Shown here: one piece after another, positions 1-64,000 of the stretch
Position numbering within the stretch: position 1 is the stretch's first letter
How the letters are laid out: each line of letters starts with the position of its first letter
Program-made: the position numbers and the translations under genes
Notes under the pieces: generated by a model
Databases searched by the model: none
What the model was told of the DNA's origin: nothing
The model's input: only the letters and a program-made list of their open reading frames with translations
From: a virus
Virus record (IMG/VR): IMGVR_UViG_3300028822_000042
Location: 22,501 to 86,500 of that record
DNA: 64,000 bases
Reading direction: 5' to 3' (one strand)

Positions 1-1154
1 AATTCAAAGATATTATGGCCACTCCGAATGCTCAGTACTGGATGCCTAAGGTAGTTGAGGAGATTGTTCGTGAGCCTGTTGAGCCTATGCTCATTGTTCC
101 TAGCTTGCTAGACAGGATCGCTTACACTCCAGCTGCTAGAATTACATTCCCAGCAGTAGGTGCTTTGGTTGCATTTGACCTTGCTGAAGGTCAGGCATAT
201 CCAGAACAACAGTTAAATGTTGCTCCTGGTAGCATCACAATCAATGTTGGGAAAACTGGTGTTGCGTTTAAGATTACTGAAGAGATGCAGAAGTATTCTC
301 AGTACGATGTGATGAACATGCACATCCGTGCTGCTCGACGTGCTCTTGATCGACACAAAGAGAAGAAAGGTATGGACTATATCACTGGTATGGGCGTATC
401 TCTCTTCGATAATAAGAATCCGACAACATCTGTCTATGGCACATGCACAGGTCGGTCAATTACAGGTGCTGGTAATGGCTCTTGTAGAATGGAAGACCTT
501 CTAAAGGCATATGCCCACATCATGATGCAGGGTTACACTCCTGATACCATCCTGATGCATCCTCTGACATGGTCTATGTGGATGGCTGATCCTCTGCTTC
601 AGACTATTGTCAAGAATACAGGTAATGGTAGTTGGTTCCAGCCGCACAATATGCCTAAATCTGGTTTGCCTTGGGCTAACGCCTCACAGAACAAAATGGG
701 TATCCATGGTGGTTACGGCCAGTATACACCTCCGGATAACAATGCTTCTGCTACACCTACTGGTGTGGATGAGATCGATCAAAATCTCAACAGTGCACCT
801 GTTATCCCTAATTACTTCCCGCATCCGCTGAAAGTATTGGTTAGCCCATTTGCTCCGTTCAATGTCCACAACAATAGTTGTGACATCATGATCTTCGACT
901 CTAGCAACCTTGGTGCTCTAGTTGTTGATGAGGATGTCAGCATTGACCAATGGGAAGATATGTCAACAGACATCATGAAGGTTAAACTGAAAGAGCGTTA
1001 TGCTTTTGCTATCTATGAAGATGGTTTGGCAGTTGGTGTTCTGAAACATGTCCCAGTTAAGGCTAATGAGATTGCTCTGCCAGTAACAGCTACTATTTCT
1101 GCTGCTGGATCTCTTGACGAACTGGACCAAACAACATCTATTAGTGGTCTCTAA
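1..1154 (+). CDS. Major capsid protein (HK97-like fold); may be 5'-truncated by the window edge
   Basis: The frame is open from the window start (F-K-D-I before the ATG at 15). Capsid-like pattern: 'EGQAYPE', 'KTGVAFKITEEM', 'PDTILMHP' and C-terminal 'KLKERYAFAIY'. First gene of the structural cluster, followed by a strong terminator. Confidence 0.85.
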   Translation, partial: FKDIMATPNAQYWMPKVVEEIVREPVEPMLIVPSLLDRIAYTPAARITFPAVGALVAFDLAEGQAYPEQQLNVAPGSITINVGKTGVAFKITEEMQKYSQYDVMNMHIRAARRALDRHKEKKGMDYITGMGVSLFDNKNPTTSVYGTCTGRSITGAGNGSCRMEDLLKAYAHIMMQGYTPDTILMHPLTWSMWMADPLLQTIVKNTGNGSWFQPHNMPKSGLPWANASQNKMGIHGGYGQYTPPDNNASATPTGVDEIDQNLNSAPVIPNYFPHPLKVLVSPFAPFNVHNNSCDIMIFDSSNLGALVVDEDVSIDQWEDMSTDIMKVKLKERYAFAIYEDGLAVGVLKHVPVKANEIALPVTATISAAGSLDELDQTTSISGL

Positions 1155-1182
1155 TTAGAGAACCGCATTGATGTGGTAAACT

Positions 1183-1225
1183 AAAGGGAGGAGGAGCGGT
1201 GGTTCCTTCTCCCTTTTTTGTTTTT
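1183..1225 (+). terminator. Rho-independent terminator after the capsid gene
   Basis: AAAGGGAGGAGGAGC-GGTG-GTTCCTTCTCCCTTT forms a 15-bp stem (2 G.U pairs) followed by TTTGTTTTT. Confidence 0.85.
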
Positions 1226-1245
1226 CTTCAATAAGGAATTTAGCC

Positions 1246-1791
1246 ATGAGATTGGTTAAAATTAAACTCTGTCCTCAAAATCCCTTCTGGTTTCTTGGAG
1301 ATATCATCAATCTCACAAAAGAGAATCCTGAGAGCCCTCTGATAAATTTAGACTCATTAGAGGAAGAACAAGTTAAAACAATTAACCAAGCTGCAAATCA
1401 GATGGAAGTTAAATTGTTTGATAGTGAAGGGAATAAGCTAAAGAAAACTAATGATGCTATCTTTATATCTGGCGACCATGCTGTAGATGTAAACGATATA
1501 GATAAGGAGGAATCAGAACAAGACTTTTTAGGAATTGAATCTGTTACTGTGTCAGAAGAATCAGAAGAATCTGAAGAAAAACAAATAATAGTAGAAGAAC
1601 AGGATTTGAAGGATGCTAGTATCTTTCTTAGCAAGAATGGAAATACTGTTAGGAAGATGATTAAATCCTTACCTAGGTCTGACGATAGTCTCGTGTTTTT
1701 GCATGCTCTTCTTCAGGTTGAATCAAGCACTAAGAACAGACATGGTGTTGTCAGTAGGATAGAAGAGGTGATTGATGAGTGCCAACAATAG
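1246..1791 (+). CDS. Hypothetical acidic protein (head region)
   Basis: 181-aa ORF with AAGGA RBS, between capsid and neck genes. Confidence 0.7.
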   Translation: MRLVKIKLCPQNPFWFLGDIINLTKENPESPLINLDSLEEEQVKTINQAANQMEVKLFDSEGNKLKKTNDAIFISGDHAVDVNDIDKEESEQDFLGIESVTVSEESEESEEKQIIVEEQDLKDASIFLSKNGNTVRKMIKSLPRSDDSLVFLHALLQVESSTKNRHGVVSRIEEVIDECQQ

Positions 1792-2005
1792 AGAAGTATT
1801 CGTAGAAGAAGGCGAATTTAAAGTTGGAATGGATTTCATTATGAAGCTTAGAACAGAAGCCAATAGGCAGAAAGCCTATAGGAGTTCGAAAGATTTTGCA
1901 AAAATGCTTGGTAATGATGGTTCTGACATCCCTGACTTCAAACAAGATTCTCTGTCAGAACTAGATAAGATAGCTGATTCTCTTGAAATCATAGAGGAAG
2001 AATAA
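1772..2005 (+). CDS. Small hypothetical protein
   Basis: 77-aa ORF preceded by GAGGTG; its stop overlaps the next start (TAATG). Confidence 0.65.
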   Translation: MMSANNREVFVEEGEFKVGMDFIMKLRTEANRQKAYRSSKDFAKMLGNDGSDIPDFKQDSLSELDKIADSLEIIEEE

Positions 2006-3795
2006 TGGCTACCACTCCTCATATTTTAGACGTATATCCTGCTCCAGGTTCGTCTGGAATTCCTATTGGTGATCAAGTAACAGTTACATTCGATCAGGAG
2101 ATGGACCACTCTTCTATCAATACAGGTACTTTTGTGCTTGCTGCTCCAGACAGAAGCACTACAATTGGTGAAGGGTGGAATTTTCCTGATACAGCAGGCT
2201 CAGAAGATGAAGATATGCTTAGCTCTCCTTATTATGGAGGGTTTGTTAAAGGTACTATCTCATTTTCAAGAGTAAATGCATATGGCTCTCCAGTAGAAGA
2301 TAGCGAAACAGACACAACTGGTGATGGTACACTATGGAGAACAGTTGCTCTTTTTACTCCATCTCAACCTTTATCTCCTAATGTTCAATATACTGTTTTA
2401 GTTGCTGGTGATGAAGATCCTACAAATCAGTTTGATAGTGGTGTCAAAACTAGGACTGTATTTGACCCTGTAGCTATATCTGTAACAGGGACTGGTAATA
2501 TCTCTTTCAGCGGCGGGTATACTGGCTCAACAAGCAGAACCTATACTGTAGAGATAGTTGCTTCTGGTACAGTAGGCAATGCTACTTACCAGTGGTGGGA
2601 TAATTCAGATCCTCTTACCGTTTATCAAGGCATCACTACTACTGGCGAGAGAGAGCTAGATAATGGATTGTTAGTCTCATTTGATCCTGATGGTACTTTG
2701 GCATCAGGCGATAAGTGGACTGTTCATTGTGTGCCGTTTATCTCTCTCTCGAACACATATAAGTGGACATTCACTACCGGCTCAGGAGAACTTCTTGCTC
2801 CTCCATCTTCTTCAAGCACTAGTGGAATAGAAGAGTTGTCTTCTGCTTCTACTTCTGCCTTCTCAGTCTCTGAAGTAAATCCTGAAGGAGCAAAGTATGG
2901 CGTCTCTATATCTGAGGACCCATACCAAGGAGAAGTAATTACAGTAACATTTACAAGCACCTCTATAGTAGATGCAGCAACACTTGTAGATGCTGTAGAG
3001 GTCAGAATGGAAGCTGCTAATGGAGATGTAAATTTAGTCCCTGTTACCGATCTTGATTTTGAGACTACATTGTTGGACAACGTTCTCACAATTACACTAG
3101 ATCCAGGTCAGCTTGTACAAAATTCTATTGTTGTTGTTACCCTTGACAAGACTATAGCGGATACAGATGGCAATATGCTCGGGTCTGATTATGTGACCTA
3201 TTTCTCTACAACATATACACCTCTATATTCTAGCTTAAGAAGAATAAGATTTGATCTTGGTAACTTCATCTCTGGAATACAAGATGAAACAATCATGCTA
3301 GCTATATTAGAAGCTAGTATATATACAGATGCAATCAAGTTTGCTACTACAATAAGCAATTCTTCATTTTATATGCAAGCAAAACGTGAGTTCACTACAT
3401 GTCTTGCTGAGTTAAAGTTGCTTAAAGGTCTTTCTGCTGATGTGGTATCAGGAGATAGAATGTCAAAAACATTAGGTGACCTTTCTGTGTCCAGAACAGG
3501 TACAGGAAACGCTCTTAAAGAGACAATGAGTGATTTGCAAGACTGTATAAATTACTGGAGAGTTGTGATTGAGTCTGGAGGCGCAGTCGCTCCAAATACT
3601 TCTCTGTCTCCAGAGTACACTGTTAAAGGAGCTGATGCCTCTGATGCTATCACTGTTGCAAGACAATGGGAACCAACAAGTGGTCTTGGTAGTTATCGCT
3701 CCGCAGCAAATACAAAAGTTTCGAACTATAATAGTAGCTCTAGAAAGAGATATAGGACGTTTAGAAACAAGACAACTTGGAGAAATAGAGACTAA
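2005..3795 (+). CDS. Virion protein with Ig-like (Big_5/SbsA-type) domains and a C-terminal head-tail adaptor-like domain
   Basis: N-terminal 'PHILDVYPAPG...VTVTFDQEMD..SIN...FTPSQPLSPNVQYTV' and a second Ig-like unit ('VTLDKTIADTDGNMLGSDYVTYFST'). The C-terminal helical region has 'SKTLGDLSVS', typical of head-tail connectors. Confidence 0.65.
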   Translation: MATTPHILDVYPAPGSSGIPIGDQVTVTFDQEMDHSSINTGTFVLAAPDRSTTIGEGWNFPDTAGSEDEDMLSSPYYGGFVKGTISFSRVNAYGSPVEDSETDTTGDGTLWRTVALFTPSQPLSPNVQYTVLVAGDEDPTNQFDSGVKTRTVFDPVAISVTGTGNISFSGGYTGSTSRTYTVEIVASGTVGNATYQWWDNSDPLTVYQGITTTGERELDNGLLVSFDPDGTLASGDKWTVHCVPFISLSNTYKWTFTTGSGELLAPPSSSSTSGIEELSSASTSAFSVSEVNPEGAKYGVSISEDPYQGEVITVTFTSTSIVDAATLVDAVEVRMEAANGDVNLVPVTDLDFETTLLDNVLTITLDPGQLVQNSIVVVTLDKTIADTDGNMLGSDYVTYFSTTYTPLYSSLRRIRFDLGNFISGIQDETIMLAILEASIYTDAIKFATTISNSSFYMQAKREFTTCLAELKLLKGLSADVVSGDRMSKTLGDLSVSRTGTGNALKETMSDLQDCINYWRVVIESGGAVAPNTSLSPEYTVKGADASDAITVARQWEPTSGLGSYRSAANTKVSNYNSSSRKRYRTFRNKTTWRNRD

Positions 3796-4361
3796 TGTCG
3801 AAAAACCCTTATATGGATATATATCCGACTAATTCTTCTAATCTCGAACTTGATTTGAGAAGAGAGATCAGTCGTTTGCTTTATGGAGCAAAAGATGAAA
3901 TTGCTAAAGGCAGACAAGGTCTCTTAAGAAGAATGCGTAAAGACAATAATGGAGACTTAATACGTTGTCCTTGTAGAAACAGAAATACAGATGAGCCAGA
4001 TAGAGACTACTATTGCAGATACTGTGTCGGCATGGGGTACTTTTGGGATGAAGTAAAAATAGTGTATTATAGAAATGATGAGTCTTTTCGTAAGAGAGAA
4101 GGAAAGGTTAAGGAATTCGAAGGAGATATGTTCTATCTTGCATATGATACAATCATATCCAGTAGTGACTATATCATAACAGTTGATTTAGATCAGAATG
4201 GGAATCCTTCAGTGCCTGTAACTAGAGACAAGTATTTTAAGATTTTGAGTGCTGATCCATTCAGAGCAGATAATGGACGAATAGAATTTTGGGCAATTAG
4301 AGCTATAGAGGAACGCAAGTGGAGTACTTGGTATGGTGTCAAGAATAGACAATATAACTAG
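3795..4361 (+). CDS. Neck/head-closure protein with Zn-binding Cys motif
   Basis: CPC...CRYCVGMGY motif as in myophage head-completion proteins; position between adaptor and sheath. Confidence 0.6.
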   Translation: MSKNPYMDIYPTNSSNLELDLRREISRLLYGAKDEIAKGRQGLLRRMRKDNNGDLIRCPCRNRNTDEPDRDYYCRYCVGMGYFWDEVKIVYYRNDESFRKREGKVKEFEGDMFYLAYDTIISSSDYIITVDLDQNGNPSVPVTRDKYFKILSADPFRADNGRIEFWAIRAIEERKWSTWYGVKNRQYN

Positions 4362-5049
4362 TGTTCCTGATATAGAGGATCCAGAAGTTAAGGTGCGTTA
4401 TTCTGAGACAGAATGCAATAGGATCCTACGTGTATACCTTGAGACAATACAAGCCCAAAAGCAATTTTCTAATGGTTCAGAACTGAATGATTTTTTTGAT
4501 TTGGTTCATAATGCCATTATTTCAAGACAAGATTCTGAAGGCGTACTTAAGTCTAAGAGGATACTTTTCTTAGAGGAAGATCCTCCAAGTGAGAGTGAAA
4601 TTGACACAGAAGCAATTACTTTCATCTTAAGGTCTAGAGTACCTGGAAGATTCGACCAAGGTCCTGCTGGTACTGGTAGGATTAAAGAGGTTACTGGACA
4701 CCAGAGATCTATAATTGAACATCCAGAGCATCCTGGAGAGAAGCTTGTTACTATGGGTCGGTTTTACGACAACTGGATAACATTCAATGTCTATGCTCGT
4801 ACAGCCAAAGTAGCAAGACATAGACTTCTTTGGTTTGAGCGTCTAATGGATGCTTTTACATGGTATTATAGATTACATGGGTTTCGAGTGATAGAGGAGG
4901 GTTGTGGAGATAAAGAGTCTATAAATCTAGGAGAATTAGAAATAACAAAATATCCTATATCATACATGGTAAGGACAGACGATACATTCCATATTAGTAC
5001 GCAAGAGCTTAAGTCTGTAGTGTTTAATATAGGTGTATCAAGACAATAA
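4333..5049 (+). CDS. Putative tail terminator/neck protein
   Basis: 238-aa ORF immediately upstream of the sheath; call based on synteny. Confidence 0.5.
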   Translation: MVSRIDNITSVPDIEDPEVKVRYSETECNRILRVYLETIQAQKQFSNGSELNDFFDLVHNAIISRQDSEGVLKSKRILFLEEDPPSESEIDTEAITFILRSRVPGRFDQGPAGTGRIKEVTGHQRSIIEHPEHPGEKLVTMGRFYDNWITFNVYARTAKVARHRLLWFERLMDAFTWYYRLHGFRVIEEGCGDKESINLGELEITKYPISYMVRTDDTFHISTQELKSVVFNIGVSRQ

Positions 5050-5067
5050 ATACAGGAGGGTTCGATT

Positions 5068-6960
5068 ATGACGTTACAGAATCTCCCCCGCGTAACAGTT
5101 ACAAAGCCTGATGGGAACTTGGTTCCTGAGCAGACAACACGTGCTCCACGTGTTCTTGTTGTCGGCACTGCTGGGTCTGGTGTTGGCGATACTGCATACT
5201 TTGTTTCTACTACAACTCAAGCTAGATCAGAATTTGGTTCAGATGGAACCTTGATTAGAGGTATGTGGGAAGCAAAGAAAACCGGAGCTGAAGAAATCCT
5301 TCTTTATAGGATTGGTTCCACATCAGCTATTGTATCTGGCATTGGAGACTCGACAGGCTCTACAGGTTACACTGTAACTACTATTGAGCAAGATGCTTCT
5401 GCTGGTGACAATTATGCTCTCTATTATGACAATTCGAATGACCGTCTTGTCGTAAAGAGAAACAGTGATGATCTTATTGTCTTTGACAATGACTCTACAA
5501 ATCCAATTGATTTGTTTGAAGTTACTGTTTCTGGCTATAAAGCTACTGGTGGTGGCCCTGATATAGGTAGTGCATCAAGTTATGTGAACTTGAGTTCTAT
5601 TGATGCTTCTGCATATTCAGGAACATCTTATACTGCAGGCACAGATGGTCTTGGTCTCTCAAGAATGGAAATGTACCAGGAACTGTATGTTGCCTATAAG
5701 AATCTGCTTCAGGAAGAATTTGATGTTATCGTTCCTATGGATGTCTATATGGACGACTATAATGTAGTCGATCAAGGACATTATAAGGGTTCGGTTACAC
5801 CTGTTGTTCCTGGTGGACAGTCATTTCCGACTGCTGGAGCATATCAACCTGGTACAGACGTAGACTCTCTTGGTAAGGTCTATGTTGAAGAGTATGAAGG
5901 CGAATATTACTTCTGGTGGTGGTTTAGCGGCGGTGCATTTGCGGCTGCAGACATTACTCCTGCAAATGTTCCTGGCTCTGGTAGTTCAACAACTAAAATT
6001 GATGGCACTACAATAACAGAAGATGACTTCCATGAAGTTAACTTCGCATATCAGCTTGGTCGGTTTCTTTATGACTATAGCACTGACATTGTTGATGCAA
6101 CTGGTGTCATTGGCGCTCTTCCGCCAGCAAGTAACTCTCTTAGAGACAAAGCTCGTTGGTTGGGTAAAGCTCCTACTTGGACATTGAATACATCAACAGG
6201 TGAATACTATGTCGCATCTAGTGGAGATAATGGCTCTGGTCTATTAGGAAATAAATTTACCGTTGGTAAAAGTGACCATAGATCTGGTGAGTTTGGTGGT
6301 GGTTTTATTCTAACTGATTCTGAGTTCATGGATGGAACTGAACAGGTAGATCAAAACGACATCCCTGTAGATCTTGGAAAGTATTTCTCCATCGTTGTAG
6401 ATACACCATTTCTGAGAAACAATTGGTATAATGCTGGCTATAGGGCTTCATTCGCAGCGTCATATGCTGGCTTTTATGTTGGCATGGTTCCATCTAGCGC
6501 TCCTACCAACAAACGTGTTAGCTCTTCAATATCTCTCATTTATAAGATGAGCTTAGGTTCTCTTGATGCACTTGCTGGTGCAGGATATGTCGTCATGAGA
6601 AACAAGCCTCAGGGTCTTGTTGTGGCTGATGCACCTACAGCTACGATGCCAAACTCTGACTGGAAGAGACTCTCAACAGTTAGAATTGTTAAGTCTGTCG
6701 TTGACGGGATTAGGGTAGCAGTTGATTCATTCCTTGGCGAAGGCATGAACGATGGTTCCAGAGCCTCTATGAGGAATGAAATTGATAAGATTTTGCTTTC
6801 TGCCAAGTCGGCTGGATATCTACAGGACTATAAACCTTTCGATATCATCCAAACACCTTCTATGGAGGTCGCTGGAAGAGCAGAAATCAATCTAACGCTA
6901 ATTCCGTCTTTCGAACTGAGAGTCATCGACCTGACTGTTTCTCTTTCTAAGTCAGGCTAA
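5068..6960 (+). CDS. Contractile tail sheath protein
   Basis: N-terminal 'LPRVTVT...VLVVGTAGSG...FGSDGTL' and C-terminal 'SDWKRLSTVRIV...FLGE...INLTLIPSFELRVIDLTVSL' are typical sheath motifs. RBS AGGAGG. Confidence 0.9.
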   Translation: MTLQNLPRVTVTKPDGNLVPEQTTRAPRVLVVGTAGSGVGDTAYFVSTTTQARSEFGSDGTLIRGMWEAKKTGAEEILLYRIGSTSAIVSGIGDSTGSTGYTVTTIEQDASAGDNYALYYDNSNDRLVVKRNSDDLIVFDNDSTNPIDLFEVTVSGYKATGGGPDIGSASSYVNLSSIDASAYSGTSYTAGTDGLGLSRMEMYQELYVAYKNLLQEEFDVIVPMDVYMDDYNVVDQGHYKGSVTPVVPGGQSFPTAGAYQPGTDVDSLGKVYVEEYEGEYYFWWWFSGGAFAAADITPANVPGSGSSTTKIDGTTITEDDFHEVNFAYQLGRFLYDYSTDIVDATGVIGALPPASNSLRDKARWLGKAPTWTLNTSTGEYYVASSGDNGSGLLGNKFTVGKSDHRSGEFGGGFILTDSEFMDGTEQVDQNDIPVDLGKYFSIVVDTPFLRNNWYNAGYRASFAASYAGFYVGMVPSSAPTNKRVSSSISLIYKMSLGSLDALAGAGYVVMRNKPQGLVVADAPTATMPNSDWKRLSTVRIVKSVVDGIRVAVDSFLGEGMNDGSRASMRNEIDKILLSAKSAGYLQDYKPFDIIQTPSMEVAGRAEINLTLIPSFELRVIDLTVSLSKSG

Positions 6961-6980
6961 CAATGGAGGTAGGGTAGACA

Positions 6981-7655
6981 ATGGCACAAATTAGTTCATT
7001 TACTAGAGGCTACAATAGCTTCAGTGGTGTAGACATCAAAGCTACTATCGGCGCAAAGGCAATTGGTACTTTGCAAGGTATTAGCTATCAGGTGTCTCGT
7101 GAAAAAGCTCCTATTTATACAATGGGTACTGCCGATCCTAGAGCTTTTGCTAGAGGCAAAAGAGCTATTGCTGGATCACTGGTCTTTATCCAGTTTGATG
7201 CAGAGCCATTGATGTATGAGCTTGCTAACCCCAATGACGAAACAAGGCAATTGTATTTCTTGTCTGATGTTGATGATCTCAGACCAGAATATAACATGAA
7301 TGACGAAATCCCAGTCGCTGATACAACTGTTACTCCTGTTGGAGAAAGCAGTCCTAACGTGCCTGGTGCGCCTGCTGGTGGACAAGAGTCAGATGTTACT
7401 TCTGCTGCATCAGATCAGAAGAGAGCATTGCCTTGGTATCCTGATCAACTTCCACCCTTTGATGTTGTATTGACTGCAGCCAATGAATATGGTGCACTTG
7501 CCATCATGAAGATTCTTGGTGTTGAGCTTATGAACTCAGGTCATGGTGTCAGTATTGATGATATCGTGTCTGAGCACAGCTACACATATGTAGCCCATGG
7601 AATGGTCCCCTGGGTCTCTCAGGGCGTCCATGAAGACATGGAAAGCGCTATATAG
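6981..7655 (+). CDS. Major tail tube protein
   Basis: Directly after the sheath. Motifs 'SFSGVDIKA', 'LQGISY..SREKAPIYTMG', 'RGKRAIAGSLVF', 'DQLPPFD...ANEYG'. Followed by a hairpin. Confidence 0.8.
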   Translation: MAQISSFTRGYNSFSGVDIKATIGAKAIGTLQGISYQVSREKAPIYTMGTADPRAFARGKRAIAGSLVFIQFDAEPLMYELANPNDETRQLYFLSDVDDLRPEYNMNDEIPVADTTVTPVGESSPNVPGAPAGGQESDVTSAASDQKRALPWYPDQLPPFDVVLTAANEYGALAIMKILGVELMNSGHGVSIDDIVSEHSYTYVAHGMVPWVSQGVHEDMESAI

Positions 7656-7675
7656 TTAATGTCATGTCTATCCTA

Positions 7676-7710
7676 AAGGGCTAGGGGAATAGGCTCCTAG
7701 CCCTTCTCTC
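7676..7710 (+). terminator. Hairpin (weak terminator or attenuator) after the tube gene
   Basis: AAGGGCTAGGGG-AATAGG-CTCCTAGCCCTT forms a 12-bp stem with one G.U pair; the U-tract is poor. Confidence 0.6.
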
Positions 7711-7725
7711 CCCTTAGGAGTCATA

Positions 7726-8658
7726 ATGTCTAATGGCGGCACACAAAAAACATTAGCCTCTTATCGAACAACAAGTGTTGATAAGAAAATTAGCTATCCT
7801 AACAATATAGAGAATGTAGGCAGAGCTTTACATCCTGCAGAAAGTACTAATTCTGTAGTTTCTGATTATATGGGATATGGTAGTTTCTCTGGGGCTGATG
7901 TTAAGGTTGTTGTCCATTATCCAAGAAATCACTTCTTAGAGAAGAGACTGGCTGAAGAGAAGAGAGACGCCATAAGAGAGATAAATGAAATAACTGATGA
8001 CATTAACTCATTTAGCGTTATAGATACTTCAAGACTAGAAGGCAGAAGACAATCTGCATATAAAAAGCTAGAAGAAATTGATGAAGAGATTGATAAATTT
8101 CACAATATACCTACATCTAAAGTTTTAGCTGAGCTTCAGACTATCAGCTATTCTATATTTAGAGAAAAAACTCCTGTACGTACATTAGGTTCTGTATACC
8201 CTAGAGCATATGTTCGTGGTCCGCGTACTATTGGTGGCTCTATGATCTTTACTGTGTTTCACAAACATGTTCTTCATGAGGTACTAAGCATGAACATGGG
8301 AGTATACAGTACAGGAACTAGTGATCATGATAGATACAGATATTCTACAAATTTACCTGATCAAATACCTCCTCTAGATATGAGTATCATATTTGCTAAT
8401 GAATATGGTGCTATATCTCATATGGGGCTGTGGGGGGTTGAATTTGTGCAGGAAGGATCTACTTTTTCAATTGAAGACATCTTTACTGAGAACACAGTGC
8501 AATATGTTGCTAGAGACTTAGACCCTATGAGGGTAGTAAATGCAAGAGAAATTGACGGGAAAGGTGTAAGTAAAGAATGGACCAAAACAGCTTCTATATT
8601 GTTATATGAGAAGCAACAGTTAAATAGTCATCTGACTAGAAGGAATCCTTTCTTATAA
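7726..8658 (+). CDS. Tail tube paralog 2 (tube initiator-like)
   Basis: Shares 'SFSGADVK', 'LQTISYS..REKTPV', 'RGPRTIGGSMIF' and 'DQIPPLD...ANEYG' with 6981..7655, plus a helical insertion. Confidence 0.75.
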   Translation: MSNGGTQKTLASYRTTSVDKKISYPNNIENVGRALHPAESTNSVVSDYMGYGSFSGADVKVVVHYPRNHFLEKRLAEEKRDAIREINEITDDINSFSVIDTSRLEGRRQSAYKKLEEIDEEIDKFHNIPTSKVLAELQTISYSIFREKTPVRTLGSVYPRAYVRGPRTIGGSMIFTVFHKHVLHEVLSMNMGVYSTGTSDHDRYRYSTNLPDQIPPLDMSIIFANEYGAISHMGLWGVEFVQEGSTFSIEDIFTENTVQYVARDLDPMRVVNAREIDGKGVSKEWTKTASILLYEKQQLNSHLTRRNPFL

Positions 8659-9551
8659 TGGCTATTAGAGACGAATATAACAATCTTGTTGGTAGCAAAT
8701 TCTCTGGAGAGAGAGTTTACGAATATGATTGGTTTTCTGGGTCTCAGATTAACATTATGTTAGGTGATGTTGTTATTGATAGTGCTGTAGGTATTTCCTT
8801 TAATATCCAACAGACAAAAACACCTGTTTATGGATATGCTAGTCAGTATTACAAGTTTGTGACTAACGGACATGTTCTTGTGCAGGGCAACTTGACCATT
8901 GCTTTTAAAGAAACAGGATACCTTATGTATCCTATTCAGAGGCTCTTAAACAATCAGGTCAATACAAAGAATCTTGACTATTCTGACTTGGCTAAACAAG
9001 AATTCTCTAGTTCTCCTAAATACTCAATGGAGAATGGTGAATTTCAGAGAGGTTATAAGAGTTCCACTAATAGTCTTACAGAAGCAGCTGATGCAGCTAG
9101 AAGAAAACGCACTATGAAGGCTAATGTGGAACAGATGTTTGAGTGGGAAGCTCGTGGCGGAGATCCTAAATTACAGAGAAGATACAACAAATTCTGGAGA
9201 GGGCTTTCAAGTCTTCCCGATGATAAGTTTGAAGACTGGGCAGAAACTTTTGAAGATGCAGTTTGGTTCGGATCAGATAGTAGCAATCCTGTAGTTAGAG
9301 ATAAATTTTTTAGCAACAATATTGATGACACAACTAGTCTTGCAGATGAAGATGTTTTGATGCATCGGCGTTTAGATCAATATCCAGAAATTGATATTAT
9401 TATCTCTTATGGAGATCAATCCATACATTCAGCAAATCACACCGTCAAGAAGATACTTGATGTCAATTTTACTGGTCAGTCTCAAACAATAGAAATTTCT
9501 GGCCAGCCTGTGTATGAACAGTACAGCTTCATTGCTAGAAATCTAGTTTAA
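8658..9551 (+). CDS. Tail tube paralog 3 (tube initiator-like)
   Basis: 'FSGSQI', 'GISFNIQQTKTPVYGY', 'VQGNLTIAF', 'DQYPEIDI' and 'EQYSFIARN' align with the two preceding tube-fold proteins. Confidence 0.7.
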   Translation: MAIRDEYNNLVGSKFSGERVYEYDWFSGSQINIMLGDVVIDSAVGISFNIQQTKTPVYGYASQYYKFVTNGHVLVQGNLTIAFKETGYLMYPIQRLLNNQVNTKNLDYSDLAKQEFSSSPKYSMENGEFQRGYKSSTNSLTEAADAARRKRTMKANVEQMFEWEARGGDPKLQRRYNKFWRGLSSLPDDKFEDWAETFEDAVWFGSDSSNPVVRDKFFSNNIDDTTSLADEDVLMHRRLDQYPEIDIIISYGDQSIHSANHTVKKILDVNFTGQSQTIEISGQPVYEQYSFIARNLV

Positions 9552-9578
9552 GAATTTTCTATATCTATAATTTAAGTC

Positions 9579-9611
9579 TTGCATGTTTTAGATTATTACA
9601 TGTAATCTAAA
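9579..9611 (+). promoter_or_regulatory. Possible sigma70-like promoter overlapped by a near-perfect palindrome
   Basis: TTGCAT-N16-TGTAAT in an AT-rich intergenic gap; inverted repeat TTTAGATTA-ttacatg-TAATCTAAA at 9587..9611. Confidence 0.4.
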
Positions 9612-9633
9612 TCATAACCTATTGGAGGAATAG

Positions 9634-10275
9634 ATGACTAAAGGCAAAAAACTATCAAATGAAGAAGCTCAGATGCTTGCAGAAGCAGAGAAGGCAGCAA
9701 AGGCAGGTTTTGACCAAAAAACAAAGCAGTTAAATGAAGAAATATATGGATCAATAACAACAAAGTTTGATCCTACAGTAGAAATGAAAGATAAAGCTTC
9801 TATGGAAAATGATTCTACAGTAGAGACCTCTTCTCATAGACCTGAAGAAGACCCATCTTTAGAGGGGGAAGAGCCTGGAGATACAGTCCCTGAAGATCCT
9901 GAAGAGAGGATGAAATGGACTGCCAAGATGCTGCAGAAGGTAAACCCTAAAGCACCTGGATACAATGCTCTTAGGCAGTGGAAACAGATGCATGGGGATA
10001 TCTTCATTCTAAATATACAAGATAAAGTCTTTATCTATCGGTATATTAAGAGACAAGAATGGGCACAACTTCAATCGAGTGATAGTTTCAACAACATGAA
10101 TCCTGTTCAACAGGAAGATCATATTACAGAACGTTGTGTTCTTTGGCCAGAAATGAATCCTATGGTTAAGGCATCTATGCCTGCAGGTGCATTGAGTATG
10201 CTTGCAGAACAGATCAGAATTCAGAGTATGTTCTTAGATCCTGTACAAGTGGCCAATATCACATTGAAGCTCTAA
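9634..10275 (+). CDS. Probable tail assembly chaperone
   Basis: Between tube and tape-measure genes. C-terminal 'WKQMHGDIF...FIYRYIKRQEW...CVLWP...AGALSMLAEQI' resembles myophage tail chaperones. RBS GGAGG. Confidence 0.65.
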   Translation: MTKGKKLSNEEAQMLAEAEKAAKAGFDQKTKQLNEEIYGSITTKFDPTVEMKDKASMENDSTVETSSHRPEEDPSLEGEEPGDTVPEDPEERMKWTAKMLQKVNPKAPGYNALRQWKQMHGDIFILNIQDKVFIYRYIKRQEWAQLQSSDSFNNMNPVQQEDHITERCVLWPEMNPMVKASMPAGALSMLAEQIRIQSMFLDPVQVANITLKL

Positions 10276-10967
10276 TGACTTCTCTCCATCATGCATTAGA
10301 TGCAATAAGAAAGGCAGATGATGCCTTATATGCTGTTCCGTTTCCTGATGGTACAGAGATAGTTTTTCGTCTGCCTTCTTATAGAAAAGCTCTACAGTAT
10401 TCTGAGCTTATATCTATTAGCAAAGAAGACTCTCAACTTTCTTCTCATATCTACAACTATATATTTAAATCTGTATGTCAGGATAAATTTCTGGCAAATG
10501 ATAGCGACATGCTTCCAGCAGGTGTCCCTGAGACGGTTGCTAAATTAGTCCTACTCTTCTCTGGTGTAGATGAATCTTCATTAGACTATACAGAGACTCT
10601 TCTTAACTCATATAGATCTAGAGTTAATAATGTCATCTGTACAATGAAGAGGTGTATCTGCAAAGTGTTTTCTGGGTATAAGTATCATGAGCTAGATAGT
10701 CTTAACTATCAGCAACTTATTGAAGTATTTGTTCAAGCAGAGAAAGTTTTACAAGATGAAGGTATAATATCTGAAGAGGGTCTTGTTATTCAAAGACCTG
10801 AAGATAGTAAACAAAAAGATCTTGATGTTGGACAAATGATCAATAAGGACATTAAGGAATACAATCAATTTGAACATGGTGGTTCTTCAGGACAATCCCT
10901 GTATGACAGCCCAGAATATAAATCTAGACTAGAACAAGAGAAGATGAGAAGGATGAGACAGTCTTAG
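10275..10967 (+). CDS. Probable second tail assembly chaperone
   Basis: TAATG-coupled to the previous gene; similar 'IVFR...C...PAGVPETVAKLV' pattern. Confidence 0.55.
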   Translation: MTSLHHALDAIRKADDALYAVPFPDGTEIVFRLPSYRKALQYSELISISKEDSQLSSHIYNYIFKSVCQDKFLANDSDMLPAGVPETVAKLVLLFSGVDESSLDYTETLLNSYRSRVNNVICTMKRCICKVFSGYKYHELDSLNYQQLIEVFVQAEKVLQDEGIISEEGLVIQRPEDSKQKDLDVGQMINKDIKEYNQFEHGGSSGQSLYDSPEYKSRLEQEKMRRMRQS

Positions 10968-10980
10968 GAGGGTACTTGAC

Positions 10981-13900
10981 TTGGTCAAAAAAATTCTTGC
11001 AGAAGGGGAACAACCAGGTTTACCTGGTGAAGGGTTCCAAGATAATTCTGGTTCTTTAACAGCTCTTGCATTTGGCGCTGGAGGTCTTGCCGCTACTGGA
11101 TTTATTCCTGTTGGCAAAGGTCGGATGTGGGATAAGTATCTCTCTGGAATTAGAAGTGTAGAAACTGCTTTTCCCGGCGCAATACTAAGAACATTTAGGA
11201 CATCTGAGTTCCTCTCTCCTCTTGAGAGCTGGTCCAAGCTTGGTCTTGCTGAAGCTGAGCTTAAGGGTGCTGGAGTATATTCAGATTACCTTAAGACTAC
11301 TTTTGGCCAGGGCATAAAGGCACTAGATGTTACTAGAACTGGATCTGTATTTGGTGAAGTCAGAGACGAGGCTGGAAGACTTGTTGGTATGGCAGCCCAG
11401 ATGGAGGCTGGTACTCTCAAGGGTTCTGCTATCTCTGACTACTATGCTCGTGTTCAAGGATTAAATCTTACTCAGTATGATTCTTTAAATGAATCTTTGC
11501 TCAGAGCCAAGTGGAAAGCTGCTAAGAGTACTCTTCCTTATAATGAATGGGTAAAGACTCTTGAGCCTCATCTGCGTAGAGAACGTATAATACTTGGGGC
11601 TAAGATTAGAAACAAAGCCAATCTCATGGGGCTTAATCTTGAACTCTCTGAGAGGATGGCTCGCAATGTAGCTAAAGCAGAAATAGCAGGAAATATCCTT
11701 AGAGCTAAGGCAGCATCTACTGCCGGTAGACTAAACAATCTACTTACAAAACCATTAGAAGTTCCTGTTCTTGGTGATGTTCTAGAGAAAATACCTGGCC
11801 TGCGTAGTATGGCCGTTCGTCCTGGCACCAACTTACAGATACTTGGAAGGCTTACTGCCAAAGGTGCTGTAGCTGGTGCTGCTTGGAAGGGTTTAGATTA
11901 TGTAGACTATCTTCGTTCTGAAGGGTCTATATGGGCTGCTCCACTGTCTGTAGCTGGTGGGGCTGCAGCTGGTGCTTTTATAGCTAGAAGACCTGGTATG
12001 AAATTCTCTAAAGGAGGATTGATTGCCGGTGCAGCTCTTGGTCTGTTTACTTCCATATCTCCTAGATTTAGTGAAGGCATATTCTATGGTGCAGCATCTA
12101 CTACTGCAGATATAAATCTTGCTAGATCAGAATTGTCTAGTACCGTTGGGATCACAGAGTCTCTTCAAGAACAAGAGGAAGTAACTTCTGGTCTTGTAAC
12201 TCCTCAAGCTGCATTAGCATTTGGTGGTATTGGTGCTTTAGGTGTTGGATTCGCTGACTATTTTTCCTTTCTTGGTCGCGCAAGTAAAGAGAAGTTGGCT
12301 ACTAAAGAACCGTTCTTTAAAGTTCTTGAACGATTCAGAGAGAGAGAGGGCAACTTAGTATCTAATTTGTGGGAGTCTTCTCTTGGTAAGAAAATAGCTA
12401 AAACTCCTATTCTAAAACATCTTACTAAGATTAAGAGTGCAGCAGGACTTGGCTTTGTTGCTGGCCTTGCTGCATGGCAAGGAATTACATCTGGTCTTTC
12501 TCTCCTTGCTGGCAATCCATTGGCAGCTATACCTGGTGTTCCTTTTATAGGAACCACAGAAACTCCTGAAGAGCTTAGTGCTGTTTATTCAGGTGAGAAA
12601 GATGTAGCTGTACGTAAAGGCAGATGGTGGGAGTTTGGTAGATCAACTGGTTACGAAGGTGGACGTATAGAATACTATCGTCCGCACTTTCTACATAGAT
12701 TAAGAACTAGAGCGTATCAGAAAGGACTGTATGGTTCAGAAGAGGAGAAATGGGAATACGACCCCATGATAAATCCTCTTAAAGCTCTTTTCGGCTCGGA
12801 TGAGTGGAAATACCACTATGAGAAAAAACATCAGTATGATAGACCTGCTCCTCTTACAGGCACATATGGAGAAGATATTCCGTTCATAGGGCCTCTAGTT
12901 GCAGCTACATTTGGTAAGCTCTTCAAGCCTCGTAAGAAAGTACGTCCAGAAGAATGGAATCTTGGTGGTGGTGAATATGTAGATATTACTGACCCTAGAG
13001 GAGAGACAGAACCTGCATATGGTCTTGGTGGTTTAGGTCCCGGTGCACCTGTTGCTCCAGAAGAAGGCAGCCAACTATTAAACCAACTTAACTATAGGAG
13101 ACGTGAAGCTGTAGGTCTTGTAGGTTTCCTTGAGGGAGCCCTTACTAAGAGAGCTATTGGTAGAGAAGAATTTTTTCAGAACAAAAGAACCCTAGAAGGA
13201 ATGGGAGAAGAGACAGGTTCTGAATACTGGTTATGGAAACATCTTAATCTTGGCGGTGGGTTAGGCACTACAGAAGCAGTTAGACGTTTTATTCCTAGAA
13301 CTCCTAGCTATCTAGAGACATATAATCCTCTAAAGAATGCTCTTCCTTCTTGGATGCCAGATGACTACTTTCTAGATCTAAAGCATGGTAACCCCTTCAA
13401 GAAGATACCTGAAGCAGAGATAAGACTTCCTGGTGAAGGCTATGCCACCCTACATCCAGAAGTTGAAGGTCTATCTCCTGAAGAATATCCATTAGCACAT
13501 AGAGTTAAGATCCTTGGCGATGTAGCTATGTGGTCTAATGAATATAAAAGCACAATTAGATATGCCAAGTCTAGATTAGATCAATTCTCTCCTGAAGAAG
13601 CTCAGATGATTCAGGAGACAGAGGAACAAGTAAGAGCCAAGAAGGAGAGAAGAGAGTTTTCTCCCTATATATTTGGTGGCGACCAACTAGAAGAGATGGA
13701 TGTAACTGTCTCTGAAGTCTTAAGTCCTAGACATATTAAGACTAAAGAGATGGGAGATATGATTCTTGAGATTCAAGGTATTGGTGCAGTTAAGAATACA
13801 AAGGAAGCCTTAAACTTTGTTCAGCAGTCTCTTGAAGGCAGCAAGGTATCTGTCCATACACCTAAACTAGAACCTAGAAGATACAGCTCTATAACTAGAG

Positions 13901-15162
13901 GTCCTAGAATGAAGGTAGTTCCTATGGTTGAGGGACAGCCTATTAGTTCTTTAATGGCAGAGGAAGGTATTTCTGAAGCGAGGCCACTAGAAGATGAGTT
14001 CAAACAATTACAATTTTCAACGGCAGAACGTCTTGCAGGTAGATTAGGTGAATATGTCACTCATGGAATAGAGACTCCGCTTGAATATCTAACTCCTGTA
14101 TCTCCAGCATCAAAACTTATTCGTAAGAGATCTCCAGTTGAAGAATATGTTGCTACAGAAGCTATAGGAACTGGAGCCTCATTCTGGGATAGGCCTGTAG
14201 AGAATTTTCTAAAGCCTGCTTATAACATGGCTAAATACAAAGCAGGTATAGTTGATGTCCCTGAAAACGTAGAAGAAAGACGAGATATTCAAGAATACTT
14301 CGATATGCTGAAGTGGGTTAAAATGTCTCGTCTTGAGAAGAAAGCTCGACAAATAGGTGATGATACAGCTGCTGCTGAATATAGCAAAGCTAAATCCTCT
14401 ACTGTATTTGGTGTAGATGTCTTTAAGAGTCCTGTAAATATTATGAGGGCTCTTCCTCGTCGAGAGAGAGATTTCTTTGGCGAATTTGTTGACGCAAGAA
14501 CAGAAGAAGAGAGAGCACAAATCCTTCAACTCATACCTGAGAACGAGAGAAGAATTTATCTTTCTCAATGGATGAGACAAGAAGAAAGAGCAGCCTATTC
14601 AAAGAGGAATGCAAAGATAGAGACAGAAGAGGACGATAAGATAATAAACATGACTGCTAGAATGAGAGCCTCTGAAGGTTTTTCTTATCCTGAAGGTGCA
14701 GAAGAACAATGGCTTAAAGAGACTGGCGGTCGAATAGAATTTGATGAGTGGATTAGAGAACGTAAAGCAGAAGAATACTTTGAGACTCACTCTCTCCCTG
14801 GAGCAGACTGGCTAGGTTGGCATCCATCAGTGGACCTTGAAGATGTTAAAATGCTCATGGTTGAGCAAGCAGGCCTTGACCACCATGACTTTGATCTCTG
14901 GGGACAGAGAAGAAGAGCCCTTGCACGTAAGCCATATATAGAACCATCTCTCCTTCAAGGTATGACTGAAAGAGCTGAATATGAAGATTCTTGGAAGGTT
15001 GCTGAGAATTCTAGAACTCTTACAAGAATGTTTAATGACCATCAAGCAGAAATATATGTTTCTCAGTTAGATACCCATGGAGATGACAATAAATATGATA
15101 TCCAGGTTAAGGATAGCCGCAGAGACCTTATTGAGAAAGCCTACAGACATCTAGGAGCTTAA
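10981..15162 (+). CDS. Tape-measure-like / ejection protein with multiple hydrophobic helices and a degenerate SNase-like domain
   Basis: 1393 aa, TTG start 9 nt after AGGAGG, directly after the chaperones. At least five Gly/Ala-rich hydrophobic stretches in the N-terminal ~520 aa. Confidence 0.65.
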   Translation: MVKKILAEGEQPGLPGEGFQDNSGSLTALAFGAGGLAATGFIPVGKGRMWDKYLSGIRSVETAFPGAILRTFRTSEFLSPLESWSKLGLAEAELKGAGVYSDYLKTTFGQGIKALDVTRTGSVFGEVRDEAGRLVGMAAQMEAGTLKGSAISDYYARVQGLNLTQYDSLNESLLRAKWKAAKSTLPYNEWVKTLEPHLRRERIILGAKIRNKANLMGLNLELSERMARNVAKAEIAGNILRAKAASTAGRLNNLLTKPLEVPVLGDVLEKIPGLRSMAVRPGTNLQILGRLTAKGAVAGAAWKGLDYVDYLRSEGSIWAAPLSVAGGAAAGAFIARRPGMKFSKGGLIAGAALGLFTSISPRFSEGIFYGAASTTADINLARSELSSTVGITESLQEQEEVTSGLVTPQAALAFGGIGALGVGFADYFSFLGRASKEKLATKEPFFKVLERFREREGNLVSNLWESSLGKKIAKTPILKHLTKIKSAAGLGFVAGLAAWQGITSGLSLLAGNPLAAIPGVPFIGTTETPEELSAVYSGEKDVAVRKGRWWEFGRSTGYEGGRIEYYRPHFLHRLRTRAYQKGLYGSEEEKWEYDPMINPLKALFGSDEWKYHYEKKHQYDRPAPLTGTYGEDIPFIGPLVAATFGKLFKPRKKVRPEEWNLGGGEYVDITDPRGETEPAYGLGGLGPGAPVAPEEGSQLLNQLNYRRREAVGLVGFLEGALTKRAIGREEFFQNKRTLEGMGEETGSEYWLWKHLNLGGGLGTTEAVRRFIPRTPSYLETYNPLKNALPSWMPDDYFLDLKHGNPFKKIPEAEIRLPGEGYATLHPEVEGLSPEEYPLAHRVKILGDVAMWSNEYKSTIRYAKSRLDQFSPEEAQMIQETEEQVRAKKERREFSPYIFGGDQLEEMDVTVSEVLSPRHIKTKEMGDMILEIQGIGAVKNTKEALNFVQQSLEGSKVSVHTPKLEPRRYSSITRGPRMKVVPMVEGQPISSLMAEEGISEARPLEDEFKQLQFSTAERLAGRLGEYVTHGIETPLEYLTPVSPASKLIRKRSPVEEYVATEAIGTGASFWDRPVENFLKPAYNMAKYKAGIVDVPENVEERRDIQEYFDMLKWVKMSRLEKKARQIGDDTAAAEYSKAKSSTVFGVDVFKSPVNIMRALPRRERDFFGEFVDARTEEERAQILQLIPENERRIYLSQWMRQEERAAYSKRNAKIETEEDDKIINMTARMRASEGFSYPEGAEEQWLKETGGRIEFDEWIRERKAEEYFETHSLPGADWLGWHPSVDLEDVKMLMVEQAGLDHHDFDLWGQRRRALARKPYIEPSLLQGMTERAEYEDSWKVAENSRTLTRMFNDHQAEIYVSQLDTHGDDNKYDIQVKDSRRDLIEKAYRHLGA

Positions 15163-15163
15163 T

Positions 15164-18100
15164 ATGTTTGGACAAGATGAACGATCACCTCTATGGGGTT
15201 TAGCTGCTGGCGGAAGTCTTATTGGCGGTGCCGCATATGCTTTTAGTAAAAACAAATCAGCATTTGCTGATGTTCTTAAATCTAATCTAGATGTGGCCTC
15301 TTCAGTGGGGTCTAGAATTGCTGATGCTCCTGGCTTTGTTACAGTTAGAAATATGCCTTCAGCAGTAGGTTCTGTTAGTAGTGAATTGTCTTCACTAGTT
15401 CAGGATCTACCTAAGAGCACAATACGAGACATAGAACAACTTACATACAGATCTATCATGGCAGGCAAAACAGCAACCCATGAAGAAGCATTGTCAGCTT
15501 TGTCTGTAGTTAGAAAACAGGGATCTCCTCTAGAAGCATATGAAGCAGCAGTTGAGAAAGCTGGAGCATTAGGCGGAGACATAGGAGAGATAGAAAGAGG
15601 AATGAAAGGAATTGGAAGTGTTCCTTCAGAATCTATAGTTAGACGTGCAGGAGTTTCTGAGGGAGGATTTGGTTTTGGCTTTCAATATGAGAAATTTGCT
15701 GATCTTAGTGAAGATGCCCAATCCAGATATACAAGACTTAAAAGCAACCTTGAGTCAGCAGCTGGCAGAAAAATAGATATTAGAGTTAAGAACATAAGTG
15801 ATATTATTGACAATGAGGTTGTAACTACTCCTATGGCTACAGCAGAAATTGCAGGAGAGTCATTTAATATTCCACTTGCTGATACAAAATATACTTATGG
15901 AGGCAAAGGATATACTGCTAGATACGCAACTAGAGGGGCCTATACTGCTACTGGCCATAAGATGACTTATTCTCAACTTGCTGAACAGACACTTATAGAT
16001 GCTTTGTCTGGCGCACAATCTCATAGAGAAGTTAAGCAAAATTTACTTCAAGCACATCAAACACTGATAGATCAAATGAACTCTAGAGATTCAGATGCTA
16101 GAGCAGCAGCAGTATGGACTCTTCCTGAGCCTGTTGCTCCTTCTGGATCTAAAGCTAGAACACGTATACTTGCACAAGAGGCAATTGCATCAGGCAAGAT
16201 TACAGAGGAAGAAGTAATTAATCTTTTAGGACATGGCTTCTATGGATACACAAGTCCCTCTGCTGCAGCAAAGGGAACATTAGCTACTCAAAATCTAGCA
16301 ACTGGTCTCTATGGTCCTCTTGGGGCTTTTATGAGTGCAGAGCAGAAACCTACTCAATTCATTAGAGGAGAATGGGGTGTTACAGGAGAAGCTAAAAGAA
16401 GAGCTAAAGCTTTTAAAGGTGCATTCGGACAAGCATACTCTCGTTTAGATAGAAAGATGAAGGGAGAACTATATGACCCTCTAATATATGGTAAAGGAGT
16501 TAATCCCCTATCTGCAGAAGCTTACTCCTCTCCTCAATTACTTACATTTTATGCAAAGCCTGCTGCAAAGAAAGAATATGGTATTGGCTATAAGTCAGGA
16601 GCTCTTAATGAACTTCTTTCAGCAGAAGAAGGAGTTATATCTAAATCTGTTACCGGACAGATGGAACATGAAAGAGTAATTCAGAAGAAGATTGCTCTTG
16701 ATGAAGGTTTTAGAGTTAACAAACAAATCTCAGAACAACTTAAAGATGTACCTCCAGGTTCTGGAGTTTCTCCTGTATTCTTAGGCGAAAATCAGTTTGT
16801 TGGAATAGAGAAAGGCACAGGTAAAGAAATAATAACTAGTAGAGGAGATGCTATTGAAAATGTTGTTGGTGCTGAGATTACTGGGCCTAATGAGGCTAAT
16901 GTTTTTATAAGAGAACGTAGAAGATTGTCAGAAGATGAATATTGGAAGTTCTTCTCAGAAGAGAACAAATTTATGGCTTCTGCTGCTTCTGAAGAGAAGA
17001 TGAGAAAGACTATTAAAGCAGCTGGGGTAGGAGACCTCAGAAAAATAGCTGGTCAGGAAATAGAAGCTGTGTTCTCCGGTAAGCTTGTTGGCAGAAACAA
17101 AATGGCACTTCTAAACCAGCAGATAGAAGCAGCAAGTATGTTTCTTGGTAGAAAGATAGATAGAGGAACAATTGCTTCTCCTGCGGCGCAAGAATTCTTA
17201 GCTGACCCTATAAAAGCTCTCAATGTAAAAAGTCTTATGGCTTCAAGTGCAGCAGATGCTGATTTTCAAATACAGAAGAACTTGGTTGGCTTAACAAGAA
17301 AGTGGGGCTTCTCTGGATTTGAAACACAGTTAACATTTGGTCTTACTGATCTTGATGTAGCAGCTAAGCTTGAGAAACAGACAAACTTTAGAGGCTTTTC
17401 TAGATTAGTTGAGAGAGCACCTGGTGTAGTCGGTCTTGGCAAAATGAAGCTTGGCGATAGAGCAGCTGAAGGTGGAGCTGGAAGAATAGGATCATTTGAA
17501 ACTACAGGTTTTAGAGCCTTGGCGATGAAAGGCGAAACAGGAGAAAGCTTTGCTGCTGAACTAAGAAATAGACTTCTTGGTAAAGGTGATATTACAGAAT
17601 CAGACAGAATGTTTGCCTCTGTTATTGGAGAACAAGGCTTCTTTGATAAGTTTAAACGTAGAGGTTTAGAAAATTTAACAGATATAGATCCTGAAGAACT
17701 GTTTGTTCCTGAAGGTAGAGAAGTTAGTCTTGGTCGGAGGATGAAAGAACTAGGAGGATCCTCTTCTTTATATGTCCCAGGTCTTGAGACATCTCCTGAT
17801 ATAATGGCTCCGTCTATCGTTAAAGGTGAAAGAGTACAGTCTCCAGCCGCTAAAAGCATAATGTCTTTCCAAGGCTCTCTTAGTAAACATGTCGCCGGTA
17901 AAATAGGAGATGAAGAACTTGAGGCTGCAGCTGCCACTCTCAGAACTAATCTAGCTAGAGTCTCAGAGCAGCAAGCATTTGCTAAGAGTAAAGTACTTGG
18001 CTCTAGAGTTCTTACAGGCATCAGAGGAAACTTTGCCAAGGATAGAGATACTTTTAGAATATCTAAATCTGCAGCAGAAGGAATGTTTGATGAGCTTATT

Positions 18101-19549
18101 GACAGAGCTGAATCAGGCGAACAAGTAGATTTCCTTAAGCAACAGAGAAAAGCAGCCATGGAAGAACAGGTTCTTACTGGAGGAATGTGGAGACACCCCA
18201 CTACAGGACCTGAGTCATTTCAGTTCGTAAAATACAAAGTAGATAAAGATCTAGCTGATGGGATGCTAGCTGCTCCTAAAGAATATGGGAAGCTTCATAT
18301 AGAAGGCAAGACTAGACCTGTAGATGTTTCTGCTATGGTTGGGTTTAAAGGTGACTTTGACAGAGATCAATTCGTTATATCTGCAATAGCCGATAGAGAT
18401 AACTCTAATAGAATAGCTAAACAGATAGATCATGGCATGAAAGAACAGTATAACAGATATGTGTTTAATCATTATGCTATGAAAGATTCCATCGAAGGCA
18501 GACTAGGCAAAAGTTCTGTCCTTGATATGACTTCAAAAGAAGCCCTTGAGATGGGATACAAACAACACACAACAGCAAAGACCTCAACTGGTAAAGTTAA
18601 TCTAGCTTTACAAAAACTAAAGATTGGTGTTTCAGCTGCAGCTCCTGAAAAGTATAGACCTTTAGCTGAAATGTTCTGGCATTTAGAAGAAGCGGCTATC
18701 AGTGGCAAGCATGGTGTACTAGAATCAGAACTTTATCAGGCAATTGCTAGTTCGGTTAATAAAGGTGGAGAACGGGGAATTAGAGATATGGAGGCTGTAA
18801 TAAAAAGTCTCATGGGAGAAGCAAGAACAATAAGAGGTGAAATAACTGATTCTTTTGGTAATAGGATTACTCAACAGATTGATTATAATCCAAGACAATG
18901 GGCTGAGACAGCTGTCGGTTCGTTAGATGCTGTTAGAGACGATGTTAATGCTGTTATGCGTTCGGCTTCATTTGCTAAAGGAAATGTAGACGCAAATATA
19001 AAACAGCTTACTGAACAATTCCATGCTAGAAGATCTGGTTCTGTTGATATAGCTCAAAGCCTTATGCAAGGAACAAGTGATGAGTTTACAACTAAAACAT
19101 CAAGAGCAATGAGACGAGGAGCTGTAAGAGCTAAAGGATTTATGTCTGCAGTTAAGAAAGGTTCTAAACCTCTTATGGTTGGAGCTGCAGCTGCTGCAGG
19201 TATTATGCTTATGTCACCTAGCACATCAGGTGTACTTAGAAAACCTGAAGGCTCTGCTGGCGGACGTAATATGCCACCAGAAGACTATGGTCCACCTAAT
19301 GGCGGTCCAATACAACCACCACCACCAGGACCAAATAGATCTCCTAGAACCTATGACATAGGTAGCGGAAACAGAACATCTCATGCTAATATTAGAATGC
19401 GTATTAACGATTTAGATTCTTCATCTAGAGACTTTATGGCTAGTGCTCGTGCCCTATCAGATGGTTCTGGAGTTAGAATTAATGCTAAAGATGACAGAAG
19501 TATCTTAGATCCTAGATTACTCGCTAGTAAGATCCATGAGAGGCTATAG
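15164..19549 (+). CDS. Putative single-chain two-barrel (beta+beta'-like) virion RNA polymerase at the tape-measure locus
   Basis: Ordered motifs: AEEGVISKS, KFFSEENK, IEAVFSGKLVGR...QQIE, GGAGRIGSFE...AL, WRHPT, GFKGDFDRDQ, TAKTSTG, AAISGKHG. Confidence 0.75.
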   Translation: MFGQDERSPLWGLAAGGSLIGGAAYAFSKNKSAFADVLKSNLDVASSVGSRIADAPGFVTVRNMPSAVGSVSSELSSLVQDLPKSTIRDIEQLTYRSIMAGKTATHEEALSALSVVRKQGSPLEAYEAAVEKAGALGGDIGEIERGMKGIGSVPSESIVRRAGVSEGGFGFGFQYEKFADLSEDAQSRYTRLKSNLESAAGRKIDIRVKNISDIIDNEVVTTPMATAEIAGESFNIPLADTKYTYGGKGYTARYATRGAYTATGHKMTYSQLAEQTLIDALSGAQSHREVKQNLLQAHQTLIDQMNSRDSDARAAAVWTLPEPVAPSGSKARTRILAQEAIASGKITEEEVINLLGHGFYGYTSPSAAAKGTLATQNLATGLYGPLGAFMSAEQKPTQFIRGEWGVTGEAKRRAKAFKGAFGQAYSRLDRKMKGELYDPLIYGKGVNPLSAEAYSSPQLLTFYAKPAAKKEYGIGYKSGALNELLSAEEGVISKSVTGQMEHERVIQKKIALDEGFRVNKQISEQLKDVPPGSGVSPVFLGENQFVGIEKGTGKEIITSRGDAIENVVGAEITGPNEANVFIRERRRLSEDEYWKFFSEENKFMASAASEEKMRKTIKAAGVGDLRKIAGQEIEAVFSGKLVGRNKMALLNQQIEAASMFLGRKIDRGTIASPAAQEFLADPIKALNVKSLMASSAADADFQIQKNLVGLTRKWGFSGFETQLTFGLTDLDVAAKLEKQTNFRGFSRLVERAPGVVGLGKMKLGDRAAEGGAGRIGSFETTGFRALAMKGETGESFAAELRNRLLGKGDITESDRMFASVIGEQGFFDKFKRRGLENLTDIDPEELFVPEGREVSLGRRMKELGGSSSLYVPGLETSPDIMAPSIVKGERVQSPAAKSIMSFQGSLSKHVAGKIGDEELEAAAATLRTNLARVSEQQAFAKSKVLGSRVLTGIRGNFAKDRDTFRISKSAAEGMFDELIDRAESGEQVDFLKQQRKAAMEEQVLTGGMWRHPTTGPESFQFVKYKVDKDLADGMLAAPKEYGKLHIEGKTRPVDVSAMVGFKGDFDRDQFVISAIADRDNSNRIAKQIDHGMKEQYNRYVFNHYAMKDSIEGRLGKSSVLDMTSKEALEMGYKQHTTAKTSTGKVNLALQKLKIGVSAAAPEKYRPLAEMFWHLEEAAISGKHGVLESELYQAIASSVNKGGERGIRDMEAVIKSLMGEARTIRGEITDSFGNRITQQIDYNPRQWAETAVGSLDAVRDDVNAVMRSASFAKGNVDANIKQLTEQFHARRSGSVDIAQSLMQGTSDEFTTKTSRAMRRGAVRAKGFMSAVKKGSKPLMVGAAAAAGIMLMSPSTSGVLRKPEGSAGGRNMPPEDYGPPNGGPIQPPPPGPNRSPRTYDIGSGNRTSHANIRMRINDLDSSSRDFMASARALSDGSGVRINAKDDRSILDPRLLASKIHERL

Positions 19550-19552
19550 TAA

Positions 19553-22500
19553 ATGACAAAGAAGAAAAAACCAACTCGTGAAGAGCACCTAAAGTATATG
19601 AAGACAGACACTTCATCTATACTTGGTAAGTTAGGTTCTTTTCCTGTACGTAGGTTACATCAAGAAAGAGACTATTCTACCTCTCCTCGCACATCACTTA
19701 GATATATATCATCTACGATTGAGAGAAGTCGTCCTTCATTTGATAAAGCAAGAACAACTGGATTTGATTATAATCCAGGTTATGTAATTCCTTCAGACAT
19801 TGAGTTAAATACAGGTTTTAGTGACGAAAGAGAACTTCAGTTAGAGAACGACTTTGCTGAACCTATTAGCAGTGAATCTATTGAAGGCGGAACAAATAGA
19901 CCTGATCTACTAGAGCAAGAAATAGAAGAAGCTATTTCTAAAGATACTAAGCTAGCTACAAAATTTTCTTTTAATACTTTTTCAGATGATTTTCTCATCA
20001 TAAATGATGTCTTTCTCTATAACGTTCCTACAGCAAGTATCTCAATTCGGTCACAAACTGATGTTTTTGTTGGTGAGACACTTAGAACTAGAGCACCTGT
20101 AATCTCTACAGAAGGTCGACAAGATTTCATTTTGAATTTAAGTTTAGTCTTTAATCCTGGTAGAGAACAAACAGAAGATTTACGTAGACTTATATCTGAA
20201 CTATCAAGACATCCTCTTGTCTTTATCTTCAATAACAAAGTTAGAAAGTCAATTGGTGTTGGTGAATTCGACACCACAATGTTTATTCTTGAAGCGGGTA
20301 CACTTAGAAGCTCATCTGAATCTGTAGGTGCTGTAGTACTAGATTTACAGATGCACTATTTCAATCATAAACCTTTCAGCAATAACTTCTTCTTCAACGC
20401 GAAGATGCCCGGTATTTCATATTCTTCTGAGATTGAAGACTCAAAGGCAAGAGAGCCACTTAGTTTAGATAGTCTTGAAGGATATGAGTCGTCTGATTAT
20501 ATTCTTGACCAAAAAGCACAAGATATAAGAGAAAGAATAAGAAAGAGTGTTACTCAAGTTGCAGATTCTAAGACAAGAAATATTCCTGTAAACTTTCCTT
20601 CAGAGTCTGATTCTTGGAAGTATTATGCAGATCATCTTACTGATTTGACTCCTATCATCTCTGAGAAGCCATCAGACTATATGAGCTTTTCTGTTAAGGT
20701 CTTCGAAGTAAAAGACCCTCCTAAAGAAGCAAAACAAGGACTTGGTACGATTCAGGGCGCCTTAACAAGCACAGTTACTCGTCCTTCTGTCAAGTCTATG
20801 TATGATGCTACTAAGCCTCTTCCTGAATCCAAAACATACCAACAGAAAGAGGTAGAGGCTACGTATGATTCTAATGTACAGCCATCTGCTCTTGAAGGCA
20901 CACCTATTGATTTTTATAGTTATGACTCTGGCAGGTCTGACAGTATTATACTTACTGCTTCTCCTGGTGTTGTTCATAGTGATGCCTCAAGTAGACTTTC
21001 TGATTTAATTAATGTTGGGAAGGATGAAGGCGCCCCTGCAATTCAACCTGGATTAATTCTACATATGCAAAAAGTAGCTAATAGATTTCCAGGTAGAAAA
21101 ATTTTAGTTAATTCAGGTTCCAGGTTTCCTAAAAACCCAGAGAAATTCTATTCTAAACCAGTAGAGAGAAGAAGTAGACATGCTACTGGAAACGCCATGG
21201 ACTTTAAGGTTCAAGGCGTATCAAATAGAGAACTTTTTAAGTTCTTAAGAACTCTTCCTAATTGTGGATCAGGATACTATCCTAATTCTACATTCTGCCA
21301 TGCTGATTATAGATCTAGAAAGGATTATTGGGTTGATATTTCTGGCCCGGGAGAAAAATCACATTATCTTAGAGGCCAAGACAGAGCAGATTACCTTAGA
21401 CAACATGTCTATGATGGGTCTGCACAATCAGACAATGTAGAGGCAGAAGCCGACAAGAGAAGTCGTCAGGCTAAATCAAAACCTCATGAGCAACGTAAAG
21501 ATGCTGCCGCTCCTAAATCAAGTGAATACGCTAAACAAGAAGAAGAATTATACAAGAAACAAACAAAACAAGATCCTTCTATTGGACATAAAGTAAACGA
21601 CCCAGTAAAGAGGTCGTGGCAGGCTAGAGCTGATTGGATAGAAAAACTCTATAGAGAAGGAGGTTGGATCTATTATTCAGGAGAAGATAATAAGATAAGA
21701 AATGTATTCTATAAGGAGTACTCTGTAGAAATCTCTTCTGGTATAGATTCAAATAGAGATCCTGACATTCTTAGAAATATTGTTTGTTCTGCAATCTCAA
21801 TTCAGTTTGGTCATAGAATTGCTCCTATGAGATTGCTTAGTCAACATACATACACTTATCAATTTCTTGGCGCTGGTAATAAATCTGGACAAATGGTTTT
21901 TACTTTCTCTGGCAAGAAAGGTCGTGAGTCTGCAGATGCTCTGAAGAGACTAATTATTTTTGCTAGAGATAATGCAAGAAATTTTGGAGGTGTAATCAAA
22001 GAAGCAGGAACTATATATATAAATGGCCTCAACTACAATAATGGAGACACTAATACAATTCTGTCTCTGCTTAATATAGAGAATATCATTATTACAGATA
22101 TTAAGGAGTCTTCTCTTCCGGACTCTGTAGATAAACACCAACTTGTACTTGAGTTTATTATTCAGGATTTTCAAGAAGAGACTTTTGAAAAACTATTTGT
22201 TGAATCTGTTGAGAATAGAAGAAGAATAATAAAACAAATATTTAAGTATCTTACTAGAAACAAATATGGTGTGGTTCCTGTCCCTTCAGTGGCCACCTAT
22301 GATCCATCTCAATATAGACCGTATGTTTTAAACAAGGAGACTCCTTCTTGGGTTTCAAGTATTATTAGCAGAGCGGCTACTATAACTAGAAATATAGAGA
22401 AGCAGATGCCTCCTCTTGACTGGAAGTTAGAGCCTAGATCTTCAAGAACATGGAGAGACATATATGCAGAGTGGGGAGCTGATAAAGTAATAAAGGGAGA

Positions 22501-25500
22501 CTATTCAAATGTCTCTTCTTCAGACTTCAATGCTTCTTCTTTAACTGTAGGTAGAAGTGTGTCTTTGTCTGCAGTTCAAGACCTAACAGAAAGACGCAAG
22601 TTCGAGAGTAATGGAGGATCAGAAACCAACAATACTCATAATGATCTATATAGAGAATGGCTATCACAGATGACCAACCTCACTAAAGAGGTCAAGAAGT
22701 ATATAGAAGACGAGAAGAACTTTGAAAAGTACTTTGGTTCTCTTGGTGATGATTTATTAGATGCTGTTACTCAGACTATGGGTGAGTGCTATGGAGATAT
22801 GCTTCTTCCTAATCTTCCACATGCTAACATTCCCGTACCTCCAGAATTCTATGTCTATGACGACTCAGATGAAAGCCCTATCTTATCCAATATTACAGAC
22901 CCTGCTAATATGGAGAAGTTTTTAAAAGAACATATTAGGAATGAAGTTCAATCTATATCTTTGTACATGAGAGAACGTTGGCTTGGTGGATCATACTTAG
23001 CAAAGAATCTTCCTCGTATATTAGAAAATAGGAAATATTACGATAGACAGATGCAAGGAGAGTTTGATTTTATAGATAATTTTTGGAAGATATATCAAGA
23101 AGGAGCAACAGCTTGGGAACCAATAACATATAAAGAGGACCCTTCTATTGATAACAATTCTCAAGTTAAGAAGTGGAAAGAATTTACTTATGCTGGTATA
23201 GGAGCCACTAATCCTGAAGACGCTAGATTTAAATACATGGAAAGTCTTGTTGGCTTAAGTCAATATCTTAATAAAGGTAGACATTGGCAAACAAGTTATA
23301 CTGAACAAGATAACCGTAACCTAGTGACAAATATATATGGCGACCTGTATGATAAGACATCTTTTGGTCCCAATCCACAATATAACAAAGCAGATGCTGC
23401 ATCTAATGGCAAAGCTCTTCCAGAACGAACACTAACTCAGATACAAGCGATAACAAACCAAGCGTATTCTAAAGTAGCTAAAGACAATAATGTAGCTATT
23501 CCTATTGGTTCTGATAGAACCGCGTTACCAAACGGTGATATTGTTATAGGAGACACGAAAGAAGAAAGATTAGCTGAAGAATACTCAACAAGTGTTGCTA
23601 TGATTAATGCAGCTAAAGAGAGTGTCGATAGGATGAAGAGACGCTCTCAGAATAGCTTATTGGGGTATATCGGTAGTGTTGGTGGTCTTGCTCTTGTCTC
23701 TATGCTTGATTTTACTGACACCTATGATGTTGATGCTTCTGATTTAATATATAGAGGAAATGCTGATGCTGTAAATAGAGCTAGCGCAGCACAGCATATA
23801 TCTAATGTAATTAAAACTTTAGATCATAATATTAAAGAAAACGTAGATGAAACCAACCAAGAAGACAAGATGGCATCTATGTTTGCTGGGATGGCTATTG
23901 GCTCTAAGGCAGATGATCTTAGCATTCGAAGAGCATATCCAACATTTAAAATATATTTTATTGAAGAAGACGCTCAAGATAGCGAAATGATAGATGGGAA
24001 GGTCGTCAGAGCATTTGATGACTTTTACAGTTATTCAGCTATTCAAGAAATAAAGATAACTAGGTCTCGCAAAATAGCTTCTGATCTTGCTGTTATAAGA
24101 ATGACTAATGTTGGTGGTCTTCTTCTAAGACGTAGATTTGGAGATAGAGATCCTAGACAAAATAGTACTGGTGAAATGCAAGGTGTTTTTGCAGATACCG
24201 CTAAAGAGCATCCATTTGAGAAGATGGTTCTTCAAGATGGAGTAAAGGTTCAAATCAGACTTGGTTATGCCTCAGACCCAAGTAATCTAGAGTCAGTATT
24301 TCTTGGTCAGATAGTTGAGATAGCGCCTTCAGAACATGGCAAAATCTTAGAAATAATGTGTCAGGGATATGGAGCTGAACTTGAATCTATTGAACTTGGC
24401 GAGCTAGAGGATGGACCTATATATACTAGCACTCAACAAGCTCTGTCTTCTGCTATCATTCAAGATAGCGTGTCTACATTTGGTAGACAAAGTAATTTTA
24501 ATAGATTCAATCCTGCAGAAATAAGACATGCTTGGACAGGAGGTACTGGAGATAGTATTCTTGGAAAAATAAATCCTGCTACTGCTGTCAGAGATTGGGC
24601 AGACCATAATATGGATAAACACTTCCAGAAGTACACCTTCTTGAATTTTCCTCAAGATGATAATATTTTTGCTCCTCCTCCTTCTGCTTATGCCTCAGCA
24701 TGGATGAGGTTTTATAACAATGCCTGTATCTACAGACCTTTAAAACAAACTCCATGGCAAATATTCAAAGAACATGAACTTAGACATCCTGGATATATTT
24801 CTATGGCTGTACCATATGGACATTCACCTAGAATGACAATGTTCTTTGGTTCAAAGATGCAGCACTATTGGTCTAAACCTCCTTCATCTTTAGAACTATT
24901 TGCGTCTGAGAATGCATATAATGCTCTTGTTAGAATGAGAGGCAAAGTTGCTTCAGGCGATTTTAAGTCTTTACAAGGTTTAATTAGTCGACTGACTAAA
25001 GAGTCAGGAGAAAAGCCTAAGCTTATATCTGCGATGCTTAGAGATATTGCTTTGTCTGGTGCTCCTACAAGAACATCTCAAGCAATTGCTAAAGAGACAG
25101 GAAGATATAAACCATTTAGAAACTATCATTACTTTGATAGCTATCACCATATTTTAAAAAATGAAATTCGTACTTCTACAGATGGAACATTTAATGAAGT
25201 AGAAATACTATTCTTTACTGATGAAGATGATATTCAAGAACAATATGCAGAAGATCTAATAAAAAGCATTCAAAGTCTTGGATCAAAACAGGAAGGTGTA
25301 TTTTCTGTTAAGCTAGATGAAAATATACTTGAAAGTTCACTAAGGTCTTACAGAGAAGAATTTCCGTCATGTGTCACTGTAGATATGGCAAGAAGGTATG
25401 CTCAGGGTATTTTTGCAAGACACCTTAGAGACGCCTATAAAGGAGAGCTTATTGTTCTTGGCAAAGAAACACTAAAGCCATATGATATTTGTTATCTCAA

Positions 25501-26008
25501 TGATGCAAGTATCAATATGACAGGGCCTATAGAAGTTGAAGCTGTCACTCATGTCTTTAATAGAGATAATGGATTTATTTCAATAATAACTCCTGACTTA
25601 TGTGTTGACGTAAATGATATGTTTAGTACTACTGTATTTGATGTAGCTGCTGCTGGATATAGTTCGGTATGGAGCTGGAATGATGCTTTAAACCCACCAG
25701 CGGCTATTCTTAGTTCTATTGCTGGGTTTCTTGCTATGTCTGCTGGTGTTAAACTATCAATGTGGACGCAAGATGGCGATCCTGTAGTTCCAACACCTCT
25801 AACACTTGGCGGTAAGCCTTTTATGAGTGTATCGCTTGGGCCAAATCAATCTTCATTGTTCTTGAACTTCTATGGCAAATGGGTTCAATATTGGGATGAT
25901 CTTGAAGATGCTTGGCATAAATTTGATATTGCAGAAGAAATCTTTGATAAGAGAGTTGGCTTTAGGACTAAGATTCTATCTATGTTGGGAACAGGAACAG
26001 GAGAGTAA
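19553..26008 (+). CDS. Giant baseplate hub / tail-associated lysin with Peptidase M15 (YcbK/DUF882-like) domain
   Basis: 2151 aa. Contains 'VNSGSR...SRHATGNAMDF...GYYPNSTFCHADYR'. The C-terminal part has hub-like features ('VQIRLGY', 'VFLGQIVEI', 'YKGELIVLG...LKPYD'). Confidence 0.75.
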   Translation: MTKKKKPTREEHLKYMKTDTSSILGKLGSFPVRRLHQERDYSTSPRTSLRYISSTIERSRPSFDKARTTGFDYNPGYVIPSDIELNTGFSDERELQLENDFAEPISSESIEGGTNRPDLLEQEIEEAISKDTKLATKFSFNTFSDDFLIINDVFLYNVPTASISIRSQTDVFVGETLRTRAPVISTEGRQDFILNLSLVFNPGREQTEDLRRLISELSRHPLVFIFNNKVRKSIGVGEFDTTMFILEAGTLRSSSESVGAVVLDLQMHYFNHKPFSNNFFFNAKMPGISYSSEIEDSKAREPLSLDSLEGYESSDYILDQKAQDIRERIRKSVTQVADSKTRNIPVNFPSESDSWKYYADHLTDLTPIISEKPSDYMSFSVKVFEVKDPPKEAKQGLGTIQGALTSTVTRPSVKSMYDATKPLPESKTYQQKEVEATYDSNVQPSALEGTPIDFYSYDSGRSDSIILTASPGVVHSDASSRLSDLINVGKDEGAPAIQPGLILHMQKVANRFPGRKILVNSGSRFPKNPEKFYSKPVERRSRHATGNAMDFKVQGVSNRELFKFLRTLPNCGSGYYPNSTFCHADYRSRKDYWVDISGPGEKSHYLRGQDRADYLRQHVYDGSAQSDNVEAEADKRSRQAKSKPHEQRKDAAAPKSSEYAKQEEELYKKQTKQDPSIGHKVNDPVKRSWQARADWIEKLYREGGWIYYSGEDNKIRNVFYKEYSVEISSGIDSNRDPDILRNIVCSAISIQFGHRIAPMRLLSQHTYTYQFLGAGNKSGQMVFTFSGKKGRESADALKRLIIFARDNARNFGGVIKEAGTIYINGLNYNNGDTNTILSLLNIENIIITDIKESSLPDSVDKHQLVLEFIIQDFQEETFEKLFVESVENRRRIIKQIFKYLTRNKYGVVPVPSVATYDPSQYRPYVLNKETPSWVSSIISRAATITRNIEKQMPPLDWKLEPRSSRTWRDIYAEWGADKVIKGDYSNVSSSDFNASSLTVGRSVSLSAVQDLTERRKFESNGGSETNNTHNDLYREWLSQMTNLTKEVKKYIEDEKNFEKYFGSLGDDLLDAVTQTMGECYGDMLLPNLPHANIPVPPEFYVYDDSDESPILSNITDPANMEKFLKEHIRNEVQSISLYMRERWLGGSYLAKNLPRILENRKYYDRQMQGEFDFIDNFWKIYQEGATAWEPITYKEDPSIDNNSQVKKWKEFTYAGIGATNPEDARFKYMESLVGLSQYLNKGRHWQTSYTEQDNRNLVTNIYGDLYDKTSFGPNPQYNKADAASNGKALPERTLTQIQAITNQAYSKVAKDNNVAIPIGSDRTALPNGDIVIGDTKEERLAEEYSTSVAMINAAKESVDRMKRRSQNSLLGYIGSVGGLALVSMLDFTDTYDVDASDLIYRGNADAVNRASAAQHISNVIKTLDHNIKENVDETNQEDKMASMFAGMAIGSKADDLSIRRAYPTFKIYFIEEDAQDSEMIDGKVVRAFDDFYSYSAIQEIKITRSRKIASDLAVIRMTNVGGLLLRRRFGDRDPRQNSTGEMQGVFADTAKEHPFEKMVLQDGVKVQIRLGYASDPSNLESVFLGQIVEIAPSEHGKILEIMCQGYGAELESIELGELEDGPIYTSTQQALSSAIIQDSVSTFGRQSNFNRFNPAEIRHAWTGGTGDSILGKINPATAVRDWADHNMDKHFQKYTFLNFPQDDNIFAPPPSAYASAWMRFYNNACIYRPLKQTPWQIFKEHELRHPGYISMAVPYGHSPRMTMFFGSKMQHYWSKPPSSLELFASENAYNALVRMRGKVASGDFKSLQGLISRLTKESGEKPKLISAMLRDIALSGAPTRTSQAIAKETGRYKPFRNYHYFDSYHHILKNEIRTSTDGTFNEVEILFFTDEDDIQEQYAEDLIKSIQSLGSKQEGVFSVKLDENILESSLRSYREEFPSCVTVDMARRYAQGIFARHLRDAYKGELIVLGKETLKPYDICYLNDASINMTGPIEVEAVTHVFNRDNGFISIITPDLCVDVNDMFSTTVFDVAAAGYSSVWSWNDALNPPAAILSSIAGFLAMSAGVKLSMWTQDGDPVVPTPLTLGGKPFMSVSLGPNQSSLFLNFYGKWVQYWDDLEDAWHKFDIAEEIFDKRVGFRTKILSMLGTGTGE

Positions 26009-26010
26009 TT

Positions 26011-26439
26011 TTGCCTAGAATATATGGCGGTCATACAAATCTTGGTTCTCAGATTAATAATATATCTCAGAAGACTGCTCAGACTAATACAAGCAGAGCA
26101 AGACAGAAGAGAGCTATTATCAAGAAGAGCTATAATAACATGTATGTCTTTTATATGGATCTTCTTGATTCTAGAGGAAAGATTGAGAGAACTACAGGGC
26201 CTATTCCTATTGTTGGATCACCAGAAGATTTAGCTATGAGGTATGGCTCTCCATCAGAGATGGAAGGTTTGTGGGAAGTACTTATCTCTTATAAGGGGCC
26301 TTCTGTTACTACTGGCAGCGCTCAGATTATTAGAAGAGTTGGCTCTACATATGGTGGACAGATTGAAAACACAGAACAATCTAACCAAGTTCCTCTTAAG
26401 GGGGTAGCATATGCACCTCCTGGGTCTGGAATGATATAA
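26011..26439 (+). CDS. Hypothetical baseplate protein
   Basis: 142 aa, TTG start after AGGAG; fills the gap between hub and wedge genes. Confidence 0.6.
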   Translation: MPRIYGGHTNLGSQINNISQKTAQTNTSRARQKRAIIKKSYNNMYVFYMDLLDSRGKIERTTGPIPIVGSPEDLAMRYGSPSEMEGLWEVLISYKGPSVTTGSAQIIRRVGSTYGGQIENTEQSNQVPLKGVAYAPPGSGMI

Positions 26440-26456
26440 TAAGTCTGGAGAAAGCT

Positions 26457-26795
26457 ATGGGAACTAAAGTAATAAAGTCAAATGCTGAATCTGATGCTGG
26501 TGTTGTTGTCTCTGATACTGTCGTCCGCATGAACGTAAACAAAGACAATGGTGTAATGGTTGACGAGAGAGGGACAACAATAACTGGTCCTATCAGCATA
26601 GCTTCTGCTACAAATCATATACGTGTTGGTGGCTTGTGGACTTTTAATACTCCTATAAATCTCTCTTTGCCATCGACTATAGCCACACCAACACCTGTGT
26701 TAATGGTCGACCCTCCAATGAAGCAGTATGCAAACTTGATGAAGGATGCAGCTGTCATGATAGGCTTGATTGGTAGTCTTACAGCAGTAGGATAA
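26457..26795 (+). CDS. Hypothetical baseplate protein (possibly spike-related)
   Basis: 112 aa, beta-rich, GGAG RBS; call based on synteny. Confidence 0.55.
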   Translation: MGTKVIKSNAESDAGVVVSDTVVRMNVNKDNGVMVDERGTTITGPISIASATNHIRVGGLWTFNTPINLSLPSTIATPTPVLMVDPPMKQYANLMKDAAVMIGLIGSLTAVG

Positions 26796-26796
26796 T

Positions 26797-27237
26797 ATGG
26801 CTAAAATATATGACAATACTGATTTAACATGGACTTCTCGTGGAGATTTTGTTGTAGGACATGATGGTGATATCTCAGATACTTCTGCCGACCCACTAAG
26901 GTCTATATATCAGGAGATTCGCACAAGGGTTATGTCTGGTATTGGAGATTGGGCCTTCTATCAAGACGTAGGTGCCTCATTGTCCGACTTTGTTGGCGAG
27001 CCTAATAACAAAGTTACTGCTGAAGCCATTAAAACTAGAATTATTTCATCTGTGGCTAGACATGGTCTGGTTGCTAGAGAAGATATATCTATTAGATACA
27101 TGCCTGTAGATATAGATCAGATCTTATTTCGTGTTTCTTTGAGTGTTATGCCTACAGCTCAGAATGCTGGCAGTGCTTATTTGCAAATCAATCTTCTCTA
27201 CAATTACGCTGAGAATAACGTTTATACTGTCATATAG
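26797..27237 (+). CDS. Baseplate wedge / sheath initiator (gp25-like)
   Basis: 'GDF...DGDI...Q.IRTR...GDW..Y..VGASLSDFVGEPN' pattern; directly upstream of the baseplate J gene. Confidence 0.75.
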   Translation: MAKIYDNTDLTWTSRGDFVVGHDGDISDTSADPLRSIYQEIRTRVMSGIGDWAFYQDVGASLSDFVGEPNNKVTAEAIKTRIISSVARHGLVAREDISIRYMPVDIDQILFRVSLSVMPTAQNAGSAYLQINLLYNYAENNVYTVI

Positions 27238-27247
27238 GAGCTGATCT

Positions 27248-28510
27248 ATGGCGTTTTTTGATAGGACACAACAACAGATAATTTCTGCTTCTCTAGATAG
27301 ACTTTCAGAAAATACAGAGATTACTCAGCTTGCTCCTGGTAGTAAGATGAGATTCCTTATAGATACATTTGCCGAAGAACAAGCTTCTCAGCATACAACA
27401 TTCGATGAGAACCTTATGCAGGCTTTCATTAAGTATGCTGATGGTAAGTTTCTAGATTTCTTCGGTGATATGTTAAATGCTCCACGCTATGAAGCCACTC
27501 ACGCATACACAGAAGACAATAATTTCATGTTCTATGTTAGCAGTGGTGTGTTTGGTGATATCAATGGAGGTGTTGATTTTGTTATACCTTACAATACAAA
27601 TGTCTCAACAGTTCCATTTGATGGCCAAATAATTACTCCTGGTATTACTGAATACGATCAGATCTCATACGTAACCACTGCAGATGTTACTTGTTCTGCA
27701 TCTGATTCCTTTGTTTATGCGCCAATCAGAGCAACTGTTGAAGGAGCTGGCTCTGATGTCCCAAGAGGAGTCCTTAATCAACATGACTTCTCGAATTACG
27801 TTCTAAACAATACAGCTTCTCTCAGGTGCACAAACAAGTATTCTATTTCTAGTGGCCGAGATAGAGAAAGTAATGAGTCCTATAGGTTTAGGCTTACTGA
27901 ACTTTTCAGAGCTAGACAGTTAGCTATATATCCTTCAATTAGATTAGCTGCTTTAAGTGTGCCCGGTGTGGCTGATATAAAGATGGTTAATTGCGAACAA
28001 GGACCTGGTAGCTTTTCTGTTTATATTAAGTCTCTATCCTCAACTCCAAGTCCTAGACTTATTGATGAAGTCTCTACAAATGTCGCTGCTGTGTCTTCCT
28101 ATGGAGTCAGACCTTTTGTTCTTGCTCCAGAGCCAATAGGTCTAGAGTTTGTTGCTGCTGTTTTGTGGTCTCCTAGAGCAACACAGGCCCAAGTTGCTGA
28201 AGGCTACAATCAGATGAGACTTGCTTTAGAGGACGAGCTAAACAATAAAGATATTGGAGAAGAGATAGTCTTTTCAGACCTTATAGATGTCTTGTTGTCT
28301 GCAAGTCCATATGCAAATAGTATTGGTCTTAATCGACCAAACAAGTTTGAAGAAGTTTATGCTTATAGAGCTGATCCTTCAGGACAAAATACAGCTATAA
28401 GAAATTTAGTCAAATCAGACAGAATTGTTCCTCTCTATAACGAGAGAGCTATTCTTGAGACATCAGGCAGATTTAGAGGCATTCAATTCTTAACCCGTCA
28501 GCAGGTATAA
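27248..28510 (+). CDS. Baseplate J-like wedge protein
   Basis: 'PGSKMR', 'ADGKFLDFFG', 'GRDRESNESYRFR', 'ALSVPGVAD', 'GPGSFSVYI'. Confidence 0.88.
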   Translation: MAFFDRTQQQIISASLDRLSENTEITQLAPGSKMRFLIDTFAEEQASQHTTFDENLMQAFIKYADGKFLDFFGDMLNAPRYEATHAYTEDNNFMFYVSSGVFGDINGGVDFVIPYNTNVSTVPFDGQIITPGITEYDQISYVTTADVTCSASDSFVYAPIRATVEGAGSDVPRGVLNQHDFSNYVLNNTASLRCTNKYSISSGRDRESNESYRFRLTELFRARQLAIYPSIRLAALSVPGVADIKMVNCEQGPGSFSVYIKSLSSTPSPRLIDEVSTNVAAVSSYGVRPFVLAPEPIGLEFVAAVLWSPRATQAQVAEGYNQMRLALEDELNNKDIGEEIVFSDLIDVLLSASPYANSIGLNRPNKFEEVYAYRADPSGQNTAIRNLVKSDRIVPLYNERAILETSGRFRGIQFLTRQQV

Positions 28511-28513
28511 AAC

Positions 28514-30157
28514 ATGACAAAACTTGGATCATATCCATCTCATAGATACTCTAGATCATGGATTACCCAGAGACTTATGAATCGTGCTCCAGAGTGGACT
28601 GATATTAGGAAGAATCATGCCTCTGTAGGTCAACAAGTTGTAAACTCTATGGCTCTTGATATCCAAGATACATATCAACAGCTTTCGCAGGAGAGGTATA
28701 ATACCTTTGTCTCTACTGCTGATGTGTCTATGCTGGATATGCTCTATAGGTTTGATCTTACTCCAGGCATGTCCTTCAACCATACAGAAGATTCTTCTGG
28801 TACAGTAAAATATATACCGCCTACTGTTTATGCCACGATTAGCAATACTGAGCATCAGATAACTCAAGCAGAGAATAATGACATAAATTCTTTAGCCTAT
28901 GATTGCTTGCCATCAAGAGTAGAGGATGGGGCTGTCTCATATGCGTATGATGATGTAGTTACAGCCACTTCTGTTGCTAGTTTGGCATCCATAACTCCAA
29001 ATTCTCTACCTATTAATGGCCATCTATATATTACTATCAGGAACAATACTACTTGGAGTATAACGTTCAGAGATACTATATATTATCCTAAGATCTATAT
29101 AACAGGAACAACTCGTAAGGGAACTTCTGTTACTGAAGCCCTTCCTCTAAGATACAATGGTACTTTTAGAACCGTAAATGAATGGCAATCTGTATCTTCT
29201 GTATTTGTAAGCTATGTTGACTCTACAGCTACAATAGAAATAGAGTCTCTTCCTTTTAGTGCAGATGCTCTTATTGATAAGAGAAACATTTCTGTACCTG
29301 TAGCATTAGGTGAGAGATTTCAATTCCTAAAGTTAGGCACTAGGGTATTTGGATCTACTTTAATAGCAGAAGCCTACACTCTTAGTGATATGGATGTGGT
29401 TAGAGAATCAGGTGTAGATGACAGAGATATACAGTATGAAATTGAATTGCTTGATGAAAGCGAGTCAAATGTAGACCTTACTGGTCATGTGTTTAAAACC
29501 AATTCTAGATTTATGTATGCAGTAGATTCTGACTACTTCTACGTATATGATGTATCTCTTCCTTACGCAGACGCTAAAGACATGTTAGGTCAGAGTTCAG
29601 AGACTAAAATAGATTTGTATTCTGATAGGTGGTCATATGCTCGGAATGAATTAGCTACTATCAAGACAAGAAATCTTGCTGTCTTTGACCCTCCATGGAG
29701 AGTTAGATGGACTCTTCTGGATCCTGATGATGATGAGTATTATATGGGGTTAGATGGTTCCCTCTGGCCAACAACCACTGATGCTTGGATACCAAACTTA
29801 CAATATGAAGACGGCAAATGGAGAGAACAAGAGATTGAGTTTCAGCTTACTAAAACAGGTAGGTATATTGTTTCTATAGAAGCTTCATATCTTAATGAAG
29901 ACACAGGCGAACTCACTACTCTCACTACTAAGTATCTCTTCTTTGTTCCATCAATAACACCTGAAACTCAAATTGAACTTCCTTCAACTCTTAAAAGCCC
30001 TGACGGTATCAGTATAGATTCGGATGGTAGAGCATGGCTCTTAAAATATGGTAGTATAAACTTGTTAAATGTCTATCATGATTATTTTTTAGTCGATTAT
30101 GAGAGGAATAGAGTTTGGTTTAAAGAGGATTACTCTTCTGTCAGGGTGATTGTATAA
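28514..30157 (+). CDS. Baseplate structural protein
   Basis: 547 aa; follows baseplate J; tightly coupled to neighbours. Confidence 0.6.
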   Translation: MTKLGSYPSHRYSRSWITQRLMNRAPEWTDIRKNHASVGQQVVNSMALDIQDTYQQLSQERYNTFVSTADVSMLDMLYRFDLTPGMSFNHTEDSSGTVKYIPPTVYATISNTEHQITQAENNDINSLAYDCLPSRVEDGAVSYAYDDVVTATSVASLASITPNSLPINGHLYITIRNNTTWSITFRDTIYYPKIYITGTTRKGTSVTEALPLRYNGTFRTVNEWQSVSSVFVSYVDSTATIEIESLPFSADALIDKRNISVPVALGERFQFLKLGTRVFGSTLIAEAYTLSDMDVVRESGVDDRDIQYEIELLDESESNVDLTGHVFKTNSRFMYAVDSDYFYVYDVSLPYADAKDMLGQSSETKIDLYSDRWSYARNELATIKTRNLAVFDPPWRVRWTLLDPDDDEYYMGLDGSLWPTTTDAWIPNLQYEDGKWREQEIEFQLTKTGRYIVSIEASYLNEDTGELTTLTTKYLFFVPSITPETQIELPSTLKSPDGISIDSDGRAWLLKYGSINLLNVYHDYFLVDYERNRVWFKEDYSSVRVIV

Positions 30158-31107
30158 TGGGAAATGGCGTTGAATTACTTGGTTTTTTATTTAATGTAAC
30201 CACTCCTACTCAGGCGAGCGGCAAACCTGAAAAGAAATCAATAGTAAATTCCTTTGATCTTGCTGCAGATCTTGTTTCTTTAGATAGGATTGAAGGAGAA
30301 ACAAATGCTGATTTTAAGCAAAGGATAATGGATGCTTCTGTTAATCCCGGAGCACCAATATATGATGGGTTTGTAAATAACCTGACAAGAGAGCTTGGTT
30401 TTTCAAAAGACAGAGCAATTCTTATTGAGCTTAAACAGAATAGTGCTGGTGATGTTATAGCTAGGAATCCTCGTGTGGATGTTTTGGCAAATAGAGTAGT
30501 CTTATATAGTGACTGGAGACCTGACGGAACAGCAGTTATCGATAAAACAATAAGAACATATAAGACTACAGATACAGGATATATGTTAGATGGTTTAGTT
30601 GCTGCAATAAATACTTCATCATGTTTTACTGCAAGTATGTATTCTGGTGTGCGTTCTAATTTACACTCTTCTAATCTTATTAGAGGCACAACAGATGTTT
30701 ATTCTCTTAGGTCGCCTATAGATTCTTCTAACTTTACAGAATTAGTAGGAGAACATATTGTAGAAGGCAGCTTAGTCTTTGAAGAAGAGGATATTTTCAA
30801 GACAGAAGTTGCAACAACACCTACTGCTGAAGGTGAATATAAAGTTGATTACGAGAATGGTAGGATATATCCATATAGCACGCCATCAGGTACGCTTGGT
30901 GTGACTTATCATTATGGATTGTTTCCATTTGTTGTATACTTTAGCCCTGTCCAATTCTTCTCTCTTCAAGATGAAGATTTTCTAGATGAACTTTTTCACC
31001 TAGAGACTTTAGATTCTGGAGAAGAACAAAGAGGTCTTCCTAATAAAGAAGGCTCAGAAATCTTTCATCAGTTGTTTGAAGAGACTAAAGTCTTTTGGGG
31101 TGAGTAA
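30157..31107 (+). CDS. Baseplate wedge protein (gpI-like N-terminus)
   Basis: 'FDLAADLVSLDRIEGETNADFKQRI' resembles the wedge R..GE.D..FR.RI motif. Confidence 0.6.
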   Translation: MGNGVELLGFLFNVTTPTQASGKPEKKSIVNSFDLAADLVSLDRIEGETNADFKQRIMDASVNPGAPIYDGFVNNLTRELGFSKDRAILIELKQNSAGDVIARNPRVDVLANRVVLYSDWRPDGTAVIDKTIRTYKTTDTGYMLDGLVAAINTSSCFTASMYSGVRSNLHSSNLIRGTTDVYSLRSPIDSSNFTELVGEHIVEGSLVFEEEDIFKTEVATTPTAEGEYKVDYENGRIYPYSTPSGTLGVTYHYGLFPFVVYFSPVQFFSLQDEDFLDELFHLETLDSGEEQRGLPNKEGSEIFHQLFEETKVFWGE

Positions 31108-33395
31108 TGGCATTAACAAGACCAACATTATACGTTCGGACAAGACAGACTGTAGTTAAAGAGCTTAGCACTAAACCATATGTTGGCTTTGAACATTTAA
31201 CAAGCCTTCCAGATGGCTGGGAGTACGACATCAAGAGATGGTGCAGTCCTTTTGATCTGAGACTGCCAAATATGCCAAGGCTCTTAAATCCTTCTTCTCA
31301 AGGAGTAAGTGAAGAAACTTATTTCACATCTGGTGTTGGCTCTGTGTCTCTTGGTGATCTAGAGATTGAAGATATAATAAATGTTACAGAAAATAATGTA
31401 AGATACTGGGTCCCATTAATTAGACATGGTTTGTATTTTAGAAACAAAACAGATTACTTCTTTTATAGTGATAATAGTGTAGTTCAGTATATCGATCCAT
31501 CTGACAATAGAGACAGTAGAAACTATATTGAGTTGGCAAAGACTCCTAAGCTCTCTACTCCTATATCAGTTGCTTCTTATAAAAGGAATCCTGATACTGA
31601 CTCTCCTAGTTACCATACTAGGTTAGAGCAGATGTATAAATTCACTGGCCTTTATTCTGAAGGTGAGGAATTAGAAACTGTTTCTGATGCTGGTAAGATA
31701 ACATGGTCTAATGTTGACACCACCAAGAGAGAATTTCTTATAGACAATACAATCGATGGTCTTACTCGTCTCTTTATGAACAAAGACTATGTGAAGACTA
31801 TCGGTGTTGATGTCTCGTCATATAAAGATGTGGCTGCTTGTGAGGTTCTTGGTACTTCTACTGGCGCACCATATCAATCGTTCTATCTAGACTATTTTCC
31901 AGTAATATATGACAGCTCATTTCATCTGTATGTCGCGACAGATTCCTCTTATGAAGAGTGGACTCCCGTAGATAGTTGGTGGGACCTGATAACTCAGACA
32001 TGGTCATATGATACTGGAAATAAATATTTTGTAGATAAGGATTTAGGAATTGTTTACTTGGGGGCCTCTGACAATGGTGGAGTCCCAGCTATAGGAAGAA
32101 CTATTGCTGTATCGTATAGAACTACTCTTAGAGTAGAGTATGAAGAAGATGATAAAGATTATGAGATACAGGCTATAGACGCCAACGTTAATCCAATAAC
32201 TCAGGGACTTAATCAAGGCTTTGTTTGTATTACTCATGAAGAAATTGAACCTGCAAATATTACTCTTGGTATAGACAAACGAAGAATACAAGGAACCTAT
32301 AATCCATCAGAATATGGTCCTATTTATGTTGGCTCTGATTATGCTGTTTTAAAATCCACTGTTACTAGCAGAAGCGGTTTGCCTGTTCCTAATGCATCAG
32401 TTGGTTTTGTTATGGAACCTAAAGATGTTGGTTATATTGGCGGGTCAACTACAGATTCTGCAGTTACCAATAGTACAGGTCATGCCTATTCAAACTTTCA
32501 GCCGCCAACATCAGCAGACACTTTAGGCTTCTATAGCACTACTGTCAGAGCGTCTACAAATCCATATTACCCCAACTGTAAAGATGTGATTATTAAACAA
32601 TCAGAGACAGGTCTCGAGGGTAAGGAGAATGAGATATATCTCTATCATATTCTTAAGGATGATGTAATTCTTGGATATGATTCAATAGATGACTTTTTGC
32701 TTTCTCTTTATAACGAGAAGACGCCTAGTTGGGTTAATGATTCTGCAGACTATGCTGTTTGGAAGCAGGAAATGATTCTTGAGTACGATCTTAAGGACTG
32801 GACTGAACCTGTAGAAGGTGAACCCATTGATGGTCGTAAGGTCGTTATTTACAAACAAGACTTTGATAATCCATATCCGTATCCAGATGATACAGCTATA
32901 AATCCTATCACGGGAGAGTATGGAGCTTTTGTTCCTCTGCGGCCGTATCTTGCAGAAAAAATAACTACTGCTGGTGATCCATATTATGGATTGTGGAGAC
33001 TTATCTATCCTGAGGATGCCATTCCTGATGTAGGAACCAACAATATTGGTGGCTACTGGGCAACATCAAGTAGAGTAGTTAAGTTCCAAGCACATTGCTG
33101 GAGTCCACACTATAATAGAATTATCTATAGTAATGAGATCTCTGCTAGAATTTCATTGCCTAGTTATTTGCTAGGTGAGTATCTCAACTCTCTTGGAGAG
33201 AAGATACCTTTTGGATGGAAGATAATTGGACTAGATAATGTTGCTGCAGGTTTGAATGGAGCCACCTTTATCACGATTAACCCACATACAGGACCATATG
33301 AAATTATCGATCTTGTCGGTGATACAGGTGGTACAGGTACATGGGTAGATGGTGCTCCAAATACACTGCATTTTCAATTTGAAGTTATAGAATAA
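31107..33395 (+). CDS. Baseplate/virion protein with an Ig-like (Big_1-type) segment
   Basis: 'LKSTVTSRSGLPVPNASVGF...AVTNSTGHA' is an invasin-type Ig motif. Confidence 0.6.
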   Translation: MALTRPTLYVRTRQTVVKELSTKPYVGFEHLTSLPDGWEYDIKRWCSPFDLRLPNMPRLLNPSSQGVSEETYFTSGVGSVSLGDLEIEDIINVTENNVRYWVPLIRHGLYFRNKTDYFFYSDNSVVQYIDPSDNRDSRNYIELAKTPKLSTPISVASYKRNPDTDSPSYHTRLEQMYKFTGLYSEGEELETVSDAGKITWSNVDTTKREFLIDNTIDGLTRLFMNKDYVKTIGVDVSSYKDVAACEVLGTSTGAPYQSFYLDYFPVIYDSSFHLYVATDSSYEEWTPVDSWWDLITQTWSYDTGNKYFVDKDLGIVYLGASDNGGVPAIGRTIAVSYRTTLRVEYEEDDKDYEIQAIDANVNPITQGLNQGFVCITHEEIEPANITLGIDKRRIQGTYNPSEYGPIYVGSDYAVLKSTVTSRSGLPVPNASVGFVMEPKDVGYIGGSTTDSAVTNSTGHAYSNFQPPTSADTLGFYSTTVRASTNPYYPNCKDVIIKQSETGLEGKENEIYLYHILKDDVILGYDSIDDFLLSLYNEKTPSWVNDSADYAVWKQEMILEYDLKDWTEPVEGEPIDGRKVVIYKQDFDNPYPYPDDTAINPITGEYGAFVPLRPYLAEKITTAGDPYYGLWRLIYPEDAIPDVGTNNIGGYWATSSRVVKFQAHCWSPHYNRIIYSNEISARISLPSYLLGEYLNSLGEKIPFGWKIIGLDNVAAGLNGATFITINPHTGPYEIIDLVGDTGGTGTWVDGAPNTLHFQFEVIE

Positions 33396-33409
33396 CTAGA
33401 GGTGATAAT

Positions 33410-36400
33410 ATGAGTAGAGACCAAATGGAAGATGTTTTTCCTATTGAATTTAATTTCAAACAAGGGGAGCAACCTACTGCAGCAAAGCTAAATGGTCTAG
33501 TTAAGTTTACAGATTCTGCTTTCTCTAGGGTAACTCAGGCTGTTGGCGATCCTTGGGATGCGGCAAACCCTCCTCATACTTCTGCACTAAGTCTTGAGAA
33601 ACTATCTCAAGCTAGTATAGCTCGCATTCTAGGACCTTCAGATTATGCTAGTCCTCTTGGAGGTTGCTGGAATGAACAGATGACAACAACTGTTGAAGTA
33701 ACTCTAGAGGAAAATAAAAACTCATGGACTCTTGGGTATCCTCTTGTAGAGGTCTCTACTCCCGTGACAGAGAAATCTACATCTGTATCTTCTTTTGTAA
33801 CTAAACTCTCTTGGGGTTCTGATATTGTCGTCACTACAGACCCTGATGGAGTGCTTTCTGATATAAAATCATCTATAGATGAAGTTGTAAGTGATGGAGA
33901 TTTCTATGTAGATTTTTATACTGGAACTATTACAGCATATAGTTCTTCTTCTAGTAGTATCATATTAACAATAAGTAATCTTCATATGCTTGGTGCAGGT
34001 GTGCCATGGGGTACACATAATGTAATTCCTAACTGGGAGGAAACTACCTTATGCAATCTTGCAGAGATTTCTAGCACTGCTACAACGACGACATATACAC
34101 TTACTTTACCCACAGTTAGTAGGTCTCCTAGATATGACTCTTCTCCTATTAAAATGGGAAAGAAGCCAGAAGAAGTAGATGATTATGATTCTTCATGGTC
34201 AGCAAATGTTCCTAATGTAAGTAGTAATTACAGATTGCCTAAAGCACTAATAGATGGTTATACATCTGATAGTGAAATCCCTGAAGGTTATATTCTTCTT
34301 TATTATGAAGACAATGAAAGAATAATCCCTAGTTCTCTAATTACATTTTATTACTTAAATGAGAATTCTCTTAATATTGTTACTTCTAAAGATTACTTGA
34401 CAGAAGGAAGTTCTTATAGACTGTTTACTTCAGGCACAAGTCTTGCCGAGGCAGTCAGTCATCTTCTTCAGGTTCAGCGAAACAATAACCATGTTGGCTT
34501 AACAGCAAATCCAACAATATCATACACTGTGCCTCTGTCTCATGGCTCTATGGATAACTTGTATACAGGTGATCTGGATGCTTCAGCTACAGATGTCCAT
34601 AGATTCAAGTTCACAAAGTCTAACTACGAAACGAACTGCCATCCTCAATACCTACATAGATACGGTTGGATGGAAAACGATAAACCAAGTGACGATTCTG
34701 AGAAGGGTAATAGTGGAAATGCCATGAGAGGGAATATAGTCTTCTCTGGCAACAATGATGATATGTATGTAGGAGTTTGGAATAAGTCTGGAAACTGGAC
34801 TTCTACGTATGGAATCATGTGGGGAGGTGGAGACCAAAACAGCGGATATGGCAATACAGAGCTTTCTTTTCAGGGCGGTGAGGATGTTGCAACATGGGTC
34901 CCTGGTGATCCTCCTCAAAGATTCCCCTTCGTATCGAGCCATACAGGAGGAAGTGATAGTGATAGATATGGTGCACTAACCTATCGTCCATGGTATGGAA
35001 CTCCTCTTTACCTCAGAGGTAGAAATCCTTCTGCTGTTGTTGATGGAGCTATGCTTGGGTTTGACCTTGCAAGGCAGGGTGAACTTAACTACATCAAACT
35101 GTTCCCTGGATACAGAAGCACATATGATCCAGTTCATCAATGTGCAAATACAGGTCAAACAGCAACTACTGCTCTCTACATAACACCAGGCCTTTCAGGT
35201 GCTTCATTTGAGCGTCTTGCTGCTGAACAGGTAAGAGAGTTTAGGTTCCGTGGCATTCCATATCTTAGCTCTGCTACTAATACTGACAACTCAATAGGTG
35301 ACGGTTTAGGATCATCAGAGTTTGAGCATAGCTTTGTCTCTCCAGGTATGGTCGGAGCAGACTTCTTTAATGTCTACTCTAATGCTATATTCTTCTCTGA
35401 TGATGGTGATGGTAGCAGAACTTCATTCACAGAGCATGGCAAGAACTGGCTAGATACAGGCACTGGTACCTATGTGCCTTCAGGGATTTACTATATCCCA
35501 AACAATGGAGGCACAGCAGCTAGATTCTCATTCGTCACTCAAGAGGATTCTACTACTGCCTCTGGCGATGATATGTTCCAGGTTGGCTCTGCACATGGTC
35601 TTAGATACTATGGTGAACGCCTAGACCTCATAACTAGAGATACTACGACATTTGCTGGCAACTCAGTAAATATTGATAGTTCGATTGCGACTCTAAGAAG
35701 CCCCTTGTTTAGTACTTGGTTTGGATATGAGAGCATTCTCATGGATGCCACAGAGGATAAGAATCTTGGCATCCTTAGCTATGATGGCAGAGTAGATATA
35801 TGGGCATGTAATAGTTATAGCTACACGACTAACCCTGGTAAGGGTAGACATATAAACATTAAGACAGCTAGTACACATGGGGACCAATATTCAGCTCTAC
35901 AAGATTGTGGGAACATAACATTACATGCTGGTTATGTCTTCGGGGCTACAGCTCCTAGTTCTACTGGAAGTAAACTCTACCTGAAGGCCTATAACGATGT
36001 AAACATAGAGAGTGAGTCTCAAGACGTAAACATCACTTCTACTCTTGGGGATATTAATATAGACGCACATGATAATGCGTATATCAATAGTACTGACTTC
36101 ACTAAGCTCACTACAGATGGCTCTTCTGGCAAGATAGAGATCAGTACAGACTCTTCTAATGCTACTTCCGAAAGTGGAGATATATCAATAGAGGCATCTG
36201 GAAATCAAGGTAGAATCTATCTAAGCAGTGCAGATTATCATAATATAGATGTTTCATCTAACTATGCTCTTACAATGAGAGCATATCAATATATAGCATT
36301 AGGCACCAATATGAGTGAGAATCATGTTACTAATGCTAGCAACTTTGACGATAACACTATAACTTTATCAAGTAGAATTAATAAAACTAATACAGGAGCT

Positions 36401-36916
36401 ACTGGTAAGATACTATTAGATTCTATAAATGATGTTCATTTGTATGCTCTTGATGATGTTCTTATTGATGCAACTGATCGTTTCTATGTAACTGCTGGTG
36501 GAGATTGTACTTTTGAAGTTACAGGAAATATAGATTTAGATGCTGATGGCAAGTATTACATGAATGAACCTACAGCTGGTGCTGGAACAGGTGGCCTGAG
36601 ATTAGATACAAATACGAGAGAGATTAAGTATCAAGTATCTTCTTTGAGATACAAAGAAAATATTAAAGATATACCAGATACATCATGGATATATGATGTC
36701 AGGCCTGTTGCTTTTAACTATATCAAAGAGGATAGAACTTGTTATGGCCTTATTGCAGAAGAGACTATTAAGTTCAATACAGATGTTGTTTGCGTTGATA
36801 AACATAATAGGCCAGAGTCAGTAATGTATGAATCTGTATTTAGTGCTTTAATTAAAGCAGTACAAGATCAGAAGAAAGAGATCGATGCTTTAAAAGCTCA
36901 GCTTATTGGAAAGTAG
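33410..36916 (+). CDS. Tail fibre/spike with C-terminal Peptidase S74 intramolecular chaperone
   Basis: C-terminal 'SSLRYKENIKDI...RPVAFNY...YGLIAEE...LIKAVQDQKKEIDALK', preceded by beta-helix-like repeats. Confidence 0.82.
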   Translation: MSRDQMEDVFPIEFNFKQGEQPTAAKLNGLVKFTDSAFSRVTQAVGDPWDAANPPHTSALSLEKLSQASIARILGPSDYASPLGGCWNEQMTTTVEVTLEENKNSWTLGYPLVEVSTPVTEKSTSVSSFVTKLSWGSDIVVTTDPDGVLSDIKSSIDEVVSDGDFYVDFYTGTITAYSSSSSSIILTISNLHMLGAGVPWGTHNVIPNWEETTLCNLAEISSTATTTTYTLTLPTVSRSPRYDSSPIKMGKKPEEVDDYDSSWSANVPNVSSNYRLPKALIDGYTSDSEIPEGYILLYYEDNERIIPSSLITFYYLNENSLNIVTSKDYLTEGSSYRLFTSGTSLAEAVSHLLQVQRNNNHVGLTANPTISYTVPLSHGSMDNLYTGDLDASATDVHRFKFTKSNYETNCHPQYLHRYGWMENDKPSDDSEKGNSGNAMRGNIVFSGNNDDMYVGVWNKSGNWTSTYGIMWGGGDQNSGYGNTELSFQGGEDVATWVPGDPPQRFPFVSSHTGGSDSDRYGALTYRPWYGTPLYLRGRNPSAVVDGAMLGFDLARQGELNYIKLFPGYRSTYDPVHQCANTGQTATTALYITPGLSGASFERLAAEQVREFRFRGIPYLSSATNTDNSIGDGLGSSEFEHSFVSPGMVGADFFNVYSNAIFFSDDGDGSRTSFTEHGKNWLDTGTGTYVPSGIYYIPNNGGTAARFSFVTQEDSTTASGDDMFQVGSAHGLRYYGERLDLITRDTTTFAGNSVNIDSSIATLRSPLFSTWFGYESILMDATEDKNLGILSYDGRVDIWACNSYSYTTNPGKGRHINIKTASTHGDQYSALQDCGNITLHAGYVFGATAPSSTGSKLYLKAYNDVNIESESQDVNITSTLGDINIDAHDNAYINSTDFTKLTTDGSSGKIEISTDSSNATSESGDISIEASGNQGRIYLSSADYHNIDVSSNYALTMRAYQYIALGTNMSENHVTNASNFDDNTITLSSRINKTNTGATGKILLDSINDVHLYALDDVLIDATDRFYVTAGGDCTFEVTGNIDLDADGKYYMNEPTAGAGTGGLRLDTNTREIKYQVSSLRYKENIKDIPDTSWIYDVRPVAFNYIKEDRTCYGLIAEETIKFNTDVVCVDKHNRPESVMYESVFSALIKAVQDQKKEIDALKAQLIGK

Positions 36917-36919
36917 ATA

Positions 36920-39502
36920 ATGACTACCTCTATATTAAATTTTCAGTTTAGACTTACTGGAGTAGAAGGAGATCCTTTTAATACAAGGACTCGTCAAAAC
37001 GTAAAGAAGTCTATTGGTAAAATCCTATATCTTGAGGAGCCACCTACTAGCGCAGTTAAACTTGCATATGTTGGCTCGCGGGAAATAACACCAACAGCTA
37101 ATATTTTCATTGCTGACAGAAGTGATGTTCTTTATTCTAATTCTAAGACCAGCACTTCTTCAGAGTTTTATGTAGAGAGCACTGCCGCAGAGGTGGTAAG
37201 TGCGAATTTCATTGTTACTGCCGAGTTTAATGAAGCAGATTCAGGCAATATTCCCCTCTATTACAAGCATGAAATAACAAAACATGCTATTCCTGATACG
37301 CTGAAAGTATTTGACCAGAACTTCAATGAAGTTAGTAGTGACAAATACAAGTTAAGATATAATTATAGTTATGATGAGGATACCGGAGAGATAGAGACTA
37401 GTGGTGGCAGTGCTGTAGTAAATAGCTTTTATCTATTTAATTCTTTGGAGAGTTCATTTGATGTTGATACTGGAGATTATAAAGTATATTTCATCCAGTA
37501 TGTTGATGGCTCTACATCTCCTGATACAGTAGTTACTGAGCTTCTCAATAATGAAAATGCATATCTTCCTGCAACATCTGACGACTTTTGGCATGTTACA
37601 TCTTCTTTAAAATATTGGAAAAGAGCATATAGTCTTAGTTCTGATCTTGTTCTGACAATGCCTCAGTCTCCTTGTTCTGTAAAATACATCGAGACAAACA
37701 GAATGAGTCTGCACTTGCCAACAGACTATGATGACGAGAGTCCATGGTTTCCGAGAATAGCTAATGGTAACTTTGTGCATTCTGCTTATGGCAATCTGTA
37801 CAAATATAATATTCCTGAATTTGAAAATCAGGCATTTAATCCTATTGAGCCATACAAATTAGCTGTTAAAGAAAAATGCCAGAAAGTTTCTGATAGGTTA
37901 ATAAAGCTTCCACATAATGAGATCGTCTATGGCTCTTTTACATCATATGTAAATCTTCTGTTTGAGCTTGATGGTACAATCAAGTATGCCATCACAAATG
38001 ATTCTTCAAAAGATGGAGATGAAGTATATGACTTTGACGGTAACAAAGTTCCTGTATCAAATGGAGGCTTTCTTACTTGGTCATATAATAATTTTCTTGG
38101 CATAGATAGACTGTCTGGGATGGTACATGTTAGTTTTGATGTTAAAGATGCTTATGACATCTATGCTACATATCCGTACTATGAGAGGTTCTATAGCTTA
38201 ACAAGTCTTACTATGAATCCTGTCTTCGATAGCGAGGCTCATAAAGAATTGCGTGTTGTTTATGTTGTTCCGGCTGCAATGCCAAATAACAACAATACAA
38301 TTCAGACAGAATCTATCAAATGGCTCAAAGTGTCTTCTGCTGGCAGAATTACATCTTGCAATCAAGACGATACTGGCTACAACGAGAATATAAACTTTGA
38401 TGCTAAGATTCATGATTCAGATGGGTACTATATCGATGGCGTTCTGGGTTTACATTACAAGTGGGAAGCATCCACAACAGCAAATGCTCAGTTTCCTTCT
38501 TCAGAAGTAGAAATTCTACCTGGCAATCAGTTTACTGTAAATTCTACATCTGGATTTCCAAGATCAGGTTGGCTTAGAGCATTAGATACTTCTGGTAAAT
38601 ATAGATATTTTAAATACTTATCAAAAACAGATACTGTATTTAATTTGTCTAGCTCTTCTAACGAAGTACCTTCTAATGGCAGTATAGACATTTCAGATGG
38701 AGAGACAGTAGAGTTAGTTAACTTTGTCGATGAAAGAACTGTTCTTACTTCTAGAGATAAGAGCATAGAAGATTCTGCATGGGGACCTGGTACTGATCCT
38801 TGGGGTAACTTTGAAATCTATCCTAGGATTTACTCTAGATATTTTGTCTTAGGAGAGCTGTCTATCAATCCTCCGCATAGTATAAACACTTTAACTGTTG
38901 TTGATGTGCGTGAAGATGGAGGTGGAGTAGATGAGGACAAATATGATGAAGCAAAAGCTCTAAATCCTGAGATACAATGGTACAACGACTACGAGAAGTT
39001 TGATGGTCAAGTCTATCCTGGTTCTTCAATTGCAGTAGTAAAACTACCTGTGTCTATATTGGAATCATTTACTTTAGACAACCTGAGGAAGATTATAGAA
39101 GAAAACATTCCGTCTGGTGTCTATCCTCTTATTAGATTTTATGGATATGAGCCTAGAGTTGTCAGTATTACTCCTGGCACTGCTTCTGTTACTATTGAGT
39201 GGGCTAAAGAAGGACCTGAATTTACTTATCAGGTATGGTATGCTCGCAAAGAGAATGGAAGATTTGAAAAAGCACACAAGACAAGACTTGTTGACGGCAC
39301 TGACACATATAACTCATTCCAGATATGTGAGACTACAGGTACAGCTCCTGTTGTCGTTAAAGTAACCATGCAAGACAAATACTACCAGTGGTGGCATAGT
39401 TATAGTAGTTATAATAGCATTGAAGGAGGTCTCGGACTTGACGAGACTGCTCCTCTTCCGCCATTTGGTAATGTGGCTAACTTCCAATTTGAAGTAGTAT
39501 AA
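36920..39502 (+). CDS. Virion/baseplate structural protein with an FN3-like C-terminus
   Basis: 860 aa; 'VDVREDGGG' motif and C-terminal 'SVTIEW...YQVWY'. Confidence 0.55.
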   Translation: MTTSILNFQFRLTGVEGDPFNTRTRQNVKKSIGKILYLEEPPTSAVKLAYVGSREITPTANIFIADRSDVLYSNSKTSTSSEFYVESTAAEVVSANFIVTAEFNEADSGNIPLYYKHEITKHAIPDTLKVFDQNFNEVSSDKYKLRYNYSYDEDTGEIETSGGSAVVNSFYLFNSLESSFDVDTGDYKVYFIQYVDGSTSPDTVVTELLNNENAYLPATSDDFWHVTSSLKYWKRAYSLSSDLVLTMPQSPCSVKYIETNRMSLHLPTDYDDESPWFPRIANGNFVHSAYGNLYKYNIPEFENQAFNPIEPYKLAVKEKCQKVSDRLIKLPHNEIVYGSFTSYVNLLFELDGTIKYAITNDSSKDGDEVYDFDGNKVPVSNGGFLTWSYNNFLGIDRLSGMVHVSFDVKDAYDIYATYPYYERFYSLTSLTMNPVFDSEAHKELRVVYVVPAAMPNNNNTIQTESIKWLKVSSAGRITSCNQDDTGYNENINFDAKIHDSDGYYIDGVLGLHYKWEASTTANAQFPSSEVEILPGNQFTVNSTSGFPRSGWLRALDTSGKYRYFKYLSKTDTVFNLSSSSNEVPSNGSIDISDGETVELVNFVDERTVLTSRDKSIEDSAWGPGTDPWGNFEIYPRIYSRYFVLGELSINPPHSINTLTVVDVREDGGGVDEDKYDEAKALNPEIQWYNDYEKFDGQVYPGSSIAVVKLPVSILESFTLDNLRKIIEENIPSGVYPLIRFYGYEPRVVSITPGTASVTIEWAKEGPEFTYQVWYARKENGRFEKAHKTRLVDGTDTYNSFQICETTGTAPVVVKVTMQDKYYQWWHSYSSYNSIEGGLGLDETAPLPPFGNVANFQFEVV

Positions 39503-39512
39503 GGAGATTGCA

Positions 39513-39998
39513 ATGAGTGTTAATATAACCCTATCTGATGCTTCTGGTGGCAATCAGTTGGCAGATGTAAATGACATGGGAAGTGTATCAACAGATTCTG
39601 AGACGGATGCTCAGGATATTTATATTTCTCATGATGCAGTGGTGAATCCTATTACTGATTGTGCAATGTACATTACCAGATATGCTGGTAGTGGCTATTC
39701 TGGTACAGATGCAGATGCAGATTTTACAGAGATTATGGGATGGGGAGATGCAGGTAATGGTGGAGTCTTGATGAAGATGAACACAACCTGGTATCGCTTT
39801 AAGAATGCATTTGGAGATGTTGACAACCAAATAACCTTAGATAAAAATACTCTTGTTATTGGGTCTTCATCTAATGATGGAGAGATACCTGTTGGTGGAG
39901 AAGCCTACATTCAAGTAAAAGTAGAAACTCCACCTACTGTTGGCTCTGCGGGCTATAAAGGATTTTCCTTTGTGTTTGCGTACTCATCAACATCATAG
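39513..39998 (+). CDS. Hypothetical virion protein
   Basis: 161 aa, AAGGAG RBS, beta-rich. Confidence 0.65.
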   Translation: MSVNITLSDASGGNQLADVNDMGSVSTDSETDAQDIYISHDAVVNPITDCAMYITRYAGSGYSGTDADADFTEIMGWGDAGNGGVLMKMNTTWYRFKNAFGDVDNQITLDKNTLVIGSSSNDGEIPVGGEAYIQVKVETPPTVGSAGYKGFSFVFAYSSTS

Positions 39999-40157
39999 GA
40001 GGCAGTATGGAAAGTAAAAATGGATCTCCAGGAACTCTCCCCTCTTCTGAATACTCAGCTCAGCCTTTATCATCATAGTTGCACTGTAGTGCTATTTGTG
40101 AGATATTCATTTCTGGTTACATCGGCGTATATGCCAACCTAAATATAGGAGAATGAA

Positions 40158-40652
40158 ATGAAAACAAAGAGAGAAAATGTGATTAGTGTTTTTGGCGTCA
40201 TGAATGTTCTGTCTGAAGAGAAGACAACAGCTAAGGGAGCATATGCTATTGCCAAAAACAAGAAGATCGCAGAGGGAGAAGTAAAAGCAATTGAGGAAGC
40301 TCAAAAGAATGTTATTATTCCTGACAAGTTTAAAGAGTACGATGAGAAACGCATCAAGCTCTGTGAAGAACTTGCTGACAAGGATAAAGATGGTAACCCT
40401 GTTAAGATAAATAACGGACAGCAGTTTGCTATCTCTCCTGAGAGTCAAGAAGTCTTCAATGAAAAACTTCAAAGCCTTAGAGAAGAATACAAAGAGGCTA
40501 TTGAAGAGAAGGATAAGGTCGAGAAAGACTTTCTTGACCTCTTGGCTGAAGAAGTAGAAGTTGATTTTCATAAAGTCAAAATAGATGACTTGCCAGATAA
40601 TGTTACAGCAAGTCAGATAGAAGCTCTAGATGAAATTATCATAATGAGCTAG
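40158..40652 (+). CDS. Hypothetical charged helical protein (DUF1617-like, often near fibre genes)
   Basis: 'KGAYAIAKNKK...E...IEE' pattern; AGGAG RBS. Confidence 0.55.
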   Translation: MKTKRENVISVFGVMNVLSEEKTTAKGAYAIAKNKKIAEGEVKAIEEAQKNVIIPDKFKEYDEKRIKLCEELADKDKDGNPVKINNGQQFAISPESQEVFNEKLQSLREEYKEAIEEKDKVEKDFLDLLAEEVEVDFHKVKIDDLPDNVTASQIEALDEIIIMS

Positions 40653-40662
40653 GAGTCTTTTA

Positions 40663-40974
40663 ATGGCACTCGAAGTTACAAGGATATATAAGAATGCTTC
40701 TACTGAAACTCTAAGGGTAGATAGTGTTTATATGGATCCAACTAGCAATACCATTGCTACTGGTACAGCCAGAAGGACATATTATAGAAGATTGAATACT
40801 TCATATTTGTATGGTCCTGCAAGTAGGGTTGTTGACTCTATTGAGGTAATAACAACTGCTGATAGTGCAGAGTCTTCTTCTGGTGATATCACTTGGGTCG
40901 AGTGGACTGCACCTGCATCTGGGGTTATAAGATGTGATATGTCAGACTTGCCTGCTGTAGGAGACACAGTGTAG
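40663..40974 (+). CDS. Hypothetical protein
   Basis: 103 aa, AGGAG RBS. Confidence 0.65.
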   Translation: MALEVTRIYKNASTETLRVDSVYMDPTSNTIATGTARRTYYRRLNTSYLYGPASRVVDSIEVITTADSAESSSGDITWVEWTAPASGVIRCDMSDLPAVGDTV

Positions 40975-40984
40975 TTCACATATC

Positions 40985-41458
40985 ATGGGAGCCTGGTTTA
41001 AAATATTCACAGATGGCTCTCGTGAATCTGGCACAGATGGTCAGATAGAGAGTGGTAAGGCATCTTGGTCTCGTGGCCGTCTAGACTCAATAGACTATGT
41101 CATTCTTATAAATGATGTAAGTTCTGCTATCCTCAAGGCTCCTGACACTGAGTGGCATCAATTTGACAGATTAATTGTTGGCCTTGGTGGTCAAGGGCAA
41201 GTAACTCCAACTAGAGTTGCTCGTGTTGTACAGGCTAAAATCTTACCCCATCATGTAGGCATGTCAGTAGTAAGACATGCAGATACTTCTCATTTTGACT
41301 TTTATGAGCTTTATCATTCTAATGAAGGTTTTCTAATTACAAAGAATTATCTTGGTAAATGGATTACAATTGTAGTTAGAAAGAATTCAGTATCTATCAA
41401 TATCTCAGACAAGGGAAAGATGCCTGATGACGACAAAATTCTTGAACAGCATTCTTAG
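40985..41458 (+). CDS. Hypothetical protein
   Basis: 157-aa ORF filling the gap in the operon. Confidence 0.6.
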   Translation: MGAWFKIFTDGSRESGTDGQIESGKASWSRGRLDSIDYVILINDVSSAILKAPDTEWHQFDRLIVGLGGQGQVTPTRVARVVQAKILPHHVGMSVVRHADTSHFDFYELYHSNEGFLITKNYLGKWITIVVRKNSVSINISDKGKMPDDDKILEQHS

Positions 41459-43415
41459 GGTTATGCCTGCTGTGCAGGCTAGACAGATCTCTGAGCTTCT
41501 ACAAGATTTACAGGTTTCTGGCTCTGTACGAAATGCATCAGAATATGAAGCTAAACTACGTGAGCTTTCTGCTCTGGTGAATGATGTAAATCCGGTACCA
41601 TCATTCAATCAGATTGGCTCTATAGTATGGGCTCTGTGTGCTTCTGAAGCTCATAATACAATGATGAAAGCCGCTAAGAATGATATAGAGGCTAGTTTTC
41701 TTCAAGTAGATGAAATTGGCTCTAAGGTTGAAGACCATCATAACCTATTTATCAAAAGTGTTATGGGTGACTTAGAGAGAAATCTGCAGAAACAAGAGAA
41801 TACAATAAGAAGACTAGAGTGGCTAGCTAACCAGTCTAATGAGTTCTCTCATGTTCTTGCTAATAACTTCTCTTCCTCTTCTCTTTTCCGGATACCACCA
41901 AGTGACTTAGAGGCAGATACTCTTTATTTTGACAATAGGACTTACAAAAGCAAGTCAGAAGTAGACTTGCCTTTGGCCTACACATCTGAGAGAGGCAAGA
42001 AACTAATTCTTGATTCTAGCAATAATCCTATTATTAGACCTATAAACGTTAAGCTTCATACTGACCAATATGCATACGGAACCGAGAAGTCAGTAGATTT
42101 TGATGATGATATTCTAAACATAATTGATGGGAAGCCAGGTACTTTTTGGACACGTACTGTGTATCTTAAGGATAAGGTTCCTAAGGTAAATACAGTATTA
42201 GAATTCGATCTTGGCTTTGCTAAAGATGTTGACTATATGATTGTTGAGTCAGGTACTCCTGATAGTTTTAATATAACAAACATACAAGGAGTCTCTCCTG
42301 ATGGCCATAGAATAACTCTTTACTCTGACCCTTTTGAGGTTAATGGCAAAGTAAGAAAAGATTTCTCAAAGACTTTGGTTAAAAGCATTATCGTTACTTT
42401 CTCTGTTTCTTCTCATAGAAGAGCAGACTACTTTCTTGATGGCAATGAAAAGACTTTTGAGGCTTTCTCTAAAGAAGGTAGGTTTGATAACATCATCAAA
42501 AACAATGCAATTGCGAATATAATCAGAGATGCTCTTGCCTCTAAAGAATTAGCTGATACATGTAATGTTCCCAACTACAGCTCATCAAGAGTTAGCTCCT
42601 ATGCTTATGTGTTTACTCTTGATAACGTTTGGTTTGGAAATAGCTTATACAAAGATACAGGTGTCTTTGTCTCTAAGCCTCTCAGACTAAAAAATCCTGG
42701 AGTCGTTGCAGTCCGTTCAGACGAGTTAACTCAAACTGGTGCAATTCAGAACTCTGTTGAGTATGAAATAATAAAGATAGATAGAAGTCCAAAGTACAAT
42801 GAATCTAGGTTCCCTGTACCTAAACTAAATCAGACTTCAGTCACAAGCGAAAGACTTATCCTTACCAATAGAGACACTAGTAGTGTCATTAATGACGTTG
42901 GCTCGTTGAGATTCCTTCCGTATATCGCATCAGATTGGTCCTTGACGCCATCAGCAGATAACTATCCTGTTACTGTGTACGAGAATGGAGAGACTCTTAG
43001 CTTTGGTTCTGATTGGCAGTTTGCTATAGCTAATGATAGCTCAGGGTCTAATTTCTCTTTTGATTGGAGTGGAAATCTTAGCAATGCTACTTTATGGAGC
43101 AATTACAAATTCTCTCCACCTAAGTTTTGGATAAAGATTTCTTCTCCAAAATTAAATTCTGTCTATACTGTAGATTATACAATTAGAACCTCTGATTCTC
43201 ATACAGCTACAGACAACAAGATCATATGGCTAGACAAAAACAAGACTACATCTCTTTATCATGGCGGCAGGGTAAACTTTAGACAGAAAGATCCAGATGT
43301 TACAATAGAGTCTGATGTTTTTCTGCAAGTTACACTTAGAAGAAACAAATCTTCTCAGGCAGCATCTCCAGAGCTATATGAGTATGCAGTATTAGCTGCC
43401 ACATATAACGAATAG
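41427..43415 (+). CDS. Virion structural protein, paralog A (helical N-terminus plus discoidin/galactose-binding-like domain)
   Basis: 'NIIDGKPGTFW...LEFDLG...VDYMIV...SPDG'. Confidence 0.6.
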   Translation: MTTKFLNSILRVMPAVQARQISELLQDLQVSGSVRNASEYEAKLRELSALVNDVNPVPSFNQIGSIVWALCASEAHNTMMKAAKNDIEASFLQVDEIGSKVEDHHNLFIKSVMGDLERNLQKQENTIRRLEWLANQSNEFSHVLANNFSSSSLFRIPPSDLEADTLYFDNRTYKSKSEVDLPLAYTSERGKKLILDSSNNPIIRPINVKLHTDQYAYGTEKSVDFDDDILNIIDGKPGTFWTRTVYLKDKVPKVNTVLEFDLGFAKDVDYMIVESGTPDSFNITNIQGVSPDGHRITLYSDPFEVNGKVRKDFSKTLVKSIIVTFSVSSHRRADYFLDGNEKTFEAFSKEGRFDNIIKNNAIANIIRDALASKELADTCNVPNYSSSRVSSYAYVFTLDNVWFGNSLYKDTGVFVSKPLRLKNPGVVAVRSDELTQTGAIQNSVEYEIIKIDRSPKYNESRFPVPKLNQTSVTSERLILTNRDTSSVINDVGSLRFLPYIASDWSLTPSADNYPVTVYENGETLSFGSDWQFAIANDSSGSNFSFDWSGNLSNATLWSNYKFSPPKFWIKISSPKLNSVYTVDYTIRTSDSHTATDNKIIWLDKNKTTSLYHGGRVNFRQKDPDVTIESDVFLQVTLRRNKSSQAASPELYEYAVLAATYNE

Positions 43416-43423
43416 AGGCTATC

Positions 43424-46400
43424 ATGCTAAACAAGCATCTTACTAAACCGCCATCAGATATTCTTTTGGCTAGGCTCAAATCTCTATTTGAAGATGTTAA
43501 TTCTGCTTATCAATCAGGGACAATGGTTCTTGAGAGCGATATCTTAAATGCTTATCATCAAGCTCTTAATACATTCTACAAGTCTTTAGATAGTTCTGTT
43601 ACTTCTGCTGTAAACGGTATTTATCCTGGTGCGCCAGCAGACCCAATAGAATTCAATGAATTCACTTCTGCTATTCAGAAGGACCTCAAGGCTATATTTG
43701 CTGAATTAGGAGCACTGGATAGGCTTGTTTCTTCTAGCTTTAATTCTATTATTTCTGAGCGCAACCAGGCACTAGAAACTAGCAAGAGAGTCTCTAATAA
43801 GCTTGGTGATTATTTGCTTTATTCTGACCCAAAACTTGGAGCAGGATATTTCTTTGGAGATAGCTTTAATACCTCTAATAGAGTAGATGTTGGTTCTGCT
43901 CTTGTAGGCACAGATGAATGCTATCTCAGTACAAATGAAGGTATTGTTCTTCTTCCTTTGGATGGAGAACCAGAAAGACCAAATATAAAGTCATTTATCA
44001 TAAATGCGCCTAGTAATGGAACTAAAGGAAACAATCACCAGATAAACTTCTATGGTCACGATCAGCTAGAGACAATAGGAGACAATGAACCAGATACTTG
44101 GTTTGAATATGAAAAAGTAACTTCTAATGAGTCAGAAGTTCCTCTCGTTCTAGACTTAACAATATCTCTCGAAGAGACTTCAGTTGTCAATCATATCAAT
44201 ATTAATCCAATTAATTTTGGAACTCCTACGCCTATTAAAGTTTCTGTAATAGAGACATCTAAAGATGGTATAGAGTATTTGTCTATTAAGGACGAAATCC
44301 CTATTAGTGATTTTTTATCTGAAGACGAAGACGATGTGTTTGAGTTGTCTTCTTCTGCTGCTAAGTCATCAGGACAGGGTTTCTATTCTTTCCTTCCTAG
44401 AAAGGCACAGTATGTCCATATCGTTCTTGAGCAGCATACACCATACTCAATTGAAACTGTAAATGGTCTGAGATTGAGATATGCTATAGGGATTAGAGAT
44501 ATAAATATTCTTAGTAGAAGGTTTAAAACTGAAGGAACACTAGTATCGACACGGTTCTCTATTGATGAGAACGCTAAGAAAGTCTCTCTGTGGGCTTCTG
44601 AGAACCCTGTAGATGTTTCAGAGTTAGCAGATATAACTCACTTCCTCTCTCATGATGATGGAGCTACATGGCTTCCTATTCAACCTCAACAGAGAGCCGG
44701 AAATCTTGTTCCTGAAATAGTTAACTTTAACAATATAGCCAGTGATGCAGTTTCTACAGAAAATGCTGTTGATACCTTCAGACATAAAATCTATATGCTG
44801 AGAGACCCTAATGCATTCACTGGAGACACTGTCATTAAGTCAGAAAGAATTCAAAAACTTGATGTTGTTACTTCTCCTTCTGGAGGACAAGCCTCTATAG
44901 ATCTAACGCAAACTCCTATCAAAGAAACAGTCAGAGTCTTGATGCCATATATGGGTAGCTTTAGTTGCCCCCGACCAAGACAAGGACCTACTGTTGTTGA
45001 TCAGTCTCCAACAATGGATTTAGATTTCATTAAGTTCAATGTCGATGTGGATGCCTCTCAGACAATAAAAACTGAGGTTTCAGATGGAGAAGGCGGAACC
45101 ACAACAGAAATTAGTGACAAAGGCACAGTAAGATATAAGCTTCCATTTAGAAACATACCAGACCTTAAAGATAAGATACGCGTATTCTTTAACGGCGCAC
45201 AAATAGAGTATCTGGCTAAAGATGAAGACCTCTTCTCTTCGCCGCCAACATCCCATTCGTCAATAGATGAGTATAGTAAAGTATATTATCTAAATCGTGA
45301 TGGACTAGAACTTCAATTTGGACATGTGGACAGTACTGGTACACAAAGAGGATTCATTCCTAAAGCTGGTTCTAGGATCGAGATATGTCTTGATGGAGAC
45401 AACCCCTCTATTTCTCTTACAGATAGAGGTTATGTTATAAACCTTATGGCTCCTAGTGATGGAGACAAAGAGAGTATAAGCATAGTTGCTCTTAAGCACT
45501 TGTCTGAAGATGAAGCAGAAACATATGAGATTGAAGTTCCTCCTGGTGCAACTAAGTTTATTCCTCCTCAGCTCGTATCTGCAAATATAAAAATAGATTC
45601 AGTTAAAGAACATATAAACAATAAATCCTTTACTGAGCTTCATAATATTGGTTCCTCTAAAACATCTTCTCCTAACAAGGAGCCAGATGTTAAGTTTAGA
45701 AACAAGAATATTTCTAGTAAGGTTAGTTCTGCTAAAGATCTAAAATACTCTACTCTTAAAGAGAGACTTAATGCTTATAAGGAACTTGAAGCAAGATTAG
45801 GAGAAGATTCTCAAGAGAAAGAATTCTCTTATGGTCCTACAGGTACTAGCTTCATTAGTGGTCAGGAAGGATCACTTCCACCAGTATTTCTTGAAGGAAT
45901 AGACAACTTCTACATCAAAGAGTTTGATACAGGAACTGGTGATGTTATTACTGGAGTCTCTAGACAGTTCACAGATAAGAAACCTTTCGTTGATGGTGAT
46001 TCCGAACTTAGAGATACATCTGGAGACAAGGTTAGTAGCAGATATACCTTTAATCCGCAGACTGGAACAGTTTACCTTGGCAGTGAACCATCTGCAGGCA
46101 GAAGAACAGTTCTTTACTGTAAGAAGGTAGACACTAAGGTAATTCCTCAGGAGTTTTGGAAGTTCGATAGAAATGTTGCGACTAACAGGATAGACTCTCA
46201 GAAGATTATTTTAGATCCTTCTGTAGTATTTACTGTTAAGCAAATAACTGAATACTCGCTGTCAGAAAACCAAGACGTTAGTGTTCAATTGATAAGCGGC
46301 AATACATCTGCTCATAGTTGGTTCAACAAGAGAATTGTTGTTGGCACAGTAAAACCCAGTTTGTCTTTATTTAATGAGGGAGTAGACCCTGTAGAAGTAC

Positions 46401-47137
46401 CGTTTATAGATGGAGTTACAGAGCTGTCTAGCATAGTAAACGTTAAGAATGAAAATATAACTCTTACTTCCATCGGCGGGAACGAATACCAAGCTACTCT
46501 TTCAGAGCTGACATCAAGCTATCCTAATCGTTCTCTTATAGGTTCGCCATCATTCTCTGCTGTGAGATCAGATGTATCTGGTAGCTCTCCTACAAATGCA
46601 TTCAATATTGATGGTCAAATAAGCCCATCAGAGTCTTTTAGTCTTGATGGACAATGGAAGGTGTCTGAATCAGGTGGAGATATTGTAATTACTCTGTTCT
46701 CCTTGTCTGCTCCTGGCTCTCATACAGTCTCGTATAGGTATGACGACTCTGATTCTGGAGTAGATACAGATGGTTTATACTCAGTCGATTATAAGAATGG
46801 AGCTATTTACTTCTCTAATCCTATTCCTGCTTCTGGCAGTGTAGAATACGAAGTCTCTCTATATAGTGTTTTCTATAATATGGCCAGACCAGTTAGTGAC
46901 CTAAATATAGAGGAAATAAATACAGAGAATAATACAATAACATTTTCTTCTGCTTTTGGTATGAAATTCTTGAAACAGGATTTAGCAGAAGACAGTAGAC
47001 CTCAGTATATGAAGATACTGTATGACTACTATAAGAAATCTACAGAATCTCTAGCTGATTTAGAACCTTATTTCTCTCCTATCTGTAAGGATATTGCCTT
47101 CCGGGCAGTTACCTCTAATCTACTAGAGGAGCTTTAA
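43424..47137 (+). CDS. Virion structural protein, paralog B
   Basis: 'TIGDNEPDTWFE...LDLTISL...VNHINI...SKDGIEY' and Asp-box 'SHDDGATW'. Confidence 0.6.
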   Translation: MLNKHLTKPPSDILLARLKSLFEDVNSAYQSGTMVLESDILNAYHQALNTFYKSLDSSVTSAVNGIYPGAPADPIEFNEFTSAIQKDLKAIFAELGALDRLVSSSFNSIISERNQALETSKRVSNKLGDYLLYSDPKLGAGYFFGDSFNTSNRVDVGSALVGTDECYLSTNEGIVLLPLDGEPERPNIKSFIINAPSNGTKGNNHQINFYGHDQLETIGDNEPDTWFEYEKVTSNESEVPLVLDLTISLEETSVVNHININPINFGTPTPIKVSVIETSKDGIEYLSIKDEIPISDFLSEDEDDVFELSSSAAKSSGQGFYSFLPRKAQYVHIVLEQHTPYSIETVNGLRLRYAIGIRDINILSRRFKTEGTLVSTRFSIDENAKKVSLWASENPVDVSELADITHFLSHDDGATWLPIQPQQRAGNLVPEIVNFNNIASDAVSTENAVDTFRHKIYMLRDPNAFTGDTVIKSERIQKLDVVTSPSGGQASIDLTQTPIKETVRVLMPYMGSFSCPRPRQGPTVVDQSPTMDLDFIKFNVDVDASQTIKTEVSDGEGGTTTEISDKGTVRYKLPFRNIPDLKDKIRVFFNGAQIEYLAKDEDLFSSPPTSHSSIDEYSKVYYLNRDGLELQFGHVDSTGTQRGFIPKAGSRIEICLDGDNPSISLTDRGYVINLMAPSDGDKESISIVALKHLSEDEAETYEIEVPPGATKFIPPQLVSANIKIDSVKEHINNKSFTELHNIGSSKTSSPNKEPDVKFRNKNISSKVSSAKDLKYSTLKERLNAYKELEARLGEDSQEKEFSYGPTGTSFISGQEGSLPPVFLEGIDNFYIKEFDTGTGDVITGVSRQFTDKKPFVDGDSELRDTSGDKVSSRYTFNPQTGTVYLGSEPSAGRRTVLYCKKVDTKVIPQEFWKFDRNVATNRIDSQKIILDPSVVFTVKQITEYSLSENQDVSVQLISGNTSAHSWFNKRIVVGTVKPSLSLFNEGVDPVEVPFIDGVTELSSIVNVKNENITLTSIGGNEYQATLSELTSSYPNRSLIGSPSFSAVRSDVSGSSPTNAFNIDGQISPSESFSLDGQWKVSESGGDIVITLFSLSAPGSHTVSYRYDDSDSGVDTDGLYSVDYKNGAIYFSNPIPASGSVEYEVSLYSVFYNMARPVSDLNIEEINTENNTITFSSAFGMKFLKQDLAEDSRPQYMKILYDYYKKSTESLADLEPYFSPICKDIAFRAVTSNLLEEL

Positions 47138-47138
47138 T

Positions 47139-49274
47139 ATGTCTCTATCTACATCCTATAAAGAATATCTTCTTGAAAAATTGCTTAAAGAGTATCTGTA
47201 TGATGGAACAATTCCTAATTCAGATGTTCTTGAAGATGATTTAGCTACATATAAGAAAACACATCCTGATCTGTCTTTGCCAAGATCTAAGTATGTTAAT
47301 TTCCTTGTAGATAGAGGAGACAACTCATCTGCATCTAACGTTAGAACTATTGCAGAAACATTTTCTGATGATGTTAGCGTTATAACTAGAGAGCTTTATT
47401 CCTTAGCCATAAAGGCATCTAAATACCATGACAGATGGACATTTGAAGCTAAGAGATTAGCGTCTTGGGCGAAAAAGTTAGAACAAAGAGTAGATTCTAT
47501 TCTGTTGTTAACAAATAATACAGATGGATACTTTGCTACTGTGGGGGATACACTTACAGACTTGAATGAAGTAGACACAGAAAATACAGATGCAAATGTT
47601 AATATAGATGAACAGCAAGTGACTGTTGGCATGGGTACTGACAATTTTGAGTCAGTAAATGCAATAGATCTTACAGGAATGAACCAATATGATGTGAGCT
47701 TCAGTACTCTTAGTAAGAGACCTGGAACTACATACTTTGATGTTAGTTCTGACAACTCATTGTTGGAAATATTCAAGTCTCATAATTCTTCATGGGTCGG
47801 TAAGGTAGTGTCCGCTACTACAGGACAAATGACTTGTGAACTTAAGGCTCAAGTTAGTACATCAGTAATTAACGTCTCTAGAATATCAATGCAGTATACT
47901 TCTCCTGACATTACAGGCAGGTCTACTATAACTGCCATGTATTCTATTGATGGATACAATTGGACTATAGTTCCTACTAGCGAGGCGACTAAACCATTAT
48001 TGTCTAATATGTCCTGGACCTTCCCAAAAACAGGTATTAGCTGGATTAAATTTATCATCAATAAACCATCTCATGATCAGGGCAAGTACGAATATCTTTT
48101 CTCTGCAAGGTCAGTTAAGTTATTTGGTGATACATATAGCACCTCTGTAGGTAGTACTTTTATGTCATCTTCACTTAGTGCTGTAGATGTAGAAGGCAAT
48201 ATAGTTGAATTTTCAAAGGTTCAGTTAGACTCTTGTGAAAACATACCAGACAATACAGATATAACTTATTACGTGTCTGCTTCTAAAGATGACTCTACCT
48301 GGACATCATGGAGTCCTATTTCTCCCTCTACTAGAGAAGGTATCCAATATCCAAAAGTTATTTCTTTCGGCGGTGCAAGCTATGTTGATAATACTGATAG
48401 CTCGATCAGCAAGCTAAATTCTAGCTACAGTCTTAAAGATATAGTTACTACATTTGATGATACTGATGTCGTCACATACAAATTTAAGACAAACAAATTT
48501 GGTGCAGTTAACACAAAGATAGAAGTTAATTCAGGAGACGATCCTGATGTTGTATCAAACAGTATTGAGGTTTGGAGAAACATTAGAGTAAAAGACAGCT
48601 ACCCTGATACCTCAACAGTTAGAGGTATTTCTAGAGGATGGGGTACTGATGATGGAGAGACCTATATTTGTTACTTTGAAATCTTTGAGTCAGATGGAAA
48701 GTTCTTAGATTTCGGCGATAACCTTTGTGTGGTAGACGGAGAACTTGTTAGTGGTGTTGTTAAGATTTCTAGAGGAGTTCATAAGTTTGAGACCGCCGCA
48801 GAGAATTGGTTTGATGTATCAGAAAATTACAACAATTTAGGCTATACGCCAGATACAGAAGAAGTTCTTAAGACAATAGATCCTCTATATCCATATAATC
48901 ATAAACTTGTTATTGAAGGATTTCCTTATAGCTCTTCATTTAAAGGCGAGAAAGTTTATAAGGGAACAGATAGATCTGCTGAGTCGTATTGTACTAGAAC
49001 TAGTTTATTCGATCTCGAAAACAATGTTAGTGGATATGGTAGTTTTGCAGTACGTGGAATAGGTGCTTCTGATATGAATCAGGTTATATCTGTTATGCTT
49101 AGATATGACCCTACAAATGTTGATTTTGTCAATGAGAAGGTTTTTGTGAAATGGAAAACAGCAGGTAGTGATTCTTCTACATACAAATACGTAAAACTTA
49201 AAGCTGTCTTAGATACATCAGACACTTCTTTAACTCCTGCAATTACGTCCTACCGCATTAAGTTAGGCGTTTAA
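47139..49274 (+). CDS. Virion structural protein, paralog C
   Basis: Same architecture as A and B; 'SIDGYNW', 'SKDDSTW' and C-terminal 'TPAITSYRIK'. Confidence 0.6.
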   Translation: MSLSTSYKEYLLEKLLKEYLYDGTIPNSDVLEDDLATYKKTHPDLSLPRSKYVNFLVDRGDNSSASNVRTIAETFSDDVSVITRELYSLAIKASKYHDRWTFEAKRLASWAKKLEQRVDSILLLTNNTDGYFATVGDTLTDLNEVDTENTDANVNIDEQQVTVGMGTDNFESVNAIDLTGMNQYDVSFSTLSKRPGTTYFDVSSDNSLLEIFKSHNSSWVGKVVSATTGQMTCELKAQVSTSVINVSRISMQYTSPDITGRSTITAMYSIDGYNWTIVPTSEATKPLLSNMSWTFPKTGISWIKFIINKPSHDQGKYEYLFSARSVKLFGDTYSTSVGSTFMSSSLSAVDVEGNIVEFSKVQLDSCENIPDNTDITYYVSASKDDSTWTSWSPISPSTREGIQYPKVISFGGASYVDNTDSSISKLNSSYSLKDIVTTFDDTDVVTYKFKTNKFGAVNTKIEVNSGDDPDVVSNSIEVWRNIRVKDSYPDTSTVRGISRGWGTDDGETYICYFEIFESDGKFLDFGDNLCVVDGELVSGVVKISRGVHKFETAAENWFDVSENYNNLGYTPDTEEVLKTIDPLYPYNHKLVIEGFPYSSSFKGEKVYKGTDRSAESYCTRTSLFDLENNVSGYGSFAVRGIGASDMNQVISVMLRYDPTNVDFVNEKVFVKWKTAGSDSSTYKYVKLKAVLDTSDTSLTPAITSYRIKLGV

Positions 49275-49300
49275 TGATACAATACTTTTGGAGGTTGTAG

Positions 49301-50746
49301 ATGTCTACACAATGGAACTGGTCATGGGTCGATTCTAGAGAAGATACTAGTAAGGCTTCTAATTCTATCGATCAGAGCGGTGGGACTCTTTATTCTTATC
49401 GTGCCGCGACAAGAGGACAACTAAGTGCCTCTGAGCTTAAAGCTTCTTTGGATTCAGTCTCTACAAATATCAATCATCAGTGGAGGCTATGGACTAATTA
49501 CATTAGGCCAATCCTGGATTCTTTTCCTGCTGGCAGTAGAGATGAAAGATGGCGTCCTGGTCGTGGACTGTCTTCAAAGATAGATGCTCTTAACTTTGGT
49601 GTTCAAGGCACAACACTATTTGTGTTCAATGATGCTGATGCCACTAAAGCATCTGGTAGATACTGGGACTCTGATTATGAGAGACCTAAAACTATTGCTG
49701 AAGCCATAGAGGATCTTTGGGGAGCAGTTAATGATATTGATACAGATACTACATCTGTTTCCTCTACATCAGTTGATTTAGAAGCACTATGGCTTGCTGT
49801 TGGTCATCATTACCAAGACTCTTCACTTTCTAGTGCATCAACAAGTCTCGATTCTAGAACTAGTCAGCTTGAGTCAAATATTAATCAGCTCGTAGATGAC
49901 CTCTATGGAGCTAGTGATGGTTTTGCTCCCTGGACGTTTGGGGTCCCCCTCTCTCATAGTGTAGCTAGGAATATAGACTATCTTCTTAAGCTTCATGGTA
50001 TCAGCGGAGGATGGCAGAACGACCCATCAACAGTAAATCATAGCTCTGTCTCTGTAGGTGCCCACACACACACATATACTGATGTTGCCCCTATGCCTTC
50101 GAGTACTTTAACTCAAGGCAGAACAGCTCCATATACATCTCTCTATAATGATATCCTAAGAATACGTTGGGAGATTTCTAGAACAAGAGGTGGAGCTAAT
50201 TGGTACTCAGATGCTACTGATCCAGTTGATGCTTCGTATGTCACTTTACAGAAGCACGTTAATTATTCTGGTTCTGGCTCTGTAGTAAATACAAATCCAC
50301 ATGGCATCGATTACACTAACACTGGTGCAAATACGATGCTAAGCAACCTAGCCAGATACTCAGGCATGTCAAGTTATACTTCTGGTATTGAGATGCCTAC
50401 ATATAGCTCAACAAACTATATTACTCAAAGTACTTCTCTTGAAACAGCAATTGGTGCTCTTGATGCAGCTCTTGCTTCCTCTTTGGGTTCTGTTGTCATC
50501 CGCAGAGACTATTCATACGACAGGTCATACCTTAGTGAGACGACTAGAGCTAATAACCCTATTACTGTAAATCATAATGTTGGTAGAAAACCATTAGTCC
50601 AAGTACATGATGTATCTCCAGATCAGATGGGATACTTTGGACAATACGAATCTCCAGCTAGTGAAGTCAATATTGTTCATGTAGATGAAGACTCATTCGA
50701 AATCTGGACGCCAGCTGAAAAGATTGAAGTCATTGCCTTGTTCTAG
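49301..50746 (+). CDS. Putative tail fibre-associated protein
   Basis: GGAGG RBS; 'HTHTY', 'NPHG' and C-terminal 'ITVNHNVGRKPLVQV' (H-N-L-G-type fibre module). Confidence 0.6.
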   Translation: MSTQWNWSWVDSREDTSKASNSIDQSGGTLYSYRAATRGQLSASELKASLDSVSTNINHQWRLWTNYIRPILDSFPAGSRDERWRPGRGLSSKIDALNFGVQGTTLFVFNDADATKASGRYWDSDYERPKTIAEAIEDLWGAVNDIDTDTTSVSSTSVDLEALWLAVGHHYQDSSLSSASTSLDSRTSQLESNINQLVDDLYGASDGFAPWTFGVPLSHSVARNIDYLLKLHGISGGWQNDPSTVNHSSVSVGAHTHTYTDVAPMPSSTLTQGRTAPYTSLYNDILRIRWEISRTRGGANWYSDATDPVDASYVTLQKHVNYSGSGSVVNTNPHGIDYTNTGANTMLSNLARYSGMSSYTSGIEMPTYSSTNYITQSTSLETAIGALDAALASSLGSVVIRRDYSYDRSYLSETTRANNPITVNHNVGRKPLVQVHDVSPDQMGYFGQYESPASEVNIVHVDEDSFEIWTPAEKIEVIALF

Positions 50747-50757
50747 GAGGACCTAAT

Positions 50758-53154
50758 ATGGCACGTGGAGTAAAACTAGATAGAGCCGACTGGACTTTAG
50801 TTCAATATGCTTCTGGTGCACCAGATTCTAATACTAAAGGCAATATATATATTAACAGCAATAATGGCACTCTATATACGAGGAAGAATGAAGAGGCTTC
50901 TTGGTCTGCTATATCAGGAAGTGGAGCATCAGACCATGGTGCTTTAAGCGGTCTTGGAGATGATGACCACTCTCAATATGCTTTCCTTGCTGGTCGTGTA
51001 GGAGGACAAACTCTTCGTGGTGGCACTGCCTCTGGTAATGATCTTACCCTCGTCTCTACTTCTAATGCCACTAAGGGATATGTCTTTTTAGGTGCGGAAA
51101 CAAATGCCTATTTTGAAGATATAGGCAAATTAAAGATTACTATCCCAGATGGTGGCAATTCGAACTGTGCTGAGTTCCAACAAGATGACGTTACTAATGG
51201 TGGCCCAGCTCTTGTTGTCGGTAATGATTACAGCACTCTGTCTGCATGGGAGAATACAGATGGTTGGGCTATAATGCTCAACGGTACCAATACGGATGGA
51301 GACATAATTGGTAGCGAAGGTGACATCTATATATTTGGAACTACTGCAAATTTAAAAGGTTGGAGTAATTCAGGCGCTGCTGAAACTTTTGTAGAGTGTG
51401 ATTCTGGAACAAGCACTTCTGATGTATATGTGTATTCCTCTGGTGCTGGCAATACAACAGTTAGAATACAATCTAGTTCTGATAGTGGTTCTTCTGATTT
51501 AACTCTTAAGGCTGCAGATGGTAGCTCTGCCACTAGTAGAGCTATAACTGTTGGGTCAGATAATGGAACAGATGATACTAAAGAAAGAGTCCGTATCTAT
51601 TCTGGCGGCGGGAAGTATGGATCTGCTGCAGATAAAGTAAACTCATGGACGTCATATACACCACTGCAACTATTAGGGTCGGAACTTAGATTATCAGACG
51701 ACAATAATTCAGGTTCAACATGGACTCAAACATATGTTGTTCTTTCAGATGCAACAGCAGAATGGACCACATATAAGTCCAATTTTGGAGAAGTTTCATT
51801 ATTTAATGCTATTAATCAGTCATATTCTGTAATATCAGCACTGGATGATTTGTCAGATGTTTCTACTGCTGGAGCAACAGAAGATCAGGTTCTAGCCTAT
51901 AATAGTTCTTCTGGCACTTGGACGCCAGCTACTCTTAGTGGTGGTGGTGGAGTAACTCTTGATGGCGCGTATGACTATGGTGGTGGTGGTACAGGTAGGT
52001 CTATAACTGCTGACTCTGGTGCAGTCGCTATAACAGTACCTGATGCTAGTAATAATGCTGCCTTGTCAGTAACTCAGAATGATACAACCAATGATCCTAG
52101 CTGTATCAGCATAACTAATAATGCTGCAGGATATGGTCTCTACATTACTCATGATGATTCTAGTGCTACAGGTATATTTTTAACTTCATCTAGCTCTACA
52201 TCGCAGGATATCTATTCTGACAAACAACTCACAGTAGGTTCTTCTTCTCCTTTAGATTCAAACGATAATTCTTTTGGTGGTCTTATATTAGAAAATCTTC
52301 CTACATCAGGAATGAGCTTTATAGAGATTGACAGTACATCAGTTGATAACGCAGCGATGGTGGCGATTAAAGCAGATGGTAGTGCTGGTTCAGATAATGG
52401 TCTTGTAGAAATTGAAGCTATAGGAGAAGACAGTACAAGTACTACTCATATTAAGCTTGATGTTGATAACAATGCTGGTACAGGAGATGCCTATATTCGA
52501 CTTGATGTTGATGGTAATGGAACCAACTCTATAGAAATAGGAACTTCGTTTGGTTCTGTGAATGAGATTCAGTTCTACGATGAAGGGAATAGCGGCTCTA
52601 CTTGGACTCAATCTTATGTCCTTTTGACTGATGGCTCTAATGCAGAATGGAATAACTTTGAGACTAATTTTGGTGAGGTCTCAATATTTAATGCCTTAAA
52701 CCAGTTAGTAGGAGGAGCTACAGCTCTTAATGACCTTACTGATGTCTCTACTGCTGGCGCTACACAAGACCAAGTTATTGCTTACAATGAATCGTCTGGT
52801 ACATGGTCTCCAGCTACAGTAAGTGGTTCTGGTGGATGGACCACTTCCGAAAATCTAGATGTAGATACTGGTACTGAGAATATAGATACCTTTGATCCTG
52901 ATGGAGATGGAGCTGTCTTTTGGTACTATTCTGTACAGAATGGAGCTAATCATAGAGGTGGCACCATCACAGCTTGCTGGGATGATTCAGCAGGCACAGT
53001 AGAATACAATGATGTCTCTACTTCTGATATTGGCGACACATCTCCTCTTACTCTTTCCGTCGATATGAGTGGTGGTTCTGGAACTGTAAGACTTAGAGCT
53101 ACTGCCACAACGGATAACTGGATAGTAAAAGTAGCTAGAGCTGAAATCCTCTAG
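50758..53154 (+). CDS. Tail fibre protein with an internal duplicated module
   Basis: 'DHGALSGLGDDDHSQY', two 'L.DL.DVS..GAT.DQV.AYN..SGTW' fibre repeats, Ser/Thr/Gly-rich. Confidence 0.72.
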   Translation: MARGVKLDRADWTLVQYASGAPDSNTKGNIYINSNNGTLYTRKNEEASWSAISGSGASDHGALSGLGDDDHSQYAFLAGRVGGQTLRGGTASGNDLTLVSTSNATKGYVFLGAETNAYFEDIGKLKITIPDGGNSNCAEFQQDDVTNGGPALVVGNDYSTLSAWENTDGWAIMLNGTNTDGDIIGSEGDIYIFGTTANLKGWSNSGAAETFVECDSGTSTSDVYVYSSGAGNTTVRIQSSSDSGSSDLTLKAADGSSATSRAITVGSDNGTDDTKERVRIYSGGGKYGSAADKVNSWTSYTPLQLLGSELRLSDDNNSGSTWTQTYVVLSDATAEWTTYKSNFGEVSLFNAINQSYSVISALDDLSDVSTAGATEDQVLAYNSSSGTWTPATLSGGGGVTLDGAYDYGGGGTGRSITADSGAVAITVPDASNNAALSVTQNDTTNDPSCISITNNAAGYGLYITHDDSSATGIFLTSSSSTSQDIYSDKQLTVGSSSPLDSNDNSFGGLILENLPTSGMSFIEIDSTSVDNAAMVAIKADGSAGSDNGLVEIEAIGEDSTSTTHIKLDVDNNAGTGDAYIRLDVDGNGTNSIEIGTSFGSVNEIQFYDEGNSGSTWTQSYVLLTDGSNAEWNNFETNFGEVSIFNALNQLVGGATALNDLTDVSTAGATQDQVIAYNESSGTWSPATVSGSGGWTTSENLDVDTGTENIDTFDPDGDGAVFWYYSVQNGANHRGGTITACWDDSAGTVEYNDVSTSDIGDTSPLTLSVDMSGGSGTVRLRATATTDNWIVKVARAEIL
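51697..52836 (+). repeat. Two copies of an ~85-aa module (51697..51951 and 52579..52836)
   Basis: Shared pattern NSGSTWTQ.YV.L.D...AEW.....NFGEVS.FNA.NQ......L.DL.DVSTAGAT.DQV.AYN.SSGTW.PAT.SG.GG. Confidence 0.9.
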
Positions 53155-53165
53155 GAGGTAATACT

Positions 53166-56100
53166 ATGGCAGGCGAATTTCGAGGTAAATTTATTCCTAA
53201 ACCAGATCTAGGTATTGGAGATTCTGCTTTAAGCTCTTTAAGTACTGGTACATATAATATAGCTATGGGTGCTAGTTCTCTTGCTGCTATATCTACTCAA
53301 GATAGGAATGTTGGTTTAGGTTATGAAGCAGGTAATGCCTGTGAGGCTTCAGATAATATCTTTGTTGGTCACCAGGCAGGTAAGAGTTCTACAAGTGCTA
53401 CTAGAACTATAGCAATTGGCTATCAAGCATTTGGTAGTACAGGAAGTAAAACTGGTAATGATAATATACATATTGGATACTCTGCTGGTAAACTTGTTAC
53501 TTCTGGCGCCAATAATATCACTATAGGAAGTTATGCTTTAGATGCGAACACTACAGGTGAAGATAATATTGCTATTGGCGTTAATGCTCTTGGTGATATG
53601 GATACCAGGGATTGTAATGTAGCAATTGGCAATGAAGCAGGTGTCAACTTAACGACCAATGGCTTTGGTGCAAATGTTCTTATAGGATATAAAGCTTATG
53701 GAAGTTCTAACACCAAAAGTGGCTATTACAATGTTGTTGTTGGTGCTTATTCTAATCTTTATGCCACCAGCGGCAAACATAATGTATATTTAGGTTACAA
53801 ATCTGCATTTTTTGCTAGTTCTGGAGTTGAGAATGTATTAACTGGATATAAGGCAGGATATTATTTTTCAACAGCAGAATATTCTACTGGTGTAGGCTGT
53901 TATTCTTTACATGCAGATAGTGGCGGTTATAATTCTGGCAATTATAATACAGCTGTTGGTCACAGCTCTGGATATACCATAACAACAGGAATTAATAATG
54001 TAGCTATTGGAGCCAGTGCTCTCTATACAGAGACTACTAATGACAACAATACTGCTGTTGGTTATCAATCTCTATATAGCCAAGATACAGCATCAGATAA
54101 TACAGCTGTTGGATATCAGGCTGGTTATAACATCTCTACAGGTGTTGGAGTCGTTGCTGCTGGCTATCAAGCACTTGGCGTTGCCAATGCTAAGACATGC
54201 GACTATGCGATAGCTATTGGCTATCAGGCACTAGGAAATGGCAGTACTTCTGGCTCTGACAATACAGCTATAGGACGCGAGGCTCTATATGCTCCTTCTA
54301 GTGGCGCTGGAAATATAGCTGTTGGTTACAAGTCTGGATATTCAAACACAACAGCAGATTACAATATAGCTATAGGTTATGAGGCTCTCTATACAAACGA
54401 TACTGAGGATAACAATATAGCTATTGGTTATCATGCCCTCTATACATTTGGAGGAGCATCCGAGGCAGGCAACATAAACATTGCTATTGGTGAGAATGCT
54501 GCTGATGCAGTAACAAGCGGTTTCTCTAATGTTGCTATAGGTCAAAATGCTTTGGGTGCAGGAACTACTGCTTCTGATAATATTGCGATTGGCAAAGGTT
54601 CTCTTGCTGCTATTACTACCTCTTATGCCTGTATAGCTATTGGTGTTGGAGCATTAGAAAGTGCTAATGGTGTTGAGAATATTGCTATAGGTGAAAATGC
54701 TGGTAATACTCTTGATAGTCCAGGCAACATAATAATAGGTGCATATGCAGCACAGACAGCTACTTCTTGTATTCGTACAATAGCTATAGGATACCAGTCA
54801 TACGGTGGCACAGGCACTAAGACAGGTAATGACAATATTGCTATTGGTCATGAAGCTATAGGGAATGGTGCGACTACTGGCGGTTCAAATATAGGAATCG
54901 GCTATCACTCTCTTAATGCGACTACTAGCGGAGCAAGTAATCTAGCTATTGGAATTAGCGTAGCCACAAATCTAACAACAGCTGATTACACTATTGCTAT
55001 AGGCTATGAAGCCATGAGTAGTGGCGTTACTACTGGTGACTATAATATTGCCATAGGATATCAAGCTGGATATGCTACAACATCAGGAGCATATACAGTA
55101 GCCATAGGGTATAGGGCTCTCAAAAATAATGACATAGACAGTGATGCTATAGCTATTGGTAGAGATGCTCTTCTTAGTTATGATAGATCAACAATAGATG
55201 GTACTTCAAACATATCGATTGGTCCTTACTCTTTAGATGCTCTTACAACTGGCAGTAATAACGTTGCTATGGGTGGGGCTGCTTTAGGTGCTTCTGTTAC
55301 AGATAACTACAATACAGCCATAGGTGGTGTTGCATTACAAGATTGTAATGGCGGTGAATATAATACGGCTATTGGATATCAGGCTGCTGCTGATCTTACT
55401 ACTGGCGACTATAATGTTGCTGTTGGTTATCAGGCAATGGCTACTAATGTAGTTACAGGTGATTACAATATAGCCATTGGCTATCACTCTATAAGCAACG
55501 GAGCAACATCAGGAGATGAAAATATTGGTATTGGTCATGGCCCCCTATACTCTTTAACATCAGGTATTGGCAATATAGGGATTGGTTATCAAGCTGCTTA
55601 TGCTGTTAATTCTGGAGACCATAACATAGCTATAGGGTATCAGGCATTAAATAGCAATGATGTAGATGATTACAACATAGCCATAGGGTATCAATCTCTA
55701 AAATCTTTTGACCCTATTGGTGTATCTACTTATTCAAATATAGCTATAGGAGATGAGTCCTTAGATGCTCTTACTGATGCTGATGGCAATATAGCAATTG
55801 GCGCACATGCATTATCTACTTCAACAACAGACTCATACAATACAGCAGTAGGTGGTTATGCTTTACTTCTCTGCAATGGAGGAGAGGGGAATACAGCTAT
55901 TGGATTTGAAGCAGCAAGAGGATTAACAACAGGAGATGGCAATGTATCTATAGGTTATGAAGCAGCATACTCAAGTGATGTTGCTAATGGAAATGTAGCG
56001 ATAGGATATCAGGCACTTAAAGCCTATGATCCAAGTAATACAGAGCCAAGTCCTAATACAGCGATAGGCTACAAGTCAATGACAGCAGAGACTACTGGAG

Positions 56101-56753
56101 CTGGCAATGTTGCTGTTGGACACGAATCTCTTATTAGTGCTAATGGCGCAAATGGTAGTGTTGTAATTGGATCCGACTCTGGTCAGTCAATAACAACTGG
56201 TGACTTTAACATCATTGTTGGCTTTAGCTCTGATGTAAAATTGTCCTCAGATCAGAACTCTATTGTTATTGGTTATGGTGAAACAGGAGCAGGATCTAAT
56301 AACTGTACTATAGGTAATAGTAGCACTACAACATACAACATGTATGCTGCTTCATGGACAAGTATATCTGATGCTAGACTTAAAGATAGTATAGAAGACT
56401 CTAATCTTGGACTAAACTTCATACAGAAAATACGTCCAGTAAAATACAGATTTAGAAATAGGAGAGATGAACGTAGAGGAGTTGATCTCACATTCAAGAG
56501 ACCTCACTATGGATTTATAGCTCAAGAGATAAAAGAAGTTATTGATGAGATGGATGTTGATTTCGGCGGATACATAGATCCTAAAGTCAATGGTGGAATA
56601 GATAGACTTGGCCTTGGCTACACAGAGTTTATAGCTCCAGCCATTAAAGCTATACAGGAGCAACAGGATATGATTCGAGACATGAAGAATCAGATGAAAG
56701 CTCTCAAGAGAGAAATAGCTATCCTAAAGAACAAGAAGGATGGAGGTAAATAA
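53166..56753 (+). CDS. Long beta-roll fibre/adhesin (YadA-head-like ~14-aa N-x-A-I-G repeats) with C-terminal Peptidase S74 chaperone
   Basis: Dozens of 'NIAIGYxAL' repeats; C-terminal 'SDARLKDSIED...RPVKY...HYGFIAQE...IKAIQEQQ'. Confidence 0.88.
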   Translation: MAGEFRGKFIPKPDLGIGDSALSSLSTGTYNIAMGASSLAAISTQDRNVGLGYEAGNACEASDNIFVGHQAGKSSTSATRTIAIGYQAFGSTGSKTGNDNIHIGYSAGKLVTSGANNITIGSYALDANTTGEDNIAIGVNALGDMDTRDCNVAIGNEAGVNLTTNGFGANVLIGYKAYGSSNTKSGYYNVVVGAYSNLYATSGKHNVYLGYKSAFFASSGVENVLTGYKAGYYFSTAEYSTGVGCYSLHADSGGYNSGNYNTAVGHSSGYTITTGINNVAIGASALYTETTNDNNTAVGYQSLYSQDTASDNTAVGYQAGYNISTGVGVVAAGYQALGVANAKTCDYAIAIGYQALGNGSTSGSDNTAIGREALYAPSSGAGNIAVGYKSGYSNTTADYNIAIGYEALYTNDTEDNNIAIGYHALYTFGGASEAGNINIAIGENAADAVTSGFSNVAIGQNALGAGTTASDNIAIGKGSLAAITTSYACIAIGVGALESANGVENIAIGENAGNTLDSPGNIIIGAYAAQTATSCIRTIAIGYQSYGGTGTKTGNDNIAIGHEAIGNGATTGGSNIGIGYHSLNATTSGASNLAIGISVATNLTTADYTIAIGYEAMSSGVTTGDYNIAIGYQAGYATTSGAYTVAIGYRALKNNDIDSDAIAIGRDALLSYDRSTIDGTSNISIGPYSLDALTTGSNNVAMGGAALGASVTDNYNTAIGGVALQDCNGGEYNTAIGYQAAADLTTGDYNVAVGYQAMATNVVTGDYNIAIGYHSISNGATSGDENIGIGHGPLYSLTSGIGNIGIGYQAAYAVNSGDHNIAIGYQALNSNDVDDYNIAIGYQSLKSFDPIGVSTYSNIAIGDESLDALTDADGNIAIGAHALSTSTTDSYNTAVGGYALLLCNGGEGNTAIGFEAARGLTTGDGNVSIGYEAAYSSDVANGNVAIGYQALKAYDPSNTEPSPNTAIGYKSMTAETTGAGNVAVGHESLISANGANGSVVIGSDSGQSITTGDFNIIVGFSSDVKLSSDQNSIVIGYGETGAGSNNCTIGNSSTTTYNMYAASWTSISDARLKDSIEDSNLGLNFIQKIRPVKYRFRNRRDERRGVDLTFKRPHYGFIAQEIKEVIDEMDVDFGGYIDPKVNGGIDRLGLGYTEFIAPAIKAIQEQQDMIRDMKNQMKALKREIAILKNKKDGGK

Positions 56754-57169
56754 TGTCAGTAAGAATACATGGAGTTGTTGGCGGGCCCAGGCAGAAGATC
56801 AGTAGACCTAGAACTAAGGTTGATAGAACAAATTATCTTGATATGCCTGAAAAGTTTCAGGAAGCAGAAGCAATTATTGTATCTAGCAAAGATAATACAT
56901 TAGAGTTCTCAAAACTAGAAGAAGACAAACCAGAACCTGTTTCTAAAACTGTTGAGACTGTAGATAAGCCTAAGAAGAAAGAACCTGCCATGAAGCAGTC
57001 TAGATATAAAGCTGCAAGCAAGACCAATAAAGAGTCAAAAGCAGTTGAAGAATCTCAAACAACCAGCAATCAAGAAACTGAAGAAGATAAAGAAGAAAAT
57101 TTAGTTAGTCTTGAGACTCAAGACAAGATTGACGAATGGCTATTGAAGCTTTCTCACCAAGGAGATTAG
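56753..57169 (+). CDS. Hypothetical charged, probably disordered protein
   Basis: 138 aa, GGAGG RBS, TAATG-coupled to the fibre gene. Confidence 0.6.
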   Translation: MSVRIHGVVGGPRQKISRPRTKVDRTNYLDMPEKFQEAEAIIVSSKDNTLEFSKLEEDKPEPVSKTVETVDKPKKKEPAMKQSRYKAASKTNKESKAVEESQTTSNQETEEDKEENLVSLETQDKIDEWLLKLSHQGD

Positions 57170-57352
57170 AGTATTCAGTTCTGTCTCTACTGCTGTTAAC
57201 TTATCACTAAGTCTTCTATTCTCTTCATTGCATAGTGTAAGTAGTCTATTCAGCATGTTCTTGCTGGCCGCTCCATCTATAAGATTAGATAGCTTTTGAG
57301 CAGTTTTTTCAATATTCTGGATTCTCTGTTCTTCGTCATATGTTAGTGACAT
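57140..57352 (-). CDS. Small coiled-coil protein
   Basis: 70 aa with heptad pattern; last gene of the minus-strand cluster; AAGG upstream. Confidence 0.6.
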   Translation of the reverse strand: MSLTYDEEQRIQNIEKTAQKLSNLIDGAASKNMLNRLLTLCNEENRRLSDKLTAVETELNTLISLVRKLQ

Positions 57353-57363
57353 TGCTAATACCT

Positions 57364-58461
57364 TTATAGTTTAAGTAGAGCCTCAACTACAGATAGTTGA
57401 TGTTCATCAGTTATGCCTATGCTAGATGGTAGACATACCACTGACTTGTAGGCATTGTCTGCTTCTATTTTACCAAAGTAAAGTGAACCTTTAAAAGCTA
57501 GTTGCTTATGATTTGGTTTAAATAGTGGTCGTATTTGAATGCCACTGTTCTCCATAACTTTTATAAGATGAGAGATTTCTGTTGATGTGGCGCGATTGGT
57601 GTATTTGTTAAGTCTTACTGCCGATAGCCATCTATTAGAATCTCCAAGACCATCAATCATAGTCATTTTGTCTGATGCTTCTAAAGATTCTTTGTAGTTG
57701 TTCCAGATTGAGGTTTTCTTGTTTTTAAAGTTTTCGATGTTCTCTATCTGAGACAATGCCAGTGCAGCATTCATGTTGCCCATACCCATATTATAGCCAG
57801 GCTCATGGTGAATATACATCGTCTGGTTGTCTTTTGCCTGTAGTGCTAAATATTTTACTCTTTCAGCTATATACTTGTCAGCTATTAACATTCCTCCACC
57901 ACCAGCGGTGATCATTTTATTAAAGCTGAAAGAGAAGATGCCTACATCTCCGAAGGTGCCTGCGTGTCTGTTGTTTAGATAACTTCCTAATGCTTGGGCT
58001 GCATCCTCAACTACTTTGATTGTGTTCTTCGTGGCTATCTTCATTATTTCGTCCATATTGCACATGTGCCCTAGCATGTGAACAGGAACTATCGCTTTAA
58101 CATTAACTGAAGATACAGCTAATTCCAGAGCAGATATATCCATACATAAAGACGAATCACAATCTACAAATACTGGCCTTGCGCCTGTCTGTACAACAGC
58201 ATTTACTGTTGCCACAAAAGTCATTGTCGGCACCACAACGTAGTCATCTGGTCCTATCCCTAGTGTCTTTAGAGCTAAATATATAGCACTCGTTCCACTA
58301 TTGAGAGCTACTGCTTTCTTGTTGTGACCAACTATGTTCTCTACTTCTTGCTCTAAATCTCTAACATAGTTACCAGCATACGAGATCCATCCTGAATCAA
58401 GACAATCCTTCACATACTTGTATCCATTCTCTGTAATGCATGGCTCTAGTAGCGGTATCAT
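57364..58461 (-). CDS. DegT/DnrJ/EryC1/StrS PLP-dependent sugar aminotransferase (PerA/LegC-like)
   Basis: 'NSGTSA', 'PTMTFVAT', 'VEDAAQALG', and 'FSFSFNKMITAGGGG' containing the PLP lysine. Confidence 0.93.
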   Translation of the reverse strand: MIPLLEPCITENGYKYVKDCLDSGWISYAGNYVRDLEQEVENIVGHNKKAVALNSGTSAIYLALKTLGIGPDDYVVVPTMTFVATVNAVVQTGARPVFVDCDSSLCMDISALELAVSSVNVKAIVPVHMLGHMCNMDEIMKIATKNTIKVVEDAAQALGSYLNNRHAGTFGDVGIFSFSFNKMITAGGGGMLIADKYIAERVKYLALQAKDNQTMYIHHEPGYNMGMGNMNAALALSQIENIENFKNKKTSIWNNYKESLEASDKMTMIDGLGDSNRWLSAVRLNKYTNRATSTEISHLIKVMENSGIQIRPLFKPNHKQLAFKGSLYFGKIEADNAYKSVVCLPSSIGITDEHQLSVVEALLKL

Positions 58462-58462
58462 A

Positions 58463-59203
58463 TTATCTCCACAGGTTGTTTATCTTTAGCGTGTCTTCTA
58501 GTGCTCTGTTAAATGGAGCATACATCCTATCAATGTCTCTTCTATAAGCATTCTTAGTTAAATCATGTTTCTTCTTCCTTGAGTGCGCGAACTCAATATC
58601 ACAGTAATCTAGATTTAAGAACTCAAGTAGATTTGCCCATTCTTCTTCAGGATTCTCAAACATCTCTTCTGAGATAATGATATGAATATTGTTCTTATTA
58701 AACAGAGCCCATAGTGCAGTGAGTTGCCTGATATAGAATCCTCTATCAATCAGATGGTAATCCTTAGGATGGGCCCCCATAAACAAGTCCATCACTGAAT
58801 GATACCTATCTGTCCAGTCTACTTCATTTGCTGAGATGTGATTAAAGTGAGAATATAATCTGTCTGTAGGGTTCCTCAGCATAACGATGATCTTACAGTC
58901 TGGTATTGTCTCAGCAATGTGTATCAGTGCCTGAGTCCTGTACAGATACATTGGTGTTGCCTCACCTGTAATATATCCGTCAGGACACTTAGGGAAGCAG
59001 CTTTGATACCAGTCCCAACCTCTGTTGTAGTGCTTGTCAAAGAATCGTATCTCTTTGACTCCTAGTGGGACCTCAGAATCTGCTTCTGTCTGTACACCAT
59101 TTCCTAGTGAAGGCAATATCTGTGGATGCTTCACAAGATTGTCGTACATTGATGTGGTTCCACACTTTGTCTCTCCTACAATAAGAAAGTTGGGCAATGG
59201 CAT
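58463..59203 (-). CDS. PAPS-dependent sulfotransferase (Sulfotransfer_1 family)
   Basis: 5'-PSB 'PNFLIVGETKCGTTS', 'KEIRFFD', 'GEATPMY' and 3'-PB 'LRNPTDRLYS'. Confidence 0.92.
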   Translation of the reverse strand: MPLPNFLIVGETKCGTTSMYDNLVKHPQILPSLGNGVQTEADSEVPLGVKEIRFFDKHYNRGWDWYQSCFPKCPDGYITGEATPMYLYRTQALIHIAETIPDCKIIVMLRNPTDRLYSHFNHISANEVDWTDRYHSVMDLFMGAHPKDYHLIDRGFYIRQLTALWALFNKNNIHIIISEEMFENPEEEWANLLEFLNLDYCDIEFAHSRKKKHDLTKNAYRRDIDRMYAPFNRALEDTLKINNLWR

Positions 59204-60693
59204 TAGTTGCTTCCTTCTTCAAATCCTAGTCTAATTAATTTGTCTCTGTCTTTCGTCGCTATGGCAAATCCATGACAGTCCTTGATTTCCCAAGTCTCAA
59301 TTGGTTTGTTCCTTATATCTTTCTCTCTCTTTAAGTCTTTTGTCACTCTAAAACCTATATGGTATCCTGCTTTCTCTAGCAGTTTTATTGCCTCCATTCT
59401 AGGCTTAAACATATAGTCACTTCTTCCAAGGAAGGCTATAGAAATATCTGGAGAATGCTTCTTCATCATCCTACGTGCACCATGTATGGCATTTAGTTCT
59501 GCACCATTAATAGTTAGGTCAATTAGGTCTACTCTCTCTAAGTCTTTTGCTACTGTGTTCAATGTAGTTGTTTTGAGTACTTTTGTAGGCTTGTCTTTTG
59601 CAGATCCAACTCTGCCAGATGTTGCATTCTGAAGACTTATAAACTCTAACTTAGTCTTATTGTTCCATATTACTTTGTTTATTATTGATATGTTGTCAAT
59701 TTTGTTGTCTTGTGTATATTTTTCTATTGTTTTAGTGTTTCTAGAATCAGCTTCTACAACAACAACATGTTTTGCTGCCTTTAAGAATCTTGTTATAGCT
59801 GATAGATTCTTAAGACATAAGTCTCCTCTTGCCCCGCAGCATATTACAGTGCTTTCTTGATCTATAAAGTCAACTGGTATTAGTAGATCTATGTTTTTGT
59901 AATATAGATCGTTATACCTAGATATCTTGTTTCTTTCTACTGGTATGTATTTGAAAAACATTTTCTTCTCCCTTGAATTCAGAGACAGTCTTGTTTCTTG
60001 TATGTCTCTTTCTATTGTTTTAGATATCTCATTAACCCATAGTCTTATAGAGTCTTTTATTTTTAGATGCCAACTATCACCTAAGTTCATATATTGTTTT
60101 TTTATAAGACCAGTTGTTTTATCTAACAAAATGTGATTTATAGATGCAACCTTAAATCCATTTATGTTAGCCATGTCTTTTAGTTTTCTTTCAAATAATA
60201 GACATAGGTCTGTTCTCTCTTTGTGGGTTGCTTTTATTTCATTTCTTCTTTCTCTCCCTTGTATGTGGCCGTGTGACCCTCTGTAGGTTCCTTCTTTGTA
60301 AGCTTCAATAATAGGAATTATTGGAGATAGAAGTATTATCTTGTCTGTATATTTTCTTGCATTTATAGCAAGGTTCTCTAGTTGTTTTATAGCGAAGTCT
60401 ACTTCTGTTTCTTTTGTGGTCCCGTTTCTATTCATACGAGACCACAGTGCATATGCACAGTCTACCTCTCCAAGTTGTATTATGAAATAGTCTATGTCTT
60501 CTTTAGTCTCTCTGAGTTTCTTTAAGAAAATGTTTAAATTCTCTTGTTTTGCTAGTCCTTGTGCTGTTTTTGATGTTGCCCATGTATTCTCTACAACTGT
60601 AAATGTGTTGTTTAATATTAACTTTCTATATCCTGGTCTCCAGATATTGGAGTGAGAATCTCCAACAATGATAACTTTCTTTAATCCTGTCAT
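59203..60693 (-). CDS. SGNH hydrolase-like + FkbM methyltransferase fusion
   Basis: N-terminal half: 'IVGDSH', 'LGEVD', 'DSWH'. C-terminal half: 'VICCGARGD', 'VVVEAD', 'TTTLN...DLIDLTINGAELNAIHGA'. Confidence 0.75.
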   Translation of the reverse strand: MTGLKKVIIVGDSHSNIWRPGYRKLILNNTFTVVENTWATSKTAQGLAKQENLNIFLKKLRETKEDIDYFIIQLGEVDCAYALWSRMNRNGTTKETEVDFAIKQLENLAINARKYTDKIILLSPIIPIIEAYKEGTYRGSHGHIQGRERRNEIKATHKERTDLCLLFERKLKDMANINGFKVASINHILLDKTTGLIKKQYMNLGDSWHLKIKDSIRLWVNEISKTIERDIQETRLSLNSREKKMFFKYIPVERNKISRYNDLYYKNIDLLIPVDFIDQESTVICCGARGDLCLKNLSAITRFLKAAKHVVVVEADSRNTKTIEKYTQDNKIDNISIINKVIWNNKTKLEFISLQNATSGRVGSAKDKPTKVLKTTTLNTVAKDLERVDLIDLTINGAELNAIHGARRMMKKHSPDISIAFLGRSDYMFKPRMEAIKLLEKAGYHIGFRVTKDLKREKDIRNKPIETWEIKDCHGFAIATKDRDKLIRLGFEEGSN

Positions 60694-61562
60694 GACCTTG
60701 TTACCTTCTTAAAGAAGTTAATCCCATCAGAGAATGCTTTGTCTTCTGTTTGTGTCTTTGCATCTACTGGGAGGATCTCCTTGTGCCAGAAGTAACTGTT
60801 TTTTCTTCTCCCCATAAATTCTTTGTACGCGTCTGGCCCAACAAACATTGCTATTGGTATCTTCTTCTCCCATGCTATACAACAATAGGCAGACCATGTT
60901 CCAAAGAAGAAGTTTGCCTTCTCTGTGAGTTTTGCTGCTAGTCTTGGTGTGGTCTTATTTACTAAGTTAAAGACATTAGGCGATATGTTAGTAGTAAAGT
61001 CCTCTTTTACGTCAACTGCAGGTATAGACTGCTTTCGTTTGTTGCGCCTAAATGACCCACCAACAACTACAATGTTGCCATCAGTATGTTCTCTTATACC
61101 TCTAATTAATCTTGTATACCTTTGAGGTTTAATAGGAATTCTCTGTTTCTCTCCGGCAAATGGGTGGATCAATATTATGCCGTTCTTAGATATCTCATTG
61201 TAAGTATCTTGTTCTTCTGGAGACAGTTGCATTGTAGGATCTTCTATTTCATGTCTGCTCTCATATACGAATGCATCACCTACAAATCTTGCTCCTATAT
61301 TTTCTGCTATCCGTTTGTAGTTTGGGTGATTACCATTCCATCCTACCCTTACTGGCTCTAGATAATCAAAGTACTTAAACAATCCAAATGAATGTGAGTT
61401 GTGGCAGCATACTAACAGGTATATCTTATAGTCATTCGACATGGCCTTCAGCTTGCTGAACCACCCATTCTTTCTGTATATCGCAATAAATATGTCTCCA
61501 AGTCCAAGTTGTGCACGAGGATGAAGAGCCACAGCGATTTTCTTCTTATTTGTGTTCTCCAC
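60690..61562 (-). CDS. GT9-like (heptosyltransferase-like) glycosyltransferase
   Basis: 'GLGD', 'ILIHPFAG', 'NLVNKTT...A...A..FFGTWSA'. Confidence 0.72.
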   Translation of the reverse strand: MENTNKKKIAVALHPRAQLGLGDIFIAIYRKNGWFSKLKAMSNDYKIYLLVCCHNSHSFGLFKYFDYLEPVRVGWNGNHPNYKRIAENIGARFVGDAFVYESRHEIEDPTMQLSPEEQDTYNEISKNGIILIHPFAGEKQRIPIKPQRYTRLIRGIREHTDGNIVVVGGSFRRNKRKQSIPAVDVKEDFTTNISPNVFNLVNKTTPRLAAKLTEKANFFFGTWSAYCCIAWEKKIPIAMFVGPDAYKEFMGRRKNSYFWHKEILPVDAKTQTEDKAFSDGINFFKKVTRS

Positions 61563-61563
61563 T

Positions 61564-62202
61564 TTACTTCCTAATTACGAAACAGATATTTGCCCTTCTC
61601 TTATTTGTCTCTTCGTCTTTCACTTCCATCCATCTATCAAGCCTCTTATCTGTTTGTGCAAATATCTTCTCGTCTACTAGAGTAAAACCCTTTTGTAGGT
61701 CATCCACCATCTGTCTTGAGTATCTTATTAAGTTGTTGTTAATGGTACTGTTGTGTCTTTTGTATGGAAGTGTGCATATCATTATGCCATTGTCTTTAAC
61801 AAACGACATGCAATGCCTAAATGTCCACAGTTGAGCCTTCCTCTTAGATCCCCACTTCTTCCAGTTTTCTTTCTGTCTATATCCTGGTAATCCTATATGT
61901 TCTAATGTTGACATTAAGATCACATTATCAAATTTACCAAGTCTTCTGCTCTTTTGCTTTCGTATGTCCCCAGTTAGTTGTGATATATGATCTAACTCTT
62001 CAGCCCCTTTAAACTCTGTACCTAGAGGATCGATTAGCGTGTATTTCTCTCCTCTTCTTAATATAGCCCACTTTAATAAGCTTTTGTTAGCTCCTATTTC
62101 TAGTATGCTTCCATCTTCTATATTGTTCAGTACATAAGGTACTTCAAAAGACCTTGGGCCTCTATATGTGCTTATTGAAGGAAAATCCCAATGGTTAGAC
62201 AT
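61564..62202 (-). CDS. Class I SAM-dependent methyltransferase
   Basis: 'ILEIGA', 'FDNVILMSTLEHIGL', 'VKDNGIMICTLPY'. Confidence 0.82.
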   Translation of the reverse strand: MSNHWDFPSISTYRGPRSFEVPYVLNNIEDGSILEIGANKSLLKWAILRRGEKYTLIDPLGTEFKGAEELDHISQLTGDIRKQKSRRLGKFDNVILMSTLEHIGLPGYRQKENWKKWGSKRKAQLWTFRHCMSFVKDNGIMICTLPYKRHNSTINNNLIRYSRQMVDDLQKGFTLVDEKIFAQTDKRLDRWMEVKDEETNKRRANICFVIRK

Positions 62203-63073
62203 TTCTGTTCCTCTCTATTATCTCTTTCGTAGTGTCTACGATCTGATGCATAGCTTCTTTCTTCTTTATTACAGGAATAAGACTAATATTGTCTTCAGTT
62301 AAGAAGTTTTTATTAACTCTATTATGCTTTGTCATCCAAGAGTGCTTTGGAAGCATTATTACTAGTGGTCTGTGTCCTTGAGTTAAGAAGCATGCAAGTG
62401 AAGAATGGTTTGCGACAAGACAACTAGACTTCATTATAAGACCACACGCGACTCTTATGTTTATTTTGTTTACTAAGTTAAAAATTCCATCAGATGATAT
62501 GTTTATCTTCTCTTCGTTCTTTATCTCTTTTCCTTTTATCTTTTCTCTCTTTATGTTGCTTGCTCCTAGGACTACAATATTTACTCCTAGCTTTTTCCTT
62601 AATCTACTTATCAGATTTATGTATTCTTCTTCTTTGAAGACTATTCTTCCTGGTTCTCCAGCAAATGGATGAACTGTTATAAACTCACCCTCTCTTCTTA
62701 TGAACTCTACAAATTCTTCTTCTTCTGGTCTCATGTAGACTTTATCTGGTATTACTTTTTCTATGTTGTTCTCAATGGCATAGTCAGATAGCTTTATAAA
62801 ACCAGGCCCTGCCTCTTCTTTCTCTTTCTTAAATACTTTCTTATTAGGATCTACCCAGTCCATTACATGAAGTTCATCAATGTCTGGCTCAAATTTAAAG
62901 TATTCTCTAACTGCTTCCTTACATGCTGAGTGTGATATGACTTTCACGTAGCAGTCTGGATGTTTTATCTTTATTGCTTTTAGATAGCTAAAGTCTAGGT
63001 GCCTCCAGTGGCCACCAAAGTATTCATGAAAGTGATCTCCTAGCCCACCAACAGCATGTATATAGAATTTCAT
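62195..63073 (-). CDS. GT9-like glycosyltransferase (paralog of 60690..61562)
   Basis: 'GGLGD', 'ITVHPFAGE', 'NLVNK', 'VANHSS'. Confidence 0.72.
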   Translation of the reverse strand: MKFYIHAVGGLGDHFHEYFGGHWRHLDFSYLKAIKIKHPDCYVKVISHSACKEAVREYFKFEPDIDELHVMDWVDPNKKVFKKEKEEAGPGFIKLSDYAIENNIEKVIPDKVYMRPEEEEFVEFIRREGEFITVHPFAGEPGRIVFKEEEYINLISRLRKKLGVNIVVLGASNIKREKIKGKEIKNEEKINISSDGIFNLVNKINIRVACGLIMKSSCLVANHSSLACFLTQGHRPLVIMLPKHSWMTKHNRVNKNFLTEDNISLIPVIKKKEAMHQIVDTTKEIIERNRNV

Positions 63074-63279
63074 TTGTCTTTTGAGTAAAGTTCGTTTATG
63101 GATTCAATGATATCCATTCTTTGTTTATTGAAAGCAACAACTCTATTGCAGTTCTTCTCTATCTCTTCTGCAGCAGTATTGTTAGCTTTTAGCTCACTTA
63201 TGTGTTCTTCTGTATGCCACAACTTTAAGTTAACAATAACTAACTTATCAATGAGTTCACCTATAGAGTACTGAATCAT
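63070..63279 (-). CDS. Small helical protein (DUF4254-like)
   Basis: 'SIGELIDKL.I.NLKLWH.EE...N.QR..IIE.IN'. Confidence 0.65.
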   Translation of the reverse strand: MIQYSIGELIDKLVIVNLKLWHTEEHISELKANNTAAEEIEKNCNRVVAFNKQRMDIIESINELYSKDK

Positions 63280-63524
63280 TTTGATCCTCCGACATAGTTT
63301 ATCTTAGGGTCTGGGTAGCCTGACTTAAGAGATATATTGATGCTATCTCTTGTCTTTGCTCGTTGTGAATTGAGGAGACGGATCTTCATGAAGATATCCA
63401 CTCTCTCCTCTGTAGGCATGTCTTTGATTAGGTTGCCTTCAAAGTCTTTTATCTTTGTGGCTTCATGCCATAGCTCAATATGAGTCTCTATCAGTTCATT
63501 TATGTCTTTTCCCACAGTATTCAT
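63276..63524 (-). CDS. Small helical protein, paralog of 63070..63279
   Basis: 'I.ELI..HI.LWH...N.QR...RD.IN'. The start is probably at MNTVGK (the ORF track starts at 63539). Confidence 0.6.
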
Positions 63525-64000
63525 GCATGTCATGGTCAACCATCTTGTTTACGAGTTCATTGAACATAGTTTTCGATTCCCAGCCAAGTATTCTCTTTGC
63601 CTTCATGGGGTTGCCTAGTAAGGTCTGTACCTCTGTAGGTCTAAAATACTGAGGATTAACATCTATTCTTACAATACCATTCTGATCTATGCCCTTACGC
63701 TTTTCATCCTTGCCTTCAAAGGTCAAGAACATACCTGCTCTTGCAAAGGCCAACTTACAGAACTCTTCTACTGAATGGTTTTCACCAGTGGCAATAACAA
63801 GATCATGTGGTTTGTTCTGCTGGAGCATCATAAACATTGCTTCCACGTAGTCAGGGGCATATCCCCAGTCTCTGAGAGCAGATAGATTTCCAAGTGATAA
63901 TTTTTTCTGCTTGCCGGCCTTGATCTTGGCGACAGACATGGTTATCTTCCTCGTAACGAAGTTCTCTCCTCTCCTCTCCGATTCGTGATTGAAAAGTATT
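63496..64000 (-). CDS. gmd: GDP-mannose 4,6-dehydratase (C-terminal part; 5' end lies outside the window)
   Basis: The frame is open to the window end: '[20 protein letters not shown]', '[20 protein letters not shown]', 'YFRPTEV..LLG'. Confidence 0.95.

What the first reader, a model, noticed from the sequence alone, without database searches (positions are those of the whole stretch)
10981..26008. Three-gene giant entry module: membrane-channel-like protein + RNAP + peptidoglycan-cutting hub
Where a single tape-measure gene is expected, there are three ORFs of 1393, 1461 and 2151 aa separated by only 1 and 3 nt. They plausibly encode successive entry functions: cell-wall hydrolysis (M15), inner-membrane crossing (multi-TM protein) and first transcription (RNAP). 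No classical repeat-rich tape measure is evident, so tail length may be set by one or both of the first two proteins stored unfolded in the tube.
Basis: inference. Interest (0 to 1): 0.75.

Follow-up and report, generated by a model that had tools for sequence, protein, structure and literature searches.

The report
Myovirus tail module with hidden RNA polymerase
Three back-to-back giant genes in the tail block of an uncultured large contractile-tailed phage encode a conserved virion-type protein with hydrophobic segments, a one-chain relative of the cell's RNA polymerase sitting where the tail "ruler" gene normally lies, and a cell-wall-cutting baseplate hub, which together look like the phage's entry and first-transcription kit.

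Summary
Observation confirmed. ORFs of 1393, 1461 and 2151 aa lie at the stated coordinates, 1 and 3 nt apart, between tail-chaperonin and baseplate genes of a myovirus. The reading is partly supported.

- **ORF2:** an AlphaFold model (pLDDT 80.5) matches RNA polymerase beta in its first half and beta' in its second. It also matches single-chain QDE-1. DFDRD is invariant in 30 of 30 relatives.
- **ORF3:** an M15 peptidase plus the hub region of Bacillus phage 0305phi8-36 gp147.
- **ORF1:** a homologue of 0305phi8-36 gp145, a virion protein. It has Gly/Ala-rich hydrophobic segments, a novel conserved core and an SNase-like domain. A channel role is only inferred.

The trio is syntenic in 15 of 15 related IMG/VR loci and in phages 0305phi8-36 and ME3. 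ME3 gp036, in the same slot, also looks like an RNAP. No classical tape measure was found, including in a complete 197.7-kb relative.

In the papers I searched, only Thermus siphovirus P23-45 has an RNAP joined to a tape measure. I call this a new variant of that kind. Packaging, activity and ruler function are untested. This scan has already flagged RNAPs in myovirus tape-measure slots on other DNA.

The parts
5068..6960 (+). Tail sheath. This is context and shows the phage has a contractile tail.
   Evidence: PHROG 16991 tail sheath, E 1.6e-63.
6981..9551 (+). Three tube-like paralogues (6981-7655, 7726-8658, 8658-9551).
   Evidence: All three hit phrog_9206 (E 1.4e-44, 3.3e-33, 7.8e-10). 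The 0305phi8-36 proteins under that label carry the notes 'tail tube' and 'tail tube paralog'.
9634..10275 (+). Tail assembly chaperonin, gp143-like.
   Evidence: BLASTP to 0305phi8-36 gp143, E 3e-13, 32% identity over 104 residues.
10275..10967 (+). Second small gene, in the gp144 (chaperonin) slot.
   Evidence: Assigned by position only. BLASTP to gp144 gives E 0.081, not significant. No Pfam or PHROG hit.
10981..15162 (+). ORF1, 1393 aa: a homologue of 0305phi8-36 gp145 (virion protein) and ME3 gp035.
   Evidence: tblastn over residues 508-1386 to 0305phi8-36 ORF145 and to 5 other cultured phages (8 records in all). 131 metagenomic homologues. Directly upstream of the RNAP gene in 15 of 15 loci.
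11056..12549 (+). ORF1 N-terminal region (residues 26-523) with five clusters of Gly/Ala-rich hydrophobic segments: 26-44, 317-335, 342-360, 404-428, 492-523.
   Evidence: Kyte-Doolittle scan, 19-residue window, scores 1.2-1.58. The segments are visible in the family consensus. This part was not modelled.
12568..13680 (+). ORF1 conserved core (about residues 530-900), fold unassigned. It holds three of the five intein insertion sites seen in homologues.
   Evidence: Many invariant residues across 26 sequences. Inteins sit after residues 554, 763 and 821 in homologues. High pLDDT but no match in PDB.
13681..14016 (+). ORF1 SNase/OB-like domain (residues 901-1012).
   Evidence: VIA-align Z 10.4-10.6 to Tudor-SN, extended Tudor domains and staphylococcal nuclease, 93-105 residues aligned at rmsd 2.5-2.8. 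Foldseek E 2e-3 to 2e-2. The sequence is poorly conserved in the family.
15164..19549 (+). ORF2, 1461 aa: a single-chain two-barrel RNA polymerase in the tape-measure slot.
   Evidence: AF2 model of residues 201-1340: pLDDT 80.5, pTM 0.76. All listed Foldseek PDB hits are RNAP beta or beta' chains. VIA-align ranks 1-18 are all RNA polymerases.
16796..17083 (+). ORF2 beta-like barrel region (about residues 545-640), with invariant K595 and K602.
   Evidence: Model residues 1 to about 600 align to beta/Rpb2-type subunits: phiKZ nvRNAP chain C Z 12.1, AR9 Z 11.2, others Z 9.4-10.3. K595 and K602 are invariant in 30 of 30 sequences and lie in predicted strands.
17987..18385 (+). ORF2 beta'-like barrel (about residues 942-1074).
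   Evidence: Model 622-1101 aligns to Rpb1, A190, archaeal A' and beta' (Z 7.0-8.7). Isolated DPBB domains align to model 745-890 (Z 5-6.6). R1010 and P1012 are invariant.
18353..18367 (+). Catalytic loop DFDRD (D1064, D1066, D1068).
   Evidence: Invariant in 26 of 26 close and 30 of 30 wide family members, down to 16% identity.
19172..19228 (+). ORF2 C-terminal hydrophobic segment (residues 1337-1355).
   Evidence: Kyte-Doolittle 1.34. ME3 gp036 has a segment at the equivalent place (1480-1498).
19343..19546 (+). ORF2 conserved C-terminal tail (residues 1394-1461, including D1443, D1444, R1445).
   Evidence: Invariant or nearly invariant columns. D1443 and R1445 are nearly invariant in the wide family. 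The likeness to the C-terminus of 0305phi8-36 gp146 is not significant (BLASTP E 0.20).
19553..26008 (+). ORF3, 2151 aa: baseplate hub protein with a peptidoglycan peptidase.
   Evidence: Same position as 0305phi8-36 gp147 and ME3 gp037.
20978..21310 (+). ORF3 M15 (DUF882/YcbK-type) zinc peptidase domain, residues 476-586.
   Evidence: Pfam PF05951 E 7.2e-10 (39.2 bits, cut-off 27) and PF08291 E 1e-6. PHROG 894 endolysin E 1.2e-9.
23924..25672 (+). ORF3 hub region (residues 1458-2040), homologous to the central part of 0305phi8-36 gp147.
   Evidence: tblastn query 1458-2022 to gp147 and 1458-2040 to ME3 gp037. PHROGs 20474 (E 1.4e-42) and 8809. 334 homologues. The T4 gp27 homology of gp147 comes from PMC2147016 and was not re-tested here.
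26797..28510 (+). Baseplate wedge genes: gp25-like (26797-27237) and gpJ/gp6-like (27248-28510). This is context.
   Evidence: PHROGs 261/43 and PHROG 6 (E 2.5e-32).

Best explanation
The three genes are the conserved central tail (lumen or tip) module of a clade of large myoviruses related to Bacillus phage 0305phi8-36 and Acinetobacter phage ME3.

ORF3 is the baseplate hub. It carries an exchangeable cell-wall hydrolase, here an M15 peptidase, that opens the peptidoglycan after sheath contraction.

ORF2 occupies the gene slot of the tape measure but is a single-chain two-barrel RNA polymerase with an intact metal-binding loop. It has a C-terminal hydrophobic segment and a conserved C-terminal tail. 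It is most likely assembled into the particle with the tail, expelled ahead of the DNA, and used to transcribe the first genes that enter. This is the model proposed for the tape-measure-fused polymerase of Thermus phage P23-45.

ORF1 is a gp145-type virion protein. Its N-terminal third has Gly/Ala-rich hydrophobic segments like those of tape measures. It probably leaves with ORF2 and inserts in the inner membrane, while its globular part, with an SNase/OB-like domain, stays at the DNA entry site.

Shown here: the ORFs, the folds, the invariant motifs, the synteny, and the lack of a recognisable classical tape measure. Inferred: packaging, ejection, polymerase activity, pore formation, and which protein sets tail length.

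The confidence of 0.55 is for the whole chain. My separate estimates are about 0.9 for the RNAP fold with a conserved catalytic loop, about 0.85 for the hub with M15, about 0.6 for ORF2 being virion-carried and injected, and about 0.35 for ORF1 forming the membrane conduit.
For: **ORF2 fold.** The AF2 model has pLDDT 80.5 and pTM 0.76.
- Foldseek against PDB gives 32 hits at E<=1e-3, and every listed row is a beta or beta' type chain of a multisubunit RNAP.
- In VIA-align against 48,161 chains, ranks 1-18 are all RNA polymerases. The N-terminal half matches beta (phiKZ nvRNAP Z 12.1, rmsd 5.1, 290 aligned). The C-terminal half matches beta' or Rpb1 (Z 7.0-8.7). The whole model matches single-chain QDE-1 (Z 9.0, 453 aligned) and RDR2 (Z 8.7). 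P74 gp62 scores Z 6.2 and P23-45 gp96 Z 5.6 and 5.4.

**ORF2 motifs.** D1064, D1066, D1068, R1010, P1012, K595 and K602 are invariant in 30 of 30 sequences down to 16% identity. Two long helices follow the second barrel. A low-confidence loop falls at the conserved GGKHG (model 981-986), where a bridge helix and trigger loop would lie.

**Slot.** The order is gp143-like chaperonin, gp144 slot, ORF1, ORF2, hub, gp25-like, gpJ-like. The same order is annotated in 0305phi8-36, where gp145 and gp146 were found in virions by mass spectrometry, and in ME3.

**ME3.** ME3 gp036 (1603 aa) is in the same slot. It has GDHDQDQ and hydrophobic segments at both ends. The BFVD models A0A172Q021_1 and _2 (801 and 802 residues) match the ORF2 model at E 7.5e-7 and 5.9e-8. 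That these are the two halves of gp036 is my inference from their summed length.

**Synteny.** The trio is kept in 9 of 9 close loci and 6 of 6 distant loci.

**No other tape measure.** PF10145 and PF06791 match 0 of 5 records, including complete G001. The other large ORFs of the window have no tape-measure family.

**Hub.** The M15 hit is above the Pfam cut-off. In hub homologues the wall-hydrolase domain varies: M15, M23 (PF01551), SLT (PF01464), VanY (PF02557), or none recorded.

**Precedent.** In P23-45 gp96 the RNAP, transmembrane and metallopeptidase parts are in one chain, and it is shown to be the virion RNAP (PMC10770324; passages and section 12 read).
Against: - There is no direct evidence that ORF1, ORF2 or ORF3 is in the particle. 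The mass-spectrometry evidence is for 0305phi8-36 proteins. ORF2 has no detectable sequence similarity to gp146 (hhalign E 0.74; C-terminal BLASTP E 0.20), and gp146 has no DxDxD.
- ORF2 has no tblastn hit in 50,697 phage records. Its link to ME3 gp036 is by predicted structure only (hhalign E 0.023, probability 2%).
- Both modelled parts are compact globular folds (pTM 0.76 and 0.77). These would not fit a tail-tube lumen unless stored unfolded, so a capsid location is as compatible.
- The similarity to P23-45 gp96 itself is weak (Z 5.4-5.6), and lower than to beta, beta' and QDE-1.
- The ORF1 hydrophobic segments score only 1.2-1.6 on the Kyte-Doolittle scale.
- No second RNAP and no promoters were identified, so the transcription programme is unknown.
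- Fold similarity does not show activity.
Confidence: 0.55

Rival explanations
1. ORF1 and ORF2 are capsid-internal ejection (cargo) proteins that merely happen to be encoded in the tail block. They would be stored in the head like the N4 and crAss-like virion polymerases or the T7 internal core proteins. Tail length would then be set by something else, for example the N-terminal part of ORF1 alone or the tube paralogues.
For: Both modelled parts are large compact globular folds that cannot sit folded in a tube lumen. The known virion RNAPs of N4 and crAss-like phages are head cargo (recalled; Chaban et al. mention these fusions). No statistically supported similarity to any tape measure exists.
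Against: The strict position between tail chaperonins and hub is kept in 15 of 15 loci and in two cultured phages. ORF1 has tape-measure-like hydrophobic segments, and ORF2 has a conserved C-terminal tail. No other tape-measure candidate was found in a complete relative. In P23-45 the RNAP is physically part of the tape measure.
Confidence: 0.22
2. ORF2 is a non-virion RNA polymerase made late with the tail genes and not packaged. It would act only inside the producing cell, for example in late transcription, and its position is a genomic accident.
For: No packaging evidence exists for ORF2. Single-chain phage RNAPs that are not virion-borne are known: P23-45 gp64 and P74 gp62, which also match the model at Z 6.2. 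YonO-like enzymes occur in 0305phi8-36 outside the tail module (ABS83659.1 against gp146 = ABS83704.1).
Against: A polymerase first made together with late structural genes cannot start the programme. The gene is translationally coupled to virion genes. It carries a hydrophobic segment and a C-terminal tail unnecessary for a soluble enzyme. The slot is conserved across sequences as low as 16% identical. It is the only recognisable RNAP in the complete relative G001.
Confidence: 0.1
3. ORF2 is a structural tape measure whose polymerase fold is an inactive relic, kept only as bulk or as a ruler.
For: It sits in the tape-measure slot, and its length is tightly conserved: 1438-1509 aa in close relatives and 1416-1567 in distant ones. 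The loop reads DFDRD rather than the glycine-containing cellular form (DFDGD, recalled).
Against: All three aspartates, the preceding R-x-P and two lysines of the other barrel are invariant over a family that has otherwise diverged to 16-20% identity. That is the signature of selection on catalysis. P23-45 gp96 in the same kind of context is an active polymerase.
Confidence: 0.05

Closest known systems
Thermus phage P23-45 gp96 (also P74-26, G20c, TSP4): virion two-barrel RNA polymerase fused to the tail tape measure (Chaban et al. 2024, PMC10770324; PDB 8h2m/8h2n)
   Same: A single-chain two-barrel RNAP with DxDxD, encoded at the tape-measure locus of a tailed phage. It is associated with transmembrane segments and a metallopeptidase, and is proposed to transcribe the first genes during DNA entry. 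The solved gp96 core aligns to the ORF2 model (Z 5.6 and 5.4).
   Different: - P23-45 is a siphovirus with a 5,002-residue protein in which RNAP, TM and peptidase are one chain.
- Here the phage has a contractile tail. The RNAP gene is a separate 1461-aa protein with no long helical tape part. The hydrophobic segments are mostly in ORF1 and the peptidase is in the hub ORF3.
- No relative longer than 1567 aa was found among 68 hits.
- The structural similarity to gp96 is weaker than to beta, beta' and QDE-1.
- Activity and packaging are shown for gp96, not here.
Bacillus phage 0305phi8-36 gp145-gp146-gp147 (Hardies et al. 2007, PMC2147016)
   Same: The gene order is identical: sheath, tube, tube paralogue, two chaperonins, three giant genes, gpV-like and gpJ-like. 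ORF1 is homologous to gp145. The ORF3 hub region is homologous to gp147, and the chaperonin to gp143. Both hubs are 'hyperplastic' gp27-like proteins with exchangeable wall-degrading domains.
   Different: - gp146 (2537 aa) was assigned as the tape measure from its length. It has no DxDxD, no Pfam hit and no detectable similarity to ORF2.
- gp147 carries transglycosylase, NlpC/P60 and M23 domains instead of M15.
- 0305phi8-36 has a YonO-like RNAP elsewhere in its genome.
Acinetobacter phage vB_AbaM_ME3 gp035-gp036-gp037 (NC_041884.1)
   Same: The same trio in a cultured myovirus. gp035 is a homologue of ORF1. gp036 (1603 aa, 'hypothetical protein') has GDHDQDQ and hydrophobic segments at both ends. 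gp037 is the hub peptidase. BFVD models that I take to be its two halves match the ORF2 model (E 5.9e-8 and 7.5e-7).
   Different: Sequence similarity between ORF2 and gp036 is not significant. ME3 has a further RNAP-like 798-aa protein (A0A172Q0S6, E 3.7e-7); no counterpart was found in this clade's complete relative.
Single-chain two-barrel RNA polymerases QDE-1/RDR2 and crAss-like phi14:2 gp66
   Same: One chain holds both double-psi beta-barrels. QDE-1 aligns over model 54-1095 (Z 9.0) and RDR2 at Z 8.7. A crAss-like 'RNA dependent RNA polymerase' is a BFVD hit (E 3.5e-5).
   Different: The first half of ORF2 resembles the beta subunits of multisubunit enzymes (phiKZ and AR9 nvRNAP, Z 11-12) more than these. 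phi14:2 gp66 (6VR4) is not among the 50 rows shown. crAss-like phages are podoviruses.

Membership tests
Two-barrel (double-psi beta-barrel) RNA polymerase superfamily - ORF2 | Two DPBB domains in beta-like then beta'-like order, forming one active-site cleft | tested here: met
   In the AF2 model, residues 1 to about 600 align to beta/Rpb2-type chains (Z 9.4-12.1) and 622-1101 to beta'/Rpb1-type chains (Z 7.0-8.7). Isolated DPBB domains align at 745-890. All listed Foldseek PDB rows are RNAP chains. This rests on a predicted structure.
Two-barrel RNA polymerase superfamily - ORF2 | DxDxD metal-binding loop in the beta'-like barrel | tested here: met
   DFDRD at residues 1064-1068. The three Asp are invariant in 26 of 26 and 30 of 30 sequences.
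Two-barrel RNA polymerase superfamily - ORF2 | Two conserved basic residues in the beta-like barrel | tested here: inconclusive
   K595 and K602 are invariant in 30 of 30 sequences and lie in predicted strands of the first barrel region. I could not obtain a residue-level superposition to show that they are the catalytic pair.
Two-barrel RNA polymerase superfamily - ORF2 | Bridge helix and trigger loop after the second barrel | tested here: inconclusive
   Long helices at model 924-959 and 961-983, with a low-pLDDT loop at 981-986 over the conserved GGKHG. The assignment is by position only.
Two-barrel RNA polymerase superfamily - ORF2 | Template-dependent RNA synthesis | not testable with these tools
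   Needs biochemistry.
Tape-measure-fused virion RNAP (P23-45 gp96 type) - ORF2 | RNAP domain and a long tape-measure part in the same polypeptide | tested here: not met
   ORF2 is 1461 aa, of which about 1100 model as the RNAP. All 68 relatives found among 1.84 billion representatives are at most 1567 aa. TM-rich and peptidase parts are in the neighbouring genes.
Tape-measure-fused virion RNAP (P23-45 gp96 type) - ORF2 | Gene at the tape-measure locus, between tail chaperones and hub or tip | tested here: met
   for the window. for 15 of 15 related loci.
Tape-measure-fused virion RNAP (P23-45 gp96 type) - ORF2 | Presence in the virion and transcription of pre-early genes | not testable with these tools
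   No proteome or transcriptome is available for this uncultured phage.
Classical tail tape measure protein - ORF1 and ORF2 | Membership of a tape-measure sequence family (Pfam PF10145, PF06791; PHROG tape-measure families) | tested here: not met
   There are no Pfam or PHROG hits for ORF1 or ORF2. PF10145 and PF06791 match 0 of 5 records while the controls did match.
Classical tail tape measure protein - ORF1 and ORF2 | Long, mostly extended alpha-helical chain, often with repeats | tested here: not met
   This applies to the modelled parts only: ORF1 500-1393 and ORF2 201-1340 are compact mixed alpha/beta folds with pTM 0.77 and 0.76. There are no tandem repeats. ORF1 1-499 and the ORF2 termini were not modelled.
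Classical tail tape measure protein - ORF1 and ORF2 | Protein length proportional to tail length | not testable with these tools
   The tail length of this phage is unknown.
0305phi8-36 gp145 family - ORF1 | Sequence homology and the same position after the two chaperonin genes | tested here: met
   tblastn over residues 508-1386, summed 303 bits, best piece E 4e-19. Position.
Staphylococcal nuclease (SNase) - ORF1 residues 901-1012 | SNase OB-type fold | tested here: met
   Z 10.4 to 1sta_A (105 aligned, rmsd 2.8). Z 10.6 to Tudor-SN 3bdl_A.
Staphylococcal nuclease (SNase) - ORF1 residues 901-1012 | Catalytic Ca-binding and Arg/Glu residues | tested here: inconclusive
   There is no Pfam SNase hit in ORF1, and this stretch is mostly unconserved in the family consensus. 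No residue-level superposition was available. It is probably non-catalytic.
T4 gp27 / P2 gpD-type baseplate hub - ORF3 | Homology to an established hub protein and position before the gpV/gp25/gpJ-like genes | tested here: met
   tblastn query 1458-2022 to 0305phi8-36 gp147 and 1458-2040 to ME3 gp037. Downstream gp25-like and gpJ-like genes.
T4 gp27 / P2 gpD-type baseplate hub - ORF3 | gp27 fold | not tested
   The gp27 homology of gp147 is taken from PMC2147016 (HHsearch E 0.11 and 0.015 there).
Peptidase M15 (DUF882/YcbK type) - ORF3 residues 476-586 | Match to the family profile above the curated cut-off | tested here: met
   PF05951 scores 39.2 bits (cut-off 27). PF08291 scores 29.2 bits (cut-off 23.2).

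The most novel reading that the evidence does not exclude
This myovirus clade has no dedicated ruler protein. The space inside the tail tube is filled by two enzymes or effectors stored in a non-native, extended state: ORF1 (pore-former plus DNA-binding module) and ORF2 (RNA polymerase). Their combined length sets tail length. On contraction they are threaded out ahead of the DNA and refold at the inner membrane. There they form a membrane-anchored machine in which the polymerase transcribes, and thereby helps pull in, the leading end of the genome. The middle gene would be a swappable cargo slot: RNAP here and in ME3, a different giant protein in 0305phi8-36.
Probability: 0.2. Interest if true: 0.85.

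Novelty: new variant of a known kind. Interest (0 to 1): 0.62.

Why it matters
Virion RNA polymerases let a phage start its programme without the host enzyme. Those shown so far are in N4-like and crAss-like podoviruses, phiKZ-like jumbo phages and one Thermus siphovirus.

A single-chain cellular-type polymerase in the tape-measure slot of contractile-tailed phages would extend the P23-45 principle to a large, widespread clade. I found 68 representative clusters for ORF2, 131 homologues for ORF1 and 334 for the hub region.

It also sharpens an unsolved physical question: how a folded enzyme of about 160 kDa is stored in or passed through a tail.

Acinetobacter phage ME3 is cultured and has the same trio. 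Packaging, activity and rifampicin-resistant early transcription are therefore directly testable.

The work also corrects annotation. Proteins of this family are labelled 'hypothetical' or 'minor tail protein'. The gp145 family, a frequent intein host, has a confident but unmatched fold.

Tried and rejected
**ORF1 as the beta-like half of a split polymerase.** I considered this because of an N-P...P-S-W-M stretch that recalled a beta-subunit motif, and because of its many inteins. I rejected it for four reasons:
- The ORF2 model alone contains both barrels.
- The ORF1 model matches no RNAP.
- ORF1 homologues occur in 0305phi8-36, whose slot protein has no DxDxD.
- Inteins are rife throughout this phage group: in the terminase of this record, and in ThyX, Pol III alpha and RNR of G001. 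They are also reported in actinophage tape measures (bioRxiv 10.1101/2025.01.02.630785, passages).

**Sequence searches of ORF1, ORF2 and ORF3 against PDB.** Only chance-level hits, E at or above 0.3.

**megablast of the 15-kb region against phages.** No match.

**Profile searches linking ORF2 to other slot proteins.**
- Profile A1 against the 0305phi8-36 and ME3 records: nothing at E<=1.
- hhalign of A1 against ME3 gp036 and against gp146: not significant.
- BLASTP of the C-terminal 150 residues of ORF2 against gp146: E 0.20. The shared conserved C-terminus idea is therefore unproven.

**Search for a second RNAP in relatives.**
- A1 profile at E<=10 finds one match per record in 4 of 4 records.
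- PF05183 and PF00940 found nothing, but also found nothing in the controls, so they are uninformative.
- Sub-domain HMMs and a D.D.D scan of 282 ORFs of G001 gave only the slot gene.
- Pfam on 8 large G001 ORFs gave replication and nucleotide-metabolism enzymes, one glycosyltransferase, one carbohydrate-binding protein and one ORF without a hit.

**ESM Atlas with ORF1 520-1393.** No usable hit.

**Complex prediction of the ORF3 hub region with the ORF2 C-terminal tail.** The verdict was 'no answer' (score 0.00). This is neither for nor against binding.

**An exonuclease in 0305phi8-36 gp146.** A DEDD-like motif, seen by eye, has no Pfam support.

**Literature searches for an RNAP at a myovirus tape-measure locus.**
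- 'two-barrel' + 'RNA polymerase' + 'tape measure': 2 papers, both the P23-45 work.
- 'tape measure protein' + 'RNA polymerase domain', 2021 onward: 0 papers.
- 'two-barrel RNA' + phage + virion, 2023 onward: 1 paper, the same work.
- 'tape measure' + vRNAP: 25 papers, 15 listed, none on this by title or abstract start.
- vB_AbaM_ME3 + 'RNA polymerase': 9 papers. [quoted passage not shown]

Supplements were closed. Supplementary Data 3 of PMC10770324 (23 RNAP families) could already contain this family, and I could not see it. Thomas et al. 2007 (the 0305phi8-36 proteome) is recalled and was not seen. Its results reached me only through GenBank notes and PMC2147016.

Full report
**What is there.** The window is bases 22501-86500 of an 86.5-kb IMG/VR virus record, estimated 45% complete. 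Three ORFs sit on the + strand: 10981-15162 (ORF1, 1393 aa, TTG start), 15164-19549 (ORF2, 1461 aa) and 19553-26008 (ORF3, 2151 aa). The gaps between them are 1 and 3 nt. A Shine-Dalgarno-like AGGAG or GAGAGG lies inside the end of each upstream gene, and AGGAGG lies 9 nt before the TTG of ORF1.

PHROG scans place the trio in a contractile-tail module:
- major head protein at 15-1154;
- sheath at 5068-6960;
- three tube-like paralogues at 6981-9551;
- after the trio, a gp25-like gene (26797-27237) and a gpJ/gp6-like gene (27248-28510), then fibre genes.

The gene at 9634-10275 is homologous to the gp143 tail chaperonin of Bacillus phage 0305phi8-36 (E 3e-13).

**A known relative of the module.** ORF1 finds ORF145 of 0305phi8-36 by tblastn, together with genes of Moorella, Acinetobacter and other Bacillus jumbo phages (8 records). 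The 0305phi8-36 record has the same order:
- sheath, tube and tube paralogue;
- gp142, then chaperonins gp143 and gp144;
- gp145 (virion protein by mass spectrometry);
- gp146 ('hypothetical tape measure protein', also found in virions);
- gp147 (hub with wall-degrading domains);
- gpV-like and gpJ-like genes.

Hardies et al. [quoted passage not shown] They noted that only its last 60 residues align with prophage relatives. They described gp147 as a 'hyperplastic' T4 gp27 homologue with exchangeable peptidoglycan-cleaving domains. Acinetobacter phage ME3 has the same trio, gp035, gp036 and gp037. A three-giant-gene module is therefore not new in itself.

**ORF2 is a two-barrel RNA polymerase.** Pfam, PHROGs, PDB sequences and 50,697 phage records give nothing for ORF2. 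It has 31 metagenomic homologues in the 90%-clustered collection. A phmmer search of its core against 1.84 billion representatives gave 68 clusters at E<=1e-3, none longer than 1567 aa.

An AlphaFold2 model of residues 201-1340, built with 26 sequences, is confident: pLDDT 80.5 and pTM 0.76.
- Foldseek against PDB gives 32 hits at E<=1e-3. Every listed row is a beta-type or beta'-type chain of a multisubunit RNA polymerase.
- VIA-align against 48,161 representative chains puts RNA polymerases at ranks 1-18.
- The first half of the model aligns with beta-type subunits: phiKZ nvRNAP chain C Z 12.1, AR9 Z 11.2, and plastid, vaccinia, ASFV, Pol I, Pol III and bacterial enzymes at Z 9.4-10.3.
- The second half aligns with Rpb1, A190, archaeal A' and beta' (Z 7.0-8.7).
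- The whole model aligns with single-chain QDE-1 (Z 9.0, model 54-1095) and RDR2 (Z 8.7).
- The solved phage enzymes P74 gp62 (Z 6.2) and P23-45 gp96 (Z 5.6 and 5.4) also appear.

The loop DFDRD (1064-1068) is invariant in 26 of 26 close relatives. In a 30-sequence alignment reaching 16% identity, D1064, D1066, D1068, R1010, P1012, K595, K602 and E1175 all stay invariant. The cellular form of the loop, NADFDGD, is recalled from memory and comes from no call. I take this as strong evidence for an RNAP fold under selection for catalysis. Activity itself is not shown.

**ORF2 does not look like a ruler, but it sits in the ruler's slot.** About 1100 of its 1461 residues form the globular polymerase. 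What remains is:
- an N-terminal 200 residues;
- a C-terminal hydrophobic segment at 1337-1355;
- a Pro-rich stretch;
- a conserved C-terminal tail with near-invariant D1443 and R1445.

The resemblance of this tail to the C-terminus of gp146 is visible by eye but not significant (E 0.20). gp146 has no DxDxD and no Pfam domain.

ME3 gp036 does have GDHDQDQ and hydrophobic segments at both ends. Two BFVD models, A0A172Q021_1 and _2, have lengths that sum to its 1603 residues, and I therefore take them as its two halves. They match the ORF2 model at E 7.5e-7 and 5.9e-8. Another top BFVD hit is labelled 'Minor tail protein' of an uncultured siphovirus (E 8.7e-10). Sequence-level comparison of ORF2 with gp036 is not significant.

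**ORF1.** There are 131 homologues. Of the 120 listed, 31 carry intein or homing-endonuclease Pfam domains. In a 26-sequence alignment, inserts of 165-459 residues lie after ORF1 residues 554 (6 sequences), 763 (2), 821 (1), about 1280 (1) and about 1303 (1).

The N-terminal 523 residues hold five clusters of Gly/Ala-rich hydrophobic segments, with Kyte-Doolittle scores of 1.2-1.58. A model of residues 500-1393, built with 41 sequences, is confident (pLDDT 81.6, pTM 0.77) and compact. Only one part has a recognisable fold: an SNase/OB-like domain at residues 901-1012, with Z 10.4-10.6. It is poorly conserved and has no Pfam SNase hit. The highly conserved core (about 530-900) and the C-terminal helical domain match nothing convincing.

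So 'multi-TM' holds as an observation of hydrophobic segments. 'Membrane channel' is an inference by analogy with tape measures that form the DNA conduit.

**ORF3.**
- M15 peptidase at residues 476-586, above the Pfam cut-offs.
- C-terminal hits to giant 'endolysin' PHROGs.
- tblastn homology of residues 1458-2022 to the middle of gp147, and of 1458-2040 to ME3 gp037.
- The hub region has 334 homologues. In the 120 listed, the precomputed wall-hydrolase domain varies: PF05951/PF08291 (M15), PF01551 (M23), PF01464 (SLT), PF02557 (VanY), PF18979, or none. Some contain inteins.

This fits the exchangeable-domain hub that Hardies et al. described. I did not model the gp27 fold.

**Synteny and the search for another tape measure.** The IMG/VR loci found with the close ORF2 family (9 loci) all have an ORF1 homologue directly upstream. 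Eight have an ORF3 homologue directly downstream; the ninth contig ends inside the ORF2 homologue. Six further loci, found with a profile of distant family members, each show three adjacent ORFs of 1249-2111, 1416-1548 and 1914-2013 aa with the same homologies.

- PF10145 and PF06791 match none of 5 records, including G001 (197,730 bp, terminal repeats, 100% complete). The same searches did match control genomes.
- The other large ORFs of the window and of the 22.5 kb upstream have no tape-measure family.
- In G001 the only ORFs over 1200 aa are the trio.
- No second RNAP was recognised in G001. This is weak negative evidence.

**Most likely mechanism.** After sheath contraction, the hub peptidase cuts the peptidoglycan. 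ORF1 and ORF2, assembled with the tail through the chaperonins, leave ahead of the DNA. The hydrophobic segments of ORF1, and the C-terminal segment of ORF2, insert in the inner membrane. The polymerase then transcribes the first DNA to enter. This is the model proposed for P23-45 gp96, in which RNAP, transmembrane and metallopeptidase parts are one 5,002-residue chain (PMC10770324). Here the same three kinds of part are spread over three coupled genes of a myovirus.

The steps shown are folds, motifs and synteny. Packaging, ejection, activity, pore formation and length determination are inferred. The main rival is that ORF1 and ORF2 are head-stored cargo, because both are large globular proteins. 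A complex prediction of the ORF2 tail with the hub gave no answer.

**Novelty and score.** In the papers I could search, the only RNAP at a tape-measure locus is that of P23-45 and its Thermus relatives. The comparative jumbo-phage survey lists two-barrel RNAPs for 0305phi8-36 (a YonO-like gene outside the tail module) but not for ME3.

I rate this a new variant of a known kind: separate gene, contractile tail, partnered with the gp145 family. It is interesting because a cultured phage makes it testable.

Earlier notes of this scan report the same kind of gene in the tape-measure slot of myoviruses on other DNA. 158 findings in at least 120 genomes hold the search words, and follow-up reports on related 1467-aa proteins exist. 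I did not use these to set the score.

Noticed in passing
G000:C1:4310-8650 (13.9 kb before the window start; locus L014): A 1446-aa protein combines a DnaQ/PolB-type exonuclease-like region (PHROG 192, E 1.7e-13), an SNase domain (Pfam E 4.3e-12) and a protein-kinase-like region (several kinase families, E 1e-6 to 1e-3). It lies just before the terminase and may be another injected effector.
   Followed up: partly
G000:C1:10329-13397 (locus L014): The terminase large subunit is interrupted by an intein with a LAGLIDADG endonuclease (Pfam Intein_splicing E 1.8e-15). Inteins also sit in ThyX, Pol III alpha and RNR of the complete relative G001, and in ORF1 and hub homologues. This phage group is unusually intein-rich.
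   Followed up: partly
window 6981-9551: Three consecutive paralogous tube-like genes (224, 310 and 297 aa) all hit phrog_9206. 0305phi8-36 has a tube plus one annotated 'tail tube paralog'.
   Followed up: no
window 53166-56753: A 1195-aa tail fibre or spike protein has many repeated internal matches (phrog_4636, E 2e-157, in 11 stretches). At 33410-36916, a 1168-aa protein ends in a Peptidase_S74 intramolecular-chaperone domain (Pfam E 7.9e-5).
   Followed up: no
window about 57200-64000: The coding strand switches to minus from 57364 onward, and GC and AT skew reverse sign in the same place. This is probably the border between the structural module and another module.
   Followed up: no
L002 19999-27609 (0305phi8-36 gp146): The annotated 'hypothetical tape measure' of 0305phi8-36 contains a DEDD-exonuclease-like motif by eye, but has no Pfam hit and no DxDxD. 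Earlier scan notes mention exonuclease-RNAP fusions in this slot in other phages.
   Followed up: partly
BFVD hits: ME3 has a second RNAP-like protein (A0A172Q0S6, 798 aa, E 3.7e-7). Microcystis phages MaMV-DC and Ma-LMM01 also have proteins that match the ORF2 model (E 1.4e-4 and 5.7e-4).
   Followed up: no

What the first reader, a model, noticed from the sequence alone, without database searches (positions are those of the whole stretch)
15164..19549. Hidden single-chain two-barrel RNA polymerase in the tape-measure locus of a contractile-tailed jumbo phage
Seen in the sequence: the 1461-aa ORF has, in cellular RNAP order, the following matches. Beta-like: 'AEEGVISKSV' (aa ~487; cf. FEDSILVSER), 'KFFSEENK' (K595/K602; cf. 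the two DPBB lysines in KMAGRHGNK), 'AGQEIEAVFSGKLVGRNKMALLNQQIE' (cf. [25 protein letters not shown]), 'GGAGRIGSFETTGFRAL' (cf. GGQRFGEMEVWAL). Beta'-like: 'KVLGSRVLTG' (cf. RVDYSGRSVI), 'ISKSAAEGMF' (cf. LPKKMALELF), 'WRHPTTG' (R1010; cf. NRAPTLH), 'GFKGDFDRDQ' (aa 1064-1068, nt 18353..18367; cf. YNADFDGDQ), then bridge-helix-like 'TTAKTSTG' and trigger-like 'AAISGKHG'. Established knowledge: single-chain two-barrel phage RNAPs exist (SPbeta YonO, crAss-like phi14:2 gp66), and Thermus siphophage P23-45 has a virion RNAP fused to its tape measure. Inference: this is a compact (~700-aa core) beta-beta' fusion packaged in the tail or virion and injected to transcribe early genes, here in a myophage lineage where it would probably be annotated as hypothetical or tape measure.
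Basis: partly seen in the sequence, partly recalled or inferred. Interest (0 to 1): 0.95.

Follow-up and report, generated by a model that had tools for sequence, protein, structure and literature searches.

The report
RNA polymerase in phage tape-measure slot
A 1461-residue gene in the tail-gene block of an uncultured contractile-tailed phage folds like the two catalytic subunits of cellular RNA polymerase joined in one chain, keeps their active-site residues, and carries the tail end of a tape-measure protein, so the phage probably injects its own transcription enzyme.

Summary
Pfam, PHROGs and PDB sequence searches gave nothing usable. An AlphaFold2 model of aa 380-1300 (pLDDT 87, pTM 0.83) matches only RNA polymerases. 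Residues 380-773 match the beta-type subunit (PhiKZ nvRNAP chain C, Z 11.5-11.8). Residues 822-1300 match beta' (Z about 10). QDE-1 and RDR2 span both halves (Z 10.2-10.7). In 131 relatives, some only 15-20% identical, the only invariant columns are P872, R1010, D1064, D1066 and D1068; K595 and K602 are at least 90% conserved.

The family has 175 clusters at 50% identity and is unannotated. The gene lies between orthologues of Bacillus phage 0305phi8-36 gp145 (virion protein by mass spectrometry) and hub gp147. That is the slot of tape measure gp146, whose C-terminal module it shares. Acinetobacter phage ME3 gene 36 is a distant cultured relative.

Packaging and injection remain inferred. "Jumbo" is slightly overstated: a complete relative is 197.7 kb. 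This scan found the same family earlier on other DNA (e1-5820270, e1-5820280).

The parts
15164..19549 (+). Whole gene, 1461 aa (P0001): single-chain two-barrel RNA polymerase in the tape-measure slot
15185..15244 (+). N-terminal Gly/Ala-rich hydrophobic helix (aa 8-27), conserved in the family; low model confidence
15371..16300 (+). N-terminal region aa 70-379: helical bundle (aa 73-151) and alpha/beta domain (aa ~180-380). No convincing known fold. Weak, collinear resemblance to the N-terminal halves of RNAP second-largest subunits (Z 4.7-5.5)
16301..17482 (+). beta-like module (aa 380-773), matching PhiKZ/AR9 nvRNAP chain C and E. coli beta 665-1244
16946..16969 (+). KFFSEENK: K595 and K602, candidate pair of basic residues of the beta-like barrel; at least 90% conserved in 131 sequences
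17627..19063 (+). beta'-like module (aa 822-1300), matching E. coli beta' 23-1354, Pol IV NRPD1 and Pol I A190
17993..18400 (+). beta'-like double-psi beta-barrel (aa ~944-1079), which also aligns to isolated DPBB domains (designed DPBB 7dww, CDC48-N, VAT-N)
18191..18199 (+). R1010-H-P1012 (WRHPTTG); R1010 in 157 of 157 and P1012 in 155 of 157 full-length relatives
18353..18367 (+). D1064-F-D1066-R-D1068, candidate metal-binding triad; invariant in 131 of 131 aligned sequences
18533..18640 (+). Long helix aa 1124-1159 (model H745-780), bridge-helix candidate with conserved T1142, Q1150 and K/R1153
   Evidence: assignment inferred
18644..18763 (+). Two helices flanking a low-confidence loop (aa 1181-1186, pLDDT below 50) that carries K1182-H1183: trigger-loop-like element
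   Evidence: assignment inferred
19169..19231 (+). C-terminal Ala/Gly-rich hydrophobic segment (aa 1336-1356)
19379..19546 (+). Conserved C-terminal module (aa ~1406-1461, ending ..DDRSILDP..KIHERL), shared with the C-terminus of 0305phi8-36 tape measure gp146
10981..15162 (+). Upstream neighbour ORF1 (1393 aa), orthologue of 0305phi8-36 gp145 (virion protein by mass spectrometry) and ME3_35; its stop lies 1 nt before the RNAP start
19553..26008 (+). Downstream neighbour ORF3 (2151 aa), orthologue of baseplate hub gp147 and ME3_37, with a Peptidase_M15 domain (aa 476-586); it starts 3 nt after the RNAP stop
9634..10967 (+). Two small genes in the position of the 0305phi8-36 tail chaperonin pair (gp143/gp144); function not tested here
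   Evidence: position only
5068..9551 (+). Tail sheath (5068-6960) and three tube-like paralogues (6981-9551)

Best explanation
The gene encodes an active single-chain two-barrel RNA polymerase. A beta-like half (aa ~380-773, perhaps from ~185) supplies a barrel with two conserved lysines (K595, K602). A beta'-like half (aa 822-1300) supplies the barrel with the metal-binding triad D1064/D1066/D1068, an R1010-x-P1012 element, a bridge-like helix, and a mobile loop with K1182-H1183. This part is shown by fold and conservation, and I put it at about 0.9. The polymerase core is embedded between a hydrophobic N-terminus and the C-terminal module of the lineage's tape-measure protein. The gene is expressed from the tail operon, between the gp145-like virion protein and the gp27-type hub. 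My inference, at about 0.7, is that the protein is built into the tail, in or at the end of the tube lumen and anchored to the hub by its C-terminal module as a tape measure is. A further inference, at about 0.55, is that it is ejected ahead of or with the DNA on contraction, folds or refolds in the host, and transcribes the first phage genes without host RNA polymerase. This is the myophage counterpart of the P23-45 tape-measure-fused virion RNAP.
For: FOLD. The AF2 model of aa 380-1300 has pLDDT 87.1 and pTM 0.83. In Foldseek against the PDB, 29 matches have E <= 0.001, and all 50 listed rows are RNAP beta-type or beta'-type chains. VIA-align against 48,161 representative chains gives 16 chains at Z >= 8, and ranks 1-19 are all two-barrel polymerases. 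These include PhiKZ nvRNAP chain C (Z 11.5, rmsd 4.7, 288 aligned), RDR2 (Z 10.7, 374 aligned across model residues 4-921), AR9 (Z 10.4), QDE-1 (Z 10.2, 394 aligned), P74-26 gp62 (Z 7.7) and, at ranks 23-24, P23-45 gp96 (Z 6.4). From rank 20 the list turns to isolated DPBB domains aligned to model residues 565-709. The beta' match is E. coli 6utx_DDD, Z 10.0, 377 aligned, model 443-921 against chain 23-1354.

ACTIVE SITE. Of 131 sequences, some only 15-20% identical, the only invariant columns are P872, R1010, D1064, D1066 and D1068. K595, K602, P1012, E1175 and K1182 are at least 90% conserved. All 157 full-length members have a DxDxD.

VIRION CONTEXT. Gene order is the same in 11 of 11 IMG/VR loci. 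ORF1 matches gp145 (2.2e-70) and ORF3 matches hub gp147 (1.3e-26). gp145 and gp146 are annotated as virion proteins by mass spectrometry. orf146 was assigned as tape measure, and only its last 60 residues are conserved within its own lineage (passages read). A family HMM hits the last 165 aa of gp146 at 33.7 bits. The next best of 691 real ORFs scores 7.5 bits, and the best of 600 shuffles scores 6.4. hhalign gives E 8.9e-5 with probability 60%. Gaps to the neighbouring genes are 1 and 3 nt.

OTHER POLYMERASES. No second RNAP domain and no sigma factor was found by Pfam in a complete 197.7-kb relative or in 3-4 partial ones. The searches were PF00623, PF04542 and PF05183, each with positive controls.
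Against: There is no experimental evidence for this family: no virion proteomics, no activity assay, no transcript mapping. Sequence methods do not link it to any known RNAP, so the identification rests on a predicted structure plus conservation. The gp146 link is short and modest. hhalign probability is 60% on the C-terminal piece and 30% on the whole protein, and it is not significant with the narrower profile (probability 0.7%). A folded polymerase core of about 100 kDa cannot sit folded in a tail-tube lumen, so an unfolded or metastable state, or another location, has to be assumed. No conserved promoter-like motif was found upstream of genes in the complete relative (a crude k-mer method). 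If the enzyme only makes early RNA, what transcribes later genes is unknown. The N-terminal 380 residues have no assigned function.
Confidence: 0.68

Rival explanations
1. It is a real RNA polymerase but not a virion component. It is made late from the tail operon and transcribes late or middle genes in the same infection, as YonO does for SPbeta late genes. Its position among tail genes would then be incidental.
For: YonO is a non-virion single-chain two-barrel RNAP (abstract seen in the listing, PMC5467207). No other RNAP or sigma factor was found in the complete relative, so one enzyme might serve all phases. No virion data exist for this family.
Against: An enzyme first made from a late structural operon cannot start that operon's own transcription. 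The gene sits in the tape-measure slot in 11 of 11 loci. It keeps the C-terminal module of a mass-spectrometry-verified tape measure. It has conserved hydrophobic N- and C-terminal segments that a soluble cytoplasmic polymerase does not need.
Confidence: 0.17
2. It is a two-barrel polymerase with another activity: an RNA-dependent RNA polymerase or a primer- or DNA-synthesising enzyme (QDE-1/RDR-like or PolD-like). It might, for example, prime replication or act on host RNA after injection.
For: The only solved single-chain structures that span both halves of the model with high scores are RDR2 (Z 10.7) and QDE-1 (Z 10.2). QDE-1 has both DNA- and RNA-dependent activity (abstract seen in the listing, PMC9508822).
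Against: Each half separately matches DNA-dependent multisubunit RNAP subunits as well or better (Z 10-11.8). Pfam RdRP (PF05183) is not detected in P0001 or in relatives, although it rings in 0305phi8-36 gp99. The phage relatives characterised so far (gp66, gp96, gp64, YonO) are DNA-dependent RNAPs, according to the abstracts and passages read. No PolD chain appears in the 50 rows listed.
Confidence: 0.08
3. It is a structural tail protein (the tape measure) whose polymerase fold is an exapted, catalytically dead scaffold.
For: It occupies the tape-measure slot and shares the C-terminal module. Family length is narrow (most members 1430-1640 aa), as expected of a ruler.
Against: The only invariant columns over 131 very divergent sequences include exactly the residues an active polymerase needs: R1010 and the three Asp. 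A dead scaffold would not hold these while the rest falls to 15-20% identity.
Confidence: 0.04

Closest known systems
Thermus phage P23-45 gp96 (also P74-26, G20c, TSP4): virion two-barrel RNAP fused to the tape measure (PMC10770324, passages read)
   Same: Both are single-chain two-barrel RNAPs with a DxDxD, and both are encoded in and joined to the tape-measure protein of a long-tailed phage. In both, the proposed role is injection and transcription of the earliest genes. A structural match is present (8h2m_A Z 6.4, 311 aligned; 8h2n_A Z 6.4, 321 aligned).
   Different: gp96 belongs to a siphophage. It is 5,002 aa, with the RNAP as the N-terminal ~1,100 aa of a very long ruler. Here the phage has a contractile tail, the whole protein is 1461 aa, and the polymerase fills most of it, leaving only termini of tape-measure type. 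No sequence similarity was found. Structurally it is less close than PhiKZ/AR9, QDE-1 or RDR2. P23-45 also has a second, non-virion RNAP (gp64); none was found here.
PhiKZ and AR9 non-virion multisubunit RNAPs (7ogp, 8que, 7s00), beta-like subunit (chain C)
   Same: These are the best structural matches to the beta-like half (Z 10.4-11.8, 282-289 aligned, model residues 1-394). They are phage enzymes, very diverged from cellular RNAP, in large myophages.
   Different: They are split into four or five polypeptides and are not tail-encoded. Here the beta and beta' parts are one chain. Pfam RNAP domains are not detectable here.
QDE-1 (Neurospora) and RDR2 (maize): cellular single-chain two-barrel polymerases; by extension YonO and 0305phi8-36 gp99 (Pfam RdRP PF05183)
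   Same: One chain carries both barrels. They are the only solved chains that align across the whole model (7w84_A Z 10.7, 374 aligned; 7y7p_A Z 10.2, 394 aligned).
   Different: There is no PF05183 match and no hhalign or phmmer link to gp99. Each half also matches multisubunit beta and beta' equally well. The biological context differs: RNA silencing versus a phage tail.
crAss-like phage phi14:2 gp66 virion RNAP (abstract seen, 10.1101/2020.03.07.982082, listing)
   Same: It is a virion-packaged single-chain two-barrel RNAP with a DFDxD motif, inside a large protein of the structural gene block. Weak BFVD matches to crAss-like proteins exist (cr50_1 E 2.2e-3, cr118_1 E 2.7e-3).
   Different: gp66 comes from a podophage-like virion and is not in a tape-measure slot. 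6VR4 was not among the 50 rows listed by any PDB search here, so its closeness is undetermined. No sequence similarity was found.
Bacillus phage 0305phi8-36 gp146 (tape measure) and Acinetobacter phage vB_AbaM_ME3 gp36 (hypothetical)
   Same: Both occupy the same slot between gp145-like and hub genes. gp146 shares the C-terminal module. ME3 gp36 (1603 aa) shares the beta-like barrel region including KFFSxxSK (26.1 bits; hhalign E 7.8e-5, probability 62%). ME3 gp36 has GGDHDQDQ at aa 1217. Its BFVD model, in two pieces whose lengths sum to 1603, matches my model at E 2.3e-8 and 4.5e-5.
   Different: gp146 is 2537 aa, has no DxDxD and shows no detectable polymerase region. ME3 gp36 is not found by phmmer against 191 family members or by the narrower profiles. 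It is a separate, distant branch.

Membership tests
Two-barrel (double-psi beta-barrel) RNA polymerase superfamily | Two DPBB domains in one catalytic unit, in the order beta-like then beta'-like | tested here: met
   Model residues 1-394 match beta-type chains (Z up to 11.8) and 443-921 match beta'-type chains (Z about 10). QDE-1 and RDR2 span both. Isolated DPBB domains align to model residues 565-709. This rests on a predicted structure (pLDDT 87.1).
Two-barrel (double-psi beta-barrel) RNA polymerase superfamily | DxDxD metal-binding triad on the beta'-like barrel | tested here: met
   D1064/D1066/D1068 lie inside the segment that aligns to DPBB domains. They are invariant in 131 of 131 sequences, and a DxDxD is present in 157 of 157 full-length members. 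Residue-level superposition on beta' was not available.
Two-barrel (double-psi beta-barrel) RNA polymerase superfamily | Two basic residues on the beta-like barrel | tested here: inconclusive
   K595 and K602 are invariant in 38 sequences and at least 90% conserved in 131. They lie on strands of the beta-like half (model E215-218 and E223-229). A divergent member has spacing 8 instead of 7. Equivalence to the beta lysines could not be checked residue by residue.
Two-barrel (double-psi beta-barrel) RNA polymerase superfamily | Bridge helix and trigger-loop-like element after the catalytic barrel | tested here: inconclusive
   There is a 36-residue helix (aa 1124-1159), followed by helix, flexible loop (pLDDT below 50, aa 1181-1186, with K1182 in 150 of 157 and H1183 in 135 of 157) and helix. 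The region lies within the beta'-aligned range. The assignment is by position, not by residue alignment.
Cellular-type multisubunit RNAP beta' / beta (Pfam RNA_pol_Rpb1_*, Rpb2_*) | Significant match to the Pfam domain models | tested here: not met
   No Pfam RNAP family matched P0001 at E <= 1. PF00623 was absent from G000-G004, while it rang in 14 of 14 control genomes.
YonO / eukaryotic RdRP family (Pfam PF05183) | Match to PF05183 | tested here: not met
   PF05183 gave no match to P0001 and was absent from G001-G003 and ME3, while 0305phi8-36 gp99 scored 69.1 bits. phmmer of gp99 against G001 ORFs gave nothing below E 1.
P23-45-type tape-measure-fused virion RNAP | Polymerase and tape-measure sequence in one polypeptide, encoded in the tape-measure slot | tested here: met
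   The slot is shown by orthology of both neighbours to gp145 and gp147 and by 11 of 11 syntenic loci. The C-terminal module is shared with tape measure gp146 (33.7 bits with controls; hhalign E 8.9e-5, probability 60%). The shared part is short (50-165 aa), and the ruler function of this protein is not shown.
P23-45-type tape-measure-fused virion RNAP | Homology of the polymerase part to gp96 | tested here: inconclusive
   The structural match is only Z 6.4 (311-321 aligned), below many other RNAPs. There was no sequence match to any PDB chain.
Virion RNA polymerase (functional class) | Protein present in virions and active on injected DNA | not testable with these tools
   The evidence is contextual only.
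Classical tape measure protein | Mostly extended alpha-helical ruler whose length scales with tail length | tested here: not met
   aa 380-1300 are predicted with confidence as globular alpha/beta polymerase domains. Tail length is unknown for this uncultured phage.

The most novel reading that the evidence does not exclude
In a widespread lineage of ~200-kb contractile-tailed phages (175 clusters at 50% identity, plus a distant branch in cultured Acinetobacter phage ME3), the tape measure itself has become a complete beta-beta' RNA polymerase. It would be stored unfolded or metastable in the tail tube, anchored to the hub by the retained tape-measure C-terminus, fired into the cell on contraction, and refolded into the enzyme that starts the infection. 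It may even be the only phage RNAP, serving all phases, since no second polymerase or sigma factor is detectable. Together with P23-45, that would make 'ruler that refolds into a polymerase' a recurrent solution rather than a Thermus-phage oddity.
Probability: 0.35. Interest if true: 0.9.

Novelty: new variant of a known kind. Interest (0 to 1): 0.75.

Why it matters
Virion-delivered two-barrel RNA polymerases are so far known from crAss-like podophages, from PhiKZ/AR9-type myophages (multisubunit, head-packaged) and from one group of Thermus siphophages, where the enzyme is fused to the tape measure.

This finding adds a large, wholly unannotated family in contractile-tailed phages. It has 175 clusters at 50% identity, and every member is labelled hypothetical or has no name. 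The polymerase sits in the tape-measure slot and keeps the tape-measure C-terminus.

It suggests three things:
- Host-independent early transcription may be far commoner among large environmental myophages than gene annotation shows.
- The link between tape measure and polymerase may be recurrent.
- A 2021 survey of jumbo phages, which counted RNAPs only in PhiKZ-like phages, 0305phi8-36 and c-st (PMC7824862, passages read), missed at least ME3.

ME3 is cultured, so the idea can be tested directly. The enzyme is also one of the most compact beta-beta' fusions. It is equidistant in structure from multisubunit RNAPs and RNAi polymerases, which is of interest for the early evolution of the two-barrel fold.

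Tried and rejected
SEQUENCE ROUTES THAT GAVE NOTHING. Pfam and PHROGs on P0001 gave nothing usable (the only row is HEAT_EZ at E 0.3, below its cut-off). phmmer and a 38-sequence profile against PDB sequences gave only chance-level rows. tblastn against 50,697 GenBank phage records gave no match at 1e-5. The ESM Atlas search for ORF1 gave no usable hit.

SEARCH FOR A SECOND POLYMERASE OR SIGMA FACTOR. The A1 profile found one copy per record in G000-G005. PF00940 found nothing, but its control also rang nowhere, so that search is uninformative. PF04542, PF00623 and PF05183 found nothing in the relatives, and their controls worked. Pfam on ten large ORFs of the complete relative gave replication and repair enzymes, several with inteins, and no polymerase candidate. 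phmmer with 0305phi8-36 gp99, ME3_309 and ME3_274 against the ORFs of the complete relative gave nothing. None of this excludes a very diverged second RNAP. ME3_309 (798 aa, early region) may be the BFVD hit A0A172Q0S6. I matched them by length only, and ME3_309 has no DxDxD.

PROMOTER SEARCH. Exact 11-mers in intergenic DNA and enrichment of 7- to 9-mers upstream of 138 genes of the complete relative found only ribosome-binding-site-like words and a tRNA arm. The method is crude and the result is no evidence of absence.

ORF1 AS THE TAPE MEASURE. I first read ORF1's variable length (1379-2610 aa) as the sign of a tape measure. I rejected this because the extra length consists of one to three inteins at fixed sites.

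LINKS THAT FAILED WITH NARROW PROFILES. The A1 profile over the ME3 and 0305phi8-36 records found nothing. hhalign of A3 or A1 against ME3_36, gp99 and gp146 gave probabilities of 0.1-6.8%. phmmer of ME3_36 against 191 family members gave no hits. Only the broad 131- to 157-sequence profiles found the links.

N-TERMINAL 420 RESIDUES. Foldseek against the PDB gave no match at E <= 0.001. VIA-align gave no chain at Z >= 8.

ABSENCES AND UNUSED TOOLS. 6VR4 (gp66) and PolD were not among the 50 rows listed in any PDB fold search; this is only an absence from the listed rows. Complex prediction, the look-up of sequencing runs and read laying were not used. Supplementary files of papers were not opened, so the virion proteome table of 0305phi8-36 was seen only through the GenBank notes.

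NOT IN PRINT. Searches, and passages of PMC7824862, PMC13282480, PMC10770324 and PMC2147016, showed no description of this family or of ME3 gp36 as a polymerase. The library lacks most subscription journals.

Full report
WHAT IS THERE. The window is bases 22501-86500 of an 86.5-kb IMG/VR virus record estimated to be 45% complete. ORF 15164-19549 (+) encodes 1461 aa (P0001). The ORF lies in one long plus-strand structural operon:
- major head protein (fragment at 15-1154)
- tail sheath (5068-6960, phrog_16991, 1.6e-63)
- three tube-like paralogues (6981-9551)
- two small genes (9634-10967)
- three very large genes: ORF1 at 10981-15162 (1393 aa), P0001, and ORF3 at 19553-26008 (2151 aa, Peptidase_M15 at aa 476-586)
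- baseplate wedge genes (26797-28510) and fibres.
P0001 starts 1 nt after the ORF1 stop, and ORF3 starts 3 nt after the P0001 stop.

NO SEQUENCE-LEVEL ANNOTATION. Pfam, PHROGs, PDB sequences (single sequence and 38-sequence profile) and tblastn against GenBank phages give nothing usable. The protein does have a family. A word-indexed search found 56 proteins at E <= 0.001, 35-68% identical and almost all about 1460 aa, unnamed or 'hypothetical'. A 10-sequence profile of the core (A3, 913 positions) was searched against 1.84 billion cluster representatives. It found 175 proteins at E <= 0.001, 152 at <= 1e-10 and 55 at <= 1e-30. Full-length hits were nearly all 1430-1640 aa (longest 1696), with the core at about aa 400-1300. 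No fused form longer than that is among the 150 rows listed.

FOLD. I gave AlphaFold2 aa 380-1300 with 37 homologues as alignment. The result was pLDDT 87.1 and pTM 0.83.
- Foldseek against the PDB: 29 matches at E <= 0.001, and every one of the 50 rows listed is a large RNAP subunit, of both beta type and beta' type.
- VIA-align second look: model residues 1-394 (aa 380-773) align to PhiKZ nvRNAP chain C (Z 11.8, rmsd 4.7, 289 aligned), AR9 nvRNAP chain C (Z 11.0) and E. coli beta 665-1244 (Z about 10). Model residues 443-921 (aa 822-1300) align to E. coli beta' 23-1354 (Z 10.0, 377 aligned) and Pol IV NRPD1 (Z 10.2).
- A Foldseek-independent scan of 48,161 representative chains gave 16 chains at Z >= 8. 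Ranks 1-19 are all two-barrel polymerases. RDR2 (Z 10.7, 374 aligned) and QDE-1 (Z 10.2, 394 aligned) each span the whole model. P74-26 gp62 (Z 7.7) and P23-45 gp96 (Z 6.4) also appear. From rank 20 the list turns to isolated double-psi beta-barrels (CDC48-N, VAT-N, designed DPBBs) aligned to model residues about 565-709, the segment that contains DFDRD.
- The tool's own notes warn that Z of 7-8 can be background. The RNAP rows stand above that, cover whole domains, and are the only kind of protein at the top.
- BFVD gave 9 matches at E <= 0.001. The best are an unnamed viral protein (E 1e-10), both halves of a 1603-aa protein of Acinetobacter phage ME3 (2.3e-8 and 4.5e-5), a 'minor tail protein' of an uncultured siphovirus (5.7e-8), a second ME3 protein of 798 aa, and a Microcystis phage protein.

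ACTIVE SITE.
- In 38 of the 56 homologues, K595, E599, K602, R1010, P1012, D1064, D1066, D1068, K1153 and K1182 are invariant.
- I collected the 157 members of at least 1300 aa among the 191 proteins in hand. Each has a DxDxD. When aligned to the A3 profile, R1010 is kept in 157 of 157, P1012 in 155, and the three Asp in 153 with 4 alignment gaps. K1182 is kept in 150, E1175 in 147, K602 in 110 and K595 in 105; the last two columns have 32-37 gaps because the beta-like part aligns poorly for distant members.
- A MAFFT alignment of 131 of these 157 includes sequences only 15-20% identical. I dropped every second one of the close P0002-P0056 set. Exactly five columns are invariant: P872, R1010, D1064, D1066 and D1068. 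K595, F597, K602, Q652, R803, P1012, E1175, K1182 and D1443 are at least 90% conserved.
- That pattern is what purifying selection on a working two-metal polymerase site would leave, and it is hard to reconcile with a dead scaffold.
- The long helix at aa 1124-1159 is a plausible bridge helix. The helix-loop-helix at aa 1161-1200 has a low-confidence tip (aa 1181-1186) that carries K1182-H1183, and it is a plausible trigger-loop element. These two assignments are by position only.

THE TERMINI. A model of aa 1-420 (pLDDT 76.8, pTM 0.56) shows a low-confidence hydrophobic helix (aa 9-29), a helical bundle (73-151) and an alpha/beta domain (about 180-400). Foldseek finds nothing at E <= 0.001, and VIA-align finds nothing at Z >= 8. 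The N-terminal halves of three RNAP second-largest subunits do appear, aligned to model residues 184-420: vaccinia Rpo132 (Z 5.5, 197 aligned), plastid beta (Z 4.8) and Xanthomonas beta (Z 4.7). This is a hint that the beta-like part starts near aa 185, no more. The C-terminal 160 aa hold an Ala/Gly-rich hydrophobic segment (1336-1356), a Pro-rich stretch, and a conserved end ..DDRSILDP..KIHERL.

CONTEXT AND THE TAPE-MEASURE LINK.
- Synteny. All 11 IMG/VR loci with a relative show the same order: sheath, tube, two tube paralogues, two small genes, ORF1 homologue, RNAP. Of these, 8 of 11 also show the ORF3 homologue and baseplate genes. The other three end in or near that gene; my ORF caller lists only closed frames, and I did not check further.
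- ORF1 length. ORF1's apparent length variation (1379-2610 aa) is due to one to three inteins at fixed sites, not to a stretchable ruler.
- Two named phages with the same layout. In ME3 the order is sheath, 'major structural proteins', tail chaperonin, ME3_35, ME3_36 (hypothetical, 1603 aa), ME3_37 'baseplate hub'. In 0305phi8-36 it is gp143/gp144 chaperonins, gp145 'virion structural protein', gp146 'hypothetical tape measure protein', gp147 'baseplate hub'. gp145 and gp146 are noted as identified in virions by mass spectrometry.
- Flanking orthology. ORF1 is homologous to gp145 (2.2e-70) and ME3_35 (1.7e-64). ORF3 is homologous to ME3_37 (1.4e-28) and gp147 (1.3e-26) (the database was six proteins).
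- The middle genes do not match by simple search. An HMM of the 157 full-length members hits the last 165 aa of gp146 (33.7 bits) and aa 516-654 of ME3_36 (26.1 bits; this region includes the KFFSxxSK element). As controls I used 691 real ORFs of those two phages (next best 7.5 bits) and 600 shuffles (best 6.4 bits).
- hhalign with the 131-sequence alignment agrees moderately. The gp146 C-terminus gives E 8.9e-5 at probability 60% over 47 columns, including the D-[DR]-R-S motif (probability 30% when the whole gp146 is given). ME3_36 gives E 7.8e-5 at probability 62% over 117 columns. Narrower profiles fail.
- Published context. Hardies et al. 2007 assigned orf146 as tape measure from its correlation with tail length. 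They found that only its last 60 residues are conserved with its BtI1/BwK1 counterpart, that the chaperonin pair is one gene removed from it, and that gp147 contains a T4 gp27 hub domain (PMC2147016, passages read).
- Conclusion. P0001 therefore sits in the tape-measure slot of this phage lineage and keeps the one part of that tape measure that is conserved.

OTHER POLYMERASES.
- A complete relative (197,730 bp, terminal repeats, 100% by CheckV) and three or four partial ones each have one copy of this gene.
- They show no match to Sigma70_r2, to RNA_pol_Rpb1_2 or to RdRP. Controls rang in 11 of 14 genomes, in 14 of 14 genomes, and in 0305phi8-36 gp99 respectively. The T7-type search had no working control.
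- 0305phi8-36 has a YonO/RdRP-like gp99 in its early region and a tape measure without DxDxD.
- ME3 and this lineage have the polymerase in the tape-measure slot.
- Whether later genes here use host RNAP, this enzyme, or an undetected one is open.

MECHANISM.
- Shown: a two-barrel polymerase fold with a conserved catalytic constellation; the tape-measure-slot position; the shared C-terminal module; co-transcription with tail genes, judged from spacing.
- Inferred: the protein is assembled into the tail with its C-terminus at the hub, as tape measures are. It is expelled on contraction, before or with the DNA. Its hydrophobic termini engage the envelope. The polymerase then transcribes the entering DNA independently of host RNAP.
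- Difficulty: a folded core of this size cannot lie folded in the tube lumen. Either it is stored unfolded or metastable, as is proposed for tape measures in the P23-45 paper, or it sits elsewhere in the virion.

KNOWN VERSUS NEW. Single-chain two-barrel phage RNAPs (YonO, gp66, gp96, gp64) and the fusion of tape measure and polymerase in P23-45 are known. Four things are new here:
- a separate, sequence-unrelated family
- contractile-tailed phages as its carriers
- a protein that is mostly polymerase, with only tape-measure-type termini
- its breadth (175 clusters).
A 2021 survey stated that apart from PhiKZ-like phages, 0305phi8-36 and c-st, no jumbo phage encodes an RNAP, although ME3 was in its set (passages). 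A 2026 jumbo-phage review does not mention such an enzyme. None of my seven literature searches found it described. I class it as a new variant of a known kind.

EARLIER SCAN NOTES. The same family was noted before in this scan on other genomes, and follow-up agents reached similar verdicts (e1-5820270, e1-5820280). I treated those notes as leads, and everything above was tested here.

Noticed in passing
L001 4651-9990, L003 4653-9962, L004 4653-9989, L008 5313-9977, L009 2148-9980, L010 4521-9908 (homologues of window 10981-15162): The gp145-like virion protein upstream of the RNAP carries one to three inteins (start Cys, end His-Asn, followed by Ser/Thr) at three fixed sites. The sites correspond to positions after residues 554, 762 and 1280 of the window's intein-free copy. 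L009 has all three; L008 has a 165-aa mini-intein. Inteins in a tail or virion protein are unusual, and they mark very conserved motifs (GRWWEFGR|S, GGxLG|T, DWLGW|xPS). L004 was judged from the occupancy map only.
   Followed up: partly
L032 9739-10233 (0305phi8-36 gp146 aa 2355-2519) and window 19064-19546: The C-terminal ~50-165 aa module (hydrophobic segment plus ..N-I-x-D-D-R-S..) is shared between a 2537-aa tape measure without a polymerase motif and the RNAP family. The slot protein looks modular: variable body, constant C-terminal anchor.
   Followed up: partly
L036 39453-41849 (ME3_309, 798 aa, minus strand, early region of phage ME3): A 798-aa hypothetical protein has the same length as BFVD entry A0A172Q0S6, which matched my RNAP model (E 8.2e-6, 590 columns). 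It may be a second, non-virion polymerase of ME3. It has no DxDxD and no sequence link to the family or to gp99. The identity with the BFVD entry is assumed from length only.
   Followed up: partly
G000:C1:4310-8650 (L013), upstream of the window: A 1446-aa protein has PHROG hits to a DNA polymerase exonuclease subunit (aa 184-444), an endonuclease (688-795) and kinases (1089-1203). It is a large multidomain protein just before the packaging genes.
   Followed up: no
G000:C1:10329-13397 (L013): A 1022-aa terminase large subunit carries an N-terminal region that hits DNA-primase PHROGs (aa 136-359).
   Followed up: no
window 6981-9551: Three consecutive tube-like paralogues all hit phrog_9206, which PHROGs labels 'major head protein'. 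In 0305phi8-36 the equivalent genes are tail tube gp140 and its paralogue gp141, so the PHROG label looks wrong.
   Followed up: no
window 57364-60693 (minus strand): Sugar-modification genes lie at the switch to the minus-strand block: a DegT/DnrJ aminotransferase (1.8e-90), a sulfotransferase and an FkbM-type methyltransferase.
   Followed up: no
L021, L026-L028 (complete relative G001, 120-173 kb and 29-39 kb): The replication block holds ThyX, split DNA polymerase III alpha and class II ribonucleotide reductase, each interrupted by inteins or homing endonucleases. It also holds a Ro60/TROVE protein, RtcB ligase, a CCA-adding enzyme and a heptosyltransferase.
   Followed up: no
window 53166-56753: A 1195-aa tail spike or fibre protein has up to 11 repeated matched stretches to phrog_4636 and phrog_6002.
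   Followed up: no

What the first reader, a model, noticed from the sequence alone, without database searches (positions are those of the whole stretch)
18344..18370. Non-canonical catalytic loop DFDRD instead of DFDGD
The three metal-binding Asp residues are intact, but the near-invariant Gly is replaced by Arg (AGA), and the beta-like ED motif reads EE. The crAss-like phi14:2 virion RNAP also deviates at this position (DFDID) and was described in an autoinhibited conformation. Inference: this is either a lineage signature of a regulated enzyme activated on ejection, or a decaying polymerase now serving a structural role.
Basis: partly seen in the sequence, partly recalled or inferred. Interest (0 to 1): 0.7.

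Follow-up and report, generated by a model that had tools for sequence, protein, structure and literature searches.

The report
Arg-variant catalytic loop, phage RNA polymerase
A large gene among the tail genes of an uncultured marine contractile-tailed phage encodes a hidden one-chain RNA polymerase whose metal-binding loop reads DFDRD instead of the textbook DFDGD, and this is a conserved signature of its lineage in an enzyme that looks intact, not an error or a sign of decay.

Summary
Window 18353-18367 encodes D-F-D-R-D (Arg = AGA, 18362-18364), residues 1064-1068 of the 1461-aa ORF 15164-19549.

The motif alone could arise by chance (0.18 expected per protein). Its weight comes from conservation and fold. 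The three Asp are invariant in 78 of 78 aligned relatives, down to about 17% identity. An AlphaFold model (pLDDT 86.6) matches RNA polymerase largest and second-largest subunits, QDE-1 and P23-45 gp96.

- **Lineage signature:** position 4 is R28 K18 G9 A8 N5 D4 L3 Q/W/F. R/K occurs only inside one 59-member clade.
- **Not a base error:** Arg is coded by both AGA and CGT in independent assemblies.
- **Not decayed:** seven of the eight residues said to be universal in two-barrel polymerases are kept. The eighth is probably a conservative Glu (the "EE").
- **Activation on ejection:** untested.
- **Precedent:** crAss-like phages have DFDxD, so this is a new variant of a known kind.
- **Context:** a myovirus tape-measure slot. 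Cultured phages ME3 (DHDQD) and WH1 (DHDGD) carry look-alikes there.

This scan has already reported the same polymerase family in at least 23 other genomes, including DFDKD, DFDDD and DHDKD loops.

The parts
15164..19549 (+). ORF of 1461 aa (P0001): single-chain two-barrel RNA-polymerase-like protein in the tape-measure slot of the tail operon
   Evidence: No Pfam, PHROG or PDB sequence match. AF2 model of residues 401-1461 has pLDDT 86.6, pTM 0.81. Fold matches to RNAP subunits.
16364..17482 (+). beta-like (DPBB-B) module, residues 401-773
   Evidence: Model residues 1-373 align with second-largest RNAP subunits: ASFV 8q3b_B Z 10.0, phiKZ 7ogp_C 9.8, AR9 7s00_C 9.8, Pol I 4c2m_B 9.3. Residues 440-640 folded alone (pLDDT 93) give the same subunits on top, but at Z of only 4.8.
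16625..16630 (+).
   Evidence: E488 58/58 and 66/78; E489 52/58 and 61/78. It lies at the start of a strand in both models. Residue-level equivalence is not shown: hhalign to rpoB failed.
16946..16969 (+). K595 ... K602, the two lysines of the beta-like barrel
   Evidence: K595 78/78, K602 73/78. They flank a turn between two strands. Counterparts named in PMC2919709 are Rpb2 K979/K987.
17630..19078 (+). beta'-like (DPBB-A) module with the following long helices, residues 823-1305
   Evidence: Model residues 423-905 align with Pol I A190 (7ob9_A Z 11.5, 367 aligned), Pol II Rpb1, vaccinia Rpo147 and Pol IV. Rpb1-like chains reach Z 11.8. Foldseek: the listed top rows are bacterial beta' chains plus one beta chain (4gzy_C), E about 1e-4.
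18191..18199 (+). R1010-H-P1012 (RxP motif upstream of the Asp triad)
   Evidence: R 78/78, P 78/78. hhalign pairs W-R-H-P-T with N-R-A-P-T of E. coli beta' (weak, E 0.016).
18353..18367 (+). catalytic loop D1064-F-D1066-R1067-D1068 (Arg codon AGA at 18362-18364)
   Evidence: hhalign pairs G-D-F-D-R-D-Q with A-D-F-D-G-D-Q of E. coli beta'.
18680..18715 (+). H-L-E-E-A-A-I-S-G-K-H-G (1173-1184): conserved helix end and loop, inferred trigger-loop-like element
   Evidence: E1175 78/78, I1179 76/78, K1182 77/78, H1183 70/78. Helix-loop-helix in the model. The assignment is an inference.
19169..19546 (+). C-terminal tail: hydrophobic Ala/Gly segment, Pro-rich low-confidence stretch, conserved D-D-R-S...K-I-H-E-R-L end
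   Evidence: pLDDT under 50 for model residues 942-1004. Weak profile matches to the C-termini of the slot proteins of phages WH1 (E 3e-9) and 0305phi8-36 (E about 3e-5 to 7e-5), each in a tiny database.
10981..15162 (+). upstream giant (P0002, 1393 aa), Gly-rich hydrophobic segments; homolog of 0305phi8-36 ORF145 virion protein
19553..26008 (+). downstream giant (P0003, 2151 aa): M15 peptidase (476-586) plus baseplate-hub-like C-terminal part

Best explanation
ORF 15164-19549 encodes an intact, probably active, single-chain two-barrel (double-psi beta-barrel) RNA polymerase. D1064, D1066 and D1068 form the Mg2+-binding triad of the beta'-like barrel. They face a beta-like barrel that supplies K595 and K602 and probably E488/E489. 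In this phage family the fourth loop position does not need to be Gly. It has taken ten different residues, while everything around it that catalysis needs has stayed fixed. Arg or Lys at that position is the signature of one large clade, to which the window belongs. It is probably kept for its positive charge next to the third Asp. Shown here: the sequence, its conservation, its clade distribution, the codon evidence and the fold. Inferred: activity; what the charge does (phosphate contact or charge balance); and delivery of the enzyme from the virion through or with the contractile tail to start early transcription. The delivery idea rests on the gene's place in the tape-measure slot and on its tape-measure-like hydrophobic ends and C-terminal tail.
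For: Sequence and frame. Conservation: Asp triad 58/58 and 78/78. R1010, P1012, K595 and E1175 are 78/78, K1182 is 77/78, K602 is 73/78. These include seven of the eight residues that PMC2919709 calls invariant in all two-barrel polymerases (passages). Only 12 of 1061 columns are invariant across the 78 sequences. Fold: AF2 pLDDT 86.6, pTM 0.81. The listed Foldseek top rows are bacterial beta' chains plus one beta chain. VIA-align gives Pol I A190 Z 11.5, QDE-1 Z 11.0 (396 aligned, rmsd 8.1), RDR2 10.7, beta-like subunits Z 9.3-10.0, P74-26 gp62 9.2 and P23-45 gp96 7.5. Position 4: R27 K23 N5 A1 L1 Q1 in 58 sequences; R28 K18 G9 A8 N5 D4 L3 Q1 W1 F1 in 78. On a tree built without the motif columns, all 46 R/K rows lie in one 59-row clade (support 100), and the 19 deeper rows have A7 G6 D4 W1 F1. 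Arg uses both AGA and CGT, Lys uses AAA and AAG. A second assembly agrees. Context: sheath, three tube paralogs, two small genes, then the three giants, then baseplate genes. This order is kept in all 11 IMG/VR loci as far as each locus reaches; L009, L010 and L013 end before some or all downstream genes, and L012 starts after the sheath. There is one copy in each of four related records, including a complete 197.7-kb genome. The same slot in 0305phi8-36 holds a protein annotated as tape measure and found in virions by mass spectrometry. Cultured look-alikes: ME3 gp036 (profile E 5.5e-10 over the beta-like barrel, R-E-P ... D-H-D-Q-D; BFVD E 3.9e-10) and WH1 gp095 (R-Y-P ... D-H-D-G-D).
Against: There is no biochemical or proteomic evidence for this family. 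No sequence method links it to known polymerases: Pfam, PHROGs, phmmer and a family profile against PDB all gave nothing. hhalign to E. coli beta' is weak (E 0.016, probability 2.8%) and failed for beta. The beta-like barrel folded alone matches at Z of only 4.8. The fold evidence is a prediction, and I could not inspect coordinates, so the direction of the Arg side chain and the loop geometry are unknown. Selection for charge is not proven. Position 4 is labile in the wider family. The pattern that R/K at position 4 and R/K at position 6 exclude each other (0 of 46 against 10 of 32, Fisher 5e-5) rests on only 5 independent contrasts (sign test median p 0.25). The codon was checked only in contigs of one run that may be the source sample.
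Confidence: 0.72

Rival explanations
1. Position 4 is simply unconstrained in this polymerase family. Arg/Lys in the window's clade reflects ancestry and mutational neighbourhood (GGA-AGA-AAA are single steps), not function. The enzyme is active either way.
For: Ten different residues occur at this position in 78 relatives, with at least 17 changes of state on the tree. Inside the R/K clade N, G, L, Q and A also occur (13 of 59). The phylogenetically corrected test for a compensating basic residue is not significant.
Against: Within the 47-row crown of the clade, 41 rows are R or K, none is Gly or acidic, and the rest are N or A. R and K interchange repeatedly. Arg is kept across the AGA and CGT codon families. 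No sequence with R/K at position 4 has R/K at position 6, while 10 of 32 others do.
Confidence: 0.25
2. The basic residue is a built-in switch. In the Mg2+-free, packaged or threaded state it pairs with the Asp triad and keeps the loop inactive, as the non-Gly loop of phi14:2 gp66 is inactive in its self-inhibited form. It is displaced once the enzyme refolds in the cytoplasm.
For: Precedent: the gp66 DFDID loop is in a conformation incompatible with Mg2+ binding in a self-inhibited crystal form (passages and section 8). A virion polymerase must be kept off the phage genome late in infection (same paper). The charge is conserved. The protein sits in a tail-lumen type slot and has hydrophobic ends.
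Against: Nothing here tests it: no coordinates, no Mg2+ modelling, no activity. In gp66 the inhibition is ascribed to a cleft-blocking domain, not to residue 4. Relatives with Gly, Ala or Asp at position 4 sit in the same slot.
Confidence: 0.15
3. The protein is a tape measure or other structural tail protein that retains a dead polymerase fold.
For: It occupies the slot where 0305phi8-36 has its assigned tape measure, which has no DxDxD. It shares a weakly similar C-terminal tail with it. It evolves faster than its neighbours: best-segment identity to the window is 28-52%, against 49-64% for the upstream giant and 67-77% for the first tube paralog.
Against: A relic should lose catalytic residues. 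Here the triad, R-x-P, both lysines and E1175/K1182 are the most conserved columns of a 28%-identical alignment, and no relative lacks an Asp.
Confidence: 0.04
4. The Arg codon is a sequencing or assembly error for GGA (Gly).
For: AGA and GGA differ by one base. Only contigs, not raw reads, could be laid.
Against: A second assembler gives the same sequence at word depth 36.5. Of 58 close relatives, 27 have R and 23 have K, none has G. Independent loci use CGT, AGA, AAA and AAG.
Confidence: 0.01
5. It is a two-barrel enzyme of another activity: an RNA-dependent RNA polymerase like QDE-1/RDR2, a primase-like enzyme, or a motor that pulls the genome in by transcription rather than an expression enzyme.
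For: QDE-1 (Z 11.0) and RDR2 (Z 10.7) score as high as cellular largest subunits. QDE-1 has both DNA- and RNA-templated activity (abstract of PMC9508822 in the listing). Hardies et al. raised an injection role for a phage polymerase (passages).
Against: A dsDNA phage has no evident RNA template to copy. The phage relatives with solved structures (gp66, gp96) are DNA-dependent RNA polymerases.
Confidence: 0.08

Closest known systems
Cellulophaga crAss-like phage phi14:2 gp66 virion RNA polymerase (DFDID; family motif DFDxD)
   Same: Single chain with a beta-like barrel followed by a beta'-like barrel. It has a non-Gly fourth loop residue with all three Asp essential. It is a virion enzyme flanked by two other giant virion proteins, one with a peptidase domain. 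crAss-like polyprotein segments appear among the BFVD matches (cr50_1, E 3.1e-4).
   Different: No detectable sequence similarity. Podovirus, against a contractile-tailed phage here. Ile at position 4, against Arg/Lys here. 2180 aa against 1461 aa. gp66's own solved chain was not among the rows listed, so the structural distance is unknown.
Thermus phage P23-45 gp96, tape-measure-fused virion RNA polymerase (PDB 8H2M/8H2N), and gp64 / P74-26 gp62
   Same: Two-barrel polymerase tied to the tape-measure locus together with membrane and metallopeptidase elements. Structural matches: 8f5m_A Z 9.2 (364 aligned), 8h2n_A Z 7.5 (315 aligned).
   Different: gp96 is the N-terminal part of one 5002-aa protein of a siphovirus and has canonical DFDGD. 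Here the polymerase is a separate 1461-aa ORF between two other giants in a myovirus, with DFDRD.
Neurospora QDE-1 / plant RDR2 (eukaryotic RNA-silencing two-barrel polymerases)
   Same: Best whole-core structural matches among single-chain enzymes: 7y7p_A Z 11.0, 396 aligned over model 32-904; 7w84_A Z 10.7.
   Different: rmsd of 8.1-8.7 A, about 10% identity, no Pfam PF05183 match. Cellular enzymes of another biological role.
Middle giant genes of 0305phi8-36-like jumbo myoviruses (Acinetobacter phage ME3 gp036, Bacillus phage WH1 gp095, 0305phi8-36 ORF146)
   Same: Same gene slot and the same flanking homologs. ME3 gp036 matches the family profile over the beta-like barrel (E 5.5e-10), has R-E-P ... 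D-H-D-Q-D, and is a top BFVD fold match. WH1 gp095 has R-Y-P ... D-H-D-G-D and the shared C-terminal tail.
   Different: No tblastn match at E 1e-5. They are annotated as hypothetical, virion structural or tape measure. 0305phi8-36 ORF146 and Moorella MTATph1 CDS0027 show no DxDxD. 0305phi8-36 has a separate YonO-like polymerase, orf99.

Membership tests
Two-barrel (double-psi beta-barrel) RNA polymerase superfamily | beta'-like barrel carrying a DxDxD Mg2+-binding triad | tested here: met
   D1064/D1066/D1068 are 78/78. Model 423-905 aligns with Rpb1/beta'-type chains at Z 11.0-11.8. Foldseek matches beta' at E about 1e-4.
Two-barrel (double-psi beta-barrel) RNA polymerase superfamily | R-x-P motif upstream of the triad (Rpb1 R446/P448 in PMC2919709) | tested here: met
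   R1010 and P1012 are 78/78. They pair with R425/P427 of E. coli beta' in a weak hhalign.
Two-barrel (double-psi beta-barrel) RNA polymerase superfamily | second (beta-like) barrel with two lysines (Rpb2 K979/K987) | tested here: met
   K595 78/78, K602 73/78. Model 1-373 aligns with second-largest subunits at Z 9.3-10.0. The isolated domain gives only Z 4.8.
Two-barrel (double-psi beta-barrel) RNA polymerase superfamily | acidic residue of the beta-like barrel (Rpb2 D837, the D of the E-D pair) | tested here: inconclusive
   E488 (66/78) and E489 (61/78) are the candidates. No residue-level alignment was obtained: hhalign to rpoB failed and the fold tools give ranges only.
Two-barrel (double-psi beta-barrel) RNA polymerase superfamily | bridge helix and trigger loop after the beta'-like barrel | tested here: inconclusive
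   Long helices at model 678-817 and conserved T1142/Q1150/K1153 and E1175/K1182/H1183. Alignments to Rpb1-type chains run to model 903. The assignment of elements is inferred.
Two-barrel (double-psi beta-barrel) RNA polymerase superfamily | Mg2+- and template-dependent RNA synthesis | not testable with these tools
   Needs purified protein.
Cellular-type catalytic loop N-A-D-F-D-G-D | Gly at the fourth loop position | tested here: not met
   Arg here. Gly occurs in 0 of 58 close relatives and 9 of 78 overall.
crAss-like virion RNA polymerase (gp66 family) | sequence homology to gp66 orthologs; podovirus capsid-module context | tested here: not met
   No PHROG or PDB sequence match. The context is a contractile tail module. 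Only fold-level likeness to crAss-like segments in BFVD.
Tape-measure-fused virion RNA polymerase (P23-45 gp96 type) | polymerase is part of the tape measure polypeptide and present in virions | tested here: inconclusive
   Separate ORF, but in the tape-measure slot with a C-terminal tail weakly like slot proteins of WH1 and 0305phi8-36. Structural match Z 7.1-7.5. Virion presence is not testable here.
YonO / RdRP (Pfam PF05183) | match to the family model | tested here: not met
   No Pfam hit for P0001 at E up to 1. No PF05183 match in G000, G001 or G002 (the control rang only in B. subtilis, below the cut-off).

The most novel reading that the evidence does not exclude
The basic residue beside the third catalytic Asp is an intramolecular stand-in for Mg2+. 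It neutralises the triad while the polymerase is stored or threaded through the tail, and releases it in the cytoplasm. That would be a new, loop-encoded way of keeping an injected two-barrel polymerase silent. The charge would sit at loop position 4 in this clade and could move to position 6 in others.
Probability: 0.12. Interest if true: 0.75.

Novelty: new variant of a known kind. Interest (0 to 1): 0.5.

Why it matters
The DFDGD loop is among the most conserved sequences in biology. Until phi14:2 gp66, every studied two-barrel polymerase had Gly at its fourth position (passage). This family shows, over 78 diverse sequences, that the Gly is dispensable while the three Asp, R-x-P and the two lysines are not. 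It also shows that a whole clade prefers a positive charge there. That gives a natural set of variants (R, K, N, A, D, G, L, F, W, Q) for asking what the fourth residue does in catalysis or regulation. The cultured phages ME3 and WH1 carry look-alikes in which the question can be put at the bench. For annotation it means a DxDxD with any fourth residue, in a giant tail-module gene of a large myovirus, should be read as a candidate polymerase rather than as a plain tape measure.

Tried and rejected
**Sequence-level links to known polymerases.**
- Pfam gave only a sub-threshold HEAT_EZ match (E 0.3) for P0001.
- PHROGs gave none.
- phmmer against PDB: best E 0.33.
- The family profile against PDB gave only a low-complexity match to acetyl-CoA synthetase (E 0.72).
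- tblastn against 50,697 phage records found no match at E 1e-5.

**Residue-level mapping of the 'EE'.**
- hhalign of the beta-like sub-alignment against E. coli rpoB gave no meaningful alignment (E 0.16).
- The isolated domain model matched second-largest subunits only at Z 4.8 or below.

**gp66's own solved structure.** It did not appear among the 50 rows listed. This says nothing about whether the folds differ.

**A second polymerase in a complete relative (G001, 197.7 kb).**
- No match to PF00623, PF00562 or PF05183.
- The PF00940 search is uninformative, because its control rang nowhere.
- A regex scan of ORFs found no other convincing RxP ... DxDxD pair.
- A cryptic second enzyme is not excluded.

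**Bacterial or archaeal genomes.** None of 74 pattern matches in 185,579 species genomes encodes a relative, so there is no host clue.

**Reads.**
- Only one run holds the stretch, and it is kept as contigs.
- Two other runs of the same study hold next to none of its words, which is not evidence of absence.
- Raw-read support for AGA could not be obtained.

**Other steps that led nowhere.**
- Covariation: the position 4/position 6 exclusivity did not survive the independent-pairs test.
- blastp among the middle giants of ME3, WH1 and 0305phi8-36 gave nothing at 1e-3.
- Mg2+ modelling and inspection of the Arg side chain were not possible, because the tools return no coordinates.

**Literature.**
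- A search for DFDRD, DFDKD and DFDxD found only the crAss-like paper in a polymerase sense.
- A search for two-barrel / tape measure / virion RNA polymerase / contractile found only the P23-45 work as relevant.
These include the 23-family alignments of Chaban et al. and the survey of viral genomes with two polymerases, which might already list this family.
Full report
**What is at the coordinates.** Window 18344-18370 reads ttt aaa ggt gac ttt gac aga gat caa. It is in frame with the 1461-codon ORF 15164..19549 and gives F-K-G-D-F-D-R-D-Q. DFDRD is residues 1064-1068, at 18353-18367, and the Arg codon AGA is at 18362-18364. A DxDxD alone is weak evidence. With 5.0% Asp, 0.18 such motifs are expected in a protein of this size. 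A related complete phage genome has ten of them in ORFs of 300 aa or more.

**Is it a polymerase at all?** No sequence method says so.
- Pfam gave only a sub-threshold HEAT repeat, and PHROGs gave nothing.
- phmmer and a 78-sequence family profile against all PDB chains gave nothing.
- tblastn against 50,697 phage records gave nothing at E 1e-5.

The fold does say so. An AlphaFold2 model of residues 401-1461, built on a 78-sequence alignment, has mean pLDDT 86.6 and pTM 0.81.
- Foldseek against PDB: the listed top rows are bacterial beta' chains plus one beta chain, at E about 1e-4.
- VIA-align against 48,161 representative chains puts largest subunits on top. These are Pol I A190 at Z 11.5 with 367 aligned, the archaeal A' subunit, Pol II Rpb1, vaccinia Rpo147 and Pol IV, all over model 422-905.
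- QDE-1 (Z 11.0, 396 aligned, rmsd 8.1) and RDR2 (Z 10.7) match over model 32-906.
- Second-largest subunits match over model 1-373: ASFV Z 10.0, phiKZ and AR9 non-virion polymerases Z 9.8, Pol I A135 Z 9.3.
- The Thermus phage enzymes match too: P74-26 gp62 at Z 9.2 and P23-45 gp96 at Z 7.5.
- A second look at Foldseek's own list gives Rpb1-type chains up to Z 11.8.

So residues 401-773 are a beta-like module and residues 823-1305 a beta'-like module in one chain. This is the order found in QDE-1 and phi14:2 gp66. A weak hhalign of the family sub-alignment against E. coli beta' (E 0.016, probability 2.8%) pairs W-R-H-P-T with N-R-A-P-T and G-D-F-D-R-D-Q with A-D-F-D-G-D-Q. That puts R1067 at the place of beta' G463.

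**Conservation.** A word-indexed search found 57 relatives of 1142-1542 aa at 32-69% identity. An exhaustive HMMER search with residues 601-1461 found 77 representatives down to about 24% identity.
- In the 58-sequence alignment D1064, D1066 and D1068 are invariant. Position 1067 is R27 K23 N5 A1 L1 Q1 and never Gly.
- Of the 62 further representatives, 43 carry a DxDxD at the matching place. None of the matched stretches of the other 19 spans the motif.
- In a 78-sequence alignment that includes relatives of 17-21% identity, only 12 of 1061 columns are invariant. They include the three Asp, R1010, P1012, K595 and E1175. K1182 is 77/78 and K602 is 73/78.

Ruprich-Robert and Thuriaux (PMC2919709; passages read) list eight residues shared by all two-barrel polymerases: three Asp, R and P of Rpb1, two Lys and one Asp of Rpb2. 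Seven have clear counterparts here. The eighth, Rpb2 D837 (the D of the beta E-D pair), is probably E488 or E489 in S-A-E-E-G-V-I-S. E488 is kept in 58/58 and 66/78 sequences, E489 in 52/58 and 61/78.

I could not confirm it residue by residue. hhalign to rpoB failed. The barrel folded alone (residues 440-640, pLDDT 93.0) still ranks second-largest subunits first, but at Z of only 4.8.

**The fourth position.** Across the 78 sequences it is R28 K18 G9 A8 N5 D4 L3 Q1 W1 F1. I built a FastTree tree from the core columns with the motif columns removed and rooted it at the midpoint.
- All 46 R/K rows fall in one clade of 59 (support 100). That clade also holds N5, G3, L3, Q1 and A1.
- The 19 deeper rows have A7 G6 D4 W1 F1 and no R/K.
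- The window's nearest relatives are all R or K.
- At the DNA level the site reads AGA in the window. In 11 independent IMG/VR loci it reads CGT x2, AGA x1, AAA x6, AAG x1 and AAT x1.
- Arg coded by two codon families rules out a one-base error and points to the amino acid, or its charge, being kept.
- A second assembly of the only run that holds this DNA agrees over 17800-18900. It is a 58.8-kb Logan contig at word depth 36.5 and may come from the source sample. Raw reads were not available.

One further pattern is a lead only. No sequence with R/K at position 4 has R/K two residues later (0 of 46), whereas 10 of the 32 others do (Fisher 5e-5). There are only five phylogenetically independent contrasts, and the sign test gives a median p of 0.25.

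**Context.** The window is part of an 86.5-kb virus record estimated 45% complete, with 39% G+C.
- The record runs: a polyvalent nuclease-kinase protein, large terminase, portal, major head protein. Then come the tail sheath (5068-6960), three tail-tube paralogs and two small genes. The three giants of 1393, 1461 and 2151 aa follow, then gp25-like and gp6-like baseplate genes and fibres.
- The third giant has an M15 peptidase domain and a hub-like C-terminal part.
- This order is kept in all 11 IMG/VR loci as far as each locus reaches. L009, L010 and L013 end before some or all of the genes downstream of the polymerase, and L012 starts after the sheath.
- Four related records, one of them a complete 197.7-kb genome with terminal repeats, each have one copy of the gene.
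- That complete genome has no Pfam-detectable beta', beta or RdRP gene. The T7-type search had no working control.

The nearest cultured phages are the 0305phi8-36 group: Bacillus phages 0305phi8-36, WH1, KLEB27-3 and Edson, Acinetobacter phage ME3 and Moorella phage MTATph1. All have three giants in the same slot.
- In 0305phi8-36 the middle one, ORF146, is annotated as the tape measure and as a virion protein by mass spectrometry. Hardies et al. (PMC2147016, passages) assigned it by tail length. It has no DxDxD, and only its C-terminal about 170 residues weakly match the family profile.
- ME3 gp036 (1603 aa, annotated hypothetical) matches the profile over the beta-like barrel (E 5.5e-10, including the K-F-F-S...K stretch). 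It has R-E-P ... G-G-D-H-D-Q-D-Q. Its two halves are among the best BFVD fold matches (E 3.9e-10 and 1.5e-5).
- WH1 gp095 has R-Y-P ... K-A-D-H-D-G-D and the shared C-terminal tail.
- BFVD also returns Microcystis phage proteins, a siphovirus 'minor tail protein', a second ME3 protein, and crAss-like polyprotein segments.
- Iyer et al. (PMC7824862, passages) list two-barrel polymerases in group 1 jumbo phages and in two group 3 phages (0305phi8-36 and Clostridium phage c-st). The passages I read do not list one for ME3.

**How it most likely works.** The evidence fits an intact polymerase.
- The triad binds catalytic Mg2+, and the facing barrel supplies the two lysines and an acidic residue.
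- The conserved helices after the triad plausibly act as bridge helix and trigger loop. These are T1142/Q1150/K1153, then E1175 ... K1182-H1183.
- All of this is inferred from conservation and a predicted fold. Activity is not shown.
- The fourth residue is not needed as Gly in this family.
- In the window's clade a positive charge is preferred. What it does (phosphate contact, charge balance, or a switch) is open.
- Delivery from the virion is also an inference. It rests on the gene's slot, its hydrophobic N- and C-terminal segments, the low-confidence Pro-rich linker and conserved C-terminal tail, and the parallels below.

The 'decaying polymerase' reading is rejected because no relative has lost any catalytic residue.

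**Comparison with what is known.**
- Drobysheva et al. (bioRxiv 10.1101/2020.03.07.982082; passages and section 8 read) showed that phi14:2 gp66 carries DFDID. Each Asp is needed. The crystal form is self-inhibited, with the loop in a conformation that cannot bind Mg2+. They wrote the crAss-like family motif as DFDxD, and they state that all polymerases studied before had Gly there. So a non-Gly loop has a precedent; Arg/Lys does not, in the library searched.
- Chaban et al. (10.1101/2022.12.01.518664 and PMC10770324; abstract, sections 3, 8, 9, 10 and passages read) showed a virion two-barrel polymerase fused to the tape measure of siphovirus P23-45, with canonical DFDGD and with membrane and metallopeptidase parts in the same 5002-aa chain.
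- Here comparable parts are spread over three adjacent genes of a myovirus.
- I found no paper describing this family. The supplements of Chaban et al., which hold their 23 family alignments, were closed.

**Standing within this scan.** The polymerase itself has been reported and followed up before in at least 23 other genomes, with DFDKD, DFDDD and DHDKD loops and with the ME3/WH1/KLEB27-3 look-alikes. Sibling notes on this genome cover the gene, its ends and the three-gene module. My results agree with them and were obtained independently of the follow-up reports, which I read afterwards. This report adds the census of the fourth loop position, its clade distribution, the codon evidence, and the position 4/position 6 pattern.

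**Verdict.** This is a new variant of a known kind, of moderate interest.

Noticed in passing
window 18353-18373 and alignment A2: A basic residue occurs at loop position 4 (1067) or at position 6 (1069), never both: 0 of 46 against 10 of 32. The naive Fisher test gives 5e-5, but there are only 5 independent contrasts (median p 0.25).
   Followed up: partly
window 10981-26008 versus loci L004-L014: The polymerase diverges faster than its neighbours. Best-segment identity to the window is 28-52% for the polymerase, 49-64% for the upstream giant and 67-77% for the first tube paralog.
   Followed up: no
window 19169-19546; L019 (0305phi8-36 ORF146) and L022 (WH1 gp095) C-termini: The hydrophobic segment plus D-D-R-S-type C-terminal tail of the polymerase weakly matches the C-termini of the slot proteins of WH1 (E 3e-9) and 0305phi8-36 (E about 3e-5 to 7e-5), each in a tiny database. 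This suggests a shared tail-assembly or anchoring module.
   Followed up: partly
BFVD match A0A172Q0S6 (Acinetobacter phage ME3, 798 aa): A second ME3 protein also matches the polymerase model (E 4.7e-5, 591 columns). ME3 may therefore carry two two-barrel polymerases.
   Followed up: no
BFVD matches A0A075BUT7_2 (Microcystis phage MaMV-DC), A0A7J4_2 (Ma-LMM01), A0A8S5SD80_1 (Siphoviridae sp. 'minor tail protein'): Fold matches (E 1.6e-6, 1.7e-4, 2.1e-7) hint that tail-module polymerases of this kind reach cyanophages and siphoviruses.
   Followed up: no
window 6981-9551: Three consecutive paralogs match phrog_9206, which is labelled 'major head protein'. In 0305phi8-36 the homologous genes are noted as tail tube and tube paralog, so the PHROG label looks wrong for them.
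   Followed up: partly
L002:10329-13397 (upstream of the window): The large terminase ORF is 1022 aa. Its first about 400 residues match primase-type PHROGs, so it is either a fusion or carries an insert.
   Followed up: no
L002:4310-8650 (upstream of the window): A 1446-aa protein has exonuclease-, endonuclease- and kinase-type PHROG matches. Sibling notes also flag it.
   Followed up: no
L021 (Moorella phage MTATph1) 14539-17869: A transposase gene and small ORFs sit between the middle giant (no DxDxD) and the hub giant. One small ORF weakly matches the family's C-terminal tail, so the middle gene may be disrupted.
   Followed up: no
window 57364-63999, minus strand: A cluster of aminotransferase, sulfotransferase-like, methyltransferase and nucleotide-sugar epimerase genes faces the fibre genes.
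   Followed up: no
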